A stretch of 64,000 nucleotides of DNA from Pseudomonadaceae bacterium (GTDB lineage Bacteria > Pseudomonadota > Alphaproteobacteria > UBA2136 > UBA6156): contig JACKLD010000013.1 in assembly GCA_024236095.1 (NCBI GenBank), forward strand, positions 142,368 to 206,367, read 5' to 3'. The notes below the pieces were generated by a model, which did not search any database, was not told where the DNA came from, and was given only the letters and a program-made list of their open reading frames with translations. Made by a program: the position numbers and the translations under genes. Below, one piece after another: positions 1-64,000 of this stretch. How positions within the stretch are numbered: the stretch's first letter is position 1; each line of letters opens with the position of its first letter.

Positions 1-2034
1 CACCGCCGCTTCGTGCTCGACCATTTCGGCCACCGTGGCGATGTTTTTCTGTTTGGCCAAATCGGCCATCGCCTTCACGAATCCTTGGTCTTCTTCGCTG
101 TTGTGCAGGTTGCGCACAAAACTTCCGTCAATCTTGATGTAATCCACCTCCAGCTGGCGGATGTAGGTCAGGCTGGAATAGCCCACCCCGCAGTCGTCCA
201 GCGCGAAACCGGCGCCAACCTGCTTCAGCTTGCCCATCACCTGCTTCACCAGTTGCAGGTCGCGCAGCAGGGCGGTTTCGGTGAGTTCCAGCACCAGCGT
301 GCCGCGTGGCAGCTTGGCGCCTTCCAGCAGGTAGGCAATCTCTTCGAACAGGCTTTCGTCCTCGAAGCTCTTGGCCGAAAGGTTGACGCTCAGTTTGATG
401 GGCCGTCCGACAGCATGATAGTGCTGCAAGGCCTTGACTGCCCGCGTCACCACCGCACGGTCCAGCTTGGTGATGAGGCCGAATTCCTCGGCCACGCTGA
501 TGAAGCGGATCGCCGGAATCAACGCGCCGGACTCATCCACCATGCGCACCAGCGCCTCGTAGTACTCGCCTTGCAGACGGCCGGAAATCGGCACGATGGG
601 CTGATAATGCAGTTGCAGGTAGTGCTCGGGGTCGTCCAGCGCCTTGCCCACCAGCGCCGCCCATTCCAGCTGGCCGCTCACGGCGCCGCTTGGGCGGGCT
701 TCCGGATTGTAGCGCTCCATGCGGTTGGGGCCGCGCTCCTTGGCCAGCATCAGTGCATCGCTGGCGCGGGCCAGAAGTTCGTCGGCGTCGTCGGCATCGG
801 TGGGGTACATCGCCGCGCCGCCGGAAACGGTGACCATCAACGGCCCGTTGCTGTGCTGGAACGGCCGCGCCGCCAGCGTGCCCTGAATGCGCTCCAGCCG
901 CGCCGCCAAATCGTCGGCGCGCAGGTCGCGCAGCAGCAGGGCGAACTGGTCGCCGTCCAGCCGCGCCACCGCATCGCCGGTGCGGATGCTGTCTTTCAAT
1001 ACCTGCGCCACATGGGCCAGCAGCTTGTCGCCCACCCCGTGGCCGTGGGTCTGGTTGGTGTAGGCGAAGTGGTCGAGGTCAAGCACTACCAGCGCGCCGC
1101 CGCGTTTCTCGCGCTTGGCACTGCGCAGCGTGCGCGCCAATTCGTCCATGAAGCGCGCGCGGTTGGTAATGCCGGTCAATGGGTCGTTGTTGGCCAAATA
1201 ATACAGCTGGTCGGTGCTGGCTTTTTGTGCCGAGATATCCCGTGCAATGCCCCTGAAACCCACCAGTCGCCCGGCGCCGTCGACCACCGGTACGCCCGAG
1301 ACGCTCCAGCAATAGCGGGTGCCGTGGCTGTCGCTGCTCCAGTAGTCGCGGTCATGAAAGGGGCTGGGCTGGGCCACCAGCGCGGCGAAATCATCCTCGA
1401 TCCGCAGCTTTTCCTCCGGCATGAAGCAGTCCACAAAACGGCTGCCTTTGCCTGCGCCCGCCAAGGGGCGCTTGCGGCTGCTGGAGAAGGTGAGGGTCAG
1501 GCTGCTGTCCACCTCCCACAGCCAGTCGGCAAATTGGTTGGCCATGTCGGTAAAGCGCTGCTGCGCCATGTCGTACATGCCTTGCAGGCGCATCATGCCG
1601 TGGCGCAGGGTTTGCGCGGCTTGCGCGGCATGGATCAGATCGTCCAGCAGGGCAGGGGTCAAGTCCGTATCGGGCCCGATGGCCAGCAGTCCTGCGTTGC
1701 GCGCCGCCTCGCGCACCTCGCGATTGTCGGAAAGCACCACCACCGCGCTGGCGTGGGCTTGCAAACTGCCCAGCCAGATCTCAACGTCATCGTTCATGTA
1801 GGGCAGGTGGGCCAGCACCAGTTCTGCCGCCAAACCGGGCTGTGGGTTGGTAAACAGTTGCGGCTGGCAGGTGGAATACGCCCCGCCGCCCACCTTGAGA
1901 AGTTGGTGCAACCGCGCCGCCCCCTCGTCGGAAGGAGAAAAAAGCACGCAAGAGGAGCCGTCCCCACCCATCCCTTGCTTATGGGGGGGCGTACTGTCGC
2001 TTCCTGACGCGGTGTTGTTGTTTTTGGGCGTCAT
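1..2034 (-). CDS. PAS-GGDEF-EAL c-di-GMP signalling protein, 3' end beyond window start; GGDEF motif degenerate (LDGDQF), EAL motif present (YEALVR)
   Basis: Minus-strand frame antisense to listed ORF 13..2007 translates as ...RYCWSVSGVPVVDGAGRLVGFRGIARDISAQK (PAS-like)...LANNDPLTGITNRARFMDEL...VARLDGDQFALLLRDL (GGDEF fold)...HYQPIVPISGRLQGEYYEALVRM...LVLELTETALLRD (EAL fold). The first in-frame ATG after the upstream stop (plus 2077-2079) is at 2034, with 1971 as an alternative. The ORF was not listed because it runs off the window edge. Confidence 0.8.
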   Translation of the reverse strand, partial: MTPKNNNTASGSDSTPPHKQGMGGDGSSCVLFSPSDEGAARLHQLLKVGGGAYSTCQPQLFTNPQPGLAAELVLAHLPYMNDDVEIWLGSLQAHASAVVVLSDNREVREAARNAGLLAIGPDTDLTPALLDDLIHAAQAAQTLRHGMMRLQGMYDMAQQRFTDMANQFADWLWEVDSSLTLTFSSSRKRPLAGAGKGSRFVDCFMPEEKLRIEDDFAALVAQPSPFHDRDYWSSDSHGTRYCWSVSGVPVVDGAGRLVGFRGIARDISAQKASTDQLYYLANNDPLTGITNRARFMDELARTLRSAKREKRGGALVVLDLDHFAYTNQTHGHGVGDKLLAHVAQVLKDSIRTGDAVARLDGDQFALLLRDLRADDLAARLERIQGTLAARPFQHSNGPLMVTVSGGAAMYPTDADDADELLARASDALMLAKERGPNRMERYNPEARPSGAVSGQLEWAALVGKALDDPEHYLQLHYQPIVPISGRLQGEYYEALVRMVDESGALIPAIRFISVAEEFGLITKLDRAVVTRAVKALQHYHAVGRPIKLSVNLSAKSFEDESLFEEIAYLLEGAKLPRGTLVLELTETALLRDLQLVKQVMGKLKQVGAGFALDDCGVGYSSLTYIRQLEVDYIKIDGSFVRNLHNSEEDQGFVKAMADLAKQKNIATVAEMVEHEAAV

Positions 2035-2147
2035 AATGCCGCCAGTGTGGAAGCAATGCCCTGCAAACGCAAGCTACACGGGCCAGCACATCCTATCCCC
2101 TGTGACAAACTTTCCTGTTTGGAATGGAGGGATGAGCGCCGCTGGCC

Positions 2148-2180
2148 AAAACAAAGCCCTCATTCCGAGGGCTTTGTTTT
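2148..2180. terminator. Bidirectional hairpin (13-bp perfect stem aaaacaaagccctc/gagggctttgtttt, loop attcc) with flanking T-run on the minus-strand reading
   Basis: Perfect inverted repeat read directly; lies 10 bp downstream of the minus-strand CDS ending at 2191. Confidence 0.6.
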
Positions 2181-2190
2181 GGAGCCGTGC

Positions 2191-2919
2191 TCACTTCACC
2201 ACCACGTTCGGCCCCTTGGCGCGCGCGTCCGCCAGCTTTTGGTCAATCTGGTACAACATGCCGGCCATGTCGGCGGCGGCGGGGTCGCCGCTTTGCACCA
2301 GCGCGCCCAGCATGGTCATCTTCACCTCGCCGAAGCTGAGCTTGTAGCTTTTATCAATGCCCTTGCGGATACGCTCGCCCAGTACCAGCGCGCCCTTGAT
2401 GTCGGTTTCGGGCAGCACTGCCATGATGGTGCGCTCGCCGGTGCGGCCCGCGCTGTCGGAATCACGGATGGCGCGCTTCACCACGCGGGCGGCTTCGGCC
2501 ACCAGCAGGTCCATGTCTTCCTGCGCGAAATGTTTGATGTCCGGGTTGCTGGTAAAGGGGTCAAGCTCGATGGCCAGCACGGTAAACGGGTTATCGTAGC
2601 GTCCGGCGCGTTGCAGCTCTTTCTCCAGCAGGTGGAACAGGTAACGGCGGCTGAACAGCTGGCTCACCTCGTCGTACGCCATCATGTCGCGCAGGTATTT
2701 TACGGCACTTTCCAGCGCCTTGCCGCTGCGCTCCAGCGTGATGACCAGGTCGGTGATCTTGGCCATCTCCTCGCGGCTGATGGAGATGTTGCCGTTGGAA
2801 AGCGTGAGTCGTACCTTGTTGGTTTTCACCCGGTTGATAAAGGTTTCCGCTTCCTCCAGCGAGGCTTCGATGTCGCGGATGGTGCGGATGTCGTGCAAAA
2901 TGCCGGGGGCGTCTTTCAT
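2191..2919 (-). CDS. Degenerate GGDEF-domain protein (GGEEF replaced by TGERT), likely a c-di-GMP receptor/regulator rather than a cyclase
   Basis: ORF 2191..3120; the GGDEF fold is recognisable (YDEVSQLFSRRYLFHLLEKELQRAGRYDNPFTVLAIELDPF...AGRTGERTIMAVLPETDIKGALVLGERIRKGID) but the catalytic motif is not conserved. Start chosen at ATG 2919 (MKDAPGILHD); in-frame ATGs at 3000 and 3120 are alternatives. Confidence 0.7.
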   Translation of the reverse strand: MKDAPGILHDIRTIRDIEASLEEAETFINRVKTNKVRLTLSNGNISISREEMAKITDLVITLERSGKALESAVKYLRDMMAYDEVSQLFSRRYLFHLLEKELQRAGRYDNPFTVLAIELDPFTSNPDIKHFAQEDMDLLVAEAARVVKRAIRDSDSAGRTGERTIMAVLPETDIKGALVLGERIRKGIDKSYKLSFGEVKMTMLGALVQSGDPAAADMAGMLYQIDQKLADARAKGPNVVVK

Positions 2920-3071
2920 GGCAGCGGGCGGGCCTTTTTGGTGCGGTTTTGTTGTTGCGCGGGGCTTTTTTGTCAGTATGGCCACGCAAATTGGCCGCAT
3001 TGTGCTACCGTGCACGCGGGGTGGCAAGCCCCCTTTGCGATTTTTCACAATCTTTTCATTGTTTCGCAACT

Positions 3072-3088
3072 TGGCACAGAGCGTGCAT
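3072..3088 (+). promoter_or_regulatory. Sigma54-type -24/-12 promoter (TGGCAC-agagc-GTGCA) upstream of flgFG
   Basis: GG at 3073-3074 and GC at 3085-3086 are 12 nt apart, matching the TGGCAC-N5-TTGCW consensus; it lies about 65 nt upstream of the flgF GTG. Confidence 0.5.
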
Positions 3089-3153
3089 TGCCTGTGCCAC
3101 AAGGGCGGTGCCGTGGGCACAGGCGCCTACGGCAACAACTAAGGAGACACCCC

Positions 3154-3882
3154 GTGCAAGAGCTCGCCATCCTCGCGTCCCGTGCGATGACCACGATGCG
3201 CAAGTTCAACGCGGTGAGCGACAACATTGCCAACATCAACACCGACGGCTACCGCCGCAAGGATTACGAGTTCAAGGAGCTGGTCAGCCGCCCCGACGGC
3301 ATCAACCCCACCGCCAGCTACGTGGGCGACCGCGCCGTGATTATCGATTACAGCGACGGCGTGCTCACCGAAACCGGCAACCCGTTCAATGCCGCCATTG
3401 GCGGCGAGGGCTTCTTTGCGGTGGACGTCAACGGCACCACCCAATACACCCGCCGCGGACATTTCCTGATGGCCACCGACGGCACGCTGGTGACGCCGGA
3501 GGGCCACCCCGTGCTGGATAACTCCGGCGGGCAGATCCAGCTGCCGCCCGACACCACGCAGGTGATTATCGGCCGCGACGGCAGCATTGCCACCGAACAG
3601 GGGCAAATCGGCCGTCTCGGCGTGTTTGGCTTCAGCGATGAGGACAAGGGCTTGCTGCAACGGGCCGGAAATACAGGGTTCATTCCCACCCAGGGTGCCA
3701 GTGCCCAGCCGTTGGAAAACCCGGTGGTCTACCAAGGCAAAATCGAGGCCAGCAACGTGAGCCCCGTCATGGAAATGGTGACCATGCAAGACGTCGCCCG
3801 TTCTTACCAAAGCGCGGTGCGTGCCTTGCGCGGGCTGGAAGACACCGAACAACGCGCCATCCGTACCTTGGCACCCCAATAA
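3154..3882 (+). CDS. flgF: Flagellar basal-body rod protein FlgF
   Basis: C-terminal 243 codons of listed ORF 2047..3882. It has rod-protein N- and C-terminal motifs (SDNIANINTDGYRR...VSPVMEMVTMQDVARSYQS). RBS aaggaga at 3141-3147 precedes GTG 3154. The 5' part of the long ORF is antisense shadow of the GGDEF gene. Confidence 0.85.
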   Translation: MQELAILASRAMTTMRKFNAVSDNIANINTDGYRRKDYEFKELVSRPDGINPTASYVGDRAVIIDYSDGVLTETGNPFNAAIGGEGFFAVDVNGTTQYTRRGHFLMATDGTLVTPEGHPVLDNSGGQIQLPPDTTQVIIGRDGSIATEQGQIGRLGVFGFSDEDKGLLQRAGNTGFIPTQGASAQPLENPVVYQGKIEASNVSPVMEMVTMQDVARSYQSAVRALRGLEDTEQRAIRTLAPQ

Positions 3883-3918
3883 CAACCATGAAGCATTGAG
3901 CGAAGGAGACCCAACCCC

Positions 3919-4701
3919 ATGATGCAAGCCCTGCGAATCGCCGCCACCGGGATGCACGCCCAGCAGCTGAACGTGGACGTGCTTTCCAACAACATCGCCA
4001 ACCTGAACACCACCGGCTTCAAACAGCAGATGACCGCGTTTGAAGACCTCATATATCTCAACAAGGTGGGGGTGGGTGCCATTACCAGCAGCGCAGGCAC
4101 GGTGTCGCCCACCGGTTTGCAAATCGGCTTGGGGGTGAATACCGGCAGCGTGTACAAGGTGATGCAACAAGGCACCCTGCTGAACACCGGCAACAACTTC
4201 GATATCGCCGTCTCCGGCCGTGGCTTCATGAAGGTGACCATGCCCGACGGCACCACCGCCTACACCCGCGACGGCTCGTTCCAGATCAACCAGGACGGCG
4301 ATCTGGTCACCAAGGAAGGCTATCTGGTGGACCCCGCCATCAACGTGCCCGCCAATGCGGTCGACTTCACCGTCACCGAAACCGGCGTGGCCTCGGCCAA
4401 CATCGATGGCACGGTGACCGAACTGGGCACCATCACGCTGGCGATGTTCACCAACGAGGCCGGGCTCCGCAACGTCGGTGATAACTTCTATGTGGAAACC
4501 GAAGCCAGCGGCACCCCCACCGACACCAACCCCACCGAGCAGGGCTCCGGCAGCATCCGCCAGGGGTTTTTGGAGCAAAGCAACGTCGACCCGATTGAAA
4601 GCATCACCCGCCTGATCACCGCCCAGCGCGCGTATGAGCTGAACAGCAAGATCATCACCACGGCCGATGAAATGCTGCGCACGCTCACGCAGGTGACCTG
4701 A
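3919..4701 (+). CDS. flgG: Flagellar basal-body rod protein FlgG
   Basis: 260 aa; MMQALRIAATGMHAQQLNVDVLSNNIANLNTTGFK...ITAQRAYELNSKIITTADEML; RBS gaaggaga upstream. Confidence 0.92.
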   Translation: MMQALRIAATGMHAQQLNVDVLSNNIANLNTTGFKQQMTAFEDLIYLNKVGVGAITSSAGTVSPTGLQIGLGVNTGSVYKVMQQGTLLNTGNNFDIAVSGRGFMKVTMPDGTTAYTRDGSFQINQDGDLVTKEGYLVDPAINVPANAVDFTVTETGVASANIDGTVTELGTITLAMFTNEAGLRNVGDNFYVETEASGTPTDTNPTEQGSGSIRQGFLEQSNVDPIESITRLITAQRAYELNSKIITTADEMLRTLTQVT

Positions 4702-4719
4702 TGAGGTAGGCTTGCCCGA

Positions 4720-4750
4720 CACAACCGCCGGCTGGCGGTTGTGTTGTTCC
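4720..4750 (+). terminator. Putative intrinsic terminator after flgG (cacaaccgcc ggct ggcggttgtg then tgttcc)
   Basis: 10-bp perfect stem with 4-nt loop 19 nt after the flgG stop; the T-tract is weak. Confidence 0.45.
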
Positions 4751-4786
4751 GGCCGTTGCTTGATGTCATCCCGTTAAACTTGTAGA

Positions 4787-5356
4787 TTGGCGGCCATGCA
4801 CCTCCTCGTCGGCCTCGGTAACCCGGGTAAAGAGTACCAAAACACCCGCCACAACATTGGCTGGATGGTGCTGGATGCCATCCACGATGCCCATGGTTTC
4901 CCACCATGGCAGGCCAAGTTCAAGGGGCAGTACAGCAAGCACACCGTGGAGGGCCACGGCGTGGTGCTTTTAAAACCCCATACCTACATGAACCTCTCCG
5001 GCCAAAGCGTGCAGCCAGCGGCTACCTTCTTCAAGATTGCCCCCGACCACATCACCGCCATCCACGATGAACTCGACCTGCCGTTCCTTGCCCTGCGCCA
5101 CAAAACCGGCGGCGGCGATGCCGGTCACAACGGCCTCAAGTCCATCACTGCGGCGCTGGGGCCCAATTACCACCGCCTGCGTATCGGCATCGGCCGCCCC
5201 GTGCATAAATCCGATGTCTCCAACTATGTCCTCCACCCCTTCACCGCCGCCGAGGCGCTGGAGGTCAGCCAAGCCACCACCCGCATTGCCGAACATTTAC
5301 CGCTATTGCTGGATGACCCCAAGGCATTGCTGGACAAATTGGCTGCAAACCAGTAA
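4787..5356 (+). CDS. pth: Peptidyl-tRNA hydrolase
   Basis: 189 aa; [25 protein letters not shown]...HNGLKSI; start may be the second ATG at 4796 ([11 protein letters not shown]). Confidence 0.92.
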
Positions 5357-5384
5357 ACCGCCTCCAGTAAACGAAAGACACTCC

Positions 5385-6464
5385 ATGGGCTTTTCTTGCG
5401 GCATCGTCGGCCTTCCCAACGTCGGCAAATCCACCCTGTTCAATGCGCTGACCCAAACCGCCAGCGCGCAGGCGGCCAACTTTCCGTTTTGCACCATCGA
5501 GCCCAACGTGGGCCGCGTGGCGGTGCCGGACGACCGTATGGACAAGCTGGCCGCCATCGTCAAGCCCAACCGCGTGGTGCCCACCAGCTTGGAATTCGTG
5601 GACATTGCGGGGCTGGTGGCGGGCGCCAGCAAGGGTGAAGGGCTGGGCAACCAGTTTTTGGCCAACATCCGCGAGACCGACGCCATTGCCCACGTTGTCC
5701 GGTGTTTTGAAGGCGAAGTCACCCACGTGGCAGGCAATGTCGACCCGCTGCGCGACATCGAAGTGATTGAAACCGAACTGATGCTCGCCGACCTTGCCAG
5801 TGTTGAAAAACGTATCCCCAATATCGAGAAAAAAGCCAAGGGCGGTGATAAATCCGCGCAGGAAGAACTGGCTGCGCTGAAAGAGGTGGAAACCCTGTTG
5901 GCCGCAGGCAAGCCCGCCCGTCTGGCGCCCGAGGCTGCCGCCAAAATCCAAGGCCTCATCACTGCCAAGCCGGTGCTTTATGTGGCCAACGTGGGGGAAG
6001 GGGACGCCGCCACCGGCAACGCCTTGTCCGCCAAAGTAGAGGACTACGCGAAGGCCAACAACGCCAGTTGCGTGGTCATCTCCGCCGAAATTGAAAGCGA
6101 AATCGCCCAACTGCCCGATGCCGACCGCGCCGAATTTTTAGAGACCCTCGGCCTCGCCGAACCCGCGCTGAACAAACTCATCCGCGCAGGCTACGGCTTG
6201 CTGGGCCTCATTACCTACTTCACTGCAGGCGTACAAGAGGTGCGGGCCTGGACGGTACGCCAAAACAGCACCGCCCCCATCGCCGCAGGCGCCATCCACA
6301 CCGACTTCACCAAGGGGTTCATCAAGGCGGAAACTATCGCCTACACCGATTTCATCGCCCACAATGGCGAAGACGGCGCCAAAGCCGCCGGCAAACTGCG
6401 CATGGAAGGCAAGGACTACATCGTGCAAGATGGCGATGTGCTGCATTTCCGGTTTAATGTGTAA
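5385..6464 (+). CDS. ychF: Ribosome-binding ATPase YchF (Obg family)
   Basis: [23 protein letters not shown]...C-terminal TGS domain; classic pth-ychF pair; ATG 5385 lies inside listed ORF 5037..6464. Confidence 0.92.
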
Positions 6465-6470
6465 GTTCCT

Positions 6471-7229
6471 TTGATGACCGACATCACCTCCCCAACCAAC
6501 CCCCGCGTAAAGTCTCTGGCCAAACTGGCCGAGAAAAAACACCGCGCCGAAAGCGGCCTGTTTCTGTTGGAAGGCGAGGAGTACGTACGTACCGCCCTGC
6601 AAACAGGTTGGCAGGTGGAGGAAGTCTGGCACACGGGGGAGGAACCCCCCTCGAACATTCGAACATCGACCATTCGGACATCGACGAGCGTCCTTTCCAA
6701 AATCACCGGCAAACCCAACCCCCAAGCCGTCCTCGGCGTGCTGAAACAACGTTGGAACCCCTTGCCGACCACGCCCCAAGGCCTGTGGCTGGCGCTCGAT
6801 AGACCCCGCGACCCCGGCAACCTCGGCACCATCATCCGCACGGCGGATGCGGTGGGCGCGGCGGGTGTCATCCTCATCGGCGAGGCCACCGACCCCTACG
6901 CGCCGGAATGCGTCCGCGCCACCGTGGGCAGTCTCCTTCATGTGCCATTGGCCGCGTGCAGCGAGGCTGATTTCATCGGCTGGGCCAAGGGCAAACGGGT
7001 CATCGGCACCCACCTCAACGCCACGAAAGACTTCCGCACCTTCAGGGCCGAAGATGCCACCATTCTCCTCATGGGCAACGAAAGCGAGGGCCTTACCGAC
7101 GCCCTTACCAACATTTGCACCTGCTTGGCCAAAATCCCCATGCGCGGCCATACCGAAAGCCTCAACCTCGCCACCGCCACCGCGCTGATGCTGTACCAAC
7201 TGCAAGCCGATAATCTTACCTCGGCCTGA
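6471..7229 (+). CDS. TrmH/SpoU-family RNA 2'-O-methyltransferase (RlmB-like)
   Basis: 252 aa; SpoU methylase motifs (GNLGTIIRTADAVGAAGVILIG...LLMGNESEGL...SLNLATATALMLYQ); contains the short octamer tandem repeat noted separately. Confidence 0.85.
   Translation: MMTDITSPTNPRVKSLAKLAEKKHRAESGLFLLEGEEYVRTALQTGWQVEEVWHTGEEPPSNIRTSTIRTSTSVLSKITGKPNPQAVLGVLKQRWNPLPTTPQGLWLALDRPRDPGNLGTIIRTADAVGAAGVILIGEATDPYAPECVRATVGSLLHVPLAACSEADFIGWAKGKRVIGTHLNATKDFRTFRAEDATILLMGNESEGLTDALTNICTCLAKIPMRGHTESLNLATATALMLYQLQADNLTSA
6651..6690 (+). repeat. Imperfect 8-bp tandem repeat (tcgaacat x2, cgaccat, tcggacat) in the linker of the TrmH-family gene, encoding TSTIRTSTIRTST
   Basis: Direct reading of the sequence. 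Confidence 0.5.
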
Positions 7230-7282
7230 ACACCTTGTCGTTTCCGATGGCATCTTGATACCACGCGCGTTAGCCTCTCTCC

Positions 7283-7840
7283 ATGAACCGCCGCCAATTC
7301 CTTGCCTCGGCCGCCGTGGGCGTGGTTGCCCTCTCCAGCCTCTCAGTCCTTCGCCCGCTGCTGGCCGAGGCTGCCTCGCCCGTTCGTCCGCTTGACCCAC
7401 ACTTGAAAGTACCTGCCATGAAGCCGCTCCGCACCGATGACAACCCCACCCCGCCCGTCACATTGACCGATGCCGAGTGGAAACAACGTCTCAGCCCCCA
7501 AGCCTACAACGTGCTGCGCGGCCATGGCACCGAGCCCGCCCGCAGCAGCCCGTTAGACAAACAGTACGGCCAAGGCACCTACCACTGCGCAGGCTGCGGC
7601 CTCTCGGTGTACGGCAGCGACGCCAAGTTCGACAGCGGCACCGGCTGGCCCAGCTTTTACCAACCGATAGACCCTACCCATATCGGCACCAGCCGCGATT
7701 GGAAACTCATTTACCCCCGTACCGAAGTGCATTGCGCCCGCTGCAAGGGCCATTTGGGGCATGTGTTTGACGACGGCCCGCCGCCCACCGGCAAACGCTA
7801 CTGCATGAACGGCGTGGCCTTGGTGTTCAAACCTGCTTGA
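7283..7840 (+). CDS. msrB: Peptide-methionine (R)-S-oxide reductase MsrB with Tat signal peptide
   Basis: MNRRQFLASAAVGVVAL twin-arginine leader; YHCAGCGLSVYGSDAKFDSGTGWPSF...HCARCKGHLGHVFDDG. Confidence 0.9.
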   Translation: MNRRQFLASAAVGVVALSSLSVLRPLLAEAASPVRPLDPHLKVPAMKPLRTDDNPTPPVTLTDAEWKQRLSPQAYNVLRGHGTEPARSSPLDKQYGQGTYHCAGCGLSVYGSDAKFDSGTGWPSFYQPIDPTHIGTSRDWKLIYPRTEVHCARCKGHLGHVFDDGPPPTGKRYCMNGVALVFKPA

Positions 7841-7923
7841 CAGGTGGCTCCAACCTCGCCATAACTTGGCCCACATGGTTGGTTGGAGGTTGTTCAATCA
7901 ACCTCACCACTGAAGCCTCAGAG

Positions 7924-7945
7924 GTGGCCGCGGGCCACTTTTTTG
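7924..7945 (+). terminator. Intrinsic terminator after msrB (gtggcc gcg ggccac tttttt)
   Basis: 6-bp GC stem plus a T6 run 84 nt after the msrB stop and just upstream of rimP. Confidence 0.6.
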
Positions 7946-7979
7946 TTAGCCGAAAGTGGGTAATGGAGAGAGAACCGAC

Positions 7980-8519
7980 ATGACCACGCTGGATACCAAA
8001 CTGACGCAGATGGCCACCCAAGCCATGGCCGCCCATGGCCTTGCGCTGGTGTGCGCCCGCACCACCGGCGGCGGCAAGTACATGACGGTCCAGGTTCTGG
8101 TCGAGAAGCCCGACGGCAAGGGTGGTTTTGCCAGTCCCACGCTGGACGAATGCACCGCCGCCAGCCGCACCTTGGCCGCGCAGCTGGATGTCGCCGACCT
8201 GATTGCCACCCGCTACACGCTGGAAGTTGGCAGCCCCGGCATGGAGCGCCCGCTGATGTCGGTGGCCGACTGCACCCGTTTTATCGGCAAACAGGCCAAA
8301 TTCAAGTTCAAGCACGGCACGCAAACTGTCGGTGCCGTCACCGGCACCATCGATGCGGTGGAGGGCGAGACCATCACCCTCACCCCCGCCGATGGCACGC
8401 CGCAAACCAGCTTCTCCTTTGCCGACGTGCACGCGGCGCAGCTAAGCCCCAGCGAGGCCGACTACGCCGCTTTCATGAAGCAAAAACCCCGTTCAACCGA
8501 AGATCAACCAACCGAGTAA
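7980..8519 (+). CDS. rimP: Ribosome maturation factor RimP
   Basis: ATG 7980 preceded by ggagagag; the listed ORF begins at GTG 7956; conserved rimP-nusA-infB order. Confidence 0.85.
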   Translation: MTTLDTKLTQMATQAMAAHGLALVCARTTGGGKYMTVQVLVEKPDGKGGFASPTLDECTAASRTLAAQLDVADLIATRYTLEVGSPGMERPLMSVADCTRFIGKQAKFKFKHGTQTVGAVTGTIDAVEGETITLTPADGTPQTSFSFADVHAAQLSPSEADYAAFMKQKPRSTEDQPTE

Positions 8520-8536
8520 CCCCAAGGAGAACCGCC

Positions 8537-10207
8537 ATGAGCCTCAACTACATCCAAATGGCCGAAGCCGTCTCGAAAGAGAAGGATATCGATAAATCCG
8601 TCATCATCGACGCGATGGAACAGGCCATCCAGACCGCCGCCGCCAAAAAGCTGGCCAACGAGCTGCATCTGCAACCGTATGAACTGAGCGTGCAGGCCAG
8701 CATCGACCCCATTACCGGCGATGTGACCCTGAAGCGTCTCACCAAGGTGGTGCAAATGGTGATGGAACCCCTCAGCATTGAAGAGGCCCGCGCCGCCCGT
8801 CGCGAAGGCCGCGAGCCGGAAATGCGCCCCAGCTGCGACAAGCGCGGCTACCCGCTGACCCACAACGCCAACCAGATTTTGCTGAAGGAAGCGCAAAAAA
8901 CCAACCCGAAAGCGCAAATCGGCGACGTGATCGCCGAAGACCTCGCCAGCAAGTACTTCGATGGCCGCGTGGCCGCGCAGGCCGCCAAACAGGTTATTTT
9001 CCAGAAGCTGAAGGATGTGGACCGCGAGCGCGAAATGGAACGCTACAAAGACCAGGTCGGCACCATTGTGCAAGGCATCGTCAAGCGTGCCGACCACAAC
9101 GGCGCGCTGGTGGATTTGGGCGGTGCCGAAGCGTGGCTGCCCAAGGATGAAACCATCATGCGCGAGATGTTCAAGGCGAATGACCGCGTGCGTGCCTACA
9201 TCTACAAGGTGGCGCCGCAGTTCCGTGGCCCGCAAATCTTTCTTTCCCGCACCCACCCGCAGTTCTTGGTGGAGCTGTTCCGCGAGGCCGTGCCCGAAAT
9301 CGCCAACGGCACCATTGAAGTGATGGGCGCCGCCCGCGACCCGGGCTTCCGCGCCAAAATTGCGGTGAAGAGCTACGACTCCAACCTCGACCCGGTGGGC
9401 GCCTGCGTGGGTATCCGTGGCGTGCGCGTGCAAGCCGTGACCCAAGAGCTGCAAGGCGAGCGCGTCGATATCATCGAGTGGAGCCCCAACGCTGCCGAGT
9501 TCTTGGTGAAAGCCATGAAGCCCGCCGTGGTCTCCAAGGTGGTGCTGGATGAAGACGACAACCGTATTGAAGTAGTGGTGCCGGAAGACAACCTGAGCCT
9601 CGCCATCGGCCGTCGCGGACAAAACGTGCGTCTGGCCAGCATCCTCACCGGTTGGGACATCGACGTGATGACCGAAGCCGAAGAGGCCGACCGCCGCACC
9701 AAGGAATACAACGTGCTCAGCCAAAACCTGATGCAAAACCTCGACGTGGACGATGTGCTGGCCCGCCTGCTCATCGCCGAAGGCTTCCGCAGCATGGACG
9801 ATATCCTCAAAGTGACACCGGAAGAAATCGGTGCCATCGAAGGCCTGAACATGGACGTGGCCACCGAGCTGCAAACCCGTGCCAAGGCCGCGCTGGAGGC
9901 CGCCGCCGCCCACCTTGCCAAGCTGGGCGTCACCGAAGAGCTGAAAGCCATGCCCGGCATGACCGCCGACCTGGTGCTGGCGCTGGGTGAAAAAGGCATC
10001 AAGACCAAGGACGACCTTGGCGACTTGGCCGGTGACGAACTGCTGGAAATGCTGCCTCCCGGCTTGCTGAACGAAAAGCAGGCCAACAAGCTGATCATGG
10101 CCGCCCGGGCCCACTGGTTTGCCGAAGAAGAGGAAGACGAGGAGGATGAAGCCGCCGAAGCCGCCGCGCCTGCCGAAGCCAAACCGGCCGAGCCTGCGCA
10201 AGCCTAG
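8537..10207 (+). CDS. nusA: Transcription termination/antitermination factor NusA
   Basis: 556 aa; C-terminal part of listed ORF 8051..10207; RBS aaggaga; S1/KH domains (RDPGFRAKIAVKSYDSNLDPVGACVGIRGVRVQAVTQELQGERVDII) and an acidic C-terminus. Confidence 0.93.
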   Translation: MSLNYIQMAEAVSKEKDIDKSVIIDAMEQAIQTAAAKKLANELHLQPYELSVQASIDPITGDVTLKRLTKVVQMVMEPLSIEEARAARREGREPEMRPSCDKRGYPLTHNANQILLKEAQKTNPKAQIGDVIAEDLASKYFDGRVAAQAAKQVIFQKLKDVDREREMERYKDQVGTIVQGIVKRADHNGALVDLGGAEAWLPKDETIMREMFKANDRVRAYIYKVAPQFRGPQIFLSRTHPQFLVELFREAVPEIANGTIEVMGAARDPGFRAKIAVKSYDSNLDPVGACVGIRGVRVQAVTQELQGERVDIIEWSPNAAEFLVKAMKPAVVSKVVLDEDDNRIEVVVPEDNLSLAIGRRGQNVRLASILTGWDIDVMTEAEEADRRTKEYNVLSQNLMQNLDVDDVLARLLIAEGFRSMDDILKVTPEEIGAIEGLNMDVATELQTRAKAALEAAAAHLAKLGVTEELKAMPGMTADLVLALGEKGIKTKDDLGDLAGDELLEMLPPGLLNEKQANKLIMAARAHWFAEEEEDEEDEAAEAAAPAEAKPAEPAQA

Positions 10208-10227
10208 GTGTGCACCGCCTGCGACAG

Positions 10228-10252
10228 AAAGCCCCCGTGTGGGGCTTTTGTC
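10228..10252 (+). terminator. Hairpin plus T-run between nusA and infB (agcccc gtgt ggggct tttg); possible attenuator
   Basis: Read directly; 20 nt after the nusA stop. Confidence 0.35.
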
Positions 10253-10324
10253 TTGCCCTCCCTTGACATTATGCCCCCAAACAGGCACAACGCCGCTTGA
10301 ATAGGCAAAGACAAGGATGCGCGC

Positions 10325-12763
10325 ATGACCGACACCCCCAAGAAAACCCTGACCCTCGGCGGCACCCTCAGTGTGGGCGGTGGCGCGGGTGCGGGGCGTG
10401 CCGGGGGCGGTGTGGCGGTGGAAGTGCGCAAGCGCCGCTTCGATGCGCCCAGCCCGATGGCCAAGCCCACCCCTGCCAGCAGCGAAGAAATGTCCCGCCG
10501 CAGCGAAGCGCTGGAACAAGCCCAAAGCCAGCCCGCCGCGCCGCTTTCGGCCCGCGAGGAGGCCCTGCGCAAGGCCGCCCAACTGCAAGAGGAGCGCGCC
10601 CGCGAAGTTGCCGAGAAAGCCCGTGTCGCCGCCGAAGAACGCGCCCGCGCCGAAGAGGCCCGTGCCCAAGAGCGCGCCACCACCCGTGCCGGCAGCGGGG
10701 CGGGCGGCGTGCAGTCCGGCACGCTGGCCAGCGCCGCCAATACCCGCGCGGTGGATAGCCGTGACTTTACCCGCACCGCCAAGGCGCCTGCCGCCGATGA
10801 CCGCCGTGGCGCCAAACCCGGCAGCGGCAAGCCCGGTGCCAAGGGCGACGGCAAAAAGCGCGGCCGCAACGCCTACATGAGCGAGCTGGAAGACCGTTTC
10901 CGCAGCGGCGGCGGCAAACGCCGTGGCCGCCGTGGCGATAGCGACGGCACACCCGCTGCGCCCGCCGAAAAACTTTACCGCGAGGTTTCCATCCCCGAGT
11001 TCATCACCGTGGGTGAACTGGCCACCCGCATGGGTGAAAAAGCCGCCGATGTGGTGAAGCAATTGATGATGATGGGCGAAATGGTCACGGTCAACCAGAC
11101 TATCGACCAAGCCACCGCCGAAGTGATTGTCGGCGAAATGGGCCACACCCCCAAACTGGCGCAAACGGTCAATCTGGAAGACCAGTTGCTGGAAGGCGAA
11201 GATGCTGCCGGGCAGCTGCAACCGCGCGCCCCCATCGTCACCATCATGGGCCACGTCGACCATGGGAAAACCACCTTGTTGGACAGCATCCGCAAAGCCA
11301 ATGTCGTGGCGGGCGAGGCCGGCGGCATCACCCAGCACATCGGCGCCTATCAGGTCACCGCGCCGTCGGGCCGCCCCATCACCTTCCTCGATACCCCGGG
11401 CCACGCGGCCTTTACCGCCATGCGCGCCCGTGGCGCGCAGGTCACCGACGTGGTGATTCTGGTGGTGGCCGCCGATGACGGCGTGATGCCGCAAACCATC
11501 GAGGCCATCCAGCATGCCAAGGCCGCCGAAGTGCCGGTGGTGGTGGCCATCAACAAAATGGACAAGCCGGCCGCCAATCCGCAACGGGTGAAGAACGAAC
11601 TGCTTAGCCACGACCTGATTTTGGAAGAATTCGGCGGCACCGTGCCTGCCGTGCCGGTGTCGGCCCTGAAGGGCGACGGCCTTGGCGAACTGGAAGAAAT
11701 GGTGCTGCTGCAAACCGACGTGCTGGACTTAAAAGCCAACCCCGCCCGCCGCGCCGACGGCAGCGTGGTGGAAGCCAAGCTCGACAAGGGCCGCGGGCCG
11801 GTCGCTACGGTCATCGTGCAGCGCGGGACGTTACGCGTGGGCGATATCATCGTTTGTGGTTCGGTGTGGGGCCGCGTGCGCGCCCTGCTGAACGACAAGG
11901 GTGAAAACGTACAAGAGGCTGGCCCCTCCATGCCGGTGGCCATTTTGGGCCTGCAAAGCGTGCCGCAGGCGGGCGACCACTTTGTGGTGGCTGCCGATGA
12001 AAAGATTGCCAAAGAGGTGGCCGCCCAGCGCGAGCAGCAAGACCGCGAGCGCGCCCAGGCTGCCCGCAAGATGACGCTGGAAAACCTGATGGAACGCATG
12101 GGCAGCGGCGACGCCCAAGACCTCAACGTGATTGTGAAAGCCGACGTGCAGGGTAGCGTGGAAGCCATTTCTCACGCGCTGGGCCAACTGAATGCCGACC
12201 AGCAACAGGTGCGCGTCAAGGTCATTTCCGGCGGGGTCGGGGTGATTACCGAAACCGACGTCAATCTGGCCAGCGCCAGTGGCGCGCTGGTGGTGGGCTT
12301 TAATGTGCGCGCCGATGCCACCGCGCGCGAAAAAGCCGAACAGGCCGGCACCGAACTGCGCTATTACAGCATCATCTATAACCTGATTGACGACATCAAG
12401 GCGGCGATGAGCGGGCTGTTGGCCCCCAGCACCGTGGAAGAAGTGACGGGCCGCGTGCAAATCCGCCAAGTGTTCAAGTTCGACAAGCTGAAGATTGCGG
12501 GCTGTATGGTCACCGAGGGCGAAGTGAAGCGCGGCAGCAAAATCCGCCTCATCCGCGACGGCACCGTGGTGCACACCGGCGAGGTGGCCACCCTGCGCCG
12601 TGGCAAGGACGACGCCAAGGAAGTCAAACACGGCTTTGAATGCGGTATGACCTTTGTGAACTACACCGACTTCAACGAGGGTGATGAGGTGGAAGTGTTT
12701 GTGGTTAAGGAAATCAAACGGACGATTGATGACCTTAAGCAGGCGGCAGCGAAGCAGGGCTAA
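10325..12763 (+). CDS. infB: Translation initiation factor IF-2
   Basis: 812 aa; G-domain ([14 protein letters not shown]...DTPGHAAF...NKMD) and full C-terminal domains. Confidence 0.95.
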
Positions 12764-12792
12764 AGCTATTTAAATAATTGTTTGCATAGAGG

Positions 12793-12850
12793 CGTCATTC
12801 CCGCGAAAGCGGGAATCCAGCTTGTCTGGAACAACGCTTGCGTAATCCAG
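12793..12850 (+). repeat. dRS3/NIME-like intergenic repeat, copy 1: cgtcATTCCCgcgaaagcGGGAATccag (8-bp stem, GAAA loop) followed by ccagcttgtctggaacaacgcttgcgtaatccag
   Basis: ATTCCC-N8-GGGAAT at 12797-12816. The downstream 36-bp segment recurs at 18274-18309 with one mismatch, and bases 12793-12825 recur reverse-complemented at 35608-35640. Confidence 0.8.
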
Positions 12851-12893
12851 CTTTCTTCACATAAATCCCATGCAGATGTTTTTATAAACGGTT

Positions 12894-13331
12894 TTAGAGG
12901 TCTTTCTCCAATGCCCACAATTCGTCTGGCTTGTGCGGGTGTGGCCCGACAATCCGCCAGCCCAAATGCTCATAAAAGCCGATGGCGCTGCTGCCGATTG
13001 CCGTGCCCAACGTGGCCACGGTGTGCCCATGCCTGCGCAGCAGGGTGCAGGCATAAGCTTCCATCATCCGCCCTAAACCTAGGCCACGATTATTGTCGCG
13101 CAGGTAAAGGTTGTTGATATGGCCGGTCTCGACATTGATGGCGACCATGCCGATGGCTTGTCGGGCATGATCAGGGCTCTGCCATAACAAGGCGACGCTG
13201 GCGGCATCACGGCATTGATAGAAATGAAACAGGGAACTGAAATAGTCATCAAAGCTGTAACGGATTCCGTTTCGGACGATTATGTCAGGAGGAGTTGCTC
13301 CGCCATTGTCTTGATAAGTCTGTCGCTTCAT
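12894..13331 (-). CDS. GNAT-family N-acetyltransferase
   Basis: Acetyl-CoA-binding motif HINNLYLRDNNRGLGLGRMMEAYACTLLRRHGHTVATLG; ATG 13331 chosen over the listed start at 13472. Confidence 0.7.
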   Translation of the reverse strand: MKRQTYQDNGGATPPDIIVRNGIRYSFDDYFSSLFHFYQCRDAASVALLWQSPDHARQAIGMVAINVETGHINNLYLRDNNRGLGLGRMMEAYACTLLRRHGHTVATLGTAIGSSAIGFYEHLGWRIVGPHPHKPDELWALEKDL

Positions 13332-13477
13332 TTCCAGCGCGAGGGGGTAATCAGACGTTTGCAGGGGAAGGAATTGAAATGCCACGGTCTCAACATGGGA
13401 TGTGCGTGTGTCGGTTGCAAGTACCTTGCCCCCACCCATCCCATCCCCTACACTGCCGTCAAAAGAAAGCACCCCCC

Positions 13478-14389
13478 ATGGGCCTCTCCAAAGATCTGAA
13501 CTTCGCCTACTACCCCGGCTGCGCCGCCAAGCAGATTCAGAAAGAGGCCGACTGGTCGGCCCGCGCCATTGCCAAGCAGCTTGGCATCGGCCTGCATGAT
13601 ATGCCCAAAGCCACCTGCTGCGGCGCCGGCAACCTGCAAGAGCACGACCCCGCCGCCGCGCTGGCGCTCAATGCCCGCATTTTCTCGGAGGCCGAGGAGA
13701 TGGGCATGGACATCGTCACCATCTGTAACACCTGCCTGCAAACCTTCAGCTTTGCCAACCACCGTTTGACATCCGACCCCGAGCTGCGCGACCAAATCAA
13801 CCACGTGCTCAGGAAGGCGGGCGTGCGCCCCTACAACGGCACCATTGATGTGAAACACCTCACGTGGGTGCTGGTGGATGAAGTGGGCGAAACCAAACTG
13901 AAACAGCACATCAAAAACCCGCTGAACGGCCTGAAAGTGGCACCGTTTTACGGTTGCCACGCGCTGCGCCCGAATGAGGTCTTCCAGGGGCGCGGCGGCA
14001 CGGTGAACGGCCCCAAATATCTGGAAACCATCATCGCCACGCTGGGCGGCGAGAGCGTGGACTATTACGGCAAAGACAAATGCTGCGGCTTCCACACCAT
14101 GCTGGTGAACGAGAAGGAATTCCTCCACATGTCTGGCGGCCACAGTTTGGAGGCCAAGCAAAAAGGTGCCGACGTGATGGTGAGCCCCTGCACGCTATGC
14201 GATTTGGCGTTGGGCGCCTACCAGTCCCGCAGCGAAAAGGCCATGGGCACGCCCATCAACCTGCCGGAAATGAACGTGGCGCAACTGGTGGGTGCGGCAT
14301 TCGGGCTGGATGTCAAAACCCTCGGCCTGTACCGCCTGCACCAAGACCCGACGCCGGTGTTGAAACAGCATGGTGTGGATATCCGCTAA
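13478..14389 (+). CDS. CCG-domain Fe-S protein of the HdrB/GlpC/LutA superfamily (HdrB-like N-terminus YAYYPGC)
   Basis: Two Cys-rich CCG modules (YYPGCAAK...ATCCGAGN...CNTCLQTF and FYGCHALR...DKCCGFHT...SPCTLCD); ATG 13478 inside listed ORF 13295..14389. Confidence 0.8.
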   Translation: MGLSKDLNFAYYPGCAAKQIQKEADWSARAIAKQLGIGLHDMPKATCCGAGNLQEHDPAAALALNARIFSEAEEMGMDIVTICNTCLQTFSFANHRLTSDPELRDQINHVLRKAGVRPYNGTIDVKHLTWVLVDEVGETKLKQHIKNPLNGLKVAPFYGCHALRPNEVFQGRGGTVNGPKYLETIIATLGGESVDYYGKDKCCGFHTMLVNEKEFLHMSGGHSLEAKQKGADVMVSPCTLCDLALGAYQSRSEKAMGTPINLPEMNVAQLVGAAFGLDVKTLGLYRLHQDPTPVLKQHGVDIR

Positions 14390-14497
14390 GGTTATCCTTA
14401 CATTCATCTGAACCGCCGGAATATTTACCCGCGTTTAACTTGAAGCGCCGCGCTGCCGCCATTACCATGCTGCCATTATCAACGGGAGGCTTCCAAT

Positions 14498-16051
14498 ATG
14501 TTCAAACCCACAACGCATCTGGCTTTGGCGTGTACTCTGGCTTTGGCCGCCTGCGCGCAAAACCCCGCTACCGGCGGCAGCAATTTCAACCTGATCAGCG
14601 ATTCTCAAGCCCGCGCGCTGGGCGAAGCCAGCGCCAACAGCGAATTGAAACGCTACGGCCTTTACAACCCCGCAAGCGGGGCGACCAAATATGTCACAAG
14701 CCTGTGCAACAAGCTGTATGCCAGCACCGAGGTGGCCAGCGAGCCGGTGAGCTGCATCTTGTTGGACAGCGATGTTTACAACGCGTGGGCGACACCCGGA
14801 TACATCAACGTGTACCGCGGCTTCCTGCCCTACGTCTCATCCGAGGCCGAACTGGCCGCCGTGCTGGGGCATGAGGCGGGCCATATTGCGGCTCGCCATA
14901 TCCATCAAGGCGTCAGCAACCAAACCATCGCGGGCCTGATTGTCGGATTGGCGGGTGTGTACGCGGGCTCGCGCATGAACGACGGCACCGCCGCCGCCGT
15001 CACCCAATTGGGCGGGTTGGCCGCAGGGGCCACATTGGCCAGCTTTTCCCGTGGCGACGAACTGGAGGCCGACAAACTCGGCCAACGCTACATGCAGCGC
15101 GCGGGGTATGACCCGCGTGAGTCGGCCAACATGATCGACGCCATGCTGGCGCACGAAACCTACGCCCGTGCCTACCAAACCGCCGTGACCGGCAAGCCGT
15201 CGTCCGGCGGTGGCTTGGCGCGCTTGTTCTCCAGCCACCCGCCAAGCCCCGAGCGCTACCAGCAGGCGGTGGGCAGCTACGGCGCGCCCAACGGCAGCGT
15301 CACCTTGCCACAGGGCGTGCAGCCCGCCACCACGGCCTCCGATCCGCAGGGCCGTGTACGCTATCTTACCGCCATCGATGGACTGGCCTACGGTCCCAAA
15401 GCCGCATGGGGCGTGGCCGGACGCAACCACCTCACCTTGCCCAAGGCGCGGGTGAGGGTGGCCATCCCCGATGGTTTTGCGCTGATGTACCAGGAAGGTG
15501 AGGAGAAACCGCAAGACGGCGCATGGCTGGGCCGCAACCCGTCGACCGGGATGAAAATGGAAGTGCGCAGCACCGCTTACACCCCCGGCCAAAACGTCGC
15601 CAACCTTGCCACCCAGCTGATTGAAGGCGCCAACGCCGCCACCGTGCAACGCGTGCAGCTTGCCAGCGGGGGAGAAGCCTACACCGGCACCGCCACGGTC
15701 TTTACCTCGCCCGTGGTGGGTCGTTGGCTGGCCATCGGCGTTCCCGAGGCCAAGCGCTTGGTGGTGGTGGGCTTCGGCTTCCCCGACAAAGCCGCCCAAG
15801 TCCGCTTGGAACCGGCGCTGATGCAAACCCTCACCCAAACCCGCGTGCTGACCGCCGCCCAAGCCAACGCCGTGCGTCCGCTGGAAATCGACGTGAAAAC
15901 CTACCGTGGCGAAAGCCTCGCCAGCTTGGCCGAAGCCCTCCCCTCCGGCGTGTTGCGGCAAGAGTGGTTCCGCGCCCTCAACGGCCTCACCGGCACCGAA
16001 ACGCTGGCCAAGGGGCAGCTGTATAAAACGGTGATCGATCCGAACCGTTAA
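14498..16051 (+). CDS. M48-family zinc metallopeptidase lipoprotein (BepA/YfgC-like)
   Basis: Lipobox LALAACAQ; HEAGH...E zinc motif (AAVLGHEAGHIAARH...GDELEADKLG); long C-terminal extension. Confidence 0.85.
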   Translation: MFKPTTHLALACTLALAACAQNPATGGSNFNLISDSQARALGEASANSELKRYGLYNPASGATKYVTSLCNKLYASTEVASEPVSCILLDSDVYNAWATPGYINVYRGFLPYVSSEAELAAVLGHEAGHIAARHIHQGVSNQTIAGLIVGLAGVYAGSRMNDGTAAAVTQLGGLAAGATLASFSRGDELEADKLGQRYMQRAGYDPRESANMIDAMLAHETYARAYQTAVTGKPSSGGGLARLFSSHPPSPERYQQAVGSYGAPNGSVTLPQGVQPATTASDPQGRVRYLTAIDGLAYGPKAAWGVAGRNHLTLPKARVRVAIPDGFALMYQEGEEKPQDGAWLGRNPSTGMKMEVRSTAYTPGQNVANLATQLIEGANAATVQRVQLASGGEAYTGTATVFTSPVVGRWLAIGVPEAKRLVVVGFGFPDKAAQVRLEPALMQTLTQTRVLTAAQANAVRPLEIDVKTYRGESLASLAEALPSGVLRQEWFRALNGLTGTETLAKGQLYKTVIDPNR

Positions 16052-17184
16052 CGGCCAGCCAACTTCGGCGCCGGGTTTTGGGCCCACTGGCGGTAGAAGT
16101 CGATAGCTTCGCGGGCAATCTCATCGGCACGCGCCAACCGTGCGCGTAGCGCGGCGTCCGGCGCCATGCAGGCGTCCACATCCAGCCGCTTGCGCCAGTC
16201 TCCTTGTGCATTGTCGGTTACGCGTGCAAACTCCTTCTCCGAATGTGTCACGGCGGTGCGCCACAGCGTCTCGTCAGTGGGGCTGGTTTCACCCAGCGCC
16301 AACAATTGCCGACGTGCAACATCAAGGTTCTTGAACGCCAAAGCTGTCATGACAAAGGCTTGTGTCTGGTCATAATATCCCATCTGGCCATCACGGATCA
16401 GTTCTAACACTTCACGACGCGGTGTTTCTTTCAGTCCGACAACTTCTTCATCTGGGTCTTGGCGTTTGGCCTCAAAATGCCCGTCAAACGAGGTTTTCAT
16501 CGCATCAATCTCGGCCTGGTTTGCAACATAAACCTCAAAGTCGGACGTAACCAGATAACGCCCGCGCGAATCACTCTCACGCCATTCGCGCACGCTCACC
16601 AGCTTGAACAGACGCGTTTCATCAAAGGAAAAAGTCCCAATTTCTTCCCCGCTTTCACGCAAGGCCATGCGGCGGGTGTCTCCCTTGTCGGCATCGGTGC
16701 CTTGGCCACCCAGAACACCTATTTTCCCTTTGTTGTAAGGGTCACCTTTTACGGCCAGCAGGTGGGCGTAGTCGTTGTCGGCGTTTAACACAATCAGGCC
16801 GCCGGCGGTTTGGCCCCAGCCGTCCATGCCACCTTTGAAGGTGCTGCGGAAATCCAACCCAAGCCAAACTTTCAGCACGGCATCCACTACTTTGCCACGT
16901 TGCTCGTAAGCTTGCGGCAGTGAGCCTTCAGGAAAACGCCCGCGTTGCTCAAACATGCTGGCAGGATTGGCAAAGCCGCGTAGCTCTTCGGGCATATAAG
17001 GCTTGATTTTTTCAAAGAATCCACAGAAGTCGCCATAAGGCTTGGCCGGATTGTCAAACGCCACACCAAAACGCTTCATGTTGGCAGAAAACGCGACCAC
17101 GCGCGGGTCATTGGCGGGCGTGGCAGGCAGCACTTTCATGTCGCCTTTCAATTGGATGCGTTCAGCACGAATGTTCGGGCGCAT
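16048..17184 (-). CDS. Uncharacterized protein with a central Nudix-box-like segment (ALRESGEEIG) flanked by unknown N- and C-terminal domains
   Basis: 378 aa ORF with good coding appearance; GGQGTDADKGDTRRMALRESGEEIG aligns to the MutT box GX5EX7REUXEEXGU with a 2-residue insertion. Confidence 0.65.
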   Translation of the reverse strand: MRPNIRAERIQLKGDMKVLPATPANDPRVVAFSANMKRFGVAFDNPAKPYGDFCGFFEKIKPYMPEELRGFANPASMFEQRGRFPEGSLPQAYEQRGKVVDAVLKVWLGLDFRSTFKGGMDGWGQTAGGLIVLNADNDYAHLLAVKGDPYNKGKIGVLGGQGTDADKGDTRRMALRESGEEIGTFSFDETRLFKLVSVREWRESDSRGRYLVTSDFEVYVANQAEIDAMKTSFDGHFEAKRQDPDEEVVGLKETPRREVLELIRDGQMGYYDQTQAFVMTALAFKNLDVARRQLLALGETSPTDETLWRTAVTHSEKEFARVTDNAQGDWRKRLDVDACMAPDAALRARLARADEIAREAIDFYRQWAQNPAPKLAGR

Positions 17185-17230
17185 AGGGTGAGTCCTCCAT
17201 AGGTTTGAGTGTTACTTGGCGTCATTATAG

Positions 17231-18265
<1,035 letters not shown>

Positions 18266-18271
18266 CGTGGG

Positions 18272-18309
18272 GATCCAGCTTGCCTGGAACAACGCTTGCG
18301 TAATCCAGA
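18272..18309 (+). repeat. dRS3/NIME-like repeat, copy 2 (ggatccagcttgcctggaacaacgcttgcgtaatccag), immediately after the mdh stop
   Basis: 35 of 36 identical to 12815-12850. Confidence 0.75.
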
Positions 18310-18698
18310 AACAGGAGAACGTGCCTTCAAAGTCAATCCTGCCCTGTTGAAGCAAGACGGCGGCGGCAACGCCCCGCCGCGCGTGCCGCCCGACTGGCCG
18401 CCGCGTCGTGATGACCCGCCCTTTGACGGAGCGCGGCGGTGGAGTGGGTTTTCGCCTACGCAAAAGCTTGCGCTTTCATTGTATGGATTTGCAGTATCCA
18501 CCTCGCTGATATCTGTCGAAAATGGCGTCTCGCAGAGTTTGGGGAATGATATGACATCGGCTATCGGTATCTTCGGGATGGCCGCAACGGGCCTTTTGGC
18601 GGCGGTTTCATCGGCAGAATGTGCGGCTGACATTGTGGCCAACCGCAAGTGGACGTCTATCGGAAAAAACGGAAAAGCACCAAATCAGGAGAGATGAC

Positions 18699-19319
18699 AT
18701 GCACATCACCCTCATCACCGGCTCCCACCGCCCCACCGGCAACAGCGGCCGTATCGGGCGTTTTATCGAGCAGCAGATTCAGGCCGATGGCCACACCACC
18801 AATCTGATTGACCTTGCCACCACCGACCTGCCGTTTTGGGACGAAGGGATGTGGGGTGCCGACGGCCTGAAAGACAAATGGGCCGAGGTGTGGCAACCCC
18901 ACGCCGAAGTGTTGCAGAAGTCCGACGGTGTCGTGGTGGTCTGCCCCGAGTACGCGGGCATGGCCTCCAGCAAGCTGAAGAACGTTTTGCTGCTGTGCAG
19001 TGCGCAAGAGCTTGGCCACAAGGCGGGCTTTTTGGTCACCGTCAGTTCCGGCGTGGGAGGGGCTTACCCTGTGGCCGAACTGAAGGCGCATGCCGTCAAG
19101 AACAACAAGCTGGTGTGGACGCCCGAGCATCTGATTGTGCGCAGCGCCGACCACATGTTCACCGATAACCCGCCCGCCGAACACGCCAAGTCGGATGCGT
19201 ACCTCCGCAGCCGCCTTACCTTCGCGTTAGGGGTTTTCTATCAGTACGCCGAGGCCTTGACCGCCATGCGTGCTAAGGACGGCAAGCTGCACGATGATGC
19301 CTTTCCGTTCGGCATGTAG
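18699..19319 (+). CDS. NADPH-dependent FMN reductase-family flavoprotein
   Basis: MHITLITGSHRPTGNSGRIGRFIEQ... flavodoxin-like fold; RBS caggagag; ATG 18699 inside listed ORF 18621..19319. Confidence 0.8.
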   Translation: MHITLITGSHRPTGNSGRIGRFIEQQIQADGHTTNLIDLATTDLPFWDEGMWGADGLKDKWAEVWQPHAEVLQKSDGVVVVCPEYAGMASSKLKNVLLLCSAQELGHKAGFLVTVSSGVGGAYPVAELKAHAVKNNKLVWTPEHLIVRSADHMFTDNPPAEHAKSDAYLRSRLTFALGVFYQYAEALTAMRAKDGKLHDDAFPFGM

Positions 19320-19503
19320 GCTTGCCTGTTTTGGTGAATACCCCCTAAATCAACACCATGCCGAACGAGGTTTTCTGGCAAGTATTGATGGTCGGGCTGC
19401 TGATGAAACTTGGCGTCGCGCTGTTCGATACCCCCTTCATGTACCTGTCCAAACGGATTACGCCGTTGGATTTGAAGGCTTAGTATTCTTGGGAAATTAA
19501 GCC

Positions 19504-19710
19504 CTAGCGACCTTCCGGGGCATGAACAACCTGCATCTGGTAATGGCCAGCATCATCCCGGCTGAAACCAATCGTATAGCCCCCACATTTCAGGTTTGTG
19601 CGTCGACCGCCTAAGTCAACGGCTTTGTCAGACACCATACGCCCCAAGTACAAAGCAGCTTCCGGAGAAACGTTGGCGGTAGCTTTCAAAAGACTGAGAC
19701 GCAAATCCAT
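19504..19710 (-). CDS. Hypothetical small protein (68 aa)
   Basis: ORF only; local GC is lower than surroundings; no recognisable motif. Confidence 0.3.
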   Translation of the reverse strand: MDLRLSLLKATANVSPEAALYLGRMVSDKAVDLGGRRTNLKCGGYTIGFSRDDAGHYQMQVVHAPEGR

Positions 19711-19841
19711 GGGGAGACTCCTTCATTCGGTTACCAGAGTGTTATGGGGCATCCCCAACAAAATGCAACCCTCATCATCACATTACCTTTGCAACAAGAG
19801 GCTACGGGCTTACAGTGCGGCCATAACAAGGAGCGCCCGCC

Positions 19842-21002
<1,161 letters not shown>

Positions 21003-21016
21003 GAAGGGATGTGGCA

Positions 21017-21334
21017 ATGAAAGCATTGATATTGGTAATTAGCTCACTTGTAATTATTGGGTGTACGACTACGGAAACCACTCTTTTTACGATGGGGCCG
21101 AATGAGGCTGTTCGCGTGATGGAAGGAGACGGGAGTATCACGAGAGGGGCTGACGGCAAAGATGCATTTAGTTTTTATGCGCCTGCAGAATATATGAGTG
21201 ATGAGAAAAACATCAACGTCTCAGTTGGGAATTGGTTGGGTAAAAACGACTACTGTAAAAAAGGCTTTTTGATTAGTAAAATCGATAGAACAATGAGCAA
21301 AAGTTACGTTTTGGTAATGGGGAAATGTAAGTAG
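21017..21334 (+). CDS. Small lipoprotein (105 aa), strongly AT-rich relative to the genome; likely horizontally acquired
   Basis: [16 protein letters not shown] lipobox; about 40% GC versus roughly 60-65% for the window; lies between sucC and sucD. Confidence 0.55.
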
Positions 21335-21381
21335 TTAGTCCTACTAAGAAAGCCCGCCATGAACCCGATCCCCACCCCACC

Positions 21382-21519
21382 CCCGTCATTGCGAGGAGCA
21401 CGCGCCTCCGCTGCCGCAGAAGGCTCTGCCGGTTGTCGCGCGCGGACGCGGCAATCCATGCGCGGGTGCAGAGGTGGATTGCCGCGTCGGTCGCGTTGCG
21501 CCCTCCTCGCAATGACGGG
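21382..21519. mobile_element. MITE-like palindromic element, copy A (17-bp terminal inverted repeats cccgtcattgcgaggag / ctcctcgcaatgacggg plus an inner inverted repeat gcggcaatccat / gtggattgccgc)
   Basis: TIRs and inner IR read directly; related copy at 58769-58954 shares cgtcattgcgaggagcacgcgcc and cgcgcggacg(c/t)ggcaatccatgc. Confidence 0.75.
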
Positions 21520-21549
21520 GGTATTTGCAAATTGCGGAGGCAAGGGCTA

Positions 21550-21840
21550 ATGAAACAGGCTGCGACATACATCATGACCAACAAACCCAAAGGCACGCTT
21601 TACGTCGGCATGACCGGGCACTTTCCCGCCCGCATCCAACAACACCGTGAGGGTTCCGGGAGCGCCTTTTGCAAACGCTACGGCTTGGGCAAACTGGTTT
21701 GGTATGAATTGTTTGAGTTGGTAACAGATGCCATCCGGCAGGAAAAACAAATCAAAGCGGGCTCTCGCAAAGACAAAATTGCACTGATAGAATCCGTCAA
21801 CCCGAGATGGAACGACCTCTATCTAACCCTCAACGCTTAA
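21550..21840 (+). CDS. GIY-YIG nuclease-superfamily protein (YhbQ/Slx1-like, 96 aa)
   Basis: [29 protein letters not shown] is a canonical GIY-YIG motif; RBS ggagg; inside listed ORF 21433..21840. Confidence 0.8.
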
Positions 21841-21859
21841 CCTGAAAGAAAGAAAACCC

Positions 21860-22744
21860 ATGTCCATTTTCATCACCGAAGACACCAAAGTCATCACCCA
21901 GGGCTTTACCGGCAAGCACGGGACGTTCCATAGCGAACAGGCACTGAAATACGGCAGCCGTTACGTGGGCGGCGTCACCCCTGGCAAGGGCGGAACCGAG
22001 CACCTCGGCTTGCCGGTGTTCGATACCGTGGCTGAAGCGGTGGCTGCCACCGGTGCCGAAGCCAGCGTCATTTACGTGCCGCCGCCGTTTGCCGCCGACG
22101 CCATTTTGGAGGCCGAAGCCGCCGGCATCAAAATCTGCGTGTGCATCACCGAGGGCATCCCCGTGCTGGATATGGTGAAGGTGAAGCGCAAGCTGATGGA
22201 CCCCAAATGCACCATGCGGCTGATCGGCCCCAACTGCCCCGGCATCATTACCCCCGGCGAGGGCAAAGGCTGCAAAATCGGCATCATGCCCGCTTACATC
22301 CACAAAAAGGGCAAGGTGGGTGTGGTCTCCAAGTCCGGCACGCTTACCTATGAGGCGGTCAAGCAAACCACCGATGTCGGCCTTGGCCAATCCACCTGCG
22401 TGGGTATCGGTGGCGATCCTGTCCCCGGCACCAACTTCATTCAGGTGCTGGCGGCGTTCGAGGCCGACCCGCAAACCGAAGGCATCGTGCTCATCGGCGA
22501 AATCGGCGGCATGGCGGAAATCGAAGCAGCCGAGTATATCAAAAACGCCGTTACCAAGCCGGTAGTGGCCTTTATCGCCGGAGCCAGCGCACCCAAGGGC
22601 AAACGCATGGGACACGCGGGCGCCATTATTTCCGGAGGCGACGACACCGCCGCCGCCAAAATCGATGCGCTGAAAAAGGCGGGCGCCACCGTGGTGGCCA
22701 GCCCCTCCGATCTCGGCGCCGCGATGAAGCAGTTGCTGGGGTAA
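21860..22744 (+). CDS. sucD: Succinyl-CoA synthetase alpha subunit
   Basis: 294 aa; CoA-binding and phosphohistidine loop ([10 protein letters not shown]). Confidence 0.95.
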
Positions 22745-22765
22745 GTCTTTTTACATAAGTGATGG

Positions 22766-22802
22766 GCGTGGCGTAAGGGGGTATGACCCCCTTACGCCAC
22801 GC
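22766..22802. terminator. Long perfect hairpin between convergent sucD and flgC (gcgtggcgtaagggggt atga acccccttacgccacgc)
   Basis: 17-bp perfect stem; no U-tract; likely a bidirectional terminator or REP-like element. Confidence 0.5.
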
Positions 22803-22863
22803 GCAATCCGGAGCCCATTTCTGGTGCCATATAAAGCCCTAAATCCATTTCTTCTTGAAGATG

Positions 22864-23277
22864 TTAGCGCAACATGTCCAGCGTCCGTGTCGCCATCTCC
22901 CGTGCGGTCACCAGCGCGGTCATGTTGGCTTCGTAGCTGCGCTGGGCTTCGCGCATGTTGATGTTCTCGGCCGTGCTGTCCACGTTGGGATACATCACGT
23001 AACCTTGCGCGTTGGCCAGCTTGTTGCCGGGTTGGTAAACGGGCTTCAAGGGCGATGTCATGTCTTTGCTAACGCCGCTCACCTGCACCTCGGTGGCGCC
23101 GGTGGCACGGTTGAGCACGCTTTGGAAGAATATCTGCTTGGCGCGGTAGGGCCCGCCCGCATCCTCGGCGCTTTCCACGCTGTCGGCGTTGGCGATGTTT
23201 TCGCTGGCCACGCGCATGCGCATGCTTTGCGCCGCCATACCGCCTGCCGAGATGTTCATGTTGGTGAGCAAATCCAT
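22864..23277 (-). CDS. flgC: Flagellar basal-body rod protein FlgC
   Basis: 137 aa; MDLLTNMNISAGGMAAQSMRMRVASENIANADS...YPNVDSTAENINMREAQRSYEAN. Confidence 0.92.
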   Translation of the reverse strand: MDLLTNMNISAGGMAAQSMRMRVASENIANADSVESAEDAGGPYRAKQIFFQSVLNRATGATEVQVSGVSKDMTSPLKPVYQPGNKLANAQGYVMYPNVDSTAENINMREAQRSYEANMTALVTAREMATRTLDMLR

Positions 23278-23301
23278 GGTACTTTCTCCCTGACGCTATG
23301 T

Positions 23302-23694
23302 TTATTGTTGCCGTCCGATGGCCAGGCGCTGCATGGAAGCCTGTTTGGCGTAAAGCTGGGTCATGTAGCGGTAGTCAATTTGGGTCTGGTTCATTTTCAC
23401 CAGTTCGTTGTCCAGCCGCACGGCATTGCCGTTGTGCTGGATGTAGCTGGCACTTTCCATCAAACGGTTGCTTGCGCCACTGGCGCCACCCGCCATGTGC
23501 TTGGGGTTGGTCAGACGCACGCCCATGTCGCTTTGGGCGCGTTCCAAGTAGGGAGCAAAAGCCAGCTCGCGGGGCTTGTATTCCGGCGTGTCGGCGTTGG
23601 CGATGTTGCCGGCAATCACCCCCTGCCGGTCGGTCAGGTAGTTCATGCGGGCGCTCAGCGCCGCGTGGATGGAAGGCTGGGCCGTGGTCGGCAT
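23302..23694 (-). CDS. flgB: Flagellar basal-body rod protein FlgB
   Basis: MPTTAQPSIHAALSARMNYLTDRQGVIAGNIANADTPEYKPRE...; RBS aagagga; start at 23694 inside listed ORF 23302..23922. Confidence 0.9.
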   Translation of the reverse strand: MPTTAQPSIHAALSARMNYLTDRQGVIAGNIANADTPEYKPRELAFAPYLERAQSDMGVRLTNPKHMAGGASGASNRLMESASYIQHNGNAVRLDNELVKMNQTQIDYRYMTQLYAKQASMQRLAIGRQQ

Positions 23695-23730
23695 GGCGGT
23701 TCCTCTTTCTTGTTCTCTCCGTGTTCCCAT

Positions 23731-23748
23731 ATGCAGGCAGCGTGCCAA
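23731..23748 (-). promoter_or_regulatory. Sigma54 -24/-12 promoter for flgBC (minus-strand reading TTGGCACgctgcCTGCAT)
   Basis: Reverse complement of 23731-23748 matches TGGCAC-N5-TTGCA; -12 lies about 38 nt upstream of the flgB ATG. Confidence 0.6.
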
Positions 23749-23767
23749 CTTTGAGAGGTTGGGCATC

Positions 23768-23785
23768 TTGGCACGCTCCCTGCAT
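23768..23785 (+). promoter_or_regulatory. Sigma54 -24/-12 promoter for flgI-flgJ-flgN-like (TTGGCACgctccCTGCAT)
   Basis: Matches TGGCAC-N5-TTGCA; mirror image of the minus-strand element 20 bp away; -12 about 30 nt upstream of the flgI RBS. Confidence 0.6.
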
Positions 23786-23812
23786 TTGCTTACCCGAACA
23801 AGGAAGACGCGT

Positions 23813-24937
23813 ATGAACAAACTGCTTACCACCCTGCTTGCCTGCCTGCTGGCGCTGCCGGTTTTGGCCGCCCCGACGGTAAAGATCAAAGACCTCGCCG
23901 AGGTGGAAGGCGTGCGCGACAACGTGCTGGTCGGCTACGGGCTGGTGGTCGGCTTGGCCGGCACCGGCGATAGCCCCAACGGCATCCCGTTCACCCGCCA
24001 AAGCCTCGCCAACATGCTGCAACGGTTAGGGGTCAATGCCAAAGACGTACTGTCCAACATCAAGACCAAAAACGTCGCGGCGGTGATGGTCACCGCCAAA
24101 CTACCCAGTCTGGCGCGGCAAGGCAGTAGCGTGGACGTGACGGTCAGCAGCCTTGGTGACGCCAAAAGCTTGGAAGGCGGCCTGTTGCTGGCCACGCCGC
24201 TGACCGGCGCCGACGGCCAAACCTACGCGGTGGCACAGGGTGCGATGGTCATCGGCGGTTATCAGGCCACCGGCAAGGATGGAACCAGTATTTCCAAAAA
24301 CCATACCACTGTGGCGCGCATCGCCAAGGGGGCTACGGTGGAGCGTGAAACCGGCTTCGAGCTTGCCAGTCTGGGGGATAGCCTGAAGTTCATGCTGCGT
24401 GAGCCCGATTTCACCACCGCCGTGCGCATGCGCGATGCCATCAATGCCGCCTTCAAGGAAAAACTTGCCATCGCCCGCGACAACAGCACCGTGGACGTAA
24501 CCGTGCCGACCCGCTATCAGCAACAGCTGGCGGCGATTATCGACAAGATTGAAAACCTGCGGGTGGAGCCAACCACCGACGCCCGCGTGGTGATCGATGA
24601 AAAGACCGGCACCATCGTGATGGGCGAAAACGTGACACTGGCGCCGGTGGCCATCTCGCACGCCAACCTCACCATCAAGGTGGTGGAAGAGCAGTTGGTC
24701 AGCCAACCGTTCAGCTTCAACGTGGCGGGTGAGACGGTGAAAATCGACCGCACCACCGAAATCAGCGTGGATGACGATCCCGACCACGGCAAGTTCAAGA
24801 TGCTGAAGGGCTCGGCCAGCCTGGCCGATCTGGTCAGCGGCCTGAATGCACTGGGAGTGAAACCGCGCGACGTCATCTCCATCTTGCAGAACATCAAGGC
24901 GGCCGGCGCGTTGAATGCCGAGCTGGTGGTGCTGTAA
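23813..24937 (+). CDS. flgI: Flagellar P-ring protein FlgI
   Basis: Signal peptide MNKLLTTLLACLLALPVLAAP; VRDNVLVGYGLVVGLAGTGDS...; RBS aggaag; inside listed ORF 23645..24937. Confidence 0.93.
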   Translation: MNKLLTTLLACLLALPVLAAPTVKIKDLAEVEGVRDNVLVGYGLVVGLAGTGDSPNGIPFTRQSLANMLQRLGVNAKDVLSNIKTKNVAAVMVTAKLPSLARQGSSVDVTVSSLGDAKSLEGGLLLATPLTGADGQTYAVAQGAMVIGGYQATGKDGTSISKNHTTVARIAKGATVERETGFELASLGDSLKFMLREPDFTTAVRMRDAINAAFKEKLAIARDNSTVDVTVPTRYQQQLAAIIDKIENLRVEPTTDARVVIDEKTGTIVMGENVTLAPVAISHANLTIKVVEEQLVSQPFSFNVAGETVKIDRTTEISVDDDPDHGKFKMLKGSASLADLVSGLNALGVKPRDVISILQNIKAAGALNAELVVL

Positions 24938-25296
24938 TGGCCGCCATATCCGCCCCCGTCATCAACCCCGCGCTGGCCGCCGCCGTGCCGCAGGCCACCA
25001 AGGACAAGCTGCAAGGCAAGGCCCGCGAGTTCGAGGCGTATTTCATTCAGCAGTTCATCAGCCTCACCCGTCCCGATATGTCGGATAACGAGGTGTTCGG
25101 CGGCGGTTTTTCCGAGCAGGTGTACGGCACCATGATGGACGAGCAGATGGCCACCGGCATCGCCAACCGTGGCGGCTTTGGCATCGCCAACCGCGTCTAT
25201 GCCGAGATGCTGCAGGCGCAGGCGGCCACGCTGCCTCCTGCTGCCGCCGTGGCACAAAATTATACCCCGCAACCCCAACAAGGAGCCCGCCCATGA
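24937..25296 (+). CDS. flgJ: Flagellar rod-binding protein FlgJ (N-terminal rod-binding domain only, no muramidase)
   Basis: 119 aa; EFEAYFIQQFISLTRPD...GGGFSEQVYGTMMDEQMATGIANRGGFGIANRVYAEML; start overlaps the flgI stop (TAATG). Confidence 0.8.
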   Translation: MAAISAPVINPALAAAVPQATKDKLQGKAREFEAYFIQQFISLTRPDMSDNEVFGGGFSEQVYGTMMDEQMATGIANRGGFGIANRVYAEMLQAQAATLPPAAAVAQNYTPQPQQGARP

Positions 25297-25742
25297 GCCA
25301 TACCCCCCAACCCGGCATCATTATCCAAATGATGGAAGCGCGCCAAGCCTGCCGCGACTTGATGGGCCTGATGGTCGAAGAAAACAACGGCCTTACCCGC
25401 AACAGCACCCACGAGGTGGAAACCCGCCTGCAACTGAAAAAGCGCCTGGCCCTGCGGTTGGAAAAACTGCTGGCCGATATCAAGAGCCAACGGGCCGACT
25501 TCCGTGGCAACCGGGAGGTGGAAAACCTTGCCGTGCGGCTGGCTGAAGAGATTGCGGTGTTTCAGGATATCGCCGCCAAAAACGAGCTGATGCTGCGCGC
25601 CGCCCACCGTTTGCGTGCCGACGTGGTGGCGGTGATCCGCGATACCATCGAGGCCAGCCAACCCCGCGTGCAAACCTACAACGCCCACGGCGCCAGCACG
25701 GTGGGAACCGCCGGCACCACGGTGGTGGCGACAACGGTGTGA
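25293..25742 (+). CDS. Flagellar-cluster protein, FlgN-like helical chaperone candidate
   Basis: 149 aa; start overlaps the flgJ stop (ATGA); coiled-coil-rich helical sequence; assignment by context only. Confidence 0.5.
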   Translation: MSHTPQPGIIIQMMEARQACRDLMGLMVEENNGLTRNSTHEVETRLQLKKRLALRLEKLLADIKSQRADFRGNREVENLAVRLAEEIAVFQDIAAKNELMLRAAHRLRADVVAVIRDTIEASQPRVQTYNAHGASTVGTAGTTVVATTV

Positions 25743-25760
25743 AAGGAAACTCTTGGCATG

Positions 25761-25788
25761 AAGAAGGGGGCACTGCCCCCTTTCTTCG
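25761..25788. terminator. Bidirectional hairpin between convergent flgN-like and fliW (gaagaaggggg cactg ccccctttcttc)
   Basis: 11-bp perfect stem. Confidence 0.55.
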
Positions 25789-25851
25789 TGCTTTCCCACA
25801 AAGACAAAAACAAAGGGAGTCAAGCCCCCTTTGCGCACAACCATACCGCCA

Positions 25852-26316
25852 TCAAATCTTATGCTGGGTCGTATAATCCTTGTTGGAGAGAATATACTGT
25901 ACGCCGGTGCGCTTGGAGCTGTCGATGAGGATCGGCGCCTTCAGGTTGGCGGTCAGGTAGTAGCTGTCGCCGTTGTCGTACAGGGTGAGGATGCTCAACA
26001 GCTGGGTGTCATCCTTGGGGAAGTTGGTTTCGATCATCGCCTCGCTGCTGTCGGCTTCGGCAATCTTCAGGCCCAGAATGTTCGGGTCGGCCACCAAAAA
26101 GGCCACTTCCGGCGCATTGACGCATTGCATCAGCAAAATCGGGCTTTCATCCACGTTGGGCAGGCGGGTCAGGCCAAACTGCGTGCACTCACGGAAGCCG
26201 AACAGCCCTTGCGGGAAGTCGATCAGGCGATCCTTGCGCAACGAAACCTCGCCGAAGCGGGTTTGGAAGGTCAGCTCTTCGCCCGCATCGCTGGTCATCA
26301 CTTGGGGGTTATTCAT
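25852..26316 (-). CDS. fliW: Flagellar assembly factor FliW
   Basis: ELTFQTRFGEVSLRKDRLIDFPQGLFGFRECTQFGL...FLVADPN is the FliW family pattern; start chosen at ATG 26316, overlapping the csrA stop by 8 bp. Confidence 0.8.
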   Translation of the reverse strand: MNNPQVMTSDAGEELTFQTRFGEVSLRKDRLIDFPQGLFGFRECTQFGLTRLPNVDESPILLMQCVNAPEVAFLVADPNILGLKIAEADSSEAMIETNFPKDDTQLLSILTLYDNGDSYYLTANLKAPILIDSSKRTGVQYILSNKDYTTQHKI

Positions 26317-26617
26317 CGTCGTCGCTCCCGTGGTTATGGTGGTTGTTGTGCTCATCGCGCCCGTCTCCGTTGGTTGTTGTTAAGGTGGAAGAGGTTGGCA
26401 AACGCCGCAAAACATCGCCCAAGGGGGCGCCGCTGCCAAGGGCGGCGGCTTTGTTCTCGGCCTGGATTTTGGTAAACAGCTCTTCGCGGTAGACGGTGTT
26501 TCCTTGCGGAAACTCGAAGCCCAGCTTCACCCGTCCGCCACGGATATCCACCACCTTCACGGTGATATCGCCATTGATGACAATGGCTTCGCCGGGGCGT
26601 CGGGTTATCAGCAGCAT
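26309..26617 (-). CDS. csrA: Carbon storage regulator CsrA with His/Asp-rich C-terminal tail
   Basis: MLLITRRPGEAIVINGDITVKVVDIRGGRVKLGFEFPQGNTVYREEL is the CsrA fold; the extra about 45 aa ends ...GRDEHNNHHNHGSDDDE. Confidence 0.85.
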   Translation of the reverse strand: MLLITRRPGEAIVINGDITVKVVDIRGGRVKLGFEFPQGNTVYREELFTKIQAENKAAALGSGAPLGDVLRRLPTSSTLTTTNGDGRDEHNNHHNHGSDDDE

Positions 26618-26675
26618 AAACGGGTCTCTTGGCTTCGGTAGGGTTGATGATAAGGGTCTGGCTCATGTTATACGC

Positions 26676-27587
26676 TTACCTCAAATAATCAAGCAGGCTG
26701 AGTTGGTTGACGCGGGTGATAATCAACATGCTTGCCTCCATGGTGGCCTGTTGCTGGCTGAAGCGGGTCAACGCTTCGGCCACGTCGACCTTTTCCAGTC
26801 CGTCAAGCTGTTCGCCCAGAAATTGCTTTTGCGCATCGTGGCGGGTGTTGATCTGCTCCAGCGTGTTGATCTGCCCGCCGATGCGTCCTTGCACCACCGC
26901 AAGGTTCTGGCGGGCGCTGTCGAGCGCCGCCACCGCGCTGTCGATATCGGACAGCGAGTTGTTCTGCATGCCGTACCACAAGGCTTCCAATCCGGCTTTC
27001 AGCTCCATGAAGGCTTGCTCGTTGCCCGCCACCCCGTACTGCAGGCTGCTGCCCGGGCCGGTAGAGACGGTGGGGGGCGTCGCATCACCGTTGTACCACG
27101 TGCTGGCCAGCGGCAGGCCGGGGAAGGCGGTGGCGGTGGGCGCGCCGCTCACCGGCTCGTCATCGCCATCTTGGCCGGAGAAGATGTAACTGCCTTCAAA
27201 CTTGGTCTTGAACAGGTTGTAAAAGGTATCGGCAATGGCCTGCACCTTGGGGGCGAGGCTTTGGCGGGTGCTGGCGCTGTTTTCGTTGCGGCCCAAGGTG
27301 GCCACGCTGGCGGCTTCCGAAAGCAGGTCGACCATGCCCGCCAAGGCGTTCTCGGCCGAGTTGAGGCGGTTGGTGGCGGTGGTGATGTTGCTTTGGTACA
27401 CGTCGGTGCGGGCCAGCACGTCGCGCAACGACACAATCTGGTTGCTGCTCTCTGCGGTATCGGCCAAGCGGCGGCCGGTGTTGCCGGAGGTGACCTGATA
27501 GCTGGTCAGGGCCAAGCCCTCGTTGGCGGTTTGCAGGTTCCGCAGGTTGGTTTGGTTTTGGAAATAGGTGGCGATACGTGTAACCAT
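26676..27587 (-). CDS. flgL: Flagellar hook-associated protein 3 FlgL
   Basis: 303 aa; flagellin-like N- and C-terminal helices (...QQATMEASMLIITRVNQLSLLDYLR). Confidence 0.88.
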   Translation of the reverse strand: MVTRIATYFQNQTNLRNLQTANEGLALTSYQVTSGNTGRRLADTAESSNQIVSLRDVLARTDVYQSNITTATNRLNSAENALAGMVDLLSEAASVATLGRNENSASTRQSLAPKVQAIADTFYNLFKTKFEGSYIFSGQDGDDEPVSGAPTATAFPGLPLASTWYNGDATPPTVSTGPGSSLQYGVAGNEQAFMELKAGLEALWYGMQNNSLSDIDSAVAALDSARQNLAVVQGRIGGQINTLEQINTRHDAQKQFLGEQLDGLEKVDVAEALTRFSQQQATMEASMLIITRVNQLSLLDYLR

Positions 27588-27592
27588 GGTGC

Positions 27593-29410
27593 TTACCTCA
27601 CAATGCCTAACAGGGTGTCGAACAGGTCGTTGACGACGGTGACGATGCGTGCGCTGGCCTGAAAGCTGTTTTGGTACACTAGCATGGTGGCCAGTTCTTC
27701 ATTCACGTTGACGCCGGACAGGCTGCTTTGCAGCTCGGCAATCTGGGTATCGATGGTTTCGGCGAAGGCTTCGCGGCTGTTGGCGTCTTTGATGGTCACC
27801 GCCAGTGTGGAGACGATGCGCCCCACATAGCCCGCGCTGTTGACGTTCTGCGCGCTCAAATCACCGGCGGCACCGAAGCTGAGAACCGTATCGGCCAACT
27901 GGCTGAGCGCCAGCATGTTGGCGTTGCTGCGCGAGGAAAGTCCGCCGTCTTCGGCGCGCATCCGACCCACGGCCACCAAATCGGGGTTGGTGGCGATGTC
28001 GCTGCGCACGGCGATGTCGTTGCTGTCGGCGCCGGTGAAGAAGTTGTTCATCCCCAACAGCCCCAGTGCGTTGCCGCTGACGTTGGACAGCACCACGTAC
28101 TGTCCGGCCGTTTGGGTTTGCAGGCGTATGATCGGGTCGCCGTTGCTGTCGGTGGTGGCGGTGGCGGTAATACCCAGCGTGCCGCCCAGCGTGGTGTTGC
28201 CCACGTCGGCGTTGCCGTTGATGAGGGTGGCCAAATCGTCCAGCGAGAACGGCCCCACGCCGGGGATGGCAATGGCGCCGCCGTTGCCCAGCGTGGTGGC
28301 GATGACATCACCCTGGCTGTTGACCACGCTGGCATGGAAGGTGGCGCCCGCAAGGCTGGCGGAAAGCTCGGTGAACAGGTCGGTGGCGGTGGTGGTGACG
28401 CCGCTGGTGCTGCCGCTTTGCAGCGTGGCCACTGGCGGGATGGCGCTGCCTTGGCTGTGCAGGCTGTTGAAGGCGGTCATGAAGGTGGAGGTAAACTCGT
28501 TCAGCTCGGCCAACAGGTTGGGGATGGTCGTGTCGCGCACGTCGATCAGGGCCTTGATGCGGCCGGTGCTCATGCTGTTGGTGTAAAGCGGCGTGGTGTT
28601 GGGGTCGAGACTGCCGTCTACCTTCACGTTTTGCACGACAATGTCGCCAAAAGGCCCGCTGCCGCCCACCCGCTTCAGCTGCACGTAGGTGCCTTCGTCC
28701 ACCAGCTTGCGGCCGTTTTCGGTGAGGATGCGCAGGCTGCCGTTCTGCGAGGTGGAGACCTGCAAGCCGAAACGCTTGGCCAGCTCGTCCACCTGGATGG
28801 CGCGGGCGTCCTTCAAATCGTTGGTATTGGCACCGTTGGCGGTATTGGCGTCTTGCGTGGCAATCTCCACGTTCAGGTCGTAAACCCGCTTCAGGATGGT
28901 ATTGATGCTGGTCAGCTCGGCGGTAATTTGGTCGTCGATGCGCTGCTGCACGTCATCCATGTCTTGGCTGATGCCGCGGATGGTGTCGCTCAGCAGCACC
29001 GCGCTTTGCACCGCGTTGCGGCGCAGGGCGCCGTCGGCGGGGCTGTTGGCCAGCTGGCTGGTGGCGGCGAAAAAGCCGTTGACCAGGTCTTCAAGGTTGC
29101 CGTCGGCGCTGGCGTTGCTGAAACTCCCCTCGATGTTATCAAGGAAGCTGCGGGTGGTGGTGGCGTAATCGAGGTCGGAGGCCGAGGTAAGCCCGCGCGC
29201 GGTGATGAAATTGTCGGTAATGCGCTGGATGGTGCCCAACTGTACCCCCGCGCCGAAGCCGTTGTAGGCCACCGCACTGTTTTGCGCCACTTGGCGCGTA
29301 AAGCCCTGCGTGTTGGCGTTTACGATGTTGTGGCTGATGGTGCCGATGCCGACCTGACTGTTCTGCAACCCGCCGGTGGCAATGCGAAGGGCGTTGGAAA
29401 GCGTGCTCAT
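27593..29410 (-). CDS. flgK: Flagellar hook-associated protein 1 FlgK
   Basis: MSTLSNALRIATGGLQNSQVGIGTISHNIVNANTQGF...; start at ATG 29410 inside listed ORF 27593..29470; no obvious Shine-Dalgarno sequence. Confidence 0.9.
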   Translation of the reverse strand: MSTLSNALRIATGGLQNSQVGIGTISHNIVNANTQGFTRQVAQNSAVAYNGFGAGVQLGTIQRITDNFITARGLTSASDLDYATTTRSFLDNIEGSFSNASADGNLEDLVNGFFAATSQLANSPADGALRRNAVQSAVLLSDTIRGISQDMDDVQQRIDDQITAELTSINTILKRVYDLNVEIATQDANTANGANTNDLKDARAIQVDELAKRFGLQVSTSQNGSLRILTENGRKLVDEGTYVQLKRVGGSGPFGDIVVQNVKVDGSLDPNTTPLYTNSMSTGRIKALIDVRDTTIPNLLAELNEFTSTFMTAFNSLHSQGSAIPPVATLQSGSTSGVTTTATDLFTELSASLAGATFHASVVNSQGDVIATTLGNGGAIAIPGVGPFSLDDLATLINGNADVGNTTLGGTLGITATATTDSNGDPIIRLQTQTAGQYVVLSNVSGNALGLLGMNNFFTGADSNDIAVRSDIATNPDLVAVGRMRAEDGGLSSRSNANMLALSQLADTVLSFGAAGDLSAQNVNSAGYVGRIVSTLAVTIKDANSREAFAETIDTQIAELQSSLSGVNVNEELATMLVYQNSFQASARIVTVVNDLFDTLLGIVR

Positions 29411-29420
29411 GGCCGGTGGT

Positions 29421-29437
29421 ATGCATAAGACGTGCCA
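29421..29437 (-). promoter_or_regulatory. Candidate sigma54 -24/-12 element for flgKL-csrA-fliW (minus reading TGGCACgtcttATGCAT)
   Basis: GG/GC spacing is 12 nt; the -12 sits only about 12 nt from the chosen flgK ATG, implying a leaderless transcript if real. Confidence 0.35.
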
Positions 29438-29470
29438 AGTAAGGCGGGAGAGTCTGTTAGCCCCTTCCAC

Positions 29471-29627
29471 CCAAACCCGCCCGAAGCCCCCTGAGGAGGG
29501 GGGTGCAAGGGGGAGGAGGTTTCCTCCTCCCCCTTGCCATCAAGAGTGAGGTTGGCCCGCAGGGCCAAGTTGCCGAGCCCGTAGGGCTTTAGGCAACGGG
29601 GAAAGCGCCTGCCCAACCCCCACCGCC
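29471..29627. repeat. About 157-bp intergenic repeat, copy 1, containing a 15-bp-stem GC hairpin (gcaagggggaggagg ttt cctcctcccccttgc) and a second hairpin (ttggccc gca gggccaa)
   Basis: Near-identical copy at 61960-62116 and a 5' fragment at 63410-63452; listed ORFs 29540..29878(-) and 62029..62409(-) share an identical C-terminus because of it. Confidence 0.85.
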
Positions 29628-29720
29628 TGCCTCAAGAGGCACCCAACCAACCGACCCCTTTGACAAAAGGCGCTAAACTGTATACTTTGCGCCTTGCATT
29701 CAACCAAGGAGTCCCCTGCC

Positions 29721-30347
29721 ATGCCCCACGAAACCCTCCGCCAAATGGCCGCCCGTGTTGACAACACTGAAGGTGATGCTGTCCGTCGTCGTCTTGGCTG
29801 CGAAGCTGCTGCCCGACTTGCCGTTGTTGCTGGTGGCAACCGCCGGCCGGTGGACGTGGCTACGGCTATAGCCGACACGCAATACCCCCAAGTTCAGCCG
29901 TTTGTCGATTGGGTGCAGGCGCAGGGGCGGAGACATATAGCTCTCAACAAGAGATGGGCGATGTACCTTGTACGGGAATACTCAGAAATTAGCGGTTCAT
30001 TGACAGGGATTTTGTCATACCATGATGACCAGCTTGTCACCAAACTGGCGTCTGGCCAGAGTAACTTGAACTTAAATCGTGTGAGAGACGCACACGAAAT
30101 GGTGAGGCTGGTTGAAGATAGCCTCATGGCGGTAAGTCATTTCAAACAATATCCGGGGGACGAACTCGACACCCGCTTGGCCGACCGTATCGCAGGCATT
30201 CGGGAACGCTTTGTTAACAGGACTGAAAGTTATAGTGCTTTGACAGCATTGCTTGTTCAAGATATCAAACGGCGCATGGAGCCGAACCGTGGCGTGCTTA
30301 ACAAGAACGATGCATTAGCCCAGCAGTTATGGGGAACGCGCGGTTAA
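29721..30347 (+). CDS. Hypothetical protein (208 aa); high-GC 5' third, about 48%-GC 3' two-thirds
   Basis: RBS aaggag 9 nt before ATG 29721; no recognisable domain; divergent from flgK. Confidence 0.5.
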   Translation: MPHETLRQMAARVDNTEGDAVRRRLGCEAAARLAVVAGGNRRPVDVATAIADTQYPQVQPFVDWVQAQGRRHIALNKRWAMYLVREYSEISGSLTGILSYHDDQLVTKLASGQSNLNLNRVRDAHEMVRLVEDSLMAVSHFKQYPGDELDTRLADRIAGIRERFVNRTESYSALTALLVQDIKRRMEPNRGVLNKNDALAQQLWGTRG

Positions 30348-30453
30348 CGTCAGGCAACGCATAAATCGCCCAATCCGCTACCAAGGGCCTTGTTGGCCCT
30401 TGTTTGTTTTGCTAGGTTGCGGCCATAGCACCTTGCCAAGAAAGAACAATGCC

Positions 30454-30993
30454 ATGGCCAAACCGTCTTCCAAGCCAACCGCCAGTGCCTCCGACGTGGA
30501 CGCCGACCGCCGCAAGTTTCTGGTGGGTACCACGGCTGCGGTAGGCGCGGTAGGTGCCGCCTGTTGCGCGGTGCCGTTTGTCGGCAGCATGGCGCCCAGC
30601 CGCGATGTCGCGGCGCAGGCCACGGTAGACATCAATCTAAGTGAGATCCCCGAAGGCGAAGCCAAAACCTATTTGTGGCAGGGCAAGCCGGTGTTCGTCT
30701 GGCACCGCAATGCCGCACAGATTGCCGCCGCAAAGGCGGGCGACACCACCAGCACCATGGACCCCGAGCCCGACGCCAAGCGTGTGCAAAAGCCGGAATG
30801 GCTTGTGGTTCTGGGCATTTGCACCCACTTGGGCTGCGTGCCTATCCGCAATGACGAAGTGGGCGGCTGGCGTTGCCCCTGCCACGGCAGCCAGTTCGAT
30901 GTCAGCGGCCGCGTCATTCATGGGCCTGCAGGCACCAACCTGCACATTCCGCCCTACACGTTTGTTGACGATAACACCCTCCGTATCGGCTAA
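30454..30993 (+). CDS. petA: Ubiquinol-cytochrome c reductase Rieske iron-sulfur subunit
   Basis: Tat-like [18 protein letters not shown]; CTHLGCVP...CPCHGSQF Rieske boxes; inside listed ORF 30400..30993. Confidence 0.92.
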
Positions 30994-31007
30994 GGAAAGC
31001 AACCCCC

Positions 31008-32228
31008 ATGGCATCCCTCAAACCCAAGGCCGTCGAGCAGAACATCACCCGCAACCCGCTGAAATGGTTTGATGACCGCCTGCCGCTGGTTTCGCTCATC
31101 AACAACTCGGTGGGCCGCAACTTCCCCGCGCCGAAGAATCTCAACTACATGTGGAATTTCGGCAGTCTGGCGGGCATCGCGCTGGTTATCCAAATCCTCA
31201 CCGGCCTGTTTCTGGCCATGCATTACAAGGCCGACGTGGCGCTGGCGTTTGATAGTGTCCAGCACATCATGCGCAACGTGCAGTGGGGTTGGCTGATCCG
31301 CAACCTGCACATGGTGGGGGCCAGTTTCTTCTTCATCGTGGTGTACGTGCATATGGCGCGGGGGCTGTATTACGGCAGCTACAAAAGCCCGCGTGAAGTG
31401 CTTTGGGGTATCGGTGTCATCATCTTCCTCATCATGATGGCCACCGCCTTCATGGGCTACGTGCTGCCGTGGGGGCAAATGAGCTATTGGGGCGCCACCG
31501 TCATCACCAACCTGCTGTCGGTCATCCCGTTTGTGGGCGACGAGGTGGTGGTGTGGATATGGGGCGGTTACAGCGTGGGCGACCCAACCCTGACCCGCTT
31601 TTACGCGCTACACTTTTTGCTGCCGTTCGTGATTGTCGGCATTGTCATTCTGCACATCTGGGCGCTGCACGAGCACAAGAGCAACAACCCCACGGGGCTG
31701 GATTTGCAAGATGAAAAAGACTTCATCCCCTTCCATCCGTATTACACGGTCAAGGACATCTTCGGCCTCGGCGTGTACCTCATCGCCTTTGCCCTCATGG
31801 TGTTTTACGCGCCGGATTATCTGGGCCACACCGACAACTATATCCCCGCCAATCCGCTGGTGACGCCTGCGCACATCGTGCCGGAATGGTATTTCTTGCC
31901 GTTCTACGCCATTTTGCGCGCCATCCCCATCAAGGAGCTTGGCGTGGTGGCGATGTTCGGCAGCATCCTCATCCTGTTCGTGCTGCCATGGCTGGATAGT
32001 AGCCGCGTGCGCAGCGCCCGTTACCGCCCGCTATACCGTTCCTTGTACTGGGTGTTTTTGCTGAACTTTCTTGTTCTCGGCTGGGTGGGCAGCAAACCGC
32101 CGGAAGGCATTTACGTGCTCATCGCCCGCTTTGCCACCGCGTACTACTTCCTGTTCTTCGCCCTGCTGCCGGTGGTCGCACGGGTGGAAAAGACCAGAAA
32201 ACTTCCCAAAACCATTGATGAGGCTTAA
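31008..32228 (+). CDS. petB: Cytochrome b
   Basis: 406 aa; conserved haem-ligand histidines and the PEWY motif ([16 protein letters not shown]). Confidence 0.95.
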
Positions 32229-32232
32229 CCCC

Positions 32233-32952
32233 ATGCGCATGTTTGTTCTCCTCCTTGGCCTGTTGTTCCCGCTGGCCGTGGCGGCCGGTGAAGGCCCCGC
32301 CATCGCCAAACAGGACTGGGGCTTTGACGGCCTGCACGGGCAATATGACAAAGCCACCGTTTATCGCGGCTATCAGGTATTTACGCAGGTGTGCATGGCT
32401 TGCCACAGCGCCAAGTATGTCAGCCATGCCGACCTCGACCGCGCAGGCTTTACGCCGGAAGAAATCGCCGCCTTGGCCAAAAGCATGAACCTTACCACCA
32501 CCGACAAGCTGGTAAGCGGCCTCGCCCCCGCCGATGCGCAAGAGGTGTACGGCAAAGTGCCGCCCGACCTCTCGGTCATCACCAAGGCCCGCGCCGGTTT
32601 GGCCGACTACACCTACGCCGTGCTGACCGGTTACAGCGACGATGTGGAAGCCCTCGCCCACGCCTTCCCCAACAGCGAGGTGCCTGCCGGTGCCTACTTC
32701 AACACCGCCTTTGCAGGGTACGCCATCGCCATGCCCAATCCGCTGCCCAACGCCGACATGGTCACCTACACCGACGGAACCCCTGCCACCGTGCCGCAAA
32801 TGGCCCATGACGTCACCGTCTTCCTGCAATGGGCCGCCGAGCCGGAGCTGATTGAGCGCAAGCATTTGGGCGTGTATGTGCTGCTGTTCCTTGCCATCTT
32901 CACCTTGCTGGCTTACCTGACCAAGAAGGCGATTTGGAGGGATGTGCATTGA
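32233..32952 (+). CDS. petC: Cytochrome c1
   Basis: Signal peptide MRMFVLLLGLLFPLAVAA; CMACHS haem site; C-terminal membrane anchor; inside listed ORF 32071..32952. Confidence 0.9.
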   Translation: MRMFVLLLGLLFPLAVAAGEGPAIAKQDWGFDGLHGQYDKATVYRGYQVFTQVCMACHSAKYVSHADLDRAGFTPEEIAALAKSMNLTTTDKLVSGLAPADAQEVYGKVPPDLSVITKARAGLADYTYAVLTGYSDDVEALAHAFPNSEVPAGAYFNTAFAGYAIAMPNPLPNADMVTYTDGTPATVPQMAHDVTVFLQWAAEPELIERKHLGVYVLLFLAIFTLLAYLTKKAIWRDVH

Positions 32953-33407
32953 TGCAGGTTGTGGATGACCGCCCCATCAACTTCATTGAGCATATCTGGT
33001 GTTACCTGTCGCCGTTTTCGGCCCACCAGATTGATATCTGGGGCGAGTCTTTTCCCACGGTCGAGCATGCCTATCACTGGAAGCGTTATCTTCCTGGTCA
33101 GGCACGCACCAAGATCATGCAAACCAAAAGCCCGCTTGAATGCTTGCACGTTTCGCATCAGCTGAAAAAAGACCCGGCCTTGCTTGACCCTGCTTTTGAC
33201 AAAGACGCCGTGATGGAGGAGCTGTTTCGCGCCAAGTTGGACCAGCACCCCCACATTGCCGACGTTCTCAAATTGACGGGCGAGCGCGTATTGCTGAAAG
33301 AAATTTCCACCGACCCGTATTGGGGCACCGGCGCAGACGGCAAAGGGCTGAACAAAATGGGCGATTTGTGGATGAAATTGCGGAAAGAACTTACGGTTGC
33401 CTCATGA
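32952..33407 (+). CDS. NADAR-family protein (YbiA-like)
   Basis: FSAHQIDIWGESFPTVEHAYHWKRY...DPYWGTGADGKGLNKMGDLWMKLR; ATG overlaps the petC stop (TGATG). Confidence 0.8.
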   Translation: MQVVDDRPINFIEHIWCYLSPFSAHQIDIWGESFPTVEHAYHWKRYLPGQARTKIMQTKSPLECLHVSHQLKKDPALLDPAFDKDAVMEELFRAKLDQHPHIADVLKLTGERVLLKEISTDPYWGTGADGKGLNKMGDLWMKLRKELTVAS

Positions 33408-33964
33408 ACCCCCGCATCTACCTTGAAACCGAGCATTTTACCTTGCGGTTGCCGCATCCGGAGGATATTCGGGCGATGCAACTAGCGATTTCCATGAGCC
33501 TGCCGGAACTGGCGCGCTGGATGCCCCGCGCGCTGAAAGGCCAAACCCAGAAGCAAACACGGGATTACATCTACACGCAAATGGCGTTGTTCGTGCAGGA
33601 TGAGAATTACCTCTTCGGCATGTTCGGCAAGGAAAGCGGGGCCTTTTTGGGCAGTGTGGAGCTGGGCGTGCGGATTCCAAAAATTCCCAGTTACGAAGTC
33701 GGGTTTTGGGTGCGCAGCGATGTGACCGGCAAAGGCTATGCCCGCGAGGCGGTGGCCGCCGTCACCGACTATGCGTTTGACAAACTGAAGGCCAAGCGGG
33801 TGTTTTTGCGTTGCGAGGCCGACAACATCGGCAGCCAAAAAGTGGCCGAAGCCTGTGGCTTTACCAAAGAAGCCCACCTGCGCAACGATGCCTTGGCGGT
33901 CGACAACCGCACCCCAGTCGATACGCTGGTGTACGGCATGGTACCGGAGATGCACGGTGCGTAA
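33404..33964 (+). CDS. GNAT-family N-acetyltransferase (RimJ/RimL-like)
   Basis: VGFWVRSDVTGKGYAREAVAAVTDYAFDKLKAKRVFLRCEADNIGSQKVAEACGF; ATG overlaps the NADAR stop (ATGA). Confidence 0.8.
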   Translation: MNPRIYLETEHFTLRLPHPEDIRAMQLAISMSLPELARWMPRALKGQTQKQTRDYIYTQMALFVQDENYLFGMFGKESGAFLGSVELGVRIPKIPSYEVGFWVRSDVTGKGYAREAVAAVTDYAFDKLKAKRVFLRCEADNIGSQKVAEACGFTKEAHLRNDALAVDNRTPVDTLVYGMVPEMHGA

Positions 33965-33986
33965 ACGGATTGAGCCCGGCTGGCGG

Positions 33987-34547
33987 ATGACGGTGGCGCA
34001 ACTGGTCTTGCGTCTCATGTTCGGTCGCACATGGCATTACATTTCCCCATGGAAAAAGGCGGGTGCGGCATCCATTCTGTTGGCGCTACATCGCGGAAAG
34101 GTGCTTTTAGGGCAACGGAAGGGCAACATAGAGTTCACCGGGTGTTGGAGCGGGTTAGGGGGTTTTGTCGAACTGGCCCAACGGGAGGGCTTTTCCGATG
34201 GGTTATGCCGCGAACTGCACGAGGAAACCGGACGCGAAATTCCGCCAGAAGCCTTCCCGCCCCACCCGACGCGAGTATACCTCAAGTACGGGCAAGAAAA
34301 ACTGGAAGAAGCCGACTGTGCGGTGATTGTAGCGCACTACGTGGTGCAGGTTGGGGAAGACTTTGCCGAGACCTTGGCCCCGCAAGAGGAGACGGGGGGC
34401 TTTCGCTGGTTTGACGAAGCGGAATGCATGGCGATGATTGCCGATGGGCGCATCCCGCCGGATTTTTACGACTTGCACGACTCGCTGCGCGAAACCTTTG
34501 CCGCCTTGCGGAAGGGGAAAGAGTTTCCTTTGTTGAAAGTAGCCTAG
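33987..34547 (+). CDS. Nudix hydrolase
   Basis: Canonical Nudix box GGFVELAQREGFSDGLCRELHEETG; ATG 33987 inside listed ORF 33855..34547. Confidence 0.75.
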   Translation: MTVAQLVLRLMFGRTWHYISPWKKAGAASILLALHRGKVLLGQRKGNIEFTGCWSGLGGFVELAQREGFSDGLCRELHEETGREIPPEAFPPHPTRVYLKYGQEKLEEADCAVIVAHYVVQVGEDFAETLAPQEETGGFRWFDEAECMAMIADGRIPPDFYDLHDSLRETFAALRKGKEFPLLKVA

Positions 34548-34828
34548 CGCGCCAGGGCTGCTAAAACCCTGTCGGCAGACGGCGTACCACCGTTTTCCAC
34601 CGCAATTGTCATGCCGGGAAACTCTTCTTCCACCCGCGCCTTCAGCACATGACCGTCGCTGCTATCCGTTTGCATGGTTGGGCGGGCAGTAAAGCGCGTA
34701 CCGTTGATGGTGGCGGTGAGGGGCTGCCCCAGTGCGTTGGCCACTTCGGTGAGGCGTGGCATCACCTCACGGGGCGAGGGCGTACTTGTCATTGCAGTAT
34801 CACTCTTCACACGTGCATGGATATTCAT
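34544..34828 (-). CDS. Hypothetical protein (94 aa) downstream of rsmD
   Basis: ORF only. Confidence 0.3.
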   Translation of the reverse strand: MNIHARVKSDTAMTSTPSPREVMPRLTEVANALGQPLTATINGTRFTARPTMQTDSSDGHVLKARVEEEFPGMTIAVENGGTPSADRVLAALAR

Positions 34829-34934
34829 GGCAAGGCCCTCCTCAAACTTGGTGATGGTGGAACGACACAGGGAACATCCCCGCCTCTGCTACCTCATATA
34901 GGCCCCCTTGGCCGCGCCATCAACCCCGGCGGGG

Positions 34935-35477
34935 TCAAAAAGTCTGCCCGATGACGATTTTGCTGACGCCGTAACGCTTCTCGGCCACGTTGTGCAGCAG
35001 GGTTACATCCAGTTCTTCGGCGGTGCCGACTTCCAGCGCCCACCACGCGCCCTTGGCGGCCAGCGTGCCCGCCCGCGCCAGCAACCCTTGCACAAGGCCG
35101 CTGCCATAGGGCGGGTCGGCCAGCACCACGTCCAGCGGGGCAGGGGGCCGCCACGTGACGGCATCGGTCGCTATCACCTGTACCCGTGCATCACCGTCCA
35201 GCCCCAGTGCCGTTACGTTGCGGCGCACCGCCCTCACATCCTTGTCAACCAACCACACCTGTGCGGCCCCGCGAGACAGCGCCTCCAGGCCCCAAGCTCC
35301 GCTGCCGCAGCAAATGTCGGCCACCGCCAACCCGTGCCAATCCAAGCGGCTGCCCAATGTATTGAACACCGCCTGGCGCACCCGCTCCCGCGTAGGGCGC
35401 ACCGCCGCGTCATCGGGCAGCAGCAGCTTCTTGCCTTTCAGGCTGCCGGTGATGACGCGGGTTTCAGGCTTGTGCAT
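34935..35477 (-). CDS. rsmD: 16S rRNA (guanine966-N2)-methyltransferase RsmD
   Basis: RVITGSLKGKKL...PTRERVRQAVFN...DICCGSGAWGLEALSRGA...LADPPY. Confidence 0.88.
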   Translation of the reverse strand: MHKPETRVITGSLKGKKLLLPDDAAVRPTRERVRQAVFNTLGSRLDWHGLAVADICCGSGAWGLEALSRGAAQVWLVDKDVRAVRRNVTALGLDGDARVQVIATDAVTWRPPAPLDVVLADPPYGSGLVQGLLARAGTLAAKGAWWALEVGTAEELDVTLLHNVAEKRYGVSKIVIGQTF

Positions 35478-35607
35478 GATGCCCCTGCCTGCATAAGTGG
35501 AAACGGGGGTGCAGGGAGCGGAAGACCCCTGCCGCCGCAGGCGTCATCCCCGCCCCGTGTTTATGCCACACCACCCAAAGACGGACAGCGGGGATCCATT
35601 GCGGTGT

Positions 35608-35640
35608 CAAGCTGGATTCCCGCTTTCGCGGGAATGACGC
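35608..35640 (-). repeat. dRS3/NIME-like repeat, copy 3 (reverse complement of 12793-12825: caagctggATTCCCgctttcgcGGGAATgacgc)
   Basis: Exact 33-bp reverse-complement match. Confidence 0.8.
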
Positions 35641-35686
35641 GGGTGGGTAAGAAGTTATAAAATCAGCCATATCGTCATGAAATGCC

Positions 35687-36433
35687 TCAAACGTCTTTGG
35701 TCTGCACAGTGGCTGCCTCAAACAACCCCATCAATTGCTTCACCTCAAACGGCTTGAGTTCACTCACCATGCCCGGTTGCAGGTTGCCGAGGCTGAACGG
35801 GCCGTAATCGGTGCGCAGCAAACGGCTGACCATGATGCCAAATGCCCCGAACAGCTTACGGATTTCACGGTTTTTGCCTTCGGAGAGAGTCACGTTGTAC
35901 CAGACATTGCGGCCTTTGCCGCCGGTGTGGGTTATCTTGGCGCCAGCGTATTTGACACCATCCACCGTCATGCCGCGCCGGATTTTGGCCAGTTGCCACT
36001 CTTCCAGCGCGCCGTACACCCGCACCTTGTAGTGACGCTCGTAGCCCGCGCCGCTGGGGCGCATCAGCCATTGGGCGAGGTCGCCGTTGGTGGTCAGTAG
36101 CAGCAGCCCTTCGCTGTTGATGTCCAGCCGCCCTACCGGCACCACGCGGGGCATGCCGTCGGGCAGCGCCTTGTTGAGGGTTTTGCGGCCCTTTTCATCC
36201 TTGCTGGAAACAATCACCCCGGTAGGCTTATAGTACACGAACACCCGCGTGCGCTTGGGCTTTTCTGCCAACATGCCGTCCACCGTCACCAGATCGTTGT
36301 CACCTACCAGATGCGCGGGGGTGGTGAGCACCTCGTTGTTGACCGCCACGCGGCCTTCTTCGATCATGCGTTCGGCCTCGCGGCGGCTGGCGACACCACA
36401 GGCGGAGAGATATTTGGCAATACGTTCTTGCAT
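35687..36433 (-). CDS. Pseudouridine synthase, RsuA/RluB family, with S4 domain
   Basis: MQERIAKYLSACGVASRREAERMIEEGRV (S4)...VVPVGRLDINSEGLLLLTNDG catalytic motif; start at 36433 inside listed ORF 35687..36487. Confidence 0.85.
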   Translation of the reverse strand: MQERIAKYLSACGVASRREAERMIEEGRVAVNNEVLTTPAHLVGDNDLVTVDGMLAEKPKRTRVFVYYKPTGVIVSSKDEKGRKTLNKALPDGMPRVVPVGRLDINSEGLLLLTTNGDLAQWLMRPSGAGYERHYKVRVYGALEEWQLAKIRRGMTVDGVKYAGAKITHTGGKGRNVWYNVTLSEGKNREIRKLFGAFGIMVSRLLRTDYGPFSLGNLQPGMVSELKPFEVKQLMGLFEAATVQTKDV

Positions 36434-36464
36434 GCCGCTTATATAGGCATATACGCGGCAAAAG

Positions 36465-37169
36465 TCACGCGCTCTTTGCGGCGGCAATTAACCCCTCAAA
36501 CAACGCGCGGTCAGGGCTGCCTTCGTGCATGAAGAACTCCGGGTGCCATTGTACGCCCAAGGCAAAGGGGTGGTTAACCAGTTCAATCGCTTCAATCACC
36601 CCGTCCGGCGCGGTGGCCACCACGCGGGCGGCGGGGCCCACGTGCGCCACCGCTTCGTTATGGTGGCTGTTTACCTGCATCTCGCGCTGGCCGGTCAGTT
36701 TGTGTAACAGGCTGCCTTCCGTCACCGTCACGCTGTGGGCGTAGTTTGTGGGCTCGGTGCCGCGATGCTCGGTGCAACCGGGGTGTTCGTCTTTCACCCG
36801 CAAATACAGCTTGCCGCCGCTGGCCACGCCCAGCGTTTGCATGCCCGCGCAAATACCCAACAGCGGGGTTTTGCGCGCCATCATCTTGCCAATGAACGCA
36901 ATGTCGACATCCGGCCGCGGGTGGTGCGGATGCTCGTTGGGCTTGACGTACCATGCCGCAGGCGTGGGGTAATCGCCGCCGGGGACAATCATGCCGCCGA
37001 CCATATCAAGGTAGGCATCCTGGCTTTCCAACTGGTAGGGGATGGCGATGGGCAGACCGCCCGCCGCATATACCGCGTGGAAATAACTGTCGCGCAGCGC
37101 ATAATGCGGACGCTTGGAAAAACTTCCATGTTCTTGCCAATCCAAGGTAATGCCGATGACGGGGCGCAT
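36465..37169 (-). CDS. Class I glutamine amidotransferase-like hydrolase (gamma-glutamyl-GABA hydrolase PuuD family)
   Basis: PLLGICAGMQTLGVA...QWHPE catalytic triad context. Confidence 0.85.
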   Translation of the reverse strand: MRPVIGITLDWQEHGSFSKRPHYALRDSYFHAVYAAGGLPIAIPYQLESQDAYLDMVGGMIVPGGDYPTPAAWYVKPNEHPHHPRPDVDIAFIGKMMARKTPLLGICAGMQTLGVASGGKLYLRVKDEHPGCTEHRGTEPTNYAHSVTVTEGSLLHKLTGQREMQVNSHHNEAVAHVGPAARVVATAPDGVIEAIELVNHPFALGVQWHPEFFMHEGSPDRALFEGLIAAAKSA

Positions 37170-37226
37170 ACCTTATGGCTACGCCAACCTTGGCGTTGGC
37201 GCAAGGCCGTGCTAATGCCTTGGGCA

Positions 37227-37682
37227 ATGAGTGATCTCCATACCCGCATGATGCAGCTGGCGCTGTCCGAAGCGCGCAATGCGGCGACGGTGGGCGAAGT
37301 ACCCATCGGCGCAGTGGTTTATACCGCCGACGGCACGGTGTTGGCCAAAGCCCACAATCAACCGCAAGCCATGGCCGATGCCACCGCCCATGCCGAGCTG
37401 TTGGCCGCCCGTGGGGCGTTGGCGATGCGTATGCCCGCCACGCCGTACCTCGATGATTGCTATATTGCCGTGACGTTGGAGCCTTGTGCGATGTGCGCCC
37501 AAGCCCTCAGCTGGTTGCGGGTGAAAGCGATTTATTTCGGGGCGTATGACGTCAAATCCGGCGGGGTGGAAAACGGCGCACAGGTGCTGAAACACGCCCA
37601 CCACAAGCCCGAGGTTATCGGCGGCCTGTGCGAAGTAGAATGCGCGGAATTGATGAAAGACTTCTTCGCCAAGCGGCGCTGA
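37227..37682 (+). CDS. tadA: tRNA-specific adenosine deaminase TadA
   Basis: HAELLA...PCAMCAQAL zinc-binding deaminase motifs; ATG 37227 (alternative 37215) inside listed ORF 36735..37682. Confidence 0.85.
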   Translation: MSDLHTRMMQLALSEARNAATVGEVPIGAVVYTADGTVLAKAHNQPQAMADATAHAELLAARGALAMRMPATPYLDDCYIAVTLEPCAMCAQALSWLRVKAIYFGAYDVKSGGVENGAQVLKHAHHKPEVIGGLCEVECAELMKDFFAKRR

Positions 37683-37689
37683 TACTCGC

Positions 37690-37800
37690 TTACCAAGCCT
37701 TGATGTCCGGCGTTTCAATCGGCGGCAAACGCTCCAACTGCGGACCACTCGCGCAACCGGCCAGCACACAAGCAATAAGGGCAAACCACAGGCGTGTCAT
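37690..37800 (-). CDS. Unlisted 36-aa putative lipoprotein MTRLWFALIACVLAGCASGPQLERLPPIETPDIKAW
   Basis: Found by manual minus-strand translation; lipobox LAGC; lies 10 nt downstream of the 122-aa ORF after rpoD; weak RBS. Confidence 0.3.
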   Translation of the reverse strand: MTRLWFALIACVLAGCASGPQLERLPPIETPDIKAW

Positions 37801-37809
37801 GCCTGCTGT

Positions 37810-38178
37810 TTACCCGTGGCCATGGGGTCTGTCCAGCGGGGGGAGGGAAAATATCCGCGCAGGTGGCACCGTTGCAGCAAGGTAGAAGGGGATGCCGGCT
37901 GGCATGTCGGTCAGCGGCCCCGCCATTACCAGTCCGTTCACTTCATGCACCCAGTGCCGCACGCCATCTACGTTGGCGATAACCGGACGGCGGCCATAGC
38001 GGGCCAATAAACTTTCCAGCGTACCGTTGAAATTGAGCGTCTCCCCCAAATGGGCGGAAGCCATGCTTTCCAGCAGTGGGGGGAGATGACGCATGGAAAG
38101 CTGGTGCGAAAGACGCACCAGCTCCAAAGCCGTGGCCGACACATGCCGTTTCAGGTCACGGACATGCGTCTGCAACAT
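37810..38178 (-). CDS. Hypothetical protein (122 aa) translationally coupled to the rpoD stop
   Basis: ORF starts 6 nt before the rpoD stop; no recognisable motif. Confidence 0.5.
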   Translation of the reverse strand: MLQTHVRDLKRHVSATALELVRLSHQLSMRHLPPLLESMASAHLGETLNFNGTLESLLARYGRRPVIANVDGVRHWVHEVNGLVMAGPLTDMPAGIPFYLAATVPPARIFSLPPLDRPHGHG

Positions 38179-38183
38179 GGCTG

Positions 38184-40148
38184 CTAGTTCTCCGAATAGC
38201 TCTTGATGCCGCGTGCACGGGACGGGTGGCGCAGCTTCTTCAGTGCCTTGGCCTCGATTTGCCGGATACGCTCACGGGTCACGTTAAATTGTTGGCCCAC
38301 TTCCTCCAGCGTGTGGTCGGTGCTCATGCCGATGCCGAAGCGCATCCGCAGCACGCGTTCTTCACGGGGGGTCAGGCTGGCCAGCACTTGCGTGACGCTG
38401 TCGCGCAAGTTGCTGTTGACCGCCGCATCCAGCGGCATCACCGCGTTGGTGTCCTCGATGAAATCGCCGAGGTTGGAATCTTCCTCGTCACCCACCGGGG
38501 TTTCCAGCGAAATCGGCTCTTTGGCGATTTTCTGCACCTTGCGCACCTTATCGACCGGCATGTTGAGCTTTTTGGCCAACTCTTCCGGCGTGGGTTCGCG
38601 GCCCAGTTCGTTCATCATCTGGCGCTGGGTGCGGTTCATCTTGTTGATGGTCTCGATCATGTGCACCGGAATACGGATGGTACGGGCCTGGTCGGCGATG
38701 CTGCGGGTGATGGCCTGACGGATCCACCACGTGGCGTAGGTAGAGAACTTGTAACCACGGCGGTACTCGAACTTGTCCACCGCCTTCATCAACCCGATGT
38801 TGCCTTCCTGAATCAGGTCGAGGAACTGCAGGCCACGGTTGACGTACTTCTTGGCGATGGAGATCACCAAGCGCAGGTTGGCTTCCACCATTTCCTTCTT
38901 GGCGATGGCGGCTTCACGCTCGCCCTTGCGCACCTGTCCGTTTACTTTCTTGAACTCTTCCACACTGAGGCCGAAGGGCGCGGTCAACGCCAGCAGGCTG
39001 GCGCGCTTGGCCTCGAACTCCTTGGTGATTTTCTTCACGTTGGCGGCCTTGAAGCCCTTGTCCTTCTTGGCAATCTTGCCCAGCAGGTCGGCATCGTTCT
39101 CATGGCCCAGATACATTTCCAGGAAGGTCATGCGGTTGGCGCCTTCGGCTACCGCCATGCGCAACAGCTCGCCTTCGTCGCGGGTGAGCTGCTTGGACAC
39201 GTCGTACAGGCCGTGCATCAGCTCTTCCACGCGGGCAGGCGTCAGCGGAATCTCGCGCATCAGCGGCTTCATCTTTTCAATAAGCGTGGCGTGCTTCTTG
39301 TCCAGTTTGGCATCGGCCTTGTCCAGACGCTGCGCGTCGACCTTTTGCAGCTCCTTGTAGTGCTTGGCAAGCTGGCCGAAGGTGTCGGTCAGGCGCGGCA
39401 TCAGTTCGGCTTCCATGGCGGCCAGCGAAATTACCTCCGCCTCCTCCTCACTGTCTCCGCTTTCTTCGTTTTCGTCTTCGTTTTCGTCCTTGGCGTCGGT
39501 CTTTTCGGCGGGTTCGTCGGCGGTGGCGATGGCCGAGGGCTTGTCGTCGGTTTCATCCTCTTCCTTGGCGTTCAGCGCGGCTTCCTGTTCGGCCAGTTCA
39601 TCCGGCGTGGGCCCCAGCGCGGCGGCCAGATCCACCACATCCCGCAAGAAGCGTTCCTTGGCCTCCACTTGGGTAAACCAGCCCAGCACCAGCCCGTAGC
39701 TCCAGCCGGTGGAAAACAACCCGTCCGAGAGTTTCAGCTTGCCAGCCTCGATGCGCTTGGCCAATTCCACTTCGCCCTCGCGGGTCAGCAGTTCCACGCT
39801 GCCCATTTCCCGCAGGTACATGCGCACGGGGTCATCGGTGCGGCCGTATTCATCGGCTACGGCATTGGCAGGCTGTGGGCCGACAGGCGCCGTCTCGCGG
39901 CGGCTGACGTTGCCAAAAAAGCTGGGGTGGCTTGCCATGGTGCCGGTTTCACCTTCTTCGGCTAAACCGCTGGGCTTGCTGCTTCCCACCACGGCGGTCA
40001 TGTCGTCGTCGCCGTCCTCGTCGTCGTCGCGGGCAACCGGCTCGTTATCCGCCGGCTCGTCGTCTTGCAGCTGGTTGGCCAACATGCCGTCTTCTTCAAG
40101 GTTCTCCTCGCGGATGTCTTTGCCGGCTTGCTGTTTGGGCTGCACCAT
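38184..40148 (-). CDS. rpoD: RNA polymerase sigma factor RpoD (sigma70)
   Basis: 654 aa; acidic N-terminus; regions 2-4 ([27 protein letters not shown]...; [15 protein letters not shown]). Confidence 0.95.
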
Positions 40149-40230
40149 GACGTTTTTCTCCCTCGTAATTCCTTAATGTTGTGCAAGATGCGGGCCTTGC
40201 GGCACACCTCCCCCACGTTATCCACAGGCC

Positions 40231-42048
40231 CTACATGGGCTGGTCGCGGCCCGATGTCAAGTCGGGCTCGGCACCCGAATTGTCATCGTGACCGTATTTT
40301 TTCCAAGTAGGCATGGCTTTCAGCTGTTCCCACTTTTCCGCCGTCCAGTCACCTTCGCGCAAGGTTTCGCGCAAATGCTGGCGTTGTTGGCTGGCATGGA
40401 ACCATTCGGCATAGGTTTTGTCGAACTCGGCTTGCGGGCTGGTCAGGCTTTCATCCAGCGTGGCCACGCCGGTGCTGCGCAGCAGCGCCGCCACGGTGGT
40501 GGCGTGGGGCCCGCTTTTCAGGTCTTCGCGCAGTTCTTCGGCAGAAAGCCGTTGCACCGTATAGGCGCGGAATACATGTTGCGCCAATTCGTTGGCAGGG
40601 CCGGGGGGGAAGGTCAGGCGGGCCAGATTTTCGTCAATCTGCGGCAATAGCTCCGGCCAGCGGCACACAATCGCGAGCAGGCGGGCGGCGCTGGCATGGC
40701 CTTGCACGGCGGGGCGGTAGTCGGCGGGGGCCTTTTTGTCAGACGGCCGCAGGCGCTGCTGCGGGGCGGCCTGTCCGCCATGCTGTTTGTTGGCCCGGGT
40801 GGCTTTGAACAGTTTGTCTTTCAGTGCCTGCTGGTAGCTTTTGCGCACCACCGCATTGCGGATGCGTGCCAGCAGCCCGCCCATTTCGCCCTCCACCTGT
40901 GCGCGGCCGTCGGCGGTGGAGATATCTCCCTTGCCCAGCAAAAACTCCCACAGCACCTGCTCCAGCGGCTTGGGCTCGGCCAACAGGCTTTTGAAGCCGC
41001 CGATACCATCTTTTTGCACCAGCGTGTCGGGGTCTTCGCCTTCCGGAAGGGTTACGAATTGCAGGGTTTTTCCAGGTTCCAGAATGGGCAGAACTTTTTC
41101 CGCCGCGCGCAGGGCGGCGGCCTGCCCCGCCTTGTCGCCGTCCAGACAGATAACGGGCGATGGATGATAGCGCCACAGCAGTGCAATCTGGTCTTCGGTA
41201 ATGGCGGTGCCCAGCGGTGCCACGGCAGTGGGAAAGCCCGATTGGTAGAGGCTGACCACGTCCATGTAGCCCTCCACCACCACCAGTTGCTGGCCCTGCT
41301 TAAGGTGTGGTTTGGCGCGGTGCAGGTTGTACAGCAGGTAGCCTTTGTTGAAGTAGGGGTTTTCAGGGCTGTTGAGGTACTTCGGCTCGGTGCCGTCCAG
41401 AACTCTTCCGCCAAAGCCCACCGCACGGCCTTGGCCGTCGTGGATGGGGAACATCACACGGTGGCGGAAACGGTCGTAATCGCCGCGCGATTGTTTGCCT
41501 TCTTGGGTGAGGCCGGCCTCGCGCAGGGTGGCGGGGGCAAAACCCTCGTTGACCAGCGCGTCGTGCAGGTTGGTCCAGCCTTCCGGCGCATAGCCCAACT
41601 GGAACTCCACCACCGTGGCGGGGGTGAGCCCGCGCTTGTGCAGGTAATCGGCGGCGGCCGAGTTGGGCAGGCTGCGCTGGTAATACAGCACCGCGCGCTC
41701 CAGCGCCGCCATGCCGTCGGCGCGCTTCTTTTCCGCCTGCGGGTCGCTATACTCCGGCTTGGGCAGCGGCAAGCCCGCCTGCTTGGCCAGTTTTTCCACC
41801 ACCTCGTTGAAGCTTCCGCCTTGGGTTTCCTGCACGAAGGTGAACACATCGCCCGCCGCACCACAGCCGAAGCAGTAGTAGTTGCCTTCTTCGCGCACAT
41901 GGAAGCTGGCCGATTTTTCGTTGTGAAACGGGCAGTTGGCCCACCAGTATTTGCCCTTTTTCTTTAGCGAGGGCACGGTCTTGCGTACTTCCTCTACCAG
42001 CGGGATGCGGGTCTTGATCTGGCTGATGAGGGAGGTGGGATACTTCAT
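40231..42048 (-). CDS. dnaG: DNA primase DnaG
   Basis: 605 aa; zinc-binding CPFHNEKSASFHV...CFGCGAAGDV; Toprim (VVVVEGYMDVV). Confidence 0.95.
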   Translation of the reverse strand: MKYPTSLISQIKTRIPLVEEVRKTVPSLKKKGKYWWANCPFHNEKSASFHVREEGNYYCFGCGAAGDVFTFVQETQGGSFNEVVEKLAKQAGLPLPKPEYSDPQAEKKRADGMAALERAVLYYQRSLPNSAAADYLHKRGLTPATVVEFQLGYAPEGWTNLHDALVNEGFAPATLREAGLTQEGKQSRGDYDRFRHRVMFPIHDGQGRAVGFGGRVLDGTEPKYLNSPENPYFNKGYLLYNLHRAKPHLKQGQQLVVVEGYMDVVSLYQSGFPTAVAPLGTAITEDQIALLWRYHPSPVICLDGDKAGQAAALRAAEKVLPILEPGKTLQFVTLPEGEDPDTLVQKDGIGGFKSLLAEPKPLEQVLWEFLLGKGDISTADGRAQVEGEMGGLLARIRNAVVRKSYQQALKDKLFKATRANKQHGGQAAPQQRLRPSDKKAPADYRPAVQGHASAARLLAIVCRWPELLPQIDENLARLTFPPGPANELAQHVFRAYTVQRLSAEELREDLKSGPHATTVAALLRSTGVATLDESLTSPQAEFDKTYAEWFHASQQRQHLRETLREGDWTAEKWEQLKAMPTWKKYGHDDNSGAEPDLTSGRDQPM

Positions 42049-42211
42049 ATGAAGGAATTATACAGCCTTATACGGCAAAACGGCTTCCCATACAATGAAA
42101 AGTTGCATGGAAAGGACAAGTTGGTGTAGAATGCGCCCAAGCCTGAGTGGGGGCTTTTTTGTTGGCCCGCACCAAACCCGTCCGGAGACATTGCAAACGA
42201 AAGGAAACGCC

Positions 42212-42697
42212 ATGGAACGCGTCCCGATGACCATTTACGGCCATGAGAAACTCAGTGCCGAACTGAAACACCTGCAACAGGTCGAGCGCCCGAACATCAT
42301 CGCGCAGATTGATGAAGCCCGTGGCCACGGCGACCTGAAGGAGAATGCCGAATACCACGCCGCCAAAGAGCGTCAGGGGTTTATCGAGGGCCGGATTGCC
42401 GAGCTGGAAAGCAAGCTCTCCCGCGCTGAAATTATTGACCCCACCAAGAACACCGGCAGCCGCATCACGCTGGGTGCCACGGTGACACTGGTGGATTGCG
42501 ACACCGACAAACAGGTGGTGTACGCGCTGGTGGGGCCCGATGAAGCGGATTTGGAAAAAGGGCTTATTTCCACCACCAGCCCCATCGGCCGCGCGCTGTT
42601 GGGCAAGGAGGAGGGCGACGAAGCCGTGGTGGCCGCCCCCGGCGGCAAACGCACCTATGAGGTGGAAAAGGTGGAGTTCAAACCGATTGCGGTGTGA
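42212..42697 (+). CDS. greA: Transcription elongation factor GreA
   Basis: [55 protein letters not shown]; RBS aaggaaa; inside listed ORF 42095..42697. Confidence 0.9.
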
Positions 42698-42712
42698 GGC
42701 GGTGGTCAAAAC

Positions 42713-42742
42713 AAGAAAGGCCCCCGCAGGGGCCTTTCTTGT
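42713..42742. terminator. Bidirectional hairpin between greA and the convergent lipoprotein gene (aagaaaggcccc cgca ggggcctttctt)
   Basis: 12-bp perfect stem. Confidence 0.55.
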
Positions 42743-42751
42743 GCGTGCCGC

Positions 42752-43027
42752 TTAGTAGCAGGCGCGGTGGAAGGTCACACCGTTGTGGGTGTGGGCCTTG
42801 GTGCCACCGTTGGGGCAACCGGCGTAGTGCACCATGCCGTGGATCATGTGCATGGTGGGGGCGGCCACGGCAGGCGCGCCAGCCTTGATGTTGTGGATGT
42901 TTTCAATCGCGCGGCATTCGCCATCGGCGAGGTTGATGCCGGCGTAGGGGCAGGTTTCATACTGCGGGGTGGTGCTGCAGGCGGCCAGGGTGGCAGCGGC
43001 GGCAGCGGCAAGAACGAGATGTTTCAT
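42752..43027 (-). CDS. Small Cys/His-rich lipoprotein, paralog A of an uncharacterized family
   Basis: Signal peptide plus lipobox LAAC; mature part TCPYAGINLADGECRAIENIHNI...HYAGCPNGGTKAHTHNGVTFHRACY aligns with the product of 55101..55418. Confidence 0.6.
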   Translation of the reverse strand: MKHLVLAAAAAATLAACSTTPQYETCPYAGINLADGECRAIENIHNIKAGAPAVAAPTMHMIHGMVHYAGCPNGGTKAHTHNGVTFHRACY

Positions 43028-43063
43028 GGGGGTATCCTATTCACTGTGCTGTTGGTTTGCGGA

Positions 43064-43078
43064 GCGCAACGGTTGCGC
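43064..43078. promoter_or_regulatory. Perfect palindrome GCGCAAC-g-GTTGCGC upstream of lipoprotein A; candidate operator
   Basis: Read directly; about 40-50 bp upstream of the start codon at 43027. Confidence 0.3.
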
Positions 43079-43138
43079 CCAACGGCTCGGAATACACCAT
43101 AGTTTCAAAAAGCGCGCAAGGGTAACGCTTGGAAAAAG

Positions 43139-43411
43139 CTAGCGCGGGTTTGAAGGAATGGAAGAGATGTCAAGCCGGGAAACGTCAATTCGCTTTGCCT
43201 GCCCGACATGGGTGAAAAGAAACCCCGCTTCCGCCAACTGCGCGCGGTGGGCGTGGCCCAACGACCCCTCGTGTGCGGCGCGTTCCACCATCTCCATGGC
43301 GGGGGCGTAAAGGGGGCTGCCGGCCAGCGCTGTGCGGCTGTTGCGTTGCATGGCGCCGCAAATCTGCGCTACGGCCATGTTCATATTGAGGGTTGGAATA
43401 TCGTTGCTCAT
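43139..43411 (-). CDS. Hypothetical protein (90 aa) between tsaC and lipoprotein A
   Basis: ORF only. Confidence 0.3.
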   Translation of the reverse strand: MSNDIPTLNMNMAVAQICGAMQRNSRTALAGSPLYAPAMEMVERAAHEGSLGHAHRAQLAEAGFLFTHVGQAKRIDVSRLDISSIPSNPR

Positions 43412-43443
43412 ACGTCGTTATGTATACATAAAAAGGGTGGGTG

Positions 43444-44001
43444 TCAACGCAACCATTGGCCGTTTTGCGGGTTGAAAATCCGGCTTGGCATTCCGGACAG
43501 GGGTTGTGGCAGGGACAATGCGGGAGTCTCGGCAGGCAATTGGCAGGCTTGCGTGGCGGGAGGTTCGCCGGAAAGGTTGCAGCTGGTCGAAACCAATGGC
43601 CCGCCGGCAGCGCGCAGGTATTCTTGCATGTAGGGGCATGCAGGCAAGCGGATGGCCAGCGTCTCGCGCCCGCCGGTCAGCAGGATAGGCAAGGTGGGCA
43701 GGGCGGGCAAAATCAGGGTGACGGGCGGGGTTTGCGGGCCCCAGTGGGTGTGGATGGCCTCGACGCATGCCTTGGGCAACGGGTGGGGGCACAGATATGC
43801 CAGCTGGTCGGTGTGACCGATGAGCGTGATAAGCCCTTTGCGTTCGTCGCGCCGTTTCAGCCTGGTTATTGCTTTCAGTGCCGCCGGGTTGAACGGGTCG
43901 GCGCAGTAGCCGTACATGCCTTCGGCCGGAGCGATGGCCACCTTGCCTGCGCTGATGGTGCGGACAAAATCATGCAATTGCGGGTCGGGCCATGTGGACA
44001 T
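43444..44001 (-). CDS. tsaC: L-threonylcarbamoyladenylate synthase TsaC/YrdC
   Basis: KVAIAPAEGMYGYCADPFNPAALKAITRLKRRDERKGLITLIGH; start at 44001 inside listed ORF 43444..44142. Confidence 0.85.
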   Translation of the reverse strand: MSTWPDPQLHDFVRTISAGKVAIAPAEGMYGYCADPFNPAALKAITRLKRRDERKGLITLIGHTDQLAYLCPHPLPKACVEAIHTHWGPQTPPVTLILPALPTLPILLTGGRETLAIRLPACPYMQEYLRAAGGPLVSTSCNLSGEPPATQACQLPAETPALSLPQPLSGMPSRIFNPQNGQWLR

Positions 44002-44683
44002 GCCTCGTTGTAATATGTATACATATGGCCATGCAAGCGCGAAATGTCCCGTTGTTGAAAACCATGTCACGTTTGATGGCCGTGGCCGAATGCCGCGCCC
44101 CTCTTGCCGACCGTGTTGGGTCCATGACCGCTTTGGCGTCACGTTGCCCTGCGACGCTGTCGGTGTGGGCCTGTAACATGCCGTACGATACTAACGACCG
44201 GTTCAATCCCGAACTGCAACAATGGCAATTCCATTTGCTGCTGCGTGATGAACGGGGCTATGTGATAGAACTTTAACGCTTGCTTTTTGGAGGGGGCGCA
44301 GAAGCCTCGCGGGCTTTGCGTTCATCCGCCAAGGTTTCCTCTACCAAGCTGTGCAGGCATTGCAGATGTTGGGCACCGTCCCCCGAAACCCACGGCGCCA
44401 ATGCCAGAAGATGCAGGCGCATCTCCACCAGTTTGGCTGCAACGTTTTGTTTATCTCCCACGCTTTAATGCTACATCCATGATATATTGCTTGGCAACCT
44501 TTATCTCCTTGATGCTGTTTCCAACACCTTGATTTCATGTGGTTGCATGCCAGCGAAAGCTGACATGCCGCCGCGATGCCCCAACAAGCGCTTGACACCG
44601 CCCGCAAAGCCATGTACCACCCGCACAAACCCGTGCCGTGCGCCCCGTGCGGCCAACCGCGTACCCAAAGGAAAGCAACCACC

Positions 44684-44878
44684 ATGGCCAGCAAAGCCAA
44701 AGGCAACATCTACATCAAACTGGTCAGCCAGGCTATCAATCCTGCCACCGGCCGCAAGACCGGGTACTTCTACGTGACCAAGAAGAACCCCAAAAACAGC
44801 ACGGAAAAATTCGAGTTCCGCAAGTACGACCCGGTGGTGCGTCAACACGCCATCTTCAAGGAAGAGAAGATGAAGTAA
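44684..44878 (+). CDS. rpmG: 50S ribosomal protein L33
   Basis: [64 protein letters not shown]; RBS aaaggaaag; candidate -35/-10 TTGACA...TACCAC upstream. Confidence 0.88.
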
Positions 44879-44900
44879 CCTTGGGGTTTCTTCAGGTTCA

Positions 44901-44925
44901 ACGGCCCTGCGGGGCCGTTTTTTTC
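44901..44925 (+). terminator. Intrinsic terminator after rpmG (acggccc tgc ggggccgt ttttttt)
   Basis: GC stem plus a T7 run; core CGGCCCTGCGGGGCCG also occurs at 55441-55458. Confidence 0.7.
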
Positions 44926-45706
44926 AAAGTGCCAGTTCCACTTCAATCGGAATATGGTCGGACGGCTGCTCCTTGCCGCGTTCGTCACGGTAATGCGTCA
45001 CGTTTGCCACCTTGGCTTTCAGCGCATCGCTCACAAAGAGGTAGTCGATCCGCATGCCGCGATTGTTCACAAAGGCGTAGCTGCGGTAATCCCACCAGCT
45101 GAACAGCCCGGCTTCGTCGGTGGTCAGTCGCAGGGCATCATGCAAGTGGTCTCCCGCAAAGGTTTGCAGCCAACCGCGCTCGGCGGAGGTGAACATGCAC
45201 TCCTTGCTGCGCTTGGCGGGGTTGTCCACATCGCGTTCATCGGCCGAGATGTTGAAATCACCGCCGACCACCAGCTGCGGAAACGCCGCCACTTCCCGTG
45301 CCGCCCAAGCGGTGAGGTGGGCGTAGAATTCCTCTTTGAACACGAATTTGGGGCTTTGCGTGCTCTCGCCGTTGGGGACATAGGCGCTGGCCACGCGGAG
45401 GTTGCCCTTGGGGTGTGCCACAGTGGCGGCGATCAGCCGCGCATGGTCGGCAAACACGTCGCCGTGAAAGCCTTGCTCTACATCGCCTAACGGGTGGCGG
45501 CTGACAATGGCGACGCCGTTGTAGCTCTTTTGGCCATGGATGGCCACGTGCAACCCGCGTTCCTCAAATGGTGCGCGCGGGAACATCTCGTCGGCCACCT
45601 TGGTTTCCTGCAACAGCAGCACGTCGGGCTGGTGGGCATCCCACCACGCCAGCACATGCCCCATGCGGGTGCGCAACGAGTTGACGTTCCAGCTGGCAAT
45701 CTTCAT
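44924..45706 (-). CDS. xthA: Exodeoxyribonuclease III
   Basis: MKIASWNVNSLRTR...LQETK...DFN...SDHIPIEVEL; start at 45706 inside listed ORF 44924..45766. Confidence 0.9.
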   Translation of the reverse strand: MKIASWNVNSLRTRMGHVLAWWDAHQPDVLLLQETKVADEMFPRAPFEERGLHVAIHGQKSYNGVAIVSRHPLGDVEQGFHGDVFADHARLIAATVAHPKGNLRVASAYVPNGESTQSPKFVFKEEFYAHLTAWAAREVAAFPQLVVGGDFNISADERDVDNPAKRSKECMFTSAERGWLQTFAGDHLHDALRLTTDEAGLFSWWDYRSYAFVNNRGMRIDYLFVSDALKAKVANVTHYRDERGKEQPSDHIPIEVELAL

Positions 45707-45823
45707 GGCACCAATGTACGACAACCGCCGCGCTTTTGCCACGCTGCCTGCCTGCCAGCTGGCCAATGGGCTGGCGGTGGCGGCGTCTTTCGGCTAACGT
45801 GCGGCAAAACAAGGAAAACCCTG

Positions 45824-47959
45824 GTGGCAAAACCCGTTGCCAAGCTGATGCAAACCTACACCGCGTGGTTGCGCAACATGGCGCAGTACGGCGCTGCCGT
45901 GGCGCGGGGGCTTATTTTGCTGGGTATCTGGGGTTTGGCGCTGTTCGGTTGGAGCACCCTGGGCGAAGATGCCCTGCGCCGCCGTTTGCCGCCGGTGCAT
46001 GCCGCCGCCCAATCCTATGCCGAGGCTGTTGGCACATACTTGCAAGGGTTGGCAGCCACCCTGCAACCTTTGGCCGAAGATCCGCGCTTGGTACAGGGCG
46101 TGGCCTCCGATGACGGCATCACCTCGCTGGAAGTACGCCGGGCCATGTACGAGTTCGGATATCTCAATCGCCTCAACCAGCTTTATATCTGGGAGGAGCA
46201 AAGCGGCACGGTCGGCCAATTGGCCGGCAGCCGTGAATTGCCGTCCGAGGTGGCGGTTTGGTTGGGTAAACTGGATGAGCAGCCGGTGGCCCTTGCCGTC
46301 TTTGATATTTCCACCCGCCCCCAACTGTATTTGGCGATGCATGCCGCCGATTCTGCCACGCATGTCTATGTGGTGATGCCTGCCAGTTGGCAGGGCTTGC
46401 TGCTGGGCCAGCCTCGTGCGCCGGTGCTTGGTGGCTTTGGCAAGGCGGAAACCTTCATGCTGGTATCGCAAAACGGCAGGCTCTGGCAGGCACCGAGGCT
46501 TAGTCGCGAGCGCCCGCGCCTGATGACCGAGTTGGATGCGGTTGCCGCGTCCACGGTTGCCAAGGCGCCAAACGGCGACATTATCGTTGCCGCGCCGGTG
46601 CCGGGCGTGGCGGGCTGGGGGGTGGCCTATCGGCTGCCGCCTTCGGTCGCCTTGGGCGCCAGCCGCATGGCGCAATGGGGGGTTATCCTTGCCGCGTTGT
46701 TGGCCAGTATCGCCGTCTTGTGGAAACCCACCCGCCCCGCCCGCCGCAAGGTGGCGGCCAAACTGGCGCCGCTGGCGGGAGTCATTACCCCGCTGACCAC
46801 CCCGCTCATCAGCAGTGTGGCGGCGGTGATGAAGGGCGAGCGCCAGCCGCCCGCGCAGGCGCAAGCCATCATCCAACCCGGCCAGTTCAAGCAGGAAGAG
46901 CTGGCGGGCGGCCAGCCCCAACGGCGCGGCAAGGCCATGCAGTTCGGCAGCAATCCGCCTCGCCCGGCGGCCAAGGTGATGACCGCCCCCAGCAACTACA
47001 TGCCCACTGAGGCCGCCGCAGCATCGTCATCCGCCGCCGGTCGCCCCAAAAAAGCCCCGGTGCTCACCGATGCCATGGCCCGCTTGGTGGATGAATGTCT
47101 CACCCAAGGGCGCTCGCAGTTGCTGTATCAACCCATTTATCAGGTCAGCACCGGCAAACCGGCGTTCCATGAGGTGTTGCTGCGTCTTATCGACCGCGAC
47201 GGTAATCCGGTCAGTCCCGGCGCGTTTTTGCCGGTATGCGAGCAGCACGGCTGGCTCGACAGGCTCGATAGCCATGTGCTTGACCGCGTGCTGGAGCTAA
47301 ACTTTGCCGGTGGTTTGCATCCGGCCACGCCGCTGACCCTCAATCTGGCCGGTGCCAGCATGGACAGCCTCGACTACCTGCAAAAATTGCTGACGCTGGA
47401 TGATGCCGAGGTCATCAAGCATCTGGTGCTGGAAGTCAGCTCGCAGGAATTGCTGAAAGACCCCACGGCCATCGACTTCCTGCGCGAGGTGCACGAGGCC
47501 GGTGCCAAACTCAGCGTGGATTATTTCGGCGGCGGCCCCACCATGTTGCAGGCCAGCCAGAAGATGGGCTTCGACATGCTCAAAATGGACTGTGCCCGGA
47601 TGGGCGGCGATACCGCCGCCAAGCGCGAGGTGCTGATGTTGGCGCAAGCCGCCAAACGCACCGATGTGGCACTGGTGCTGGAAAAAGTGGAAACGGTGGA
47701 GATGGAGGTCTTCGCCCGCCGCGCCGGGGTGAAGTTCCTGCAAGGCTACCTGCTGGGCAAGCCCAAGCCGGATTTGGTCTCGGCCACGCTTCCCGGCTGG
47801 AGCGAAATGGCGCGCATGGAAAAAGAGCAGGTGTCTTCTGAAGATGAAGCTGCCCAAGAGCCGGAAGCCGCGCCGGAGGGGGTGGCCGACGACGCCGCTA
47901 CTGAAGCTGGCGATACAAATGCACCGCCACCTGCTCTCCCAGACTCATCTTCAAAATAA
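45824..47959 (+). CDS. Membrane sensor EAL-domain c-di-GMP phosphodiesterase (two TM segments flanking a periplasmic domain; EVL variant of EAL)
   Basis: TM1 GLILLGIWGLALFGW, TM2 GVILAALLASIAVLW; EAL fold LLYQPIYQVSTGKPAFHEVLLRL...VDYFGGGPT...; GTG 45824 after aaggaaaa (alternative ATG 45848). Confidence 0.85.
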   Translation: MAKPVAKLMQTYTAWLRNMAQYGAAVARGLILLGIWGLALFGWSTLGEDALRRRLPPVHAAAQSYAEAVGTYLQGLAATLQPLAEDPRLVQGVASDDGITSLEVRRAMYEFGYLNRLNQLYIWEEQSGTVGQLAGSRELPSEVAVWLGKLDEQPVALAVFDISTRPQLYLAMHAADSATHVYVVMPASWQGLLLGQPRAPVLGGFGKAETFMLVSQNGRLWQAPRLSRERPRLMTELDAVAASTVAKAPNGDIIVAAPVPGVAGWGVAYRLPPSVALGASRMAQWGVILAALLASIAVLWKPTRPARRKVAAKLAPLAGVITPLTTPLISSVAAVMKGERQPPAQAQAIIQPGQFKQEELAGGQPQRRGKAMQFGSNPPRPAAKVMTAPSNYMPTEAAAASSSAAGRPKKAPVLTDAMARLVDECLTQGRSQLLYQPIYQVSTGKPAFHEVLLRLIDRDGNPVSPGAFLPVCEQHGWLDRLDSHVLDRVLELNFAGGLHPATPLTLNLAGASMDSLDYLQKLLTLDDAEVIKHLVLEVSSQELLKDPTAIDFLREVHEAGAKLSVDYFGGGPTMLQASQKMGFDMLKMDCARMGGDTAAKREVLMLAQAAKRTDVALVLEKVETVEMEVFARRAGVKFLQGYLLGKPKPDLVSATLPGWSEMARMEKEQVSSEDEAAQEPEAAPEGVADDAATEAGDTNAPPPALPDSSSK

Positions 47960-48335
47960 CCGAGTCGAATTCGTCTTTTAAAAGCTCGCGGGCCACATGG
48001 CCGAAAAGGGCGGTAAATTCACGTTGTACCGCCCGCAGGTTGCGTTGGCGGCCGGCCGGCGAGGTGTTGGCTTGCGGCGGCTGTGCCAGTGCCAGCACCA
48101 CCCGGGGCGGGGAGGCAAACAGGGAAGGGGCGGTGGCTTCAAGCGGCAGGGACACGGCCTCTGGTGGGGAAGAAGCGTTGGCCAACAACGGTTGCCATGC
48201 CCACAATGTCAGCGCCCACAGGCCCGCCGTCAGCGCCAGCGTCAGCGGAGCAGGCACCTGCGCGGGCTTTACGCGCCCATGCAGCAGCGTCTCGCGGCTG
48301 GGCAATTCCACGGCGGTAACTGATGCAGGCGTCAT
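47898..48335 (-). CDS. Hypothetical membrane protein (about 145 aa) overlapping the 3' end of the EAL gene antisense
   Basis: ORF with one hydrophobic segment (LTLALTAGLWALTLWAW); a 62-bp convergent overlap makes it doubtful. Confidence 0.3.
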   Translation of the reverse strand: MTPASVTAVELPSRETLLHGRVKPAQVPAPLTLALTAGLWALTLWAWQPLLANASSPPEAVSLPLEATAPSLFASPPRVVLALAQPPQANTSPAGRQRNLRAVQREFTALFGHVARELLKDEFDSVILKMSLGEQVAVHLYRQLQ

Positions 48336-48403
48336 CGCCGATTTATGGCACAAGGGCCAAAACCCTGCTGACATTCGGTCCGCAAACGTATACCCTAAAG
48401 CCC

Positions 48404-49273
48404 ATGACCCGTAGCGCCATGCCCGCCGAGACAACCCCCGACATGCAAGAACTGGCACAGCGCAGCACGGTGGATTTGCGCTTGGTCAACGCCATGGCGG
48501 GGGAGCGCGAAATGAACGCCCGCGAGCAGCAGATGGTCGATAAACTCAAGTCCGAGCGCGGCGAAGGGCTGTTCTCCGACATGCTCTACACGCTGACCCG
48601 CCGCAATTTCCCCAGCCGTCAGGCCAAAACCCTGTGGGCGGATATCACCGGCCACCGTGTCAACCTGAAAAAGCTGCTGGGCCGCGACCCCGGCCTGTCG
48701 TTGGCGGCGCACGACTACCTCACCAATGTGTCGGGCCTGATGCGCAACGTCGGCATGATCGAGGAAGGCAAATTCAACCTGCTGGCCACCGTGGCGGTGC
48801 ACGACGGCCTGACCGGCCTGTACGATAAAACCACCTTCGCCCAAATGTTGAAAGACGAGCTGGAACGCGCCCTGCGTTATGGCCGTCCGCTGACGCTCAT
48901 CATGGCCGACATCGACCACTTCAAGCACCTCAACGACACTTACGGCCATGCCGATGGCGACGTGGTGCTGGCGCAGGTGGCCGACATCATCCGCAAACAT
49001 TGCCGCAGCACCGATGTGGCGGGCCGCTTCGGCGGTGAGGAGTTCGCCGTGTTGCTGCCGGAATCCACGCCGGAAACCGGCCGCATTTTTGCCGAGCGCG
49101 TGCGCGTCTCGGTGGAAAGCCACTTCGCCGATACCCCCTACAAAACCACCCTTAGCCTCGGCGTGGCGGGGGCGCAAACCGGCGACGATGCCACCACCCT
49201 CACCAAACGCGCCGACGCTGCGCTGTATGAGGCAAAAAATGGTGGGCGCAACCGTGTTTGTGGCGGTGCGTGA
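48404..49273 (+). CDS. Diguanylate cyclase (intact GGEEF)
   Basis: LTGLYDKTTFAQMLKDELERA...DIDHFKHLNDTYGHADGDVVL...RFGGEEFAVLLPES; ATG 48404 inside listed ORF 48323..49273. Confidence 0.88.
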   Translation: MTRSAMPAETTPDMQELAQRSTVDLRLVNAMAGEREMNAREQQMVDKLKSERGEGLFSDMLYTLTRRNFPSRQAKTLWADITGHRVNLKKLLGRDPGLSLAAHDYLTNVSGLMRNVGMIEEGKFNLLATVAVHDGLTGLYDKTTFAQMLKDELERALRYGRPLTLIMADIDHFKHLNDTYGHADGDVVLAQVADIIRKHCRSTDVAGRFGGEEFAVLLPESTPETGRIFAERVRVSVESHFADTPYKTTLSLGVAGAQTGDDATTLTKRADAALYEAKNGGRNRVCGGA

Positions 49274-49276
49274 CGT

Positions 49277-51058
49277 TTACCCAACTCTCCCATCCACCAC
49301 CTGAAAGTCTACCCGCTCGTTCCCCATGAAGGTGTTGATGCGCAAGTGACCGGCCAGTGTGAGGGCGTTGGCCTGTTTGGAAGTTAACGCCGGCCCCAGC
49401 GGCGTGTTCATCGCGCCAAAGGCGATGGCATCCAGCTGGCTGCCATCGGCGCCCGCCAGCCGCAGCTTCAGGTGCTCTTGTGTCTTCCCCACCGGTTTGG
49501 CATAGGCCACCTGCACTTTGGAAAGCGCCAGCAACGGTTCCGGATTGCCATTGCCGAACGGCTCCAGCCGGGTGAACAGCCGTGCCAGCTCCACCGTGCA
49601 ACTGGCAGGAATCACTTCGGATTCCAGCGTCAAGGTGGGGGCCAGATGGGTGGCCAGCGGCACTGCCGCATCATAATCGGGCCGTGCCGTGACCTGCCCC
49701 AACACATGGGCGTTCAGCGCCGCACGCAGGGCATCCAGCTTGGCTGCGTCCAGCGTCAACCCCGCTGCCATGGCGTGGCCGCCGCCGCTGACCAGCAGCG
49801 CTTGCGCCGCACCCACCGCCGCGCCCAAATCAATCCCCTCCACGCTACGCCCGCTGCCTTTCAGCGTGCCGCCCTCGCCACCGCCCAGAATGAAAGTGGG
49901 CCGCCCCGTGCGTTCCTTCACCCGGCTGGCCGCCAACCCCACCACGCCCGGGTGCCATGCTGGGTTGGCCAGCACCAGCAGCGCGGTGGTGTCGTCCACC
50001 ATTGCTTCCGCCATTGCCATCGCCTCCGCCACCGTGGCTTGCTCCAGTTCACGGCGCTCGTGGTTCAGCGCATCCAGCTGCCGTGCCAGCGGCAACGCCG
50101 TGCTGTCGTCATCGGCCAGCAGCAGCTCCACCGCCGCCAGCGCGCTTTCCAGCCGCCCTGCCGCGTTCAGTCGTGGCCCAAGCGCAAAGCCAAACGTGCT
50201 GGCGGAAAGGTTGTCTTTCACGCCGGCCACCTCGGCCAACGTCGCCAACCCCCGATGCCGCCATGTGCCCAACTGTTGCAAGCCTTTGGCCACCAGAATG
50301 CGGTTGGCGGCGGTCAGCGGCATCACGTCGCACACCGTGGCCAGCGCCACCAAATCCAGCCATTGGCCCAGCTTGGGCTCGGGCCGTGTGGCACTGAAGA
50401 ACCCCCGTTCCCGCAGGTACCTGTTCAGCGCCATCAGCAGGTAAAACGCCACACCGGTGCCGCACAAACCTTGCAGATCGGAAGTGTCATCTGCCCGGTT
50501 GGGATCGACCAACGCCACGGCAGGCGGCAACGGCCCGTGGGGCGGGTGATGGTCGGTCACCACCACGTCCATGCCCAGCCGTTGCGCTTCTTCCAGCGCG
50601 GTTTGGGCGGCGATACCGGTATCCACCGTCATCACCAGCTGCACCCCTTTGCCGTGCAACACTTGCATTGCGGCGGGCGAGGGGCCGTAGCCTTCGGTTA
50701 ACCTGTCGGGCACATAGCGCAGCGGCTCCACCCCCAGCGCACGGAAATACCGTGTCATCAACGCCGTGGCGGCGGTACCGTCCACGTCATAGTCACCGAA
50801 CACCGCGATGCGTTCGCTGTTCTCCAGCGCCGCCGCCACCCGTGCCACGGCAACATCGATGTCTTTCAGGGTCGCGGGGTCGGGCAGGGCACCCAGGTTG
50901 GGAGATAAAAACGCCTCGGCCTGTTCAATCGCGTCATACCCACGTCCGGCCAGAATGTTGGCAACCACCGGGTGCAGCCCGCTGACCTGCGCCAGCGCCG
51001 CGCCCGCCCGCTGGTGGCCGTTTGCCATACGCCATTTTTTGCCGGTCAAACTCAACAT
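49277..51058 (-). CDS. recJ: Single-stranded-DNA-specific exonuclease RecJ
   Basis: DHH motifs (IAVFGDYDVDGTAATAL...VVTDHHPP) and DHHA1. Confidence 0.92.
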   Translation of the reverse strand: MLSLTGKKWRMANGHQRAGAALAQVSGLHPVVANILAGRGYDAIEQAEAFLSPNLGALPDPATLKDIDVAVARVAAALENSERIAVFGDYDVDGTAATALMTRYFRALGVEPLRYVPDRLTEGYGPSPAAMQVLHGKGVQLVMTVDTGIAAQTALEEAQRLGMDVVVTDHHPPHGPLPPAVALVDPNRADDTSDLQGLCGTGVAFYLLMALNRYLRERGFFSATRPEPKLGQWLDLVALATVCDVMPLTAANRILVAKGLQQLGTWRHRGLATLAEVAGVKDNLSASTFGFALGPRLNAAGRLESALAAVELLLADDDSTALPLARQLDALNHERRELEQATVAEAMAMAEAMVDDTTALLVLANPAWHPGVVGLAASRVKERTGRPTFILGGGEGGTLKGSGRSVEGIDLGAAVGAAQALLVSGGGHAMAAGLTLDAAKLDALRAALNAHVLGQVTARPDYDAAVPLATHLAPTLTLESEVIPASCTVELARLFTRLEPFGNGNPEPLLALSKVQVAYAKPVGKTQEHLKLRLAGADGSQLDAIAFGAMNTPLGPALTSKQANALTLAGHLRINTFMGNERVDFQVVDGRVG

Positions 51059-51113
51059 GAGCGCCACTCTAACAAAAAACCGCCCCGGTGGGGCGGTTTT
51101 TGCCAAAGGAAAA

Positions 51114-51521
51114 TCACTTGGTTGAAGTCGAGGAGGTTTTGAGGTTCTCGGCCACGACCTTGCCGATGATCTCGGTAGCCTTCACCTGGCATTGCTGCAA
51201 GGTCTTGGCCAGTTGCTGGGCGTTGCTGGAGGCGTTTTCGCTGGCCTTTTTGCTCCAGCTGGCCTGCTTGCTCATCAATTCTTCCAGACCTTGTGCCTTG
51301 CTCATGTCTTGCATGCAGGCCGCGCTGCTTTCCATCATTTGCTTGGCCATGTCCATTTGCTGTTGGTAGCAGTCGCTGCAGGCTTGGGTGTAAAGGGTTG
51401 CCAGCTTTTGGTACACCTCGGCGTTTTGGCTCCATTGCTGCTGGCTCCAGAACGATTGCATCATCTGCATGGTGGCTTGCGGGTTGAACATGTCTTGCAT
51501 GTTTTGGAACATGGCGGGCAT
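51114..51521 (-). CDS. Phasin-family (PHA granule-associated) protein candidate
   Basis: Q/M/A-rich helical 135 aa (MPAMFQNMQDMFNPQATMQMMQSFWSQQQ...); RBS agaagg; family call by composition only. Confidence 0.5.
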   Translation of the reverse strand: MPAMFQNMQDMFNPQATMQMMQSFWSQQQWSQNAEVYQKLATLYTQACSDCYQQQMDMAKQMMESSAACMQDMSKAQGLEELMSKQASWSKKASENASSNAQQLAKTLQQCQVKATEIIGKVVAENLKTSSTSTK

Positions 51522-51603
51522 CCTTCTGTTATTGGCTGTTGCAACACATCGTTGCGCAGGGGGCAAAGGTTGTCAAATCAAATTGTGCGCCGCACAAAAT
51601 TTT

Positions 51604-52998
51604 TCAATCCCCCTGTTTTATGCTGGCCGCCTTCACCCGGCTGTTGCCGAAGACGTTGTTGTTCACCGGCGGCGCGGCAGGTTTGGAGCTGCCCGCCTGG
51701 ATGATTTTTTTCTCGATTTGCTGCACGTTGCTGGCGTATTTGGCCTCGGGCTTTTCAATCAGGTTGACGTTGTCGGCATAGCTGGCCTCGGGCTGTTCCA
51801 CCAGTTGGGTGGCGCTGGAGAGCAGGGGCTCCTTCCAGGCCAAACTTGGCGGGTGGCCCACCTTGTGCCAGTTACCGGTGGCAAAGCGGTCGGGACGGAA
51901 GGGCTGCATGTTGACCGCCGGTTGCTTGCCTTGCACCAAATCAGCCAGTACCCGTGCCGCACCGGCGGCAAAAGCGTAGCTGCGGGCACCAAAGCCGGTG
52001 GCGATGTACAAACCTTTCATCCCCTCCCAAGTGCCCAGTGCCGGGCGGAAATCCGGTGTTACCGCCGCCGTGCTGACACTGACCTGCTGCACCGTGGCAT
52101 TGGCCAGATGGGGCAGCAGCTCTCCCACATGTTGGGCCAACGCCTTTACGATCCGCTCGTCGGCATGGCCGCTGAAAGTGGCCTGCGTGGGGTCCATGAT
52201 GCCATCATACGCCAGCATCACCGGTCCTTCGCGGGTGCGCTTCAGCCACAAATGGCCGCGCCGCAGGCGGTGCATCAGCATCGGGAAGCCGATGCCCTCG
52301 GCGCTTTCCAAGGTAACCAGGTGGGTGCGCGCCGGACGGATGGGCAGGCGCGGCCCCACCGTTTTCAACATGCTGCCTGCCAAGGTGCCTACCGTAATCA
52401 GCGTGTGGGCGGCAAGGCAGGTCTCGCCGCTGGCCACCCGTACGCCGGTGAAGGTGTCGCCTTCGCTCAACAGTTCCACCACGGAATCCTGTCCCCAAAT
52501 CCGCACGCCCTTGGTGGTGAGTTCGCGGCGCAGGGTTTCCAGTGCGGTGTGGGTGGAAAGCACCGGTGCGTCGGCCCACCATTTGCCGCCGCGCACGCTT
52601 TCGGCCAGCGGGGTGTCGGCATGGGTGGCGGCTCCGGCAGCGTCTACCCATTGCGAGATGATCTTGCGGGGGCTCTCGCCCTGCACTTCGGCGGCCAGCA
52701 TGGTGGCGCGTCCGGCGCTGCTGGCGATATCAAGCAGACCGCGTTCGGCCAGCCCCACATCCACCCCGTAGCGTTTGCCGACATCTTGCCAGCAGCGCAG
52801 GGAATAATCGTACAGGCTGTCCAGCAGCGCGTCGCCGCCGATTGGCGCCATCTCGCCCACATGGGTGCGGATGGGCCCCGAAAAATCCTTGTCCACCAGC
52901 CGTACGGTCAGCCCGGCCTCCACCAGCTCGCGGGCGGCCAGCAGGCCCACGATGCCGCCACCCAGCACCAACGCGTCGACGGTATCGGCCTGAGTCAT
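51604..52998 (-). CDS. FAD-dependent oxidoreductase (DAO/glycine-oxidase-like) with repetitive C-terminal extension
   Basis: N-terminal Rossmann DALVLGGGIVGLLAARELVEAGLTVRLVDK. Confidence 0.85.
   Translation of the reverse strand: MTQADTVDALVLGGGIVGLLAARELVEAGLTVRLVDKDFSGPIRTHVGEMAPIGGDALLDSLYDYSLRCWQDVGKRYGVDVGLAERGLLDIASSAGRATMLAAEVQGESPRKIISQWVDAAGAATHADTPLAESVRGGKWWADAPVLSTHTALETLRRELTTKGVRIWGQDSVVELLSEGDTFTGVRVASGETCLAAHTLITVGTLAGSMLKTVGPRLPIRPARTHLVTLESAEGIGFPMLMHRLRRGHLWLKRTREGPVMLAYDGIMDPTQATFSGHADERIVKALAQHVGELLPHLANATVQQVSVSTAAVTPDFRPALGTWEGMKGLYIATGFGARSYAFAAGAARVLADLVQGKQPAVNMQPFRPDRFATGNWHKVGHPPSLAWKEPLLSSATQLVEQPEASYADNVNLIEKPEAKYASNVQQIEKKIIQAGSSKPAAPPVNNNVFGNSRVKAASIKQGD
51729..51812. 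repeat. Imperfect 42-bp tandem duplication within the 3' end of the oxidoreductase gene (encodes EQPEASYADNVNLI / EKPEAKYASNVQQI)
   Basis: Read directly on the plus strand. Confidence 0.6.
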
Positions 52999-53070
52999 GG
53001 GGCAGGTTGCTTTCTTTTGCCGCCAGAATAGCTTGACACGGCCGCGCCATCAAGGTGACTGTGCGGCACA

Positions 53071-53997
53071 ATGCACCAAGCTGCGCCATCTTGTCACGTT
53101 GCCACCCGCCGCCTGCCGGGGGCGCCGTTGCGGGCGGCACTGGCTGCGCAGGTGCCCGCCGCCGTGGCGGCACTTCCGGCGCCGCCCAAGCTGGTGGTGG
53201 TGCGGGTGGGCGACGATCCCGCCAGCAAAGCCTTTGTCGGACATAAGCTGAAGTTGTGTGCCGGTGTGGGGCTTCCCGCCGAAGAGCTTCACCTGCGCGC
53301 CGACGAGGCCGAAGCCACCCTGCATGCCACCCTGCGCGCCTTGGCCGATGATGACGCGGTGCAGGCCGTTATCCTGCAGTTGCCGTTGCCGGCGGGATGG
53401 CAGGTGGACGCGGCGCTCAACCTGATTCCGCCCCACAAGGATTGCGATGGCCTTACCGCCGCCAATATCGCCGCACGGCAGGCGGGGCACCCGCATATCG
53501 CTCCGGCCACCCCATTGGGGGTGATGCGTTTGCTGGCGTCCATCCCCTACGATGTACGTGGCAAGCACGTAGCGGTTATTGGCAAGGGACGCGTCGCGGG
53601 CCAGCCCATGCGCGAGATGCTGGAGGCCGCAGGCGCCACGGTTACTGCCATTGACCGCGATACGCCGACACCTGCCACGTTGACATCGGTGTGCGATGTG
53701 GTCATCGCCGCTGCCGGAGTGCCGCATCTGGTGAACGAGAACTGGCTGAAACCCGGTGCCCTCGTGGTGGATATCGGTCTCACCCGCGTGGAAGGCAATG
53801 GCCAGACCCGTCTGCTGGGCGATGTGGACGCCATGAAGGTCGAGGGGGTGGCCGCGTACCTGACTCCGGTGCCGGGCGGCGTGGGGCCGCTGACCGTGGC
53901 CAGCTTGCTGACCAACGTGGTGGACTGTGCCCGCCTGCAAGCCGGATTGCCGCCATTTGCATGGCAGGTTCCGTTGCTTGACAGCTCTGCCGTGTAG
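53071..53997 (+). CDS. folD: Bifunctional methylenetetrahydrofolate dehydrogenase/cyclohydrolase FolD
   Basis: LVVVRVGDDPASKAFV...DGLTAANIA...VIGKGRVAGQPM...TPVPGGVGPLTVA. Confidence 0.92.
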   Translation: MHQAAPSCHVATRRLPGAPLRAALAAQVPAAVAALPAPPKLVVVRVGDDPASKAFVGHKLKLCAGVGLPAEELHLRADEAEATLHATLRALADDDAVQAVILQLPLPAGWQVDAALNLIPPHKDCDGLTAANIAARQAGHPHIAPATPLGVMRLLASIPYDVRGKHVAVIGKGRVAGQPMREMLEAAGATVTAIDRDTPTPATLTSVCDVVIAAAGVPHLVNENWLKPGALVVDIGLTRVEGNGQTRLLGDVDAMKVEGVAAYLTPVPGGVGPLTVASLLTNVVDCARLQAGLPPFAWQVPLLDSSAV

Positions 53998-54013
53998 GCG
54001 CACCTTCTTGCCC

Positions 54014-54370
54014 ATGCGTATGCTGTTGTTGGTTCTATTACTGCTGTTGCCGCCGTTGGCGCAGGCGGTACCGTGCGTGATGACCCAACCCGCCGCCTAT
54101 CATGTTTCCGTGGCCAAACCTTGCGCCATGGCCATGCCTGCCGCGTCTGTCGCCAAACAGGCGATGAGCGTGGCCGAGTGCTTCAAGGCTCCGGCCACCG
54201 TGCCGCCGGCCCGTGCATTGCCGGTGTCGGCACCGTACGGTGTTGGGGCCATACCCATGCCGCCCGTTGTCGGCGCTGCATATCGCCTAACCCATGCCCA
54301 GCCACTGCGTCCGCCGCCGCTGGTATCGCCGCGACGCATGCTGGCCGACCAGCAGCGCTGGCTGATTTAG
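54014..54370 (+). CDS. Hypothetical secreted Met/Cys/Pro-rich protein (118 aa)
   Basis: Signal peptide MRMLLLVLLLLLPPLAQA; low-complexity mature part; ATG 54014 inside listed ORF 53927..54370. Confidence 0.35.
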   Translation: MRMLLLVLLLLLPPLAQAVPCVMTQPAAYHVSVAKPCAMAMPAASVAKQAMSVAECFKAPATVPPARALPVSAPYGVGAIPMPPVVGAAYRLTHAQPLRPPPLVSPRRMLADQQRWLI

Positions 54371-54449
54371 AGTTTCCCCGCCCCTGTTTTTTGCCTGCAC
54401 GGATAGGCCGTGCGGGTGTCATGATGATGACCAATGAAGGATAACCAAA

Positions 54450-54953
54450 ATGAATACTGCTAAACTCGCAACCTTGACCATTGCCACCTTGATGATGGCA
54501 GGCGTGGCTCATGCCGACCATATGGGCGACAAACCCTGCGACAAAATGCACGCAGGAAAACCCTGCCCGATGATGTTGCATCAGCAAGGCCATGGTGCCC
54601 ACGCGGGCCATGCCAAAGCCGGTGCGCTGAAGGGAGACAACGGCCCGTCCAGCCAAGCGTATGACCATGCCAACATGGTGATGCACCAGGGCATGGACAT
54701 CGTCTTTACCGGTGATGCCGATATCGACTTCCTGCGCGGCATGATCGCCCACCACCAAGGTGCGGTGGACATGGCCAAGGTACAGCTGCAATACGGCAAA
54801 AACGCACAGGTGAAGAAGCTCAGCCGTGAAATCATCCGCGCGCAAGAGCTGGAAATCAGCTGGATGAAGGGCTGGCTGGCCCAGCTGGAAGGCCGCCCGC
54901 ACACTGCCGACACCAAAACGTGGATTGGTGAAGACAGCATGCTTTACAAGTAG
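54450..54953 (+). CDS. DUF305-family periplasmic protein with His/Met-rich N-terminal stretch
   Basis: Signal peptide; HMGDKPCDKMHAGKPCPMMLHQQGHGAHAGHAKAG; DUF305 core DIDFLRGMIAHHQGAVDMAKVQL. Confidence 0.85.
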   Translation: MNTAKLATLTIATLMMAGVAHADHMGDKPCDKMHAGKPCPMMLHQQGHGAHAGHAKAGALKGDNGPSSQAYDHANMVMHQGMDIVFTGDADIDFLRGMIAHHQGAVDMAKVQLQYGKNAQVKKLSREIIRAQELEISWMKGWLAQLEGRPHTADTKTWIGEDSMLYK

Positions 54954-54966
54954 ATGCATGCTGCTC

Positions 54967-54999
54967 AAATAGCCCCCCGCAGGGGCTATTTTATTGTTT
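54967..54999 (+). terminator. Intrinsic terminator after the DUF305 gene (aaatagcccc ccgca ggggctattt tattgttt)
   Basis: 9-bp stem plus a T-rich tail. Confidence 0.6.
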
Positions 55000-55100
55000 G
55001 TTCGGTTTACTTATTGTTTCTTGATGCTTCGGGTGTTAAGTAAGGATGTACGCATGTAGGATACCCTGTATGCTGCGAATATAAATAAGGAGCAAAACCC

Positions 55101-55418
55101 ATGAAATCCGTTATTACCTTGGCGCTGCTCGGCGTGGTGGTTGCCACTGCCGCCTGTACCGCCCACAAGCCTTACCCTGACGTGCGCTACAAGACATGTC
55201 CGTTCGCCGGTGTGGAAATCATCGACCAGCGCGAGTGCTTGGCGATTGACAGCATCCACAACATCAGCCCGGACATCGGCCAGAAAGTGGACATGAACAA
55301 GGTCGACAACCGCAAGACCTACATCCACCGCAAGGCGCACTACCAGTGCAAGTTCGGCGGTACCAACCCGCACCACCACAACGGCATCGTCTACCACTCT
55401 TCTTGCTACGCCAAGTAA
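55101..55418 (+). CDS. Small Cys/His-rich lipoprotein, paralog B
   Basis: Signal peptide plus VATAAC; KTCPFAGVEIIDQRECLAIDSIHNI...HYQCKFGGTNPHHHNGIVYHSSCY; RBS aaggag. Confidence 0.65.
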   Translation: MKSVITLALLGVVVATAACTAHKPYPDVRYKTCPFAGVEIIDQRECLAIDSIHNISPDIGQKVDMNKVDNRKTYIHRKAHYQCKFGGTNPHHHNGIVYHSSCYAK

Positions 55419-55434
55419 GGGTGATGCCTACTGA

Positions 55435-55460
55435 CACAACGGCCCTGCGGGGCCGTTGTG
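55435..55460. terminator. Hairpin between the convergent lipoprotein B and P-loop genes (cacaacggccc tgcg gggccgttgtg)
   Basis: 11-bp stem; same core as the rpmG terminator. Confidence 0.5.
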
Positions 55461-57407
55461 TTATTCCTTCTTGCCAAGGCCGATCATCGCCACCCCGGCA
55501 AACCCTGCCAGTGCCAGCGTAAGCCCGATGGCCTGCCCCATGTTTTGGCTCATGGTGATGATCGCCCCGATGCCGCCAATCAGCCCCAACGGCAGCAAGA
55601 CGGCGAAGATCTGTTGGAGGCCGAAGCCTTCATCAAGCATCTGCAAGCCGCCGAACTTTGCAGGGTCTTGCTTCTTGGCCTGTTGCAGGGCGCGCTTTTG
55701 CATGGCGGCGATGCCGTGGGCCGGGTCGTCCATCAGCCTGTAGCTTCCCTCAAAGGCCGCCAAGATCTCCTGCACGGTGCTGAAGCCGCCGTTGCTGGCG
55801 GTCTGGGCAATCAGCGGGCTGTACAGAACGTTGGTCTGTCCGCCACGCCCCCATGCCTGGTACAGGCTGCCCAACACGTTGCTGCGCGGCATGAACTTCA
55901 GGCGCGGCTGGTTGCTGCCGGTGCCCGCAGCCAACAGGTGTTCAAGGCTCCAGCGTACAAACCACGGTTGCAGTTTGTCCCACAGGTCGGGGCGGATGCG
56001 CGCCTGCTCTTCTTCTTGTAAAACGGTCAGAAGACTATCGCACAGCGGCAAAAGCTGGGCATCGGCCACCACCTCGTCGGCAGGGAATGCCTGTGGTTGT
56101 CGCCGCTCGCGCAGCGGCGTCAACGTCACCGCCCACAGCCGCCAATAACTCATGCCGCTGTTGCCGAACAGGTGGCTGAGTTCCGGGTCGGGGTAACTTC
56201 CGGCACGCCAATACTGGGCATTCAGCGAGATGTTTAGCAAAATCTGGTCGAATGACGGTTTTGGTGCCCCTTCCGCCAATGTGTTCATATAGCGGCTGCG
56301 CACCAGCCATGGCATCTGGCTGGTTTTGACCGGCAATTGCGCCAGCTTGGGCGAAATCTCTTCGTATGTGGCATAGGCCCCGGCCAGCAAGCTCTCCATC
56401 TCGCTGACATGGGGCAGGGGTTCCTTGCGGTGCAGGCTGTCTTCCAGAATGCGCGGCCGCAGCAATCCCGCATAAATCGCGGCACCGCCCACAACGTCCA
56501 TCATCATGGTTTTCAGTTGCAACAGGTCGTCTTCTTGCCAGTGCTTGGGGTCGATCGCCGCCATTTGGGCCCAGGCCTTCAGGGGCATGCCGTGGTAGGC
56601 GGTCAGTCCTTCTTCGTTTTGCAGCAGGTTGACATGCAGCAACCCTGCATCGCGTATCCACATCATGGCGCGACCGCCGTCATGCTGGGCCTCGGTGGCC
56701 ACGCCATGGTAGCGGAAGTAAATCATGGTCGCCAAATCGTGCTTGTCGTTGGCGATCATCGCCTTTTGCGCATAATCACGGGCGTCGGGCAACACCTCGT
56801 TGTGGCCAAGACTCACCATGAAGTATTGGAACTGGCTCAATAAAAACAGCAGTGCATTGTTGTTGGGCTCGTTGCGCAGGGTGTTTTTCAGAATGGTATG
56901 AACATCGGTGTAGCGCTGCTCCAAGAAGGCCTTGTAGGCGTTTTTCAGTTTCAGCAGGGTGGTTTTTCCGGGGCCGGCCATCATCACGGCCTCGTCGCCG
57001 ATACGGCTGATTTCATGCTCGACCAACCCTGCAAAGTGCTGGCTCGGAGGTGCCAGCGCGGCGGCCTCGGCCGATGGGGCCGGTTGTATCAAAACGCGGG
57101 CAATGGCTTGTCCCAGCGCGGCGGCATAGCCGTTGCCCACTTGCGGGGCGGCAGGTGCCACGGTTGCAGCCTCGTCCGGCAGGCCGAACTCGGCAATGCG
57201 GCGGTAGGCGGTACGGTCGGCCTCGGCAGCCTGCTTGAGCAAAACCATGATCGCCTGTACATCGGCGGCCAGTTGCAGGCTGCGCAGGGTTCCCTGCGGG
57301 GCGTCGTCATCGCGCCTGCGCCGGATGTTGGACGTACGTGCATGCTTGGCTTGCTCGTCCAGTTTTCCGCGCAACTCCAGAATACCCTGCACCAGCCGAC
57401 GGCTCAT
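55461..57407 (-). CDS. Uncharacterized 648-aa protein with a Walker-A-like motif (AGPGKTTLL) and a C-terminal double transmembrane anchor
   Basis: Long ORF; start overlaps the stop of the upstream DsbA-like gene (ATGA); C-terminal IFAVLLPLGLIGGIGAIITM...IGLTLALAGFAGVAMIGL; no Walker B recognised. Confidence 0.7.
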   Translation of the reverse strand: MSRRLVQGILELRGKLDEQAKHARTSNIRRRRDDDAPQGTLRSLQLAADVQAIMVLLKQAAEADRTAYRRIAEFGLPDEAATVAPAAPQVGNGYAAALGQAIARVLIQPAPSAEAAALAPPSQHFAGLVEHEISRIGDEAVMMAGPGKTTLLKLKNAYKAFLEQRYTDVHTILKNTLRNEPNNNALLFLLSQFQYFMVSLGHNEVLPDARDYAQKAMIANDKHDLATMIYFRYHGVATEAQHDGGRAMMWIRDAGLLHVNLLQNEEGLTAYHGMPLKAWAQMAAIDPKHWQEDDLLQLKTMMMDVVGGAAIYAGLLRPRILEDSLHRKEPLPHVSEMESLLAGAYATYEEISPKLAQLPVKTSQMPWLVRSRYMNTLAEGAPKPSFDQILLNISLNAQYWRAGSYPDPELSHLFGNSGMSYWRLWAVTLTPLRERRQPQAFPADEVVADAQLLPLCDSLLTVLQEEEQARIRPDLWDKLQPWFVRWSLEHLLAAGTGSNQPRLKFMPRSNVLGSLYQAWGRGGQTNVLYSPLIAQTASNGGFSTVQEILAAFEGSYRLMDDPAHGIAAMQKRALQQAKKQDPAKFGGLQMLDEGFGLQQIFAVLLPLGLIGGIGAIITMSQNMGQAIGLTLALAGFAGVAMIGLGKKE

Positions 57408-58273
57408 GGTATCAGCTCCCGTTGGCGCGGGCGGTTCAGCTCGTACGTCACCACGTCATCCAGCGTTTCCAGCGGCAGGCCGTTCATCCCCACATGGATG
57501 CCGTTGACCAGAACATGGGGCGGGTTGCCCACGTTCAACTGTCCGGCCAGCCGCGCATCGGCATCCAGCTCGCGGTAAAAGCGGCGGGCTTCGGTTTGCA
57601 TCAGCCGCCGGGCCTCCAGCCGGTCCATACCGATGGCGATAAGCGTATCGAAATAGCTTTCCGGGGTGGGGTTTGCCAGCGTCTCCAGTGCGTTGCGGTA
57701 TTCCCAGAACACGCCGCCGCGCTGCGCAACCTTGCCGTAAAAGGCTGCCATGTTCACGTCGTTGAATTGCTTGACCGGCGTATGGATGTTCACCACCCTC
57801 AGTTTGCTGGGATGCGCCGCCAGCAGGGCATCCACTTTTTTCAGGGTGTCCATGCATTGCACGCAGGAAAGGTCTGTCATTTCAATCAGGGTCACCAAGG
57901 CGTCATCCGGCCCTTTGGCCGGGTTGTGGGAAAACGGGTTGAAGCGCAGGCGCGTCTGCAAAAAGTGCTTGCTGGCATCGGTTTGCAACTGTTCGGGGGT
58001 GGCGGCCAGCAGCTCCTGCTCGAACAGCATGTCGCTGGTAATCACCTGCTGGGCGCCGGTACTGACGTGGGGCAGGGTGGGAGTGCTGGTGAGAATCTTG
58101 CCGGTGTGCGAGCGCACCACGCCGCTTTCAGCCTTGCCGCCGCCATGGCCGCTCGCTTCTTTGGCTGGCCCGGCAGCAGGCTCGATGGCGGCCGCATCAT
58201 GGGTTTGCCACCACACCGCAGCAGGAGCCGCCAGCAGGGCCAACAACAGAAACGGCGTCAATCGGTGCAGCAT
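57404..58273 (-). CDS. DsbA-like thioredoxin-fold protein with signal peptide and unusual CVQC active site
   Basis: MLHRLTPFLLLALLAAPAAV; DLSCVQC...NPPHVLVNGIHVG is the DsbA-family pattern; start at 58273 inside listed ORF 57404..58435. Confidence 0.8.
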   Translation of the reverse strand: MLHRLTPFLLLALLAAPAAVWWQTHDAAAIEPAAGPAKEASGHGGGKAESGVVRSHTGKILTSTPTLPHVSTGAQQVITSDMLFEQELLAATPEQLQTDASKHFLQTRLRFNPFSHNPAKGPDDALVTLIEMTDLSCVQCMDTLKKVDALLAAHPSKLRVVNIHTPVKQFNDVNMAAFYGKVAQRGGVFWEYRNALETLANPTPESYFDTLIAIGMDRLEARRLMQTEARRFYRELDADARLAGQLNVGNPPHVLVNGIHVGMNGLPLETLDDVVTYELNRPRQRELIP

Positions 58274-58403
58274 GGGTATGGTTTTTTCAAAAAAATAGCG
58301 GGAATTGCCGCGCACAGCCATGGCACAATGCAAAGGCGGCCCATACCCTGTTGCCTGCCGCCCACGATGCCCGTATAACGGAGGCACAAGGGAGGAAGAA
58401 GCC

Positions 58404-58751
58404 ATGCCGTTCGTTGTCACCGGAAAATGCATCAAATGCCGCTATTCCGACTGTGTGGAAGTATGCCCGGTGGACTGCTTCTACGAAGGCGAAAACATGC
58501 TGGTCATCAACCCCGATGAATGTATCGACTGCGGCGTGTGCGAGCCGGAGTGCCCCATTGAGGCCATCAAGAGCGACGACGAGCTTTCCAACGACGAACT
58601 GCACTGGGCCGATGTGAACGCCAAATACAGCGCCACCTGGCCGAACATCAAGGAAACCCGTGGCCCGATGCCCGAGGCCGAGAAATACGCTGAAATGGGC
58701 GCGGAAGAGAAAAAGCCGATGTTCAGCGAGAAGCCGGGTGACGGGAAGTAG
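58404..58751 (+). CDS. fdxA: 7Fe ferredoxin (FdxA type)
   Basis: [18 protein letters not shown]...[12 protein letters not shown]; RBS ggagg. Confidence 0.9.
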
Positions 58752-58768
58752 GCAAGATAGCTTTTGCC

Positions 58769-58954
58769 CACGTCATTGCGAGGAGCACGCGCCCCTGCAG
58801 ATGCAGAAGCCCCCGCCATATTCCGCGCGCGGACGTGGCAATCCATGCAAGTGTTCCCAAAAACTAGATATCCCTATGTAAGATAGTCATGGATTGCTTC
58901 GTCGGTCGACAGGAAACCATGGCGCCTCCGGGGCGCTCGTCCTCGTAATGACGG
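58769..58954. mobile_element. MITE-like palindromic element, copy B (same termini as copy A; inner loop carries an about 45-bp AT-rich insertion)
   Basis: Termini cgtcattgcgaggagcacgcgcc ... gctcgtcctcgtaatgacgg; inner ggcaatccatg ... catggattgc. Confidence 0.7.
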
Positions 58955-59006
58955 AGACTGTTTGCATTTTGGCGATAAATGCAATGTGTTGAGGTGAGTC
59001 CGGCTA

Positions 59007-60578
59007 CTAGCCCGCCACCACCTTCGCCCGCAACCAGTTGGCCAGCCCGGGGGCGAGACGTCCGAGGGTTTTGGCCATGTGCATCAGCAGCACGCGGGGG
59101 CTGGGGTTGTATTGGTTGTTGGCCACCGCGCCCACCAGCGGAGCACCTGCGGCGTTGAAGGCGTCGGCGGCCTGCTTGACCATCTCGGGCGGGGTGCGGC
59201 GCATCAGTACGGTCATCACCGCCCGTGCGCCGGCGGCGGCCAGCAGAACCGGATCGGCGTTGTTGCGGTTGTGGGCGGCAAGGGGCGAGGTATCCACGAT
59301 GATATGTTCGTAAGATGACGACAATACATCGAACAACACTTGCGCGCCGCCGCCCTGGTTCAGGAAGTCCAGCGTCGGTTTGTCCATCGGCGGCGGCAGC
59401 ACGTCCAACCCGCCCACGCCCGCACCTTGGGCGATGGCTTCGCGGTTGAAGCCGCCCTTGTTGCGTCCGACAGAGGGTTTCAAATCCCACAGGCGCGGCA
59501 CAAGGCCGAAAGCGCGGGCCAGCCCGGTGTTTTTCAGGTTCAGGTCGACAAGCAGGGTCTTTTTGCCAGCGGCAGCACTCTTCAAAGCCAGCAGGGTGGC
59601 CAGCAGGGTGGTGCCCTCGGCGCCGTGAGGGCTGACCACCACCAACGCCCCGTGCAAATTGCGGGTAAGGGCGCGGTGCAGGCGGCTTACCTCGGTAAAA
59701 CCGGTGGGATCCAGAAGGTTGTGCCCAAAGGCCACCTCCGCCTTGCCATCGTGGATGACCACATCGCCCAGATCCGGCAAGCTACCCACCACTTGAAGCT
59801 GGGTGAGACGGCGCAGTGCCGTTTCATCCACCACGCCACGCGGGCGTTTGAGGCCGATCCACAGCAAGCCAAGGCCCAAGCCTACCACCGTACCGAGGGC
59901 GACGGCGAACATGACCTGCCCCAACATGGAGGGGGTTGGCAACAATGTGGCCGGTTGGGCAAACCACATCAGCCCTCCCATGCTGCCGTGGCCGAACGCG
60001 GCGTTGACGGCGGCGGCGTCATCGGCCAGTGCGGCGTAATCGTCGGCAAGACGGGTTTCCTCCAGCCGCAGGCGGGTACGGGCGGCGGTGTCGGCAGTGG
60101 CCAGAGCACTGCGCACTTTTGCCAATTGGGCGGCGGTGTCGCTCAGGCGCTGCTCCAGCCGCAGGCGTTCCGGCGCCAGCAGTTCGTAAATGAAGTTGGT
60201 AGCCAGCGCGTCCAGCGTGACTTCCAGCCCTTCCGGCTGGGCGGCGGCGAGGCGCAGTTCCATCAAATGCGGGTTGACCACCCGCAGCTCGATTTGTTTG
60301 GGGCCAATCGCCATGCCGGTGTCGCGGGCGGTGTCGGCCAGCAGTTCAGTGCCGCGTAAAATGCTTTGCAGGGCTTGGGCGTGGCCGTCGTCCTCCAGAT
60401 TGGCCAGCAAGGGGCTGCGGGCCTTGGCGGTATCGATTTGCAACAGCGTATGCGCGGTGAAGCGCGGCGGCTGGCCCAACGCCAAGGCCACCAACAACAA
60501 CGGCACCAACACCAGCGGCAGCAACCATTGCTTGCGGTAACGCCAGATTTCACTGAGTACGATGAGGCCGGACGACAT
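59007..60578 (-). CDS. Polysaccharide co-polymerase / BY-kinase-like protein (Wzc/GumC-like) with Lys-less Walker A (AEGTT) and no C-terminal Tyr cluster
   Basis: Wzz-like N-terminal TM (LLPLVLVPLLLVALAL), coiled coil, second TM, then SPHGAEGTTLLATLLALKSAAAGKKTLLVDLNLKN. Confidence 0.75.
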   Translation of the reverse strand: MSSGLIVLSEIWRYRKQWLLPLVLVPLLLVALALGQPPRFTAHTLLQIDTAKARSPLLANLEDDGHAQALQSILRGTELLADTARDTGMAIGPKQIELRVVNPHLMELRLAAAQPEGLEVTLDALATNFIYELLAPERLRLEQRLSDTAAQLAKVRSALATADTAARTRLRLEETRLADDYAALADDAAAVNAAFGHGSMGGLMWFAQPATLLPTPSMLGQVMFAVALGTVVGLGLGLLWIGLKRPRGVVDETALRRLTQLQVVGSLPDLGDVVIHDGKAEVAFGHNLLDPTGFTEVSRLHRALTRNLHGALVVVSPHGAEGTTLLATLLALKSAAAGKKTLLVDLNLKNTGLARAFGLVPRLWDLKPSVGRNKGGFNREAIAQGAGVGGLDVLPPPMDKPTLDFLNQGGGAQVLFDVLSSSYEHIIVDTSPLAAHNRNNADPVLLAAAGARAVMTVLMRRTPPEMVKQAADAFNAAGAPLVGAVANNQYNPSPRVLLMHMAKTLGRLAPGLANWLRAKVVAG

Positions 60579-60614
60579 GGGAACAAATCCTTCTTTTGTC
60601 GCCACTATAATGGC

Positions 60615-60643
60615 TTGACCGCGCCTTGGCCAGCGGCTATAAG
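60615..60643 (+). promoter_or_regulatory. Sigma70-like promoter for rplKA (TTGACC-N17-TATAAG)
   Basis: Good spacing and hexamers about 100 nt upstream of rplK. Confidence 0.45.
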
Positions 60644-60743
60644 CCCGCTACCACGTCAACCACCCTGTGGCATGTGGGAGTTATACCACCGGACGGCCCG
60701 CAACAAGGCCTTCCACACTGGAAACGAATGAAAGGATGCCGTT

Positions 60744-61172
60744 ATGGCAAAGGAAATCGTCGGCTACGTCAAGCTGCAAGTTCCCGCAGGCCAAGCCAAC
60801 CCCGCCCCGCCGGTGGGCCCCGCGCTTGGTCAGAAGGGTCTCAACATTATGGAATTCTGCAAGGCCTTCAACGCGGCCACGCAAAAGAACTACGAACCCG
60901 GCACCCCGGTTCCGGTGGTGATTACGGCGTACAAAGACCGTACCTTCACCTTCGTCACCAAGACGCCGCCGGCCACCTGGTACATCCTGAAGGCCGCCAA
61001 ACTGAAGAAGGGCAGCGGCAAGCCGCAAGACGTGGTGGGGCAAATCACCCACGCCCAAGCGCTTGAAATCGCCCAGGCCAAGATGGTCGACCTGAACGCC
61101 AGCGACGTGAACGAAGCCGTCAAGATGATTGAAGGCTCGGCACGCAGCATGGGCATCAAGGTTGTGAAGTAA
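60744..61172 (+). CDS. rplK: 50S ribosomal protein L11
   Basis: 142 aa, highly conserved. Confidence 0.95.
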
Positions 61173-61188
61173 GGGGAGGGGACAGATC

Positions 61189-61899
61189 ATGGCAAAAGCG
61201 AAACAAGCCAACAAAGCCGCCACTCCCAAAAAGGAATGGCCCGTGTTCGATATCGACAAGGCGTACGACCTTGCCGAAGCGGTGAAATTGCTGAAAAGCA
61301 TGCCGTCTGCCAAGTTTGACGAAACGGTGGACGTGGCGCTGAACCTCGGCGTCGACCCGAAATATAACGACCAGAACGTTCGTGGCGTGGTGGCCTTGCC
61401 CCATGGTACCGGCAAGACCGTCCGCGTGGCGGTGGTGGCCAAGGGCAATGCGGCCGACGAAGCCAAAAAGGCAGGCGCCGACATTGTGGGCGACGACGAT
61501 CTCATTAAGCAAATCGAAGGCGGCACCATCAATTTCGACCGCCTGATCGCCACGCCTGACTGCATGGCGATGCTGGGTAAGGTGGCCAAAATCCTCGGCC
61601 CCAAAGGCCTGATGCCCAACCCCAAGCTGGGCACGGTGACCCCCACCCCCGCCAAGGCGGTGAAGGACGTGAAGGCAGGTCAGGTGGAGTTCCGCCTGGA
61701 AAAAGCCGGGATCATCCATGCCGGTGTGGGCAAGAAGAGCTTTACCGAACAGCAGCTGGTGGAAAACATCGCCACGCTGGTGAAAGCGGTGAAAGACGCC
61801 AAGCCCTCCGGCGCTAAGGTGGCTTACATGCTGAAAATGAGCATCAGCAGCACCATGGGCAAAGGCATCAAGGTGGACTTGAAAACCGCCGGTGCATAA
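61189..61899 (+). CDS. rplA: 50S ribosomal protein L1
   Basis: 236 aa, highly conserved. Confidence 0.95.
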
Positions 61900-61907
61900 C
61901 ACGGAAA

Positions 61908-61948
61908 GACCAACAAGAAGGCCCTCAAAAAGGGTCTTTTTGTTGGTC
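61908..61948 (+). terminator. Nested hairpin plus T-run after rplA (gaccaacaa gaaggccct caaaa agggtct tttt gttggtc)
   Basis: Read directly; consistent with the known attenuator/terminator between rplA and rplJ. Confidence 0.5.
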
Positions 61949-61959
61949 GAATTTATATA

Positions 61960-62116
61960 CCAAACCCGCCCGAAGCCCCCGGAGGAGGGGGATGCAAGGG
62001 GGAGGAGGTTCCCTCCTCCCCCTTGCCATCAAGAGTGAGGTTGGCCCGCAGGGCCAAGTTGCCGAGCCCGTAGGGCTTTAGGCAACGGGGAAAGCGCCAG
62101 CCCAGCCCCCACCGCC
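61960..62116. repeat. About 157-bp intergenic repeat, copy 2
   Basis: About 95% identical to 29471-29627. Confidence 0.85.
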
Positions 62117-62149
62117 CCCATCAAGAATACGGAAAGCGGCATTATATCC

Positions 62150-62178
62150 TTGACATAGGGGGCCTTTGCCCATAAACA
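62150..62178 (+). promoter_or_regulatory. Sigma70-like promoter for rplJL (TTGACA-N17-TAAACA)
   Basis: Near-consensus -35 and 17-bp spacer. Confidence 0.5.
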
Positions 62179-62353
62179 GCCATCAACCTGCTGAAGACAG
62201 TTGGTGCCCGCCATGGGGCGGCGCTTAAGGGGGAGCACCCCGCCAACCGAGGTGGAATGTGTGGAGACATCTCTCCAAGCTTTCCGTTTTAGCCGGTGCG
62301 CACGCCCACATGGGGTGGATGTGTGATGTGTACCAATGTGTAAGGAACAACCG
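62179..62353 (+). promoter_or_regulatory. Long 5' leader of rplJ, candidate L10(L12)4 autoregulatory leader
   Basis: About 175-nt untranslated leader between the promoter and rplJ; assignment by position and established operon biology. Confidence 0.35.
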
Positions 62354-62968
62354 ATGGACAAATCGCAAAAAGCGTCCTTCGTTGCCGACCTCAACACGCG
62401 CGTGGCCAAGGCCCAGACGATGGTGGTGTCCCACTACCGCGGTCTGACGGTCAAACAGCTGCAAACCCTGCGCGGCAAACTCCGCGAACAGGGTGGCGAA
62501 GCGCAGGTGGCCAAAAACCGCCTCGCCAAGCTGGCACTGAAGGACACGCCGTTTGAAGGCATCAGCGACCTGCTGACCGGCCCCACCATCCTCACCTTCA
62601 GTGAAGATGTGGTGGCTGCTGCCAAGGTGACCCATACCTTTGCCAAGGAGAACGAGGCTCTCGTGATTCTGGGCGGGGTGATGGAAGGCAAGGTGATGGA
62701 CAAAGCCGCCGTACTCCAGCTGGCAGCCCTGCCGTCGCTGGACGAACTGCGCGGCAAACTGGTCGGCCTGTTGCAGGCACCTGCGGCGCAAATCGCCCGC
62801 GTGCTCAAGGCCCATGCCGACAAGAACGGTGCCGAAGCCCCGGCCAAGCAGGACGAAGCGCCTGCCGCCGAAGCCGCTGCACCTGCCGAAGCGCCTGTTG
62901 TCGAAGCAGCCCAAGCCGAAGCGGCTCCTGCTGCCGAGGCACCTGCCACCGAGCAACAATCCAACTAA
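62354..62968 (+). CDS. rplJ: 50S ribosomal protein L10 with Ala/Pro/Glu-rich C-terminal extension
   Basis: MDKSQKASFVADLNTRVAKAQTMVVSHYRGLTVKQ...; the tail APAAEAAAPAEAPVVEAAQAEAAPAAEAPATEQQSN adds about 40 aa. Confidence 0.93.
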   Translation: MDKSQKASFVADLNTRVAKAQTMVVSHYRGLTVKQLQTLRGKLREQGGEAQVAKNRLAKLALKDTPFEGISDLLTGPTILTFSEDVVAAAKVTHTFAKENEALVILGGVMEGKVMDKAAVLQLAALPSLDELRGKLVGLLQAPAAQIARVLKAHADKNGAEAPAKQDEAPAAEAAAPAEAPVVEAAQAEAAPAAEAPATEQQSN

Positions 62969-62993
62969 CGAATCAAACTGAAAGGACAAAACG

Positions 62994-63359
62994 ATGTCTG
63001 CCAATCTGCAACAAATCGTTGACCAACTGTCGGCCCTCTCCGTGATGGAAGCCGCCGAACTCAGCAAAATGCTGGAAGAAAAATGGGGCGTTTCCGCCGC
63101 CGCTCCGGTGGCCGTGGCCGCCGCTGCCGCCGGTCCGGCTGAAGAAGCCAAGGACAGCTTCACCCTGAAACTGGTGAGCGCCGGCGACAAGAAGATCGAC
63201 GTCATCAAGCTGGTGCGTGAAATCACCGGCCTGGGCCTGAAAGAAGCCAAAGACCTCTCCGAGGCCGGTGGCGTGCTGAAGGAAGACGTGCCCGCCAAGG
63301 ATGCCGAAGAGTTCAAAAAGAAACTCGAAGCCATCGGCGCGAAAGTGGAACTGGCCTAA
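62994..63359 (+). CDS. rplL: 50S ribosomal protein L7/L12
   Basis: 121 aa, conserved. Confidence 0.95.
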
Positions 63360-63375
63360 GGCTGTCCCACTTCCA

Positions 63376-63403
63376 AAAAGGCTCCAAACGGGGCCTTTTT
63401 GTT
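63376..63403 (+). terminator. Intrinsic terminator after rplL (aaaggctcc aaac ggggccttttt)
   Basis: Stem plus a T5 run. Confidence 0.6.
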
Positions 63404-63409
63404 GGCCGG

Positions 63410-63452
63410 GTTTACCCCCACCGGCACGAAGTCCCCGGAGGGAGGGGGAGTA
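63410..63452. repeat. Partial (5' fragment) copy of the 157-bp repeat (acccccaccggcacgaagtccccggagggagggggag)
   Basis: Resembles positions 1-45 of the full copies. Confidence 0.45.
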
Positions 63453-63524
63453 AAGCCACTCCCACAAATGCGCATGAAGAAGCCCCGCAAAGCGGGGCCT
63501 TCGGGAAATGAAACAACGTCGCCG

Positions 63525-64000
63525 TTATTTCTTCTTCCCTTCCTTCATGTTGATGTACTCGGCGGCGTAGCGCAGGCCTTTGCCCTTGAAGGGTTCCGGC
63601 GGGCGCTTGGCGCGGGCTTCGGCGGCGAACATGCCCACCGCGTGCTTGTCGGCGCCGCTGATGGTCAGTTCGGTTTGGTCCTTGCTCACTTCCACCGCAA
63701 TGCCTTGCGGGATGTCCATGTTGACCGGGTGGCTGTAGCCCAGCGCGAGGTTCAGCTTGCTGCCCTGCATGCTGGCGCGGTAACCCACCCCAACCAGTTT
63801 CATCTTGATGCTGTAACCGTTGGTGACGCCTTCCACCATGTTGCGCACCAGCGCGCGGGCGGTGCCCCACGCGGCGCTCAGGCGCTTGGCATCGCCTTTG
63901 GGGGTGAAGGTGACTTCGTTGCCTTCCACCTTGGCGGTGATGTCATGGGGAATGGTGTGCGTGAGCGTGCCCTTGGGGCCGGCCACCTTGACGTTGCGCC
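63525..64000 (-). CDS. rplF: 50S ribosomal protein L6, 5' end beyond the window
   Basis: ...GTARALVRNMVEGVTNGYSIKMKLVGVGYRA...RPPEPFKGKGLRYAAEYINMKEGKKK aligns with L6 from about residue 10 onward. Confidence 0.85.
   Translation of the reverse strand, partial: RNVKVAGPKGTLTHTIPHDITAKVEGNEVTFTPKGDAKRLSAAWGTARALVRNMVEGVTNGYSIKMKLVGVGYRASMQGSKLNLALGYSHPVNMDIPQGIAVEVSKDQTELTISGADKHAVGMFAAEARAKRPPEPFKGKGLRYAAEYINMKEGKKK

Follow-up and report, generated by a model that had tools for sequence, protein, structure and literature searches.

The region considered here, a stretch of 64 kb referred to below as the window, raises the question of why a sequence resembling a repeat of Neisseria should lie at gene junctions in an unrelated high-GC bacterium, and of whether it marks places where the genome has been rearranged. 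A sequence-only reading had described a dRS3/NIME-like family of three copies, and the sequences are indeed where that reading placed them, but copy 2 has no hairpin and copy 3 proves to be an inverted pair. An identical 28-mer, CGTCATTCCCGCGAAAGCGGGAATCCAG, is present at two sites, 12793-12820 (+) in copy 1 and 35612-35639 (-) in copy 3, and together with its flanks it forms an identical 32-mer, CGTCATTCCCGCGAAAGCGGGAATCCAGCTTG, at 12793-12824 (+) and 35608-35639 (-), for which the window gave two matches when up to 3 mismatches were allowed, as against 0.00 expected from 100 shuffles. The core proposed earlier, an 8-bp stem closed by a GAAA loop, was confirmed as ATTCCCGC-GAAA-GCGGGAAT at 12797-12816 (+) and as its reverse complement at 35616-35635. 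In the intact copies the palindrome is bounded by flanks that are oriented and not themselves palindromic, CGTC on the 5' side and CCAG on the 3' side. The AT-rich 28 nt preceding copies 1 and 3 are about 57% identical to one another, and this stretch was rejected as a part of the element, that identity being too weak.

The identity of the repeat follows from published work on the Neisseria Transformation Sequence, or NTS. The GIY-YIG nuclease SsnA acts on single-stranded DNA, and its target there is the NTS, which contains dRS3 (Chenal et al., Nat Commun 2025, PMC11893778); the same study has recorded NTS-like repeats, termed SRM (Ssn-related motif), in many phyla, including cases in the Alphaproteobacteria Rhizorhabdus and Wolbachia in which both repeats and nuclease are known. 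Using the 28-nt NTS consensus CGTCATTCCCGCGMAVGCGGGAATCYRG and the degenerate SRM pattern HGTCWYN(0-2)YYVSBRHN(0-5)WNVSBRGN(0-2)RNCYNB, two matches to NTS and SRM were found in the window, both exact and corresponding to the 28-mers of copies 1 and 3, where chance would give 0.38 SRM and 0.00 NTS matches. The ATTCCC-N8-GGGAAT core of dRS3 had thus been rightly recognised (two matches in the window versus 0.15 expected), and the entire 28-nt NTS consensus is matched as well; copy 2 and the partner of copy 3 at 35542-35599 matched neither the NTS nor the SRM pattern. Outside the window, viral contigs with the exact 28-mer number at least 50 and range from 41 to 69% GC, and a 28-nt form of it with a CTTG extension was found in 85 metagenome contigs, of 41-72% GC. 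The supposition that such a repeat is unexpected outside Neisseria does not survive these observations, NTS-like repeats being already known across phyla and the 28-mer or its CTTG-extended form occurring over that whole range of base composition. It is quite probable that the copies are members of the NTS/SRM family in varied states of decay and serve as recognition sites of Ssn-family GIY-YIG nucleases. The false lead towards Neisseria is mostly settled: the repeat is no sign of gene transfer from that genus and no scar of rearrangement, but a further case of a known and widespread family of Ssn-nuclease targets. The repeat type itself has already been described, and here it is inserted behind three genes in an uncultured alphaproteobacterium.

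The layout of the copies is best approached from the metagenome sequences, in which an inverted partner hairpin lay 11-44 nt downstream of 30 of 67 non-redundant copies, compared with 1 of 70 upstream, and in which the ends of the pair are conserved as CGTCAT...ATGACG. Judged from these sequences, the usual unit is a tail-to-tail inverted pair made up of an NTS, a short spacer and a reverse NTS, a layout that gives either strand a forward NTS of its own. The same layout is seen in copy 3, with an expanded loop in one partner: the NTS at 35612-35639 (-) is accompanied, tail-to-tail and upstream of rsmD, by CGTC-ATCCCCGC-(34-nt loop)-GCGGGGAT-CCAT at 35542-35599 (+). In copy 1 the 28-mer is followed at 12821-12850 (+) by a 5-nt spacer, CTTGT, and a 25-nt sequence, CTGGAACAACGCTTGCGTAATCCAG, that can be read as the decayed remnant of an inverted SRM partner, as it aligns with the reverse NTS at 16 of 25 positions, a score equalled by 1 of 2000 shuffles; when folded as DNA, copy 1 gives a three-way junction of marginal stability (z -2.4). 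The shared tail, CCAGCTTGYCTGGAACAACGCTTGCGTAATCCAG, had been put at 36 bp and measures 34 nt; its two occurrences, 12817-12850 and 18275-18308, differ by one mismatch, where 0 would be expected, and there is no third copy in the window either by nhmmer or when as many as 9 substitutions are allowed. Its 25-mer had 0 exact matches in 185,579 species genomes and the JGI metagenomes, and by this measure is private to this genome. Copy 2 (18267-18308, +) consists of a degenerate NTS 3' arm, GTGGGGATCCAG (18267-18278), then CTTGC and the tail; it matches copy 1 with an nhmmer E value of 5e-8, lacks both the 5' arm and the hairpin, and shows no structure when folded as DNA (z -0.07). It is the composite of copy 1 minus the NTS 5' arm and, because that arm is missing, is probably inactive. 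The 42-nt composite that is common to copies 1 and 2, apparently an NTS 3' arm joined to a decayed partner, implies at least one copying event within the genome. The three loci can be viewed as successive stages in the decay of an inverted-pair unit.

The genes around the copies were placed as previously reported, and NCBIfam models confirm them. Copy 1 begins 29 nt past the infB stop at 12763, and tblastn finds none of rbfA, truB and rpsO in the window; copy 2 follows the TAA stop codon of mdh (18263-18265) at a distance of about 1 nt, with sucC at 19842-21002 (NCBIfam); and copy 3 lies 47 nt past the stop of a rluB-like pseudouridine synthase gene (35687-36487, -), between it and rsmD (34935-35477, -; both NCBIfam). 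All three are in the sense orientation with respect to the gene upstream, and all are intergenic, the flanking genes retaining intact ends relative to those of relatives; the C-terminal end of mdh is 2 residues short of that in the relative L132. Their neighbours encode housekeeping functions or small enzymes and include neither integrase nor prophage genes, neither a transposase nor a RAYT gene was seen adjoining any copy, and no target-site duplication is evident.

The sequence-only reading, which took the repeats to mark synteny breakpoints, had itself named related genomes with an unchanged gene order and no repeat as the observation that would refute it, and this is what the nearest relatives, at about 80% protein identity, provide. 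L132, with an infB 79% identical, has the order infB, CCG/HdrB-like, M48, mdh, FMN reductase and sucC, as in the window, and carries ordinary terminators, each a GC-hairpin with a T-run, in place of any repeat at the 3' ends of infB and mdh. L136, with an RluB 80% identical, has GATase, rluB and rsmD in succession, rluB and rsmD overlapping. At each of the three junctions the nearest relatives thus keep the order of genes while lacking the repeat, and the claim is not supported; both the infB gene without rbfA-truB-rpsO and the FMN reductase gene between mdh and sucC are breaks that predate the repeats. On this comparison the repeats are later intergenic insertions, and insertion at gene 3' ends post-dates the local gene order. 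The copies would have landed in tolerated intergenic spots just past stop codons at a time when that order was already fixed.

An Ssn-like protein is encoded in the same region. The window has one GIY-YIG gene, at 21550-21840 (+) between sucC and sucD, whose product is a 96-aa single-domain protein (Pfam PF01541, E 7e-12) with Y7, Y18 and E65 aligned with Y6, Y17 and E64, the catalytic residues of SsnA that have been mutated, and with 42% identity (E 5e-23) to an NTS-flanked GIY-YIG protein in L011. It has no NCBIfam model and gives only weak UPF0213 matches in PDB, and from its sequence it can be classed as Ssn-like and a candidate member of cd10448, the Ssn group of single-domain GIY-YIG proteins of about 95 aa. 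The same gene was seen on a 1.2-kb Logan contig. L011 carries the canonical NTS-ssn-NTS cassette, and L196 and L197 have NTS-adjacent GIY-YIG genes; in these three and in the window, the genes directly associated with the motif or with a related repeat, here called class B, are GIY-YIG genes. The class-B repeat forms an SRM-like inverted pair at 21384-21517 (+), CGTCATTGCGAGGAGC...GACGCGGCAATCCA plus its reverse complement, directly upstream of the GIY-YIG gene and with a DNA fold of -62.6 kcal/mol (z -9.7), and a second inverted pair is found at 58771-58953 (+), with a ferredoxin-like ORF on one side and a convergent gene on the other. It shares the ends CGTCATT...AATCCA with the NTS-type hairpins, its sequence (CGTCATTGCGAGGAGC...GCAATCCA) has no match to the published SRM pattern, and a search of the literature for it found nothing relevant. 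Homologous GIY-YIG genes are also flanked by it in L134 and L135, no GIY-YIG gene adjoins it in 74 viral contigs, and the apparent link between class B and GIY-YIG is drawn from the window, L134 and L135 only. The window protein has the motif KQIKAGSR where its NTS-adjacent homologues have KQIKKWRR; since its gene is flanked by class B rather than by NTS and it carries this motif, it may be a non-cognate enzyme for the local NTS copies. An Ssn-like gene within the sucC-sucD operon is thus paired with a second class of repeat that the published pattern misses, and this pairing could help to map clades of Ssn to the hairpins that they recognise.

An important consideration in assigning a role to the repeats is that the hairpins might mainly be structures of transcript 3' ends, either terminators or REP-like stabilisers of mRNA, for infB, mdh and the rluB-like gene. 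Their position after stop codons would then reflect function, all three being in sense and 1-47 nt past the stop, and the terminators that L132 has at the equivalent infB and mdh positions mean that the repeats occupy terminator positions. However, the hairpins are not followed by a T-run, a terminator scan was blank at copies 1 and 3 and near copy 2 gave only unrelated hairpins further downstream, copy 2 neither has a hairpin nor folds, no RNA family was matched in a Rfam gathering scan of the whole window, and a terminator does not need 28 nt to be conserved exactly across genomes of 41-72% GC. A terminator as the primary explanation was rejected on the scan at the copies and, taken as a whole, the transcript-end explanation is unlikely; a terminator role could nevertheless be a secondary, co-opted effect, which is compatible with the NTS/SRM explanation.

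It is highly unlikely that the copies are dRS3/NIME elements of the Neisseria type, that is, sites of phage integration or recombination that cause or mark breaks in synteny. The ATTCCC-N8-GGGAAT pattern is certainly present, and there is lineage-specific sequence beside the copies, with a GNAT gene after copy 1 and about 340 nt of extra sequence after copy 2. The junctions also vary among relatives, that of infB holding the GNAT gene, a 188-aa ORF (L131) or nothing and that of rluB and rsmD holding an ASCH gene (L137), the NTS pair or nothing, a variation that is the weak residue of the hotspot idea. Against this, gene order is conserved at all three junctions in relatives that have no repeat, the host is an alphaproteobacterium and not Neisseria, and neither a NIME array nor a phage or integrase context was found at the copies, which have no arrays of RS units. 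Moreover, the dRS3 copies of extended form in Neisseria itself are now accounted for as NTS (Chenal et al. 2025, PMC11893778). There is likewise very little probability that the inverted pairs are MITE- or REP-like elements moved by a hairpin-targeting transposase of RAYT/IS200 or IS110 type encoded elsewhere in the genome, the GIY-YIG gene being unrelated, for although the pairs have conserved ends, their composite has been copied within the genome from one to the other of copies 1 and 2, and a REP/RAYT parallel was pointed out by the authors of the Ssn study themselves, there is no transposase beside any copy and no evident target-site duplication, and it is GIY-YIG genes that are directly associated with the motif, as the published large-scale analysis also finds (Chenal et al. 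2025, PMC11893778).

For the preferred explanation, that of NTS/SRM repeats recognised by Ssn nucleases, a mechanism can be outlined by analogy with SsnA of N. meningitidis. The cognate Ssn would bind the hairpin and cut a few nucleotides upstream of it, the DNA would need to be single-stranded, as in incoming transforming DNA or in intermediates of replication or repair, and cutting would modulate recombination. We infer from the same analogy that the repeats are cleaved in this organism, and the choice of the cognate Ssn paralogue is presumptive. The spread of the repeats may accompany the nuclease or be caused by it, in the manner of REP elements and RAYT transposases. A further proposal, rather improbable, is that SRM inverted dimers are actively mobile cassettes in this lineage, which insert at housekeeping-gene 3' ends and take the place of native terminators; it draws on the copying of the whole 42-nt composite between the 3' end of infB and that of mdh, and on the occurrence in one genome of NTS together with class B, the latter with a 'KQIKAGSR' clade of GIY-YIG. 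If true, it could reveal a copy mechanism dependent on the nuclease and a code of specificity between Ssn clade and repeat class.

Comparison with known systems places these repeats at varying distances from each. Rho-independent terminators are also GC-rich hairpins shortly past a stop codon, and a true terminator takes the position of the repeats in a relative, but the repeats are without a U-tract, are conserved in sequence and not in structure alone, and in one copy have no hairpin. With the dRS3/NIME elements of Neisseria they share the 20-bp ATTCCC-N8-GGGAAT palindrome and an intergenic site; in that other taxon, however, dRS3 bounds arrays of 50-150-bp RS units, whereas here each locus is one unit or one inverted pair, neither a filamentous prophage nor a Piv-type recombinase is present, and the comparison with relatives shows no tie to rearrangement. 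The REP/BIME sequences and RAYT (TnpA-REP) of Enterobacteria and Pseudomonas are similarly short extragenic hairpins after genes, often in inverted pairs, and tied to a small ssDNA-specific protein of nuclease type, with repeats on either side of the gene that encodes it, but the protein here is a GIY-YIG nuclease and not an HUH/Y1 transposase, and NTS is conserved across phyla whereas REP is species-specific. From previously described NTS/SRM repeats with Ssn the present case differs in its host, an uncultured alphaproteobacterium-like MAG, in having two intact copies in 64 kb (the window alone being counted) compared with hundreds in Ssn-rich genomes, in the decay of two of the three loci and in a local ssn-like gene flanked by class B and not by NTS. 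It is nevertheless alike in the 28 nt, which agree with the NTS consensus at every position, oriented flanks included (CGTC upstream and C after the palindrome), in the formation of hairpins at intergenic sites, in the small single-domain GIY-YIG gene with flanking hairpin repeats in the same region, and in belonging to a family known outside Neisseria, the Alphaproteobacteria included.

The core of the repeat is a 20-bp palindrome, ATTCCCGC-GAAA-GCGGGAAT, at 12797-12816, found again as its reverse complement at 35616-35635, and with their flanks these sites (copy 1, after infB, and copy 3, after an RluB-like pseudouridine synthase gene) form one identical 32-mer, CGTCATTCCCGCGAAAGCGGGAATCCAGCTTG, for which shuffled sequence gave zero matches with up to 3 mismatches permitted; the family proposed in the sequence-only reading is thus real and non-random. 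That reading also rightly recognised the Neisseria dRS3 pattern in the core palindrome. According to Chenal et al. (Nat Commun 2025, PMC11893778), approximately half of the dRS3 copies in Neisseria belong to a 28-nt element that is longer and has an orientation, CGTCATTCCCGCGMAVGCGGGAATCYRG, termed the Neisseria Transformation Sequence (NTS). The window core matches both the NTS and the Ssn-related motif (SRM) perfectly, the SRM pattern having 2 matches in the window against 0.38 expected by chance. SsnA, a small GIY-YIG protein (cd10448 in CDD), requires single-stranded DNA to bind the NTS hairpin, and its cut immediately upstream lowers the integration of NTS-bearing transforming DNA; NTS-like SRMs and Ssn homologues occur in many phyla, e.g. 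in Rhizorhabdus wittichii and Wolbachia, the motifs typically flanking ssn genes (PMC11893778). The view that the motif is unexpected outside Neisseria has been overtaken by this 2025 description. Scans turned up the exact 28-mer in at least 50 contigs of viruses or prophages (41-69% GC), a CTTG-extended 28-nt form in 85 metagenome contigs (41-72% GC) and SRM variants scattered among alphaproteobacterial mdh loci. The repeat is a further instance of the known NTS/SRM family with its Ssn nucleases and, by homology, a cognate Ssn in this organism would cut single-stranded DNA upstream of the hairpin.

The 34-nt tail, CCAGCTTGYCTGGAACAACGCTTGCGTAATCCAG, lies at 12817-12850 and 18275-18308 with 1 difference between them; it had been given as 36 nt, but was correctly said to be shared, and no tail-like sequence was found beyond these two sites in the window. 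Copy 2, which starts 1 nt past the mdh stop codon, belongs to the family by its tail and the degenerate 3' arm (GTGGGGATCCAG) joined to it, but the hairpin is missing, and it amounts to the composite of copy 1 minus the NTS 5' arm. Since the mdh stop directly abuts this truncated repeat, it may be derived from the inserted element. Copy 3 does carry a minus-strand NTS, as its description as inverted implied, but is really an inverted pair, with a second unit, CGTC-ATCCCCGC-[34 nt]-GCGGGGAT-CCAT, tail-to-tail on the plus strand at 35542-35599. An inverted partner hairpin lies 11-44 nt downstream in 30 of 67 non-redundant metagenome NTS copies, compared to an upstream partner in only 1 of 70, which indicates that the common unit is a tail-to-tail inverted pair with one forward NTS per strand. 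Copy 3 is built precisely this way, the loop of its partner being expanded by 34 nt. When the tail is compared with the reverse NTS (CTGG-ATTCCCGC-TTTC-GCGGGAAT-GACG), 16 of 25 positions match, a score equalled by only 1 of 2000 shuffles, and the tail of copies 1 and 2 is read as a putative decayed inverted partner. Exact matches to it numbered zero both in 185,579 species genomes and in the JGI metagenomes, so copies 1 and 2 must derive one from the other within this genome. The apparent decay series of the inverted pair, and a private tail that reveals intragenomic copying, are of minor interest.

All three copies are sense to the upstream gene, 29 nt, approximately 1 nt and 47 nt from its stop, and such a location would suit a role as transcript terminators or stabilisers. 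However, copies 1 and 3 lack a T-run and any terminator-like call, copy 2 has no structure, Rfam holds no family matching the repeat and 28 bases conserved across phyla would be needless for a terminator. A transposase-driven MITE or REP is an unlikely alternative; GIY-YIG genes are the only type seen to adjoin the motif directly, both in this analysis and in published work.

The genes had been correctly called (nusA-infB, mdh, sucC, sucD, rsmD and the RluB-like synthase) and rbfA, truB and rpsO are indeed missing from the window, but the suggestion that the repeats mark synteny breakpoints is not supported, as relatives keep the gene order without them, a result that the sequence-only reading had itself set as the disproof of its rearrangement idea. 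The ancestral alphaproteobacterial order is mdh-sucC-sucD. Among relatives with a usable contig the closest, L132 (infB 79% identical), has the window's order of infB, CCG/HdrB-like gene, M48 protease, mdh, FMN reductase and sucC, with ordinary GC-hairpin and T-run terminators, and neither NTS nor tail, 3' of infB and mdh; both "breaks" (the lack of rbfA-truB-rpsO after infB, and the FMN reductase gene that separates mdh from sucC) therefore predate the repeats. A second relative, L136 (RluB 80% identical), keeps GATase, rluB and rsmD, with rluB overlapping rsmD; the window spacer between these genes is 209 nt and contains the NTS pair. No SRM was found in approximately 70 kb of relatives' DNA. 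The same junctions vary among relatives: downstream of infB the window has a GNAT gene, whereas the related contig L131 has a 188-aa ORF and L132 nothing, and in another, L137, an ASCH gene lies between rluB and rsmD. Such sites tolerate change between genes and are not breakpoints driven by the repeats. Two divergent SRM-like half sites (…CCGCAGGGAATGACA… and …CGTCATCCCGCAGGGG…) in the L132 FMN reductase-sucC spacer (8440-8520) may be remnants of the family. The window mdh is two residues shorter than that of L132 (…GVKV* vs …GIKIAA*; 18263-18280 vs 7610-7630).

Alphaproteobacteria account for all of the best mdh relatives (no more than 72% identity), the nearest infB relatives are so labelled, and the rluB relatives and mdh-sucCD order are likewise alphaproteobacterial. 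The organism is, on this evidence, alphaproteobacterium-like, and the MAG label 'Pseudomonadaceae bacterium' looks wrong. The 1.58-kb mdh-sucC spacer (18266-19841) is a patchwork of tail repeat, proline-rich ORF without a family match and FMN reductase gene (18700-19319, also in L132); a 41-aa ORF at 19358-19483 has a weak match to the C terminus of the Vut_1 transporter family (E 0.0067) and is a possible gene fragment. An Rfam scan of the 64 kb found no tRNA, rRNA or other family. A 167-nt repeat with a perfect 33-nt palindrome, GCAAGGGGGAGGAGGTTTCCTCCTCCCCCTTGC, has 95% identical copies at 29471-29637, just upstream of flgK (27593-29470, minus strand), and 61960-62126, just past rplA (61189-61899).

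An 857-nt insert (21017-21840) parts sucC from sucD and comprises a short lipoprotein-like ORF of low GC (21017-21334, unmatched in Pfam), a 134-nt palindrome (21384-21517; DNA fold -62.6 kcal/mol, z -9.7) and, on the plus strand at 21550-21840, the sole GIY-YIG gene in the window, encoding a single-domain protein of 96 residues (PF01541, E 7e-12). Gaps of 0.5-3 kb between sucC and sucD occur in many other Alphaproteobacteria. The palindrome is two inverted units, CGTCATTGCGAGGAGC...GACGCGGCAATCCA, of a second hairpin-repeat class, class B (consensus CGTCATTGCGAGGAGCGAAGCGACG(A/C)(A/G)GCAATCCAG, mostly inverted pairs), with another locus at 58771-58953 and loop-expanded units in both window copies. 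Class B occurs in at least 74 viral contigs (L224-L297, 45-70% GC), and a literature search found no paper describing it; its presence within the sucCD operon, alongside a GIY-YIG clade of its own, is of minor interest. It shares the ends CGTCATT... and ...AATCCA with the NTS, but fails the published SRM pattern. Class B also flanks GIY-YIG homologues in Sphingobium sp. CAP-1 (L134, 2900-3340) and the comparison sequence L135 (2870-3480), and did so in 3 of 3 'KQIKAGSR'-clade cases examined. The window protein has hundreds of ~95-aa homologues at 55-60% identity, e.g. in Sphingobium, Rhodopseudomonas and Altererythrobacter. Its Y7, Y18 and E65 are equivalent, shifted by one residue, to SsnA Y6, Y17 and E64, mutation of which abolishes cleavage (PMC11893778), and it shares 42% identity (E 5e-23) with the GIY-YIG protein of L011, whose gene sits in a textbook cassette of reverse-NTS, NTS, gene and reverse-NTS. 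KQIKAGSR is common to class-B-associated proteins, whereas NTS-adjacent ones (L011, L196, L197) share KQIKKWRR, so the cognate repeat of the window enzyme may be class B and not the NTS copies. Any NTS-type paralogue must lie outside the window.

Follow-up and report, generated by a model that had tools for sequence, protein, structure and literature searches.

The sucC-sucD junction

The window, by which we mean the whole stretch of 64 kb analysed here, comes from a metagenome-assembled genome, whose protein accessions include MCP5405298-MCP5405301. It contains the two genes of succinyl-CoA synthetase, both intact: the product of sucC, named at NCBI as ADP-forming succinate--CoA ligase subunit beta, carries the Pfam domains ATP-grasp_2 (3e-79) and Ligase_CoA (2e-32), and that of sucD carries CoA_binding and Ligase_CoA. 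The median distance between the two genes in 79 related loci is 11 nt; it is at most 16 nt in 60 of them, and exceeds 250 nt in only 4. In the window, it is 857 nt.

A first-pass annotation had listed three features in this gap, a lipoprotein gene, a palindromic element and a GIY-YIG nuclease gene, and had read them as a single foreign cassette splitting the operon. The three features are indeed where it placed them, as open reading frames, inverted repeats and Pfam matches attest (Table 1). The start of sucD is 19 nt past the stop codon of the nuclease gene.

Table 1. Positions of the genes and repeats discussed in the text, in window coordinates.
Feature	Position	Strand	Description and basis
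Single 28-nt repeat CGTCATTCCCGCGAAAGCGGGAATCCAG	12793..12820	+	Exact fit to the Neisseria NTS repeat consensus
sucC, succinyl-CoA synthetase beta subunit	19842..21002	+	Intact ORF, 386 aa
Orphan lipoprotein gene	21017..21334	+	105 aa; ORF and signal peptide
Convergent pair (dimer) of CGTC-tagged REP repeats, Ssn-related hairpins	21379..21522		Inverted repeats, fold, consensus match
Left repeat monomer	21384..21460	+	5' box CGTCATTGCGAGGAGC, 3' box GACGCGGCAATCCAT, insertion of about 45 nt between them
Right repeat monomer CGTCATTGCGAGGAGGGCGCAACGCGACCGACGCGGCAATCCA	21474..21518	-	Near-canonical length; end-to-end match to the long-monomer model, E = 1.7e-6
Ssn-type single-domain GIY-YIG nuclease gene	21550..21840	+	96 aa; PF01541, similarity to Ssn
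sucD, succinyl-CoA synthetase alpha subunit	21860..22744	+	Intact ORF, 294 aa
NTS-type repeat dimer	35541..35640		Pattern match, inverted repeats
Second, longer copy of the CGTC-tagged dimer, after a ferredoxin-like gene	58767..58955		Motif search, alignment, nhmmer

A small nuclease of the Ssn type

The nuclease gene has a GGAGG motif 9 nt before its ATG, and a GC3 of 0.62. Its product matches PF01541 at E = 7e-12 over residues 5-74, Pfam finds no second domain in it, and tblastn finds no second GIY-YIG homologue in the window. Among 28 homologues, 24 alignment columns are invariant, and the protein keeps all 24; the columns of Y7, Y18, G20, R28, H32, E65 and N84 are invariant or nearly so, and the predicted GIY-YIG catalytic residues, two tyrosines, an arginine, a glutamate and an asparagine, are intact. 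The AlphaFold model (pLDDT 93.5) is a single compact domain with the GIY-YIG fold, whose best matches in the PDB are BH0048 (1zg2), Slx1 (7cq3) and the N-terminal domain of UvrC (1ycz).

The known family that it resembles is that of the Ssn proteins, which bind hairpin repeats and cut beside them on single-stranded DNA, not on duplex DNA or RNA. The type member is SsnA of Neisseria meningitidis (NMV_0044/NMB0047), with its repeats NTS/SRM; family members have cd10448 (GIY-YIG_unchar_3) as their top CDD domain, and similarity to SsnA was required at E < 1e-10 (Chenal et al., Nat Commun 2025, PMC11893778). Our own reference for SsnA is a 94-aa gene on a gonococcal chromosome filed among plasmid sequences, which we take to be ssnA because of its length and its flanking NTS repeats, and not by accession. 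These repeats lie on both sides of the gene, with 9 pattern matches in 3.3 kb, and both the length and the repeat-gene-repeat layout are as published for SsnA (PMC11893778). The window protein aligns with the product of this gene over 92 aa, without gaps, at 42% identity (pairwise E = 9e-26), and a tblastn search of 7.3 Gb reaches the N. gonorrhoeae 94-aa ORF at E = 4e-16. In its single GIY-YIG domain and its length of about 95 aa, it is like the Neisseria proteins. On the strength of its 42% identity to the presumed gonococcal SsnA, we assign it, by sequence, to the Ssn family, whose members are site-specific nucleases of single-stranded DNA, and we predict that it is a site-specific single-strand DNA endonuclease.

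Two other families share features with the protein. It has its fold and catalytic core in common with the UPF0213/YhbQ proteins and with Slx1, and the first-pass annotation had called it YhbQ/Slx1-like. This label does not hold against the gonococcal match: phmmer reaches the UPF0213 protein BH0048 (1zg2) only at E = 2e-4, and 1ywl at 0.13, and the Foldseek alignment to 1zg2 has 26% identity. Slx1, moreover, is built of several domains and acts specifically on branched DNA structures; the window protein has one domain. The GIY-YIG homing endonucleases, such as I-TevI and Seg, were also considered and set aside: the protein has 96 aa in a single domain, the only NCBIfam family that it touches is TIGR01453, below threshold (16.5 bits for a cut-off of 56), and no intron RNA family is found in the window.

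A palindromic pair of repeats upstream of the nuclease gene

The element between the two small genes had been described as 138 bp long with inverted ends. It is palindromic and its ends are inverted, as claimed, but it extends slightly further: its outer arms, 21379-21403 and 21498-21522, are 25 nt long and 92% complementary. A second, perfect inverted repeat of 14 nt lies inside it (21445-21458 and 21475-21488). The element, with a GC content of 0.71 overall, is composed of two converging monomers. Their CGTC tags, at 21384-21387 (+) and 21514-21517 (-), face outward, and their GCAATCCA tails, at 21451-21458 (+) and 21475-21482 (-), face inward. As single-stranded DNA, the dimer folds at -62.6 kcal/mol (z = -8.0), a value that none of 200 shuffles equals. 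The monomers fold no better than shuffles (z = 0.44 and -0.57) and pair over only 5 bp (ATTGC/GCAAT): stable folding requires the dimer.

The dimer fits a repeat consensus built from 83 loci that encode homologues of the nuclease. The left monomer matches the long-monomer model of nhmmer in two pieces, 21382-21399 (model positions 2-19, E = 1.3e-4) and 21445-21460 (model positions 25-40). The dimer ends 27 nt upstream of the nuclease gene, and the core of the right monomer is 44 nt from the start codon, compared with a median of 42 nt in the homologue loci. No repeat is found in the window downstream of the gene. The element belongs to the ATTGCGAGG-type repeat. Rfam yields no match in the whole window at gathering thresholds, nor between 20900 and 21950 at E <= 1; the element is not a described RNA family. 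It was also considered as a MITE and rejected: the inverted ends are present, but no direct repeats flank it, and neither copy of the dimer has beside it a transposase gene that shares its ends.

The end motif of the dimer, 19 nt long, occurs 3 times in the window, where 0.02 occurrences are expected by chance. The second copy of the dimer has inverted repeats and nhmmer matches, and its mean column identity to the first is 75%, with the end and inner boxes conserved; its left monomer, 58770-58847, is split in the same way. No nuclease gene lies beside it. The window also holds repeats of the NTS type. The single 28-mer folds into a hairpin (z = -3.05) in which a stem of 8 bp carries a loop of 4 nt, and the NTS-type dimer joins an exact 28-mer on the minus strand (35612-35639) to a degenerate partner on the plus strand (35541-35598), whose loop is expanded. 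In all, the 64 kb contain two ATTGCGAG-type dimers, one NTS-type dimer and one NTS-type single repeat, all of them intergenic. The published degenerate search pattern for SRM finds only the two NTS-type 28-mers, and has no match in the dimer next to the nuclease gene.

Repeats with an unpaired 5' CGTC tag have been described as a class of REPs that includes dRS3 of Neisseria and RPE-4 and RPE-6 of Rickettsia (Di Nocera et al., BMC Genomics 2013, PMC3733652). They predominate in Alphaproteobacteria, lie in intergenic DNA between co-directional genes, and are present in many copies in a genome, mostly as inverted dimers whose two units are 20-100 bp apart; the families have stems of 8-9 bp that start with AT, and loops of 4-5 nt (PMC3733652). 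The element beside the nuclease gene shares the 5' CGTC tag, the stem starting with AT, the CCA tail and the inverted-dimer form. The 28-mers at 12793 and 35612 fit the stem description, but the monomers of the element, with their 5 bp, do not.

Nuclease and repeat go together in homologous loci

The 83 loci mentioned above contain homologues of the window protein at 51-62% identity. In 82 of them, the core GTCATTGCGAG, with at most one mismatch, is found within 300 nt of the gene, and it is found on both sides of the gene in 70. Near the gene, there are 6.54 cores per kb, against 0.19 per kb farther away, a 34-fold difference, and the core never occurs inside the gene in these loci. The suggestion of the first-pass annotation that the nuclease and the palindromic element are partners is thus borne out by 82 of 83 loci, and agrees with the published association of Ssn genes with their repeats (PMC11893778). 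These counts support the view that gene and repeat are functional partners.

The published work reports an association rate of 71%, and curates 29 repeats (PMC11893778). The SRM search pattern, as we implemented it, matches the ATTGCGAG-type repeat in only 1 of our 83 loci; since it misses this type of repeat, the reported rate may be an underestimate.

Compared with the Neisseria system, the window has the same frame, CGTCATT...AATCC(A), in the inverted pair of hairpin repeats that adjoins the gene, a further copy of these repeats elsewhere, and two exact fits to the Neisseria NTS consensus. It differs in that the partner repeat is of the ATTGCGAG(G) type, which the published pattern misses; the monomers, unlike the Neisseria repeat, are weak hairpins, the left one with its insertion of about 45 nt; the gene has a repeat beside it only at its 5' end; and it sits inside an essential operon.

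An orphan lipoprotein gene

The first gene of the gap encodes a signal peptide with the lipobox IIGC, and has AAGGGA 7 nt before its ATG. It had been described as AT-rich, and it is: its GC content is 0.406, compared with 0.609 for the window, which makes it the lowest-GC stretch of 318 nt in all 64 kb (z = -4.7). Its GC3 is 0.44, against 0.80 for sucC. No family in Pfam or NCBIfam contains the protein. The homology search that the first-pass annotation had advised covered 5.8 billion protein clusters and, up to E = 10, returns nothing beyond the protein itself, and no relative is found in viral contigs or in 169 fetched loci, 88 of which carry a homologue of the nuclease. An AlphaFold model made from the single sequence, without an alignment, is unusable (pLDDT 53.6), and for this reason no fold search was done. 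We conclude that the lipoprotein gene is an orphan of foreign composition, unrelated to the nuclease and its repeat. From composition and distribution, we infer that the two arrived independently.

A variable slot between sucC and sucD

Synteny upstream of sucC is conserved in relatives, and the content of the gap is not. In L001 and L002, whose sucD is 91% and 86% identical to that of the window, the gap holds a gene for a DUF2059 secreted protein, accompanied in L002 by a gene for a DUF805 membrane protein; in L003, it holds an unrelated 104-aa lipoprotein, which BLASTP compares with that of the window at E = 0.63. The repeat and nuclease module is absent from the orthologous junction of L001 and L002. 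The comparison had been proposed as a way of finding an empty site: it finds other genes in the gap instead, and no empty site in the closest relatives, since they carry different small exported-protein genes. The same observation makes the junction a tolerated, variable slot in this lineage, and supports the conclusion that the content of the gap is not ancestral in its present form.

No direct repeats bound the insert, 21003-21859, or the dimer, and no target-site duplication is found. Between the lipoprotein gene and the dimer, the spacer 21332-21382 was compared with the sequence ahead of sucD, both in the window and in L001-L003; the similarity does not exceed that of shuffled sequences (80 to 985 of 1000 shuffles score as high). 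In addition, blastn finds no match between the 857-nt insert and plasmids.

It had also been proposed that sucD must be re-expressed from within the insert. We find no promoter-like or terminator-like site on the plus strand of the insert; the scan has little power, since it finds no promoter upstream of sucC either. The 15 nt or so that precede the ATG of sucD are similar to those of L002.

Proposed explanation

We think it probable that the gap is filled by two unrelated things, an Ssn module at 21379-21840 and an orphan lipoprotein gene, with sucD read through. What lies between sucC and sucD is a known system in an unusual place, and not a new mobile cassette. The module would consist of the small GIY-YIG nuclease gene and, just upstream, its convergent and cognate CGTC-tagged hairpin repeats; where the usual layout is repeat-gene-repeat, the window has the upstream half alone. 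By homology with the characterised enzymes of Neisseria and Wolbachia, the nuclease is expected to bind the repeat only as single-stranded DNA, which would arise in replication, repair or DNA uptake, and to be inactive on duplex DNA or RNA. We infer that it would cut a few nt 5' of CGTC, at predicted sites immediately left of 21384 (plus strand) and immediately right of 21517 (minus strand), and that transcription from sucC most likely continues through both inserts into sucD, whose translation presumably starts from its own conserved ribosome-binding site. Further targets of the nuclease could be other repeats of the same family in the genome, for example at 58767-58955. The lipoprotein gene would simply occupy the place in which the nearest relatives carry other genes for small exported proteins. 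Some observations speak against the reading of the module: the repeat escapes the published SRM pattern, its monomers, unlike the Neisseria repeat, do not fold significantly by themselves, and the gene has no repeat downstream, where 70 of 83 homologue loci have one on each side.

Alternative explanations

The strongest competitor, though we hold it to be unlikely, is that the Ssn module transposes autonomously as single-stranded DNA, in the manner of an insertion sequence, with the GIY-YIG nuclease as its transposase, the dimers as its non-autonomous derivatives, and the sucCD copy as a recent insertion. The hypothesis of mobility was raised by Chenal et al. (PMC11893778), and Di Nocera et al. 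noted that the CGTC REPs have no dedicated transposase (PMC3733652). In addition to the absence of the module from the orthologous junction of L001 and L002, other loci speak for it. In 9 of the 83 loci, of which L083 is an example, the gene is enclosed by one outward-facing repeat per side, as in an insertion sequence. In the locus pairs L143/L156, L157/L162 and L131/L138, whose genes are 86-93% identical, the flanks are unrelated and homology ends at or just outside the repeats; in L131/L138, a neighbouring segment is also inverted. Other locus pairs at similar gene identity retain their flanks. Against the reading, the homologue P0112 has the same gene context on all 14 of its recorded contigs, and so has the look of a gene kept stably in single copy. 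No locus has two copies of the gene within the flank of 1.5-3 kb, and neither the module nor the dimer of the window bears a target-site duplication or any other signature of insertion. The window copy, lacking a downstream repeat, could not be excised as a repeat-bounded unit. GIY-YIG enzymes cut DNA, but are not known to rejoin it or to carry out strand transfer.

A model for such a transposon would be the RAYT (TnpA-REP) proteins and their REP/REPIN sequences, which likewise combine many short palindromic repeats, often in inverted pairs, with one small repeat-flanked gene for a nuclease that recognises single-stranded hairpins. The enzymes and the tags differ: RAYT is a HUH/Y1 tyrosine transposase and its repeats carry a GTAG tag, whereas Ssn is a GIY-YIG protein with a CGTC tag. 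The odds are also against the more general claim that the repeat and nuclease module is truly mobile and stands for a new mechanistic class, with a GIY-YIG single-strand nuclease that would, hypothetically, mobilise CGTC-tagged REPs as RAYT proteins are proposed to mobilise GTAG REPs.

Far less probable is the original reading of the gap, in which one foreign cassette, made of the lipoprotein gene, a MITE and the nuclease gene, homed or transposed into the operon as a unit and split it. It is true that the three parts occur together in a gap that normally measures about 11 nt, that both genes deviate from the codon composition of the host, and that relatives have none of the three at this site. 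But the parts do not match one another in composition (GC3 of 0.44 and 0.62 for the genes, GC of 0.71 for the element), and they do not travel together: the nuclease is paired with the repeat in 82 of 83 unrelated contexts, none of which includes this lipoprotein, and the lipoprotein has no relative in any of the 169 fetched loci, and the dimer also occurs alone, at 58767-58955. The marks of a MITE or homing insertion are missing as well: there is neither a target-site duplication nor any other pair of bounding direct repeats, no related transposase, no additional DNA-binding domain of the homing-endonuclease kind in the nuclease, and no empty site. The lipoprotein gene, for its part, fits a pre-existing slot, since relatives already have a small exported-protein gene there.

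Least credible of all is an assembly artefact, in which a chimeric contig would join a low-GC segment or a repeat from another organism or locus: the source is a metagenome-assembled genome, assemblers can mis-join contigs at repeats of the REP-dimer kind, and the lipoprotein segment is a strong compositional outlier. But the insert is flanked by both halves of a single operon, correctly ordered and oriented, with upstream synteny conserved, an arrangement that no chance mis-join would produce, its low-GC stretch is an intact ORF with a signal peptide and a ribosome-binding site, and relatives from independent assemblies also have genes in the gap.

Discussion

A hypothetical GIY-YIG nuclease and an unexplained palindrome are here identified as one known functional pair, and the nuclease moves from YhbQ/Slx1 to Ssn. 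Many enzyme-site pairs of Alphaproteobacteria are still to be charted, and such pairs have a practical interest as tools for cutting single-stranded DNA. If the module did turn out to be a mobile element of a new class, the sucCD copy would be an insertion caught within an essential operon, and the ATTGCGAG-type repeats would be the main alphaproteobacterial branch of the system. The position between sucC and sucD, with a different cargo in each close relative, provides a defined locus at which to ask whether such modules move, and at which the effect of a long hairpin within an operon on the balance of two enzyme subunits can be tested.

Contents of the sucC-sucD junction

Genes sucC and sucD, both intact, are separated by 857 nucleotides, as the first-pass annotation had reported. 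Among 79 related loci carrying both genes, the median spacing is 11 nucleotides: it is at most 16 in 60 of them, and exceeds 250 in only 4. The three features announced for the gap are all present: a lipoprotein ORF, with a Shine-Dalgarno-like AAGGGA 7 nucleotides 5' of its ATG, a palindromic element, and a GIY-YIG ORF, with GGAGG 9 nucleotides 5' of its ATG. The element lies where it had been placed, at 21382-21519 with terminal repeats of 17 bp, but its arms are longer and it spans 21379-21522; as single-stranded DNA, its folding energy is -62.6 kcal/mol (z = -8.0). The observation thus stands, and the interpretation attached to it, a foreign cassette splitting the operon, is supported in part.

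Features of the window, and contents of the sucC-sucD gap in loci fetched for comparison (L numbers, with their own positions)
Feature	Position	Strand	Remarks
sucC	19842-21002		intact
Lipoprotein ORF	21017-21334		105 codons; lipoprotein signal peptide, cleavage before C
Palindromic element, outer arms	21379-21403 / 21498-21522		25 nt, 92% complementary
Palindromic element, inner inverted repeat	21445-21458 / 21475-21488		14 nt, perfect
GIY-YIG ORF	21550-21840		96 codons; PF01541 match, E = 7e-12
sucD	21860-22744		intact
CGTCATTCCCGCGAAAGCGGGAATCCAG 28-mer	12793-12820	+	SRM pattern match
CGTCATTCCCGCGAAAGCGGGAATCCAG 28-mer	35612-35639	-	SRM pattern match; degenerate inverted partner 35541-35598
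Second, longer dimer of same repeat type	58767-58955		3' of ferredoxin-like gene; no nuclease gene adjoining
L001 gap, exported-protein gene	3611-3988		125-aa secreted DUF2059 protein
L002 gap, exported-protein gene	2838-3275		145-aa homologue of L001 DUF2059 protein (40% identity); the gap also has a DUF805 membrane protein
L003 gap, exported-protein gene	3672-3986		104-aa lipoprotein, unrelated; GC equal to that of L003 genome
L051 gap		opposite	728-aa gene
L006, L007, L009, L027 gap (Luteimonas, Lysobacter, Agrilutibacter; Xanthomonadales)	~3830-4000		150-210 nt, GC-rich REP-like palindromes, e.g. CTTCTCCCGCGCGCGGGAGAAGG

A nuclease of the Ssn family

A database search yields 677 homologues of the nuclease, nearly all single-domain proteins of 94-100 amino acids, many of them from Sphingomonadales and Bradyrhizobiaceae. 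In an alignment of 28 sequences, the window nuclease has the conserved residue at each of the 24 invariant columns, among them the two tyrosines, R28, E65 and N84. AlphaFold gives a confident model (pLDDT 93.5), whose closest solved structures are BH0048 (a UPF0213 protein), Slx1 and the N-terminal domain of UvrC, each with a weak score. A YhbQ/Slx1-like assignment had been proposed at first; by sequence, UPF0213 proteins reach only E = 2e-4 and 0.13. A much closer relative is a 94-aa ORF lying between NTS repeats, the Neisseria version of the hairpin repeats (SRM) of Ssn nucleases, in the published repeat-gene-repeat layout, on an N. gonorrhoeae chromosome from the plasmid collection: the two proteins are 42% identical over 92 residues without gaps (pairwise E = 9e-26; tblastn E = 4e-16, 7.3 Gb searched). 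Because of this identity to an NTS-flanked ORF, we take the window nuclease to be a member of the Ssn family. The gonococcal records, NZ_CP119140.1 (L169) and NZ_CP119142.1, of 2.17 Mb each, are scarcely annotated and evidently chromosomes catalogued as plasmids.

The N. meningitidis enzyme SsnA, a GIY-YIG protein of 94 aa and one domain (CDD cd10448), binds the hairpin repeat NTS (CGTCATTCCCGCGMAVGCGGGAATCYRG) in single-stranded DNA only and cleaves just upstream of it. It leaves duplex DNA, RNA and the opposite strand untouched, and in Neisseria it restricts incoming transforming single strands; SRM repeats are found near 71% of Ssn homologues (Chenal et al. 2025, PMC11893778).

The partner repeats of the nuclease

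We fetched 83 loci encoding homologues with 51-62% identity to the nuclease, and searched them for the 11-nt core GTCATTGCGAG with at most one mismatch. In 82 loci the core occurs no more than 300 nucleotides from the gene, and 70 have it both upstream and downstream; there are 6.54 copies per kb in this zone, versus 0.19 per kb beyond, and none within the gene. Most often the gene stands between two inverted pairs (18/83), and next most often between two single, outward-facing repeats (9/83); the dominant monomer forms are CGTCATTGCGAGCGnAGCGAAGCAATCCA, with 107 copies, and CGTCATTGCGAGGAGCGaAGcGACGaaGCAATCCA, with 89.

The right arm of the window element, read on the minus strand from 21518 to 21474, matches the long monomer form end to end (E = 1.7e-6), and the left arm has a 5' box at 21382-21399 and a 3' box at 21445-21460, with about 45 nucleotides between them. 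The inner core lies 44 nucleotides from the nuclease start codon, versus a median of 42 in the 83 loci. Judging from these alignments, what had been called MITE-like consists of two partner repeats of the nuclease in convergent orientation; homology and context show an Ssn-type enzyme with its cognate repeat beside it, and the suggestion that gene and element belong together holds. Window-type repeats share a CGTC tag, an AT-starting stem and a CCA tail with the CGTC-tagged REPs, which predominate in Alphaproteobacteria, form mostly inverted dimers, and are “apparently lacking a dedicated transposase” (Di Nocera et al. 2013, PMC3733652).

Repeats and the published search pattern

Our own implementation of the degenerate SRM pattern from the literature recovers 9 repeats in the 3.3-kb gonococcal locus, a positive control, and two matches in the window, both the 28-mer CGTCATTCCCGCGAAAGCGGGAATCCAG, an exact fit to the N. 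meningitidis NTS consensus. Such exact NTS-type 28-mers thus occur in a distantly related, alphaproteobacterial-like MAG, and the 64-kb window holds no second GIY-YIG gene to serve them. Among the 83 homologue loci (L081-L083, L084-L163), where ATTGCGAG-type repeats flank the genes, the pattern as implemented matches only one; the ATTGCGAG type therefore escapes it, and is probably under-counted in published association figures.

The motif T(A/G)TTTGCA stands just after both long dimers (21523-21532 and 58961-58968). In the sucCD copy it is part of a perfect 10-nt palindrome, ATTTGCAAAT, 18-27 nucleotides before the ssn start codon; TTTGCA is also found 6 nucleotides 5' of the CGTC tag at 12793.

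The junction in relatives

The four proteins MCP5405298-MCP5405301, none of which clusters with another protein at 90% identity, are encoded on a 342,702-bp contig of an NCBI MAG that bears the label “Pseudomonadaceae bacterium”. The nearest SucD relatives belong to MAGs labelled Alphaproteobacteria (L001, 91%; L002, 86%), then to a Magnetococcales MAG (L003, 73%), and SucC shows the same order; the family label therefore looks wrong.

Synteny 5' of sucC is conserved between the window, L001 and L003. No empty site was found in relatives: the gaps of the closest ones hold other genes, and the junction is a variable slot. Neither an ssn homologue nor the ATTGCGAG core is present in L001, L002, L003, L051 or the Luteimonas and Lysobacter loci. 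Tight sucC-sucD coupling was therefore lost in this lineage before the window arrangement arose, and the cargo turned over. A small exported protein of 104-145 aa is encoded between the two genes in all four of L001, L002, L003 and the window, from at least three unrelated families, DUF2059 and those of two orphan lipoproteins: what is conserved is the place of the gene, not its sequence, which has turned over. Directly 3' of sucD in L001 (4950-5000, minus strand) lies a repeat that bears the CGTC tag and has an enlarged loop (CGTCATTCCAGCGACGGAAACC...GGTGGAATC); CGTC repeats are therefore near the operon in the closest relative too.

One cassette, or a mobile module?

The lipoprotein ORF has a GC content of 40.6%, close to the 40% first estimated, versus 60.9% window-wide, and no other 318-nt stretch of the 64 kb is as low (z = -4.7). 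For GC3 the ORF has 0.44, with 0.80 for sucC, 0.78 for sucD and 0.62 for the nuclease gene; the overall GC of the element is 0.71. A single cassette of three parts is not supported: these compositions are unlike, the nuclease-repeat pair recurs without the lipoprotein in unrelated contexts, and the repeat dimer also stands alone (58767-58955). No direct repeats, such as a target-site duplication, were found bounding the insert or its parts, and no relative of the lipoprotein was detected among 5.8 billion protein clusters at E <= 10, viral contigs and the 169 fetched loci. The lipoprotein gene is an unrelated orphan beside the Ssn module.

It is unlikely that the repeat-nuclease module alone is a mobile element. 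It is missing from the orthologous site in relatives, single repeats enclose the gene in the manner of an insertion sequence in 9 loci, and in at least three locus pairs, with gene identity of 86-93%, homology ends at the repeats and the flanks are unrelated; other pairs of similar gene identity retain shared flanks. In one pair with unrelated flanks, L131 and L138, the modules are 87% identical, and the segment that follows the module in L131 precedes it in L138, in inverted orientation; this is suggestive of a repeat-bounded inversion or relocation. Against mobility, one homologue has the same fixed surroundings on all 14 contigs that carry it, and target-site duplication is lacking; GIY-YIG enzymes are also not known to have rejoining activity.

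Proposed working and significance

By analogy with Neisseria and Wolbachia data, the Ssn-type nuclease of the window would bind its repeat in single-stranded DNA and cut a few nucleotides 5' of CGTC: on the plus strand the cut is predicted immediately left of 21384, and on the minus strand immediately right of 21517, with further sites predicted in the 58.8-kb copy and elsewhere in the genome. It had been supposed that sucD is re-expressed from within the insert. A scan of its plus strand, a weak test, reveals no terminator-like or promoter-like site, and no T-run meeting the scan criterion after the hairpin; sucD retains its own ribosome-binding region, similar to that of L002, and most likely relies on read-through.

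Ssn nucleases accompanied by CGTC-REP/SRM repeats are already known, and the window pair belongs with them. Its repeat subtype lies outside the published search pattern, its site inside sucCD is unusual, and it adjoins an unrelated orphan lipoprotein gene.

Follow-up and report, generated by a model that had tools for sequence, protein, structure and literature searches.

The closest described counterpart of the locus reported here is the Ssn system, in which GIY-YIG nucleases of 94 aa bind a hairpin as single-stranded DNA (ssDNA) and cleave just upstream of that hairpin (Chenal et al. 2025, Nat Commun 16:2388; PMC11893778). [quoted passage not shown] The association between such genes and their repeats is thus already published, with Ssn-related motifs (SRMs) found at 71% of the Ssn homologue loci (PMC11893778). 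A second line of work defined the CGTC-tagged REP superfamily, including Neisseria dRS3 and Rickettsia RPE-4 and RPE-6, by three features: an unpaired tag, CGTC (or TGTC); a stem whose first pairs are a complementary A-T and T-A; and a tail of 3 nt, CCA (Di Nocera, De Gregorio & Rocco 2013, BMC Genomics 14:522; PMC3733652). This class, to which the Neisseria dRS3/NTS and the Rickettsia RPE repeats belong, is present in many phyla; by the account of the 2013 paper itself, bulged or unusual members escape its definition, and no associated enzyme was reported there (PMC3733652).

Here, two elements, A and B, were analysed in a 64-kb stretch of DNA (the window) from an uncultured proteobacterial metagenome-assembled genome (MAG). 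It is to such a MAG that SucD homologues point, though with inconsistent labels, and not to the Neisseriaceae, which the dRS3-like units had first suggested; exact matches to the FdxA and SucD of the window were sought and none was found. The elements are homologous nested palindromes, each consisting of a head-to-head pair of hairpin units. Taken together, it is very probable that they are dimers of CGTC-tagged REP units (SRM) and that the 96-aa GIY-YIG protein encoded beside A belongs to the Ssn family of single-strand DNA nucleases (CDD cd10448). The identity of the hairpin pairs, combined with the putative Ssn-family gene, would therefore make this locus a new example of a known system rather than a new kind of mobile element.

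Anatomy and folding of elements A and B

Element A spans about 21379-21522 and element B about 58770-58954 of the window (Table 1). The positions and shared termini that the initial annotation gave for them held: the left terminus, CGTCATTGCGAGGAGCACGCGCC, is identical over 23 nt between A and B, the first 82 nt align without gaps at 82% identity, and the right terminus reads CCTCGCAATGACGG in A and CCTCGTAATGACGG in B. The inner inverted repeat GGCAATCCATG was likewise rightly ascribed to both copies; however, since its partner is GGTGGATTGCC in A and CATGGATTGC in B, the partner 'c(a/c)tggattgc' that had been assigned to both fits B only. The extra AT-rich segment noticed in the loop of B is indeed present, is 40 nt long and has no counterpart in A; the two additional insertions in the right arm of B measure 9 and 12 nt, and the similarity between A and B runs about 22 nt beyond the right unit (15/22).

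All units of A and B follow the form CGTC-AT[stem]...[stem]AT-CCA, in which a base stem of 5 bp leads into an internal loop and 20-55 nt of private sequence. Inserts of 53 nt and about 20-40 nt occupy the apex where a 3-5-nt loop would stand, and it is because of them that the units reach 42-74 nt; the left unit of A, with its private 53-nt insert at the apex, shares 82% identity with its counterpart in B. The apex of the canonical relatives of these units is a d(GCGNAGC) mini-hairpin, of which N alone varies. Folded as single-stranded DNA, A reaches -62.6 kcal/mol (z = -9.7) and B -43.8 kcal/mol (z = -4.65), and in each case none of 200 shuffles folded as well. The earlier view of the elements as small palindromic repeats of a dispersed family, each with an outer and an inner stem, holds.

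Element B, located 18 nt past the fdxA stop codon and between convergent genes, is a second, decaying copy of the expanded dimer without a gene, and its right unit was missed by the strict detector. The expanded subfamily is represented by two copies only within the window. Among the matches listed, only a 1.2-kb read-assembly contig carries the locus described here.

Table 1. Positions of the hairpin units, the nuclease gene and the inserted segment in the window
Feature	Position	Strand	Remarks
Separate unit, NTS/dRS3 type	12793..12820	+	CGTCATTCCCGCGAAAGCGGGAATCCAG; fits the published SRM search pattern and the Neisseria NTS consensus
Segment between sucC and sucD, 857 nt	21003..21859	+	Low-GC lipoprotein-like ORF (21017-21334), element A and ssn
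Element A, left hairpin unit	21384..21458	+	CGTC tag, stem ATTGC/GCAAT, CCA tail
Element A, spacer between head-to-head units	21459..21474	.
Element A, right hairpin unit, 42 nt	21475..21517	-	Minus strand reads CGTCATTGCGAGGAGGGCGCAACGCGACCGACGCGGCAATCCA
Predicted ssn homologue, 96-aa single-domain GIY-YIG nuclease	21550..21840	+	Pfam PF01541, E = 7e-12
Head-to-head pair	35543..35639	.	Variant unit GTCATCCCCGC...GCGGGGATCCA at 35543-35598 (+); NTS-type unit at 35612-35639 (-)
Element B, left hairpin unit, intact, 74 nt plus tag	58771..58845	+
Element B, spacer including the 40-nt AT-rich segment	58846..58889	.
Element B, right unit, degenerate	58890..58953	-	Stem mutation ATTGC -> ATTAC and two insertions

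Hairpin units in the window and across genomes

With a generic unit detector (GTCAT plus 3 nt, followed downstream by the complement and ATCCA), six units were found in the window, against 0.14 expected from shuffles. Elements A and B and the pair at 35543-35639 are all plus-then-minus pairs with their ATCCA ends facing each other, and the two NTS-type units in the window are identical to the Neisseria NTS consensus. These two (12793-12820 and 35612-35639) are the only matches in the window to the published SRM pattern, HGTCWYN(0-2)YYVSBRHN(0-5)WNVSBRGN(0-2)RNCYNB, which misses the units of A and B as well as the canonical ATTGC units of 28/34 nt; the head and tail of the A and B units are the same as in the pattern, whereas stem composition and length differ. 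The loops are greatly expanded and the stem type lies outside this pattern, so censuses based on it may undercount SRM repeats. Arms of the element type also occur singly, in tandem and in arrays, and the pattern GTCATTGCGAGG-N40-66-GGCAATCCA was present in at least 119 genome stretches from many phyla. A literature search with the element sequence strings found no microbial paper.

The GIY-YIG gene and the sucC-sucD insertion

The Pfam GIY-YIG match covers residues 5-74 of the 96-aa protein, while the NCBIfam search returned no family above cut-off. Residues Y7, Y18, R28, H32 and E65 are conserved in the protein; among 52 homologues, Y18 and E65 are invariant and Y7 nearly so (90% or more), and Y7, Y18 and E65 match, by position, the mutated Y6, Y17 and E64 of N. 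meningitidis SsnA. The AlphaFold2 model (pLDDT 94.9) shows a single compact GIY-YIG domain and no further DNA-binding domain, and the solved structures nearest to it are UPF0213 1zg2, Slx1 and the UvrC N-terminal domain.

The right unit of element A ends 32 nt ahead of the ATG of this gene, a distance that ranges from 12 to 68 nt in doublet-flanked homologues; repeats lie only upstream of the window gene, none being found downstream, and sucD starts 19 nt past its stop codon. The gene and element A are part of the segment inserted between sucC and sucD, in which GC falls to 36-46% across the lipoprotein-like ORF. The corresponding sucC-sucD spacing is 12 nt in the relative L211 (SucD 93% identical) and 10 nt in L202 (89%), and small ORFs of other, unrelated kinds also occupy this gap in relatives. 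The insertion in the sucCD operon, matched by clean empty sites in relatives, offers a natural case for asking whether such cassettes move.

Association of the gene with the repeats in other loci

When loci were selected by the element, 8 of 119 held a homologue of the window GIY-YIG gene, in every case about 150 bp or less from the units. In the reverse test, 80 metagenomic loci were picked by protein similarity alone, and 52-70 of them, depending on the detector, carry units within 200-300 bp. A strict unit lies no more than 300 bp from the gene in 52 of the 80. A relaxed detector that asked for a perfect stem of 6 bp did poorly, the ATTGC stem being no longer than 5 bp, and was replaced by a motif signature; the ATTGC-class signature was present at 70 of the 80 loci, compared with 12% of control windows. 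Across these loci, unit density is 3.6 per kb near the gene and 0.14 per kb in the far flanks. At the homologue loci, mostly 6-38 nt separate a unit from the ATG and mostly 1-15 nt the stop codon from a unit, and in divergent loci similarity ends at the outer ends of the units. The tail motif, CCA or CT(C), covaries with the protein clade (42:0 against 1:17, a statistic that ignores shared ancestry), and the cultured carriers include Rhodopseudomonas palustris and Sphingobium sp. CAP-1.

In short cargo (<500 bp) between units, GIY-YIG is the sole recurrent gene; other ORFs sandwiched between units turned out to be ordinary host genes or non-genes. The adjacency of A and the GIY-YIG gene, which the initial annotation had recorded as mere context, is not incidental: units hug the homologues in loci chosen by protein, and the gene is the probable cognate partner of the repeat.

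Predicted activity and alternative explanations

Given the published association of Ssn with hairpins, element A and the gene can be read as an SRM-ssn cassette, of which A would be the upstream repeat within the sucC-sucD insertion. By homology with the Neisseria and Wolbachia enzymes, the protein would recognise each unit only when the strand is single-stranded and hairpin-folded, would read the three bases that precede the stem, GTC, and the C after the stem, and would cut a few nucleotides upstream of the unit. On this basis the window protein may cut the units of A and B, even though their loops are much longer than those of the in vitro substrates; for the cellular role of the predicted cutting, the restriction of incoming ssDNA in Neisseria provides a possible precedent.

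It is highly improbable that A and B are classical MITEs, that is, deletion derivatives of a transposase-encoding IS with terminal inverted repeats and target-site duplication. Long terminal inverted repeats, small size and at least two dispersed copies could justify the label MITE-like that the initial annotation had chosen; however, what were taken for termini are two independent, self-folding hairpin units placed head to head, the architecture of a REP dimer, and such arms also stand outside pairs, while the one gene that recurs as short cargo is the GIY-YIG gene. Target-site duplications or other direct repeats were sought as well, and none flank A, B or 20 related modules; the CCCCC and GGGGG that border A lengthen its palindrome, and the flanks of B are unrelated to each other. 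On the other hand, ssn and its flanking units could form an active IS-like mobile cassette, with Ssn also spreading gene-less dimers such as B, as RAYT is thought to do for REPINs, a hypothesis likewise raised by the authors of the Ssn paper (PMC11893778) and one that we regard as conceivable, if somewhat doubtful. It would account for a cassette lying within 857 nt where relatives have a gap of 10-12 nt, for unit-gene-unit or doublet-gene-doublet modules in unrelated flanks with homology stopping at the outer ends of the units, for the continuation of A/B similarity past the right unit, and for the private 53-nt insert common to A and B, from which it would follow that the whole dimer was copied. 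Nevertheless, the GIY-YIG domain cuts DNA and is not known to join it, target-site duplications are lacking, and no transposition event was observed. The gene also sits between units in convergent and divergent arrangements alike, so there is no single fixed end structure, and because unrelated small ORFs occupy the same gap in relatives, the insertion need not be one event or driven by the cassette. It seems rather unlikely that the SRM-ssn cassette is itself truly mobile, with a bare GIY-YIG single-strand nuclease spreading both its own gene and hairpin dimers that lack one; if it were so, the sucC-sucD insertion and the private insert common to A and B would be footprints of this mobility, and one would conclude from the expanded 42-74-nt units that the tag, the lowest five base pairs of the stem and the tail suffice for recognition.

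That the elements act chiefly as RNA, whether by terminating transcription, stabilising 3' ends or forming small structured RNAs, and independently of the nuclease, is quite improbable. The place of B just past fdxA and between convergent genes, the very stable folds of both elements, and the case made by Di Nocera et al. for transcription of many REPs and for their position downstream of ORFs (PMC3733652) are in line with it. However, neither element is followed by a T-run, so that no intrinsic terminator (a GC-rich hairpin plus T-run) was found at A or B, and neither matches an Rfam family; A lies ahead of sucD within the sucCD operon, a place in which a terminator would do harm. The conservation of tag and tail across phyla points to recognition by a protein, and the characterised Ssn acts on ssDNA and does not bind RNA (PMC11893778). 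The structured-RNA or terminator role first proposed for the elements finds no direct support, and their reading as SRM dimers beside a putative Ssn-family gene is preferred.

Comparison with known systems

Elements A and B resemble Correia (CREE), ERIC and RUP elements in being small intergenic palindromic repeats able to form long hairpins. Defined terminal inverted repeats and a duplicated target (TA for Correia) are characteristic of those elements, whereas A and B, which do not belong to them, carry no duplication and are not known to share sequence similarity with them, the initial annotation having likewise noted that the sequence differs. With REP/REPIN sequences and their RAYT (TnpA-REP) proteins, the common features are short hairpin units bearing a conserved tag that stays unpaired, an inverted pair as the copied unit, a small nuclease gene flanked by its own repeats, and recognition of an ssDNA hairpin. 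In contrast, the tag is GTAG there and CGTC here, and the HUH/Y1 transposase both cuts and joins, whereas for the Ssn GIY-YIG enzymes only cutting has been shown.

The CGTC-tagged REPs share with A and B the intergenic position, the mostly head-to-head dimers, and the tag, AT-AT stem base and CCA tail, which are found in all four A and B units, the right unit of B having one stem mutation. Their stems are of 8-9 bp with 4-5-nt loops, whereas here a base stem of 5 bp is followed by an apical part that is bulged and much longer. As Ssn enzymes are under development as ssDNA tools, these natural long-loop units are candidate substrates for defining the minimal recognition element.

With respect to Ssn and its NTS/SRM repeats, the stem here is ATTGC...GCAAT with an internal loop instead of the NTS stem CCCGC, the units of 42-74 nt lie outside the published SRM pattern, the repeats stand on one side of the gene only, and the host is an uncultured proteobacterial lineage. 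In both systems a GIY-YIG protein of about 95 aa consists of one domain and carries the same catalytic residues, and its gene stands close beside oriented hairpin repeats that have CGTCAT as head and ATCCAG as tail. The 2013 description of the repeat class remarked on the missing dedicated enzyme, and the enzyme family was characterised in 2025; the present locus probably adds to them an example from an uncultured lineage.

Nested palindromes composed of hairpin units

Elements A and B lie where the initial annotation had placed them, and its account of their common architecture largely holds: the 23-nt left terminus is identical in the two, the right termini match each other, and the inner repeat GGCAATCCATG/TGGATTGC occurs in both. 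Identity is 82% across the first 82 nt, and B has the extra AT-rich loop segment that had been described, which measures 40 nt; its right arm further carries a single stem mutation and two shorter insertions. As single-stranded DNA, both elements fold far better than shuffled sequences (z = -9.7 for A and -4.65 for B). Each arm is by itself a hairpin unit (C-GTC, ATTGC, a variable apical part, GCAAT and CCA), and both elements consist of a plus unit and then a minus unit whose ATCCA ends point toward each other.

A generic unit detector (GTCAT and 3 nt, then the complement and ATCCA) found six units in the window versus 0.14 in shuffles; of the four units in A and B, it missed only the mutated right one of B and recovered the other three. 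The two NTS-type units among the six are the same as the consensus of the Neisseria hairpin repeat NTS, though the host genome is not Neisseria, indicating that a second unit type coexists with the ATTGC type. Two unit types are present, yet the window contains only one ssn gene (for a putative Ssn-family GIY-YIG nuclease). An unrelated 167-nt repeat, holding the perfect palindrome GCAAGGGGGAGGAGG-TTT-CCTCCTCCCCCTTGC and without an Rfam match, may be another small dispersed element.

Coordinates of the repeat units and neighboring genes (window positions unless another locus is named)
Feature	Position	Remarks
NTS-type unit CGTCATTCCCGCGAAAGCGGGAATCCAG, two copies	12793-12820; 35612-35639	generic detector
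Variant unit	35543	generic detector
sucC	ends 21002	
Lipoprotein-like ORF	21017-21334	105 aa; between sucC and element A
Element A	about 21379-21522	
GIY-YIG gene	21550-21840	96 aa; starts 32 nt past right unit of A
sucD	starts 21860	
167-nt repeat, two copies	29471-29637; 61960-62126	95% identical
Element B	about 58770-58954	18 nt past fdxA; between convergent genes
ssn homologue and flanking units, Sphingobium sp. CAP-1 (CP046252.1)	L207 10001-10291	
Small ORFs in the sucC-sucD gap of relatives	L201 3111-3488; L203 2352-3483; L208 1468-1845	unrelated; secreted/membrane

The genomic settings of the two elements

As initially annotated, A adjoins the GIY-YIG gene and B follows fdxA. The 857-nt segment between sucC and sucD consists of a lipoprotein-like ORF, element A and the GIY-YIG gene. 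Because the two suc genes are only 12 nt (L211, SucD 93% identical) and 10 nt (L202, SucD 89%) apart in the closest relatives found, the segment is an insertion, which may have arisen in more than one step. The ORF has 36-46% GC in a genome of roughly 61% GC and no match in Pfam or NCBIfam. Other relatives carry different small ORFs in this gap, one with a weak DUF2059 match, so the gap seems to have received small genes repeatedly. The similarity between A and B extends beyond the right unit at 15 of 22 positions (58955-58978 versus 21520-21542), and the A-side part is the spacer ahead of the ssn start codon. From the sequence, B may be what is left of a second cassette (an ssn gene with flanking units) whose gene was lost.

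Association of the units with the GIY-YIG gene

The pattern GTCATTGCGAGG-N40-66-GGCAATCCA, scanned in one genome per species, matched at least 119 genome stretches; hosts among the matches listed are Alpha-, Beta- and Gammaproteobacteria, Campylobacterota, Spirochaetota, Bacteroidota, Bacillota, Planctomycetota, Verrucomicrobiota and candidate phyla. The matched units are of 28 nt (GTCATTGCGAGCGAAGCGAAGCAATCCA) or 34 nt (GTCATTGCGAGGAGCGAAGCGACGAAGCAATCCA), plus variants, and are arranged singly, in inverted pairs or in arrays. Their apex is a d(GCGNAGC) mini-hairpin, varying at N or by compensated replacement of the apical stem. Eight of the 119 loci listed encode a homologue of the window protein (E from 1e-27 to 1e-49), always adjoining units and often between a plus and a minus unit.

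Eight of these proteins were aligned, and the reverse sample, 80 metagenomic loci picked by protein similarity alone, gave the same association. A strict unit lay within 300 bp of the gene in 52 of the 80, at a density of 3.6 units per kb near the gene versus 0.14 further out; the ATTGC-class signature was present in 70, versus 12% of control windows, and most of the remainder had other CGTC-type hairpins. The units hug the ORF (mostly 6-38 nt before the ATG and 1-15 nt after the stop codon) in two main layouts, unit-gene-unit and doublet-gene-doublet, and similarity between divergent loci stops at the units' outer edges. No recurring gene family besides GIY-YIG was found among short cargoes between units. 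The tail motif covaries with protein clade, ATCCA in one (42:0) and ATCT(C) in three others (1:17; Fisher's exact test, p = 5e-14, uncorrected for phylogeny), and ATTCC or ATGGC stems accompany small protein clades. Cultured carriers are Rhodopseudomonas palustris (CP076678.1) and Sphingobium sp. CAP-1, whose cassette lies in a propionyl-CoA/propionate-utilisation operon (carboxyltransferase gene on one side, glyoxalase-family and methylmalonyl-CoA mutase genes on the other), a second case of ssn inside a co-directional metabolic operon, as in sucCD.

The window protein consists of one GIY-YIG domain, agrees with Ssn in size and has the catalytic residues in place; among solved structures, those closest to it are the uncharacterised UPF0213 proteins, Slx1 and the UvrC N-terminal domain. 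The family is large, with 1,894 cluster representatives at E <= 1e-10. In the databases, many homologues are annotated at 120-170 aa with the domain beginning 30-80 residues in (P0241-P0390; P0128, P0134, P0158, P0161), possibly reflecting gene calls that start within upstream units. Contigs carrying homologues are often only about 1 kb, as expected if repeats break assemblies.

Possible function and mobility

By homology, the window protein most likely recognises folded units on single-stranded DNA and would nick it immediately 5' of the CGTC tag; in this organism it may serve to curb recombination with incoming single-stranded DNA. The initial annotation was correct that A and B are repeats, but a classical MITE origin is unlikely, as the check for target duplications found none. 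Mobility of the cassette or of the dimers (head-to-head unit pairs such as A and B) is plausible, though unproven: the insertion between sucC and sucD, the module boundaries at the outer unit edges, and the private insert common to A and B, with similarity continuing for about 22 nt beyond the right unit, all favor it, whereas the missing target duplication and the fact that DNA joining is not known for the GIY-YIG domain argue against it. The suggestion that the elements act as structured RNAs or terminators has no direct support, and Rfam gave no match at gathering thresholds anywhere in the window.

Comparison with known repeat systems

The window units fit the CGTC-tagged REP superfamily, whose members carry a CGTC tag and a CCA tail, have AT-AT at the foot of the stem, form head-to-head dimers and include Rickettsia RPE-4 and RPE-6 as well as Neisseria dRS3 (Di Nocera et al. 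2013, PMC3733652); A and B are larger than the stem and loop sizes given there. These repeats were then stated to "apparently lack a dedicated transposase" (PMC3733652), and the enzyme missing from that description is supplied by Chenal et al. 2025 (PMC11893778). SsnA of N. meningitidis, a 94-aa GIY-YIG protein, binds the NTS hairpin (CGTCATTCCCGCGMAVGCGGGAATCYRG) in a single orientation and exclusively as ssDNA, and cuts a few nucleotides upstream of it; cutting depends most on the three bases before the stem and binding most on the C after it, and the loop tolerates both removal and extension. Wolbachia homologues and those of other Neisseria species behave similarly, the Ssn-related motif (SRM) occurs at 71% of homologue loci, and in Neisseria the enzyme reduces transformation by repeat-carrying DNA; the authors remarked on the IS-like layout and suggested domestication (PMC11893778). 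Since the association is already reported there, the gene-repeat association found here reproduces a published result and is not a discovery. Within the window, only the two NTS-type units fit the published degenerate SRM pattern; A, B and the canonical ATTGC units agree with it in head and tail but differ in the stem, and do not match. The feature is real and belongs to a known, recently explained system, and the most fitting description of A and B is an expanded variant of the ATTGC type within that class.

Follow-up and report, generated by a model that had tools for sequence, protein, structure and literature searches.

The inverted repeat between the divergent flagellar genes flgB and flgI is, to judge from the sequence comparisons presented here, very likely to be two independent sigma-54 promoters standing back to back, one serving flgBC and the other the flgI operon, with no selection on the symmetry itself. 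Two further sites of the same kind precede flgF and flgK in the window, i.e. the whole 64,000-nucleotide stretch of DNA that was analysed. The assignment of PflgB, PflgI, PflgF and PflgK as RpoN promoters, as originally predicted, is strongly supported by related genomes, in which their positions are conserved, and by their rank as the best four matches of the window to a position weight matrix. All of the sequence-level tests applied agreed with the sigma-54 promoter class and none disagreed.

The divergent repeat and its surroundings

The gene layout was taken from Pfam and NCBIfam scans of the window ORFs. The genes and other features relevant to the analysis are as follows.

1-2034, minus strand: GGDEF-EAL protein
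2191-2919, minus strand: GGDEF protein
3154-3882, plus strand: flgF (Pfam; FlgF of 242 aa, 100% identical to P0121)
3919-4701, plus strand: flgG (Pfam)
Ending at 22744, plus strand: sucD
22864-23277, minus strand: flgC, rod protein of 137 aa (PF06429 and PF00460)
23302-23694, minus strand: flgB, proximal rod protein of 130 aa (TIGR01396, 79.8 bits against a cut-off of 59; PF00460)
23813-24937, plus strand: flgI, P-ring protein of 374 aa (PF02119, E=6.5e-132; 100% identical to P0001)
24937-25296, plus strand: rod-binding protein of 119 aa, like the N-terminal part of FlgJ (PF10135; NF009431 at E=1e-11, below the model cut-off)
25293-25742, plus strand: conserved 149-aa ORF, function unassigned, last in the flgI operon, its position kept in relatives
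25810-25834, minus strand: terminator-like hairpin where the flgI and flgK operons converge (10-bp stem, then a T run)
25852-26355, minus strand: fliW (Pfam)
26309-26617, minus strand: csrA (Pfam)
26676-27587, minus strand: flgL (Pfam)
27593-29410, minus strand: flgK (Pfam)

An identical 130-aa gene call for flgB was found on Logan contigs, and the 149-aa ORF gave no Pfam or NCBIfam match. As sucD converges at 22744, flgC ends its operon. The other genes of the window include mdh, sucCD, petABC, rpoD, dnaG, greA and ribosomal protein genes, and an Rfam scan of the window returned no match. The c-di-GMP genes adjoining flgF are conserved. The label 'Pseudomonadaceae bacterium' carried by this genome is doubtful: its close relatives are all uncultured Alphaproteobacteria.

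Inspection of the sequence confirmed the claim that 23731-23748 (atgcaggcagcgtgccaa) and 23768-23785 (ttggcacgctccctgcat) are reverse complements of each other with one mismatch. A repeat search extended the match to 21-nt arms, which are 90% complementary and enclose a 19-nt centre. Both arms read outward as T-TGGCAC-N5-CTGCA-T, or GG-N10-GC, an exact match to the TGGCAC-N5-CTGCAT form of the RpoN consensus that had been attributed to them. The GG and GC doublets are exactly 10 nt apart in both TGGCACGCTCCCTGCA and TGGCACGCTGCCTGCA, the spacing that marks sigma-54 -24/-12 elements. An extended sigma-54 consensus, YTGGCACG-N4-TTGCW, was reportedly set out by Barrios and colleagues in 1999. Both arms follow it (T-TGGCAC-G-N4-CTGCA-T) with one departure, shared by the two: the -12 element starts with C where the consensus has T (CTGCA rather than TTGCA), and the same departure is common in the sites of relatives. 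The repeat and the four putative promoter cores are listed below, with scores from the matrix described in the following section.

3072-3087, plus strand: PflgF core TGGCACAGAGCGTGCA (23.2 bits; 66 nt upstream of the flgF GTG at 3154)
23728-23788, no strand: inverted repeat (arms 23728-23748 and 23768-23788)
23732-23747, minus strand: PflgB core TGGCACGCTGCCTGCA (GG at 23746-23745, GC at 23734-23733; exact consensus; 24.5 bits)
23769-23784, plus strand: PflgI core TGGCACGCTCCCTGCA (GG at 23770-23771, GC at 23782-23783; exact consensus; 23.6 bits)
29422-29437, minus strand: PflgK core TGGCACGTCTTATGCA (top matrix match of the window, 26.2 bits)

Exact matches to TGGCACNNNNNYTGCW (TGGCAC-N5-YTGCW) number two in the 64-kb window against 0.30 expected, and both are the arms of the repeat. 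For the stricter pattern TTGGCAC-N6-TGCAT, expected 0.01 times, there are four occurrences (at 3071, 23731, 23768 and 29421), in every case directly upstream of a flagellar operon. These are the same four places as those first proposed, including the further sites by flgF and flgK, and there are no others in the window. The coordinates proposed for the sites also held, save that the flgF end (3088) and the flgK start (29421) each take in one flanking T, which is trivial. When one mismatch is tolerated, the window has 12 matches to the loose pattern where 9.9 are expected, which is no enrichment, and the signal is therefore one of match quality and placement, not of counts.

The flgB-flgI intergenic region is 118 bp long and a search of it for sigma-70-like sites found none. 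Strand and distance to the start codons agree with the proposed placement before flgB (minus) and flgI (plus): the core ends 37 nt before the start codon of flgB and 28 nt before that of flgI, compared with 66 nt for flgF and 11 nt for flgK, and the flgB and flgI sites lie 17-27 nt ahead of a Shine-Dalgarno sequence plus ATG. When the C of the GC doublet is taken as -12, transcription of flgB is predicted to start at about 23721-23720, giving a 5′ UTR of ~26 nt with the Shine-Dalgarno sequence AGAGGAA, and that of flgI at about 23795-23797, giving a 5′ UTR of ~17 nt with AAGGAAG. Both transcripts are predicted to start downstream of the repeat, and so neither mRNA would contain it. A GAGAGA motif was observed at predicted 5′ ends.

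The flgK site stands closer to its gene than any of the others, with the ATG (29410) only 11 nt past TGCA. This distance is 10-12 nt in 13 close relatives, in agreement with the 8-13 nt from motif to start that dRNA-seq gave for the sigma-54 promoters of C. jejuni (PMC3847290); the flgK leaders of distant relatives are 41-58 nt. Since the TGCA-to-ATG distance is kept across the close genomes, transcription of flgK probably starts at the ATG itself, which would make the mRNA leaderless.

Matrix scan and conservation in relatives

Eighty genomic loci around FlgI relatives were compared, plus further loci from exact-protein matches. The position weight matrix was built from 50 sites of other genomes only, the window sites being excluded. 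These training sites were picked by a GG/GC filter, which accounts for part of the information content at the filtered positions. No such filter was applied to the flanks; at these positions, which were not used for picking, the 50 sites prefer T(0), G/A(7) and T(17). Across the relatives' sites GG/GC is constant while the N5 spacer varies, the pattern that sigma-54 elements should show. A scan with an RpoN weight matrix had been proposed as a check on the original prediction, and its top four matches in the window are exactly the four named sites, at the scores given above. The next match reached 14.2 bits, which is within noise: 100 first-order Markov simulations gave a mean maximum of 15.5 and a highest value of 22.4.

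The divergence of flgC-flgB from flgI-flgJ-orf149 is kept in relatives with 59-90% FlgI identity, and both outward sites are present in 17 of the 18 relatives that have flgB and flgI as divergent neighbours. A site upstream of flgI (18-28 bits) was found in all 24 loci whose FlgI is at least 56% identical (L001-L024). The 55 more distant loci, from Acidobacteria, Calditrichia, Bdellovibrionales, Caulobacterales and others, form a natural negative control; among these a flgI site was found only in L026 (18.1 bits), the other 54 reaching 10.1 bits at most.

The remaining two sites are conserved as well. The flgK site is found in 20 relatives, and it travelled with its gene when the flgK-fliW block was inverted in the window genome. 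Orthologues of the flgF site, at 23-27 bits, are present in three close relatives (L164, L165 and L166), and looser matches occur in distant metagenome loci. The FlgG metagenome scan, in which most loci are distant, gave consensus-like flgF sites only in L084, L085 and L096; L091-L093 carry TGGCAC-N5-TTGTT before flgF, with the GC missing.

Several other features of these loci were observed. The flgK-fliW block (25852-29410) is inverted relative to L163 and other relatives, and a search for flanking inverted repeats that could explain the inversion found none. An additional sigma-54 site precedes flgA-flgH (orf-flgA-flgH) in relatives. The palindrome at PflgF is not conserved. A minus-strand match facing PflgF (3099-3084) was considered as a promoter and rejected, having only 9.3 bits and being missing from L164-L166.

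It could be argued from the unenriched loose pattern that the sites are merely chance matches in GC-rich DNA. However, the exact and matrix matches are far above the null and confined to the fronts of flagellar operons, and their positions are conserved across about 25 genomes, with negative controls. The probability that chance accounts for the sites is accordingly negligible, and they are better taken as sigma-54 promoters.

Symmetry of the probable promoter pair

The mirror arrangement had been suggested to let one enhancer-binding protein serve both operons. Under this explanation a single oligomer would sit at or near the dyad, or loop symmetrically to either side, and both spacing and symmetry would be selected. 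In its favour, both promoters are part of the same regulon and remain neighbours in almost every relative, enhancers lying downstream or on the opposite side have precedents among divergent sigma-54 flagellar promoters, and the gaps loosely cluster near multiples of 10.5 bp. However, a closer look at the gaps revealed wide variation, with TGGCAC-TGGCAC distances of 12, 21, 25, 29, 30, 39-42, 63-96, 437 and 999 bp. By genome, the hexamers are 21 nt apart in the window, 12 in L004 and 30 in L163, which is the closest relative (~78% of nucleotides identical). Eight genomes have gaps of 25-42, five have gaps of 63-96, and another two have 437 and 999. A pair depending on its geometry for a shared enhancer would be expected to conserve its spacing, and this was not the case. 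Nor is the 10.5-bp phasing significant (Rayleigh p=0.085 with genomes that are not independent, p=0.18 on unique values).

The spacers tell the same story. The two arms agree at 4/5 spacer positions in the window, whereas 17 relatives average 1.12/5 and L163 has 0/5; the near-perfect symmetry is therefore peculiar to the window genome, and is at about the chance level of once per some 20 genomes. Moreover, palindromes and shared k-mers in or around the pair are not above controls. With variable gaps, no phasing, a genome-specific symmetry and no shared motif, the suggestion was not supported, and we regard a functional mirror geometry as improbable. The symmetry would instead arise because two near-consensus copies of one 16-18 nt element point away from each other. 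It is very probable that one activator serves both PflgB and PflgI, because they belong to one regulon; nothing suggests that this is owed to the symmetry.

A second possibility is that the repeat is not a promoter pair at all, and instead serves as the operator of a dimeric regulator, or forms a cruciform or hairpin. The 21-nt arms, with their 90% complementarity, would suit such a role, as would the fold of the repeat as single-stranded DNA (-18.9 kcal/mol, z=-4.3), which is nevertheless a consequence of any inverted repeat. Against this, the half-sites are 12-999 bp apart in the relatives, which would be intolerable for a dimeric operator or a hairpin, and conservation falls precisely on GG-N10-GC and on the flanks known for sigma-54 sites. 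Before flgK and flgF the element stands alone, and the repeat lies outside both mRNAs as predicted. This explanation is thus very improbable, more so than a functional mirror geometry, and two independent sigma-54 promoters remain the preferred reading. A caution for genome scans follows from this example: a striking palindrome may be the trivial outcome of two divergent consensus promoters.

Activation and comparison with known flagellar systems

Pfam (including PF00158) found neither rpoN nor a sigma-54 activator in the 41 window ORFs scanned. A six-frame search for GAFTGA, ESELFG and the RpoN box, covering the window and 162 loci, gave only a false match, inside FlgK of L012. Enhancers were sought by motif searches that are crude, and in which sites within coding sequence can be masked by protein-level conservation; here gapped palindromes (half-site 5-6 nt, gap 0-12) in 16 orthologous regions were no commoner than in coding controls. 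The window k-mers that the flgF, flgB/I and flgK neighbourhoods have in common exceeded a weak null only marginally and included no convincing motif. As enhancer candidates they were rejected, being explained by homologous rod-protein N-termini (NIAN) and other coding sequence. A further candidate, TTGCCGGCAA at 23605-23614, was also rejected: it encodes the I-A-G-N motif of FlgB and is therefore no evidence of a site.

A pointer to the activator comes from FliX, which partners FlbD, a sigma-54 activator (PMC3096577). A tblastn search with FliX gave no match in the window; there are 49 FliX homologues in the window's clade. In L166, FliX (PF10768, 31.9 bits, cut-off 25) lies in the string flgB-flgC-fliE-fliQ-fliR-fliX-flhB. 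FliX in the relatives is a hint of an FlbD-type activator.

We infer RpoN dependence and propose that the sites work as follows. PflgB (23747-23732, minus strand) would start transcription near 23721 and drive flgB-flgC, and PflgI (23769-23784, plus strand) would start near 23796 and drive flgI, the flgJ-like rod-binding gene and the 149-aa ORF. At each promoter sigma-54 RNA polymerase would bind the GG/GC elements as a closed complex, which could be opened only by an AAA+ enhancer-binding protein. The likeliest activator is one of the FlbD type under the control of FliX, the arrangement known from Caulobacter. PflgB, PflgI, PflgF and PflgK would then make up one sigma-54 regulon of rod, ring and hook-associated genes, similar to Caulobacter class III.

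In most clade genomes the promoter pair is 12-96 bp apart, without conserved upstream DNA, and the -34 edges of the closed complexes would overlap by ~6 bp in the window and by more in L004. With promoters so close and no conserved upstream DNA, a conventional upstream enhancer may therefore go unused. The activator would in that case act from sites in transcribed or coding sequence, or without being bound to DNA, the crowded complexes might compete or be fired by one activator ring, and this mode of activation would be coupled to the leaderless flgK (in some genomes flgI). We think this unlikely. If true, unconventional activation and leaderless translation would together give a very compact class III switch.

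By comparison with described systems, the arrangement appears to resemble Caulobacter class III/IV and, more loosely, the Rhodobacter fla1, Vibrio/Pseudomonas and epsilonproteobacterial schemes. Common to all of these is a -24/-12 promoter before each small operon of rod, ring or hook-associated genes. Caulobacter belongs to the same class as the window, the Alphaproteobacteria, and its class III/IV genes are controlled by sigma-54 with FlbD/FliX, ftr enhancers and IHF, FlbD binding the ftr elements about 100 bp from the promoter. The Caulobacter flgI operon is flgI-cheL-flbY, and that of the window also has a rod-binding (CheL-like) gene and a small unassigned gene. A difference is seen in flgBC: in Caulobacter flgBC-fliE is class II, whereas flgBC of the window is also behind a sigma-54 site. 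The window genome has lost fliE after flgC.

Sigma-54 -24/-12 promoters ahead of rod, ring and hook-associated genes are described in Caulobacter (PMC3096577, PMC3930126). Titles in the reference list of PMC3096577 (Mullin & Newton 1993, Gober & Shapiro 1992) also point to flaN/flbG of C. crescentus as divergent sigma-54 units, with the elements ftr2, ftr3 and a '3′ enhancer'. Such precedents indicate that the enhancer of a divergent flagellar sigma-54 promoter may be situated downstream, within the adjacent unit. Divergent sigma-54 flagellar units such as flaN(flgK)/flbG(flgE) are thus comparable to flgB/flgI of the window. However, the window promoters are only 21 bp apart with no enhancer DNA between them, and flgK of the window is predicted to be leaderless, both in contrast to Caulobacter.

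Closely spaced divergent sigma-54 flagellar promoters are also found in another alphaproteobacterium, at flhAp-flgAp of R. sphaeroides, although other genes flank the window pair. The spacing of flhAp-flgAp is said to have been put at about 53 bp, with enhancers downstream, by Pena-Sanchez and colleagues in 2009. That study is cited in PMC7277832. The R. sphaeroides fla1 hierarchy as a whole combines RpoN with FleQ/FleT (PMC6180460, PMC7277832), and the fla1 genes were horizontally acquired (PMC6180460).

Helicobacter and Campylobacter share with the window sigma-54 promoters before rod and hook genes and the presence of csrA-fliW in the flagellar cluster. FlgR of H. pylori and C. jejuni is an activator that needs no DNA site (PMC3930126), and such an enhancer-free mode would suit the window promoters, which are packed too tightly to fit an upstream enhancer. 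However, this is a lineage distinct at the phylum level, and FliX favours the FlbD type instead. In Vibrio and Pseudomonas the flgB, flgF and flgK operons are RpoN-dependent (review PMC3930126), within four tiers in which FlrA/FleQ is followed by FlrC/FleR, with RpoN. Their operons are long (flgBCDE, flgFGHIJKL), whereas in the window every unit is small and has a site to itself.

The control proposed here is therefore of an ordinary type for flagella and holds nothing surprising to a specialist. What it would add is a well-supported sigma-54 flagellar regulon for an uncultured alphaproteobacterial clade, extending over flgBC, flgI-J-orf149, flgKL-csrA-fliW and flgFG, and in relatives also over orf-flgA-flgH. 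With FliX present, control of the Caulobacter class III-like kind would reach beyond the cultured groups, and the exact promoter coordinates improve the annotation of the operons. The tight packing of the pair, like the prediction of an flgK mRNA without a leader, is a small curiosity that involves no new principle.

Leaders of flgK, flgI and flgB

The start regions of flgK were compared in the window, in the locus of its closest relative (L163) and in relatives' loci fetched around FlgI (L001-L015). The flgK ATG of the window, like that of 13 close relatives, lies 10-12 nt downstream of the TGCA of its sigma-54 site, a spacing from which a leaderless flgK mRNA is predicted. The flgK leaders of distant relatives (L016-L024) are 41-58 nt long and carry a Shine-Dalgarno sequence. 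flgI likewise appears to be leaderless in L002, L004, L010, L011 and L015, where the arrangement is TGCA-N11-ATGAGAGCA.

Features of the leaders
Window 29408-29437, minus strand: flgK start region
L163 3426-3454: flgK start region of the closest relative
Window 23714-23720, minus strand: GAGAGA(G) motif, found also in relatives' flgB and flgI leaders
Window 23796-23806 and 23698-23712: leader regions compared with CsrA sites
Window 26309-26617 and 25852-26355: csrA and fliW, a pair within the same flagellar cluster

Most of the predicted flgB and flgI transcripts that do bear a leader have a GAGAGA(G) motif beginning 11-13 nt past TGCA, the position of the predicted transcript 5′ end, and C is strongly depleted at the motif positions. 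The motif could be a 5′-end element, or such bases could be preferred where transcription begins, in the initially transcribed sequence.

The Shine-Dalgarno region of flgI, GAACAAGGAAGA, is similar to CsrA binding sites (ACA-GGA), as are those of flgB and flgI in several relatives (ACAAGGAG). This likeness could stem from Shine-Dalgarno composition alone.

Inversion of the flgK-fliW block

In L163, which shares 78% nucleotide identity with the window, and in all other relatives, flgK-flgL-csrA-fliW lies downstream of orf149, a 149-aa ORF (25293-25742, plus strand), and on the same strand. In the window, by comparison, this block (25852-29396) is inverted and the flgK promoter has been relocated together with flgK. 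Inverted repeats flanking the inverted block were looked for and none were found. The right-hand junction contains a perfect stem of 15 bp with a 3-nt loop, GCAAGGGGGAGGAGG aaa CCTCCTCCCCCTTGC, some 70 nt upstream of PflgK, the predicted sigma-54 promoter of flgK; L163 has a different terminator-like hairpin immediately upstream of its own PflgK.

Window 29505-29537: 15-bp stem-loop at the right-hand inversion junction

Throughout the clade orf149 is kept as the final gene of the flgI operon, directly before flgK. It has no Pfam or NCBIfam matches and could encode a FlbY- or FlgN-like chaperone.

Surroundings of flgF, flgG and flgC

At PflgF, the predicted sigma-54 promoter of flgF, the palindrome TGGCACAGAGCGTGCATTGCCTGTGCCA (3072-3099) creates a second sigma-54-like match on the minus strand, face-to-face with the promoter. 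Positions 3116-3122 hold GGCACAG for a third time. Under the sigma-54 matrix the minus-strand half of the palindrome reaches no more than 9.3 bits, and it is missing in the close relatives' loci L164-L166. This half probably either is incidental or contributes to a hairpin within the 5′ UTR of flgF.

Window 3072-3122: palindrome and repeat copies at PflgF
Window 45494-47959 and 48323-49273: two further GGDEF/EAL genes
Window 22745-22863, L163 83-394 and L166 7751-10566: region after flgC

A gene for a 242-aa GGDEF protein, at 2191-2919 on the minus strand of the window, is divergent from flgF here as well as in L164-L166. A GGDEF-EAL gene (1-2034, minus strand) comes next in the window, L164 and L165, the L166 locus stopping at the GGDEF gene. 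That these genes are kept beside flgF suggests a link between c-di-GMP and motility.

Downstream of flgG, another strong sigma-54 site, of 25-26 bits, is present in relatives (L164 4883, L165 11827 and L166 2947, all plus strand). It precedes a small ORF, followed by flgA-flgH in L165 and L166; the L164 contig stops after the small ORFs. The window, where ychF comes after flgG, has no such site.

In relatives flgC is followed by fliE and, in L166, then also by fliQ-fliR-fliX-flhB. Within the window fliE is absent, its place being occupied by sucD, which converges on flgC. The export-apparatus genes and fliX of L166 appear to lie downstream of PflgB, the predicted sigma-54 promoter of flgB; barring internal promoters, this would be an odd circuit.

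Taxonomic label

At NCBI the source genome goes under the name 'Pseudomonadaceae bacterium'; names given to its relatives include 'Pseudomonas fluorescens' and 'Blastochloris viridis'. Since the gene content (mdh-sucCD, petABC, the relatives' FliX) and all nearest homologues indicate an uncultured alphaproteobacterial lineage, the source genome is probably mislabelled.
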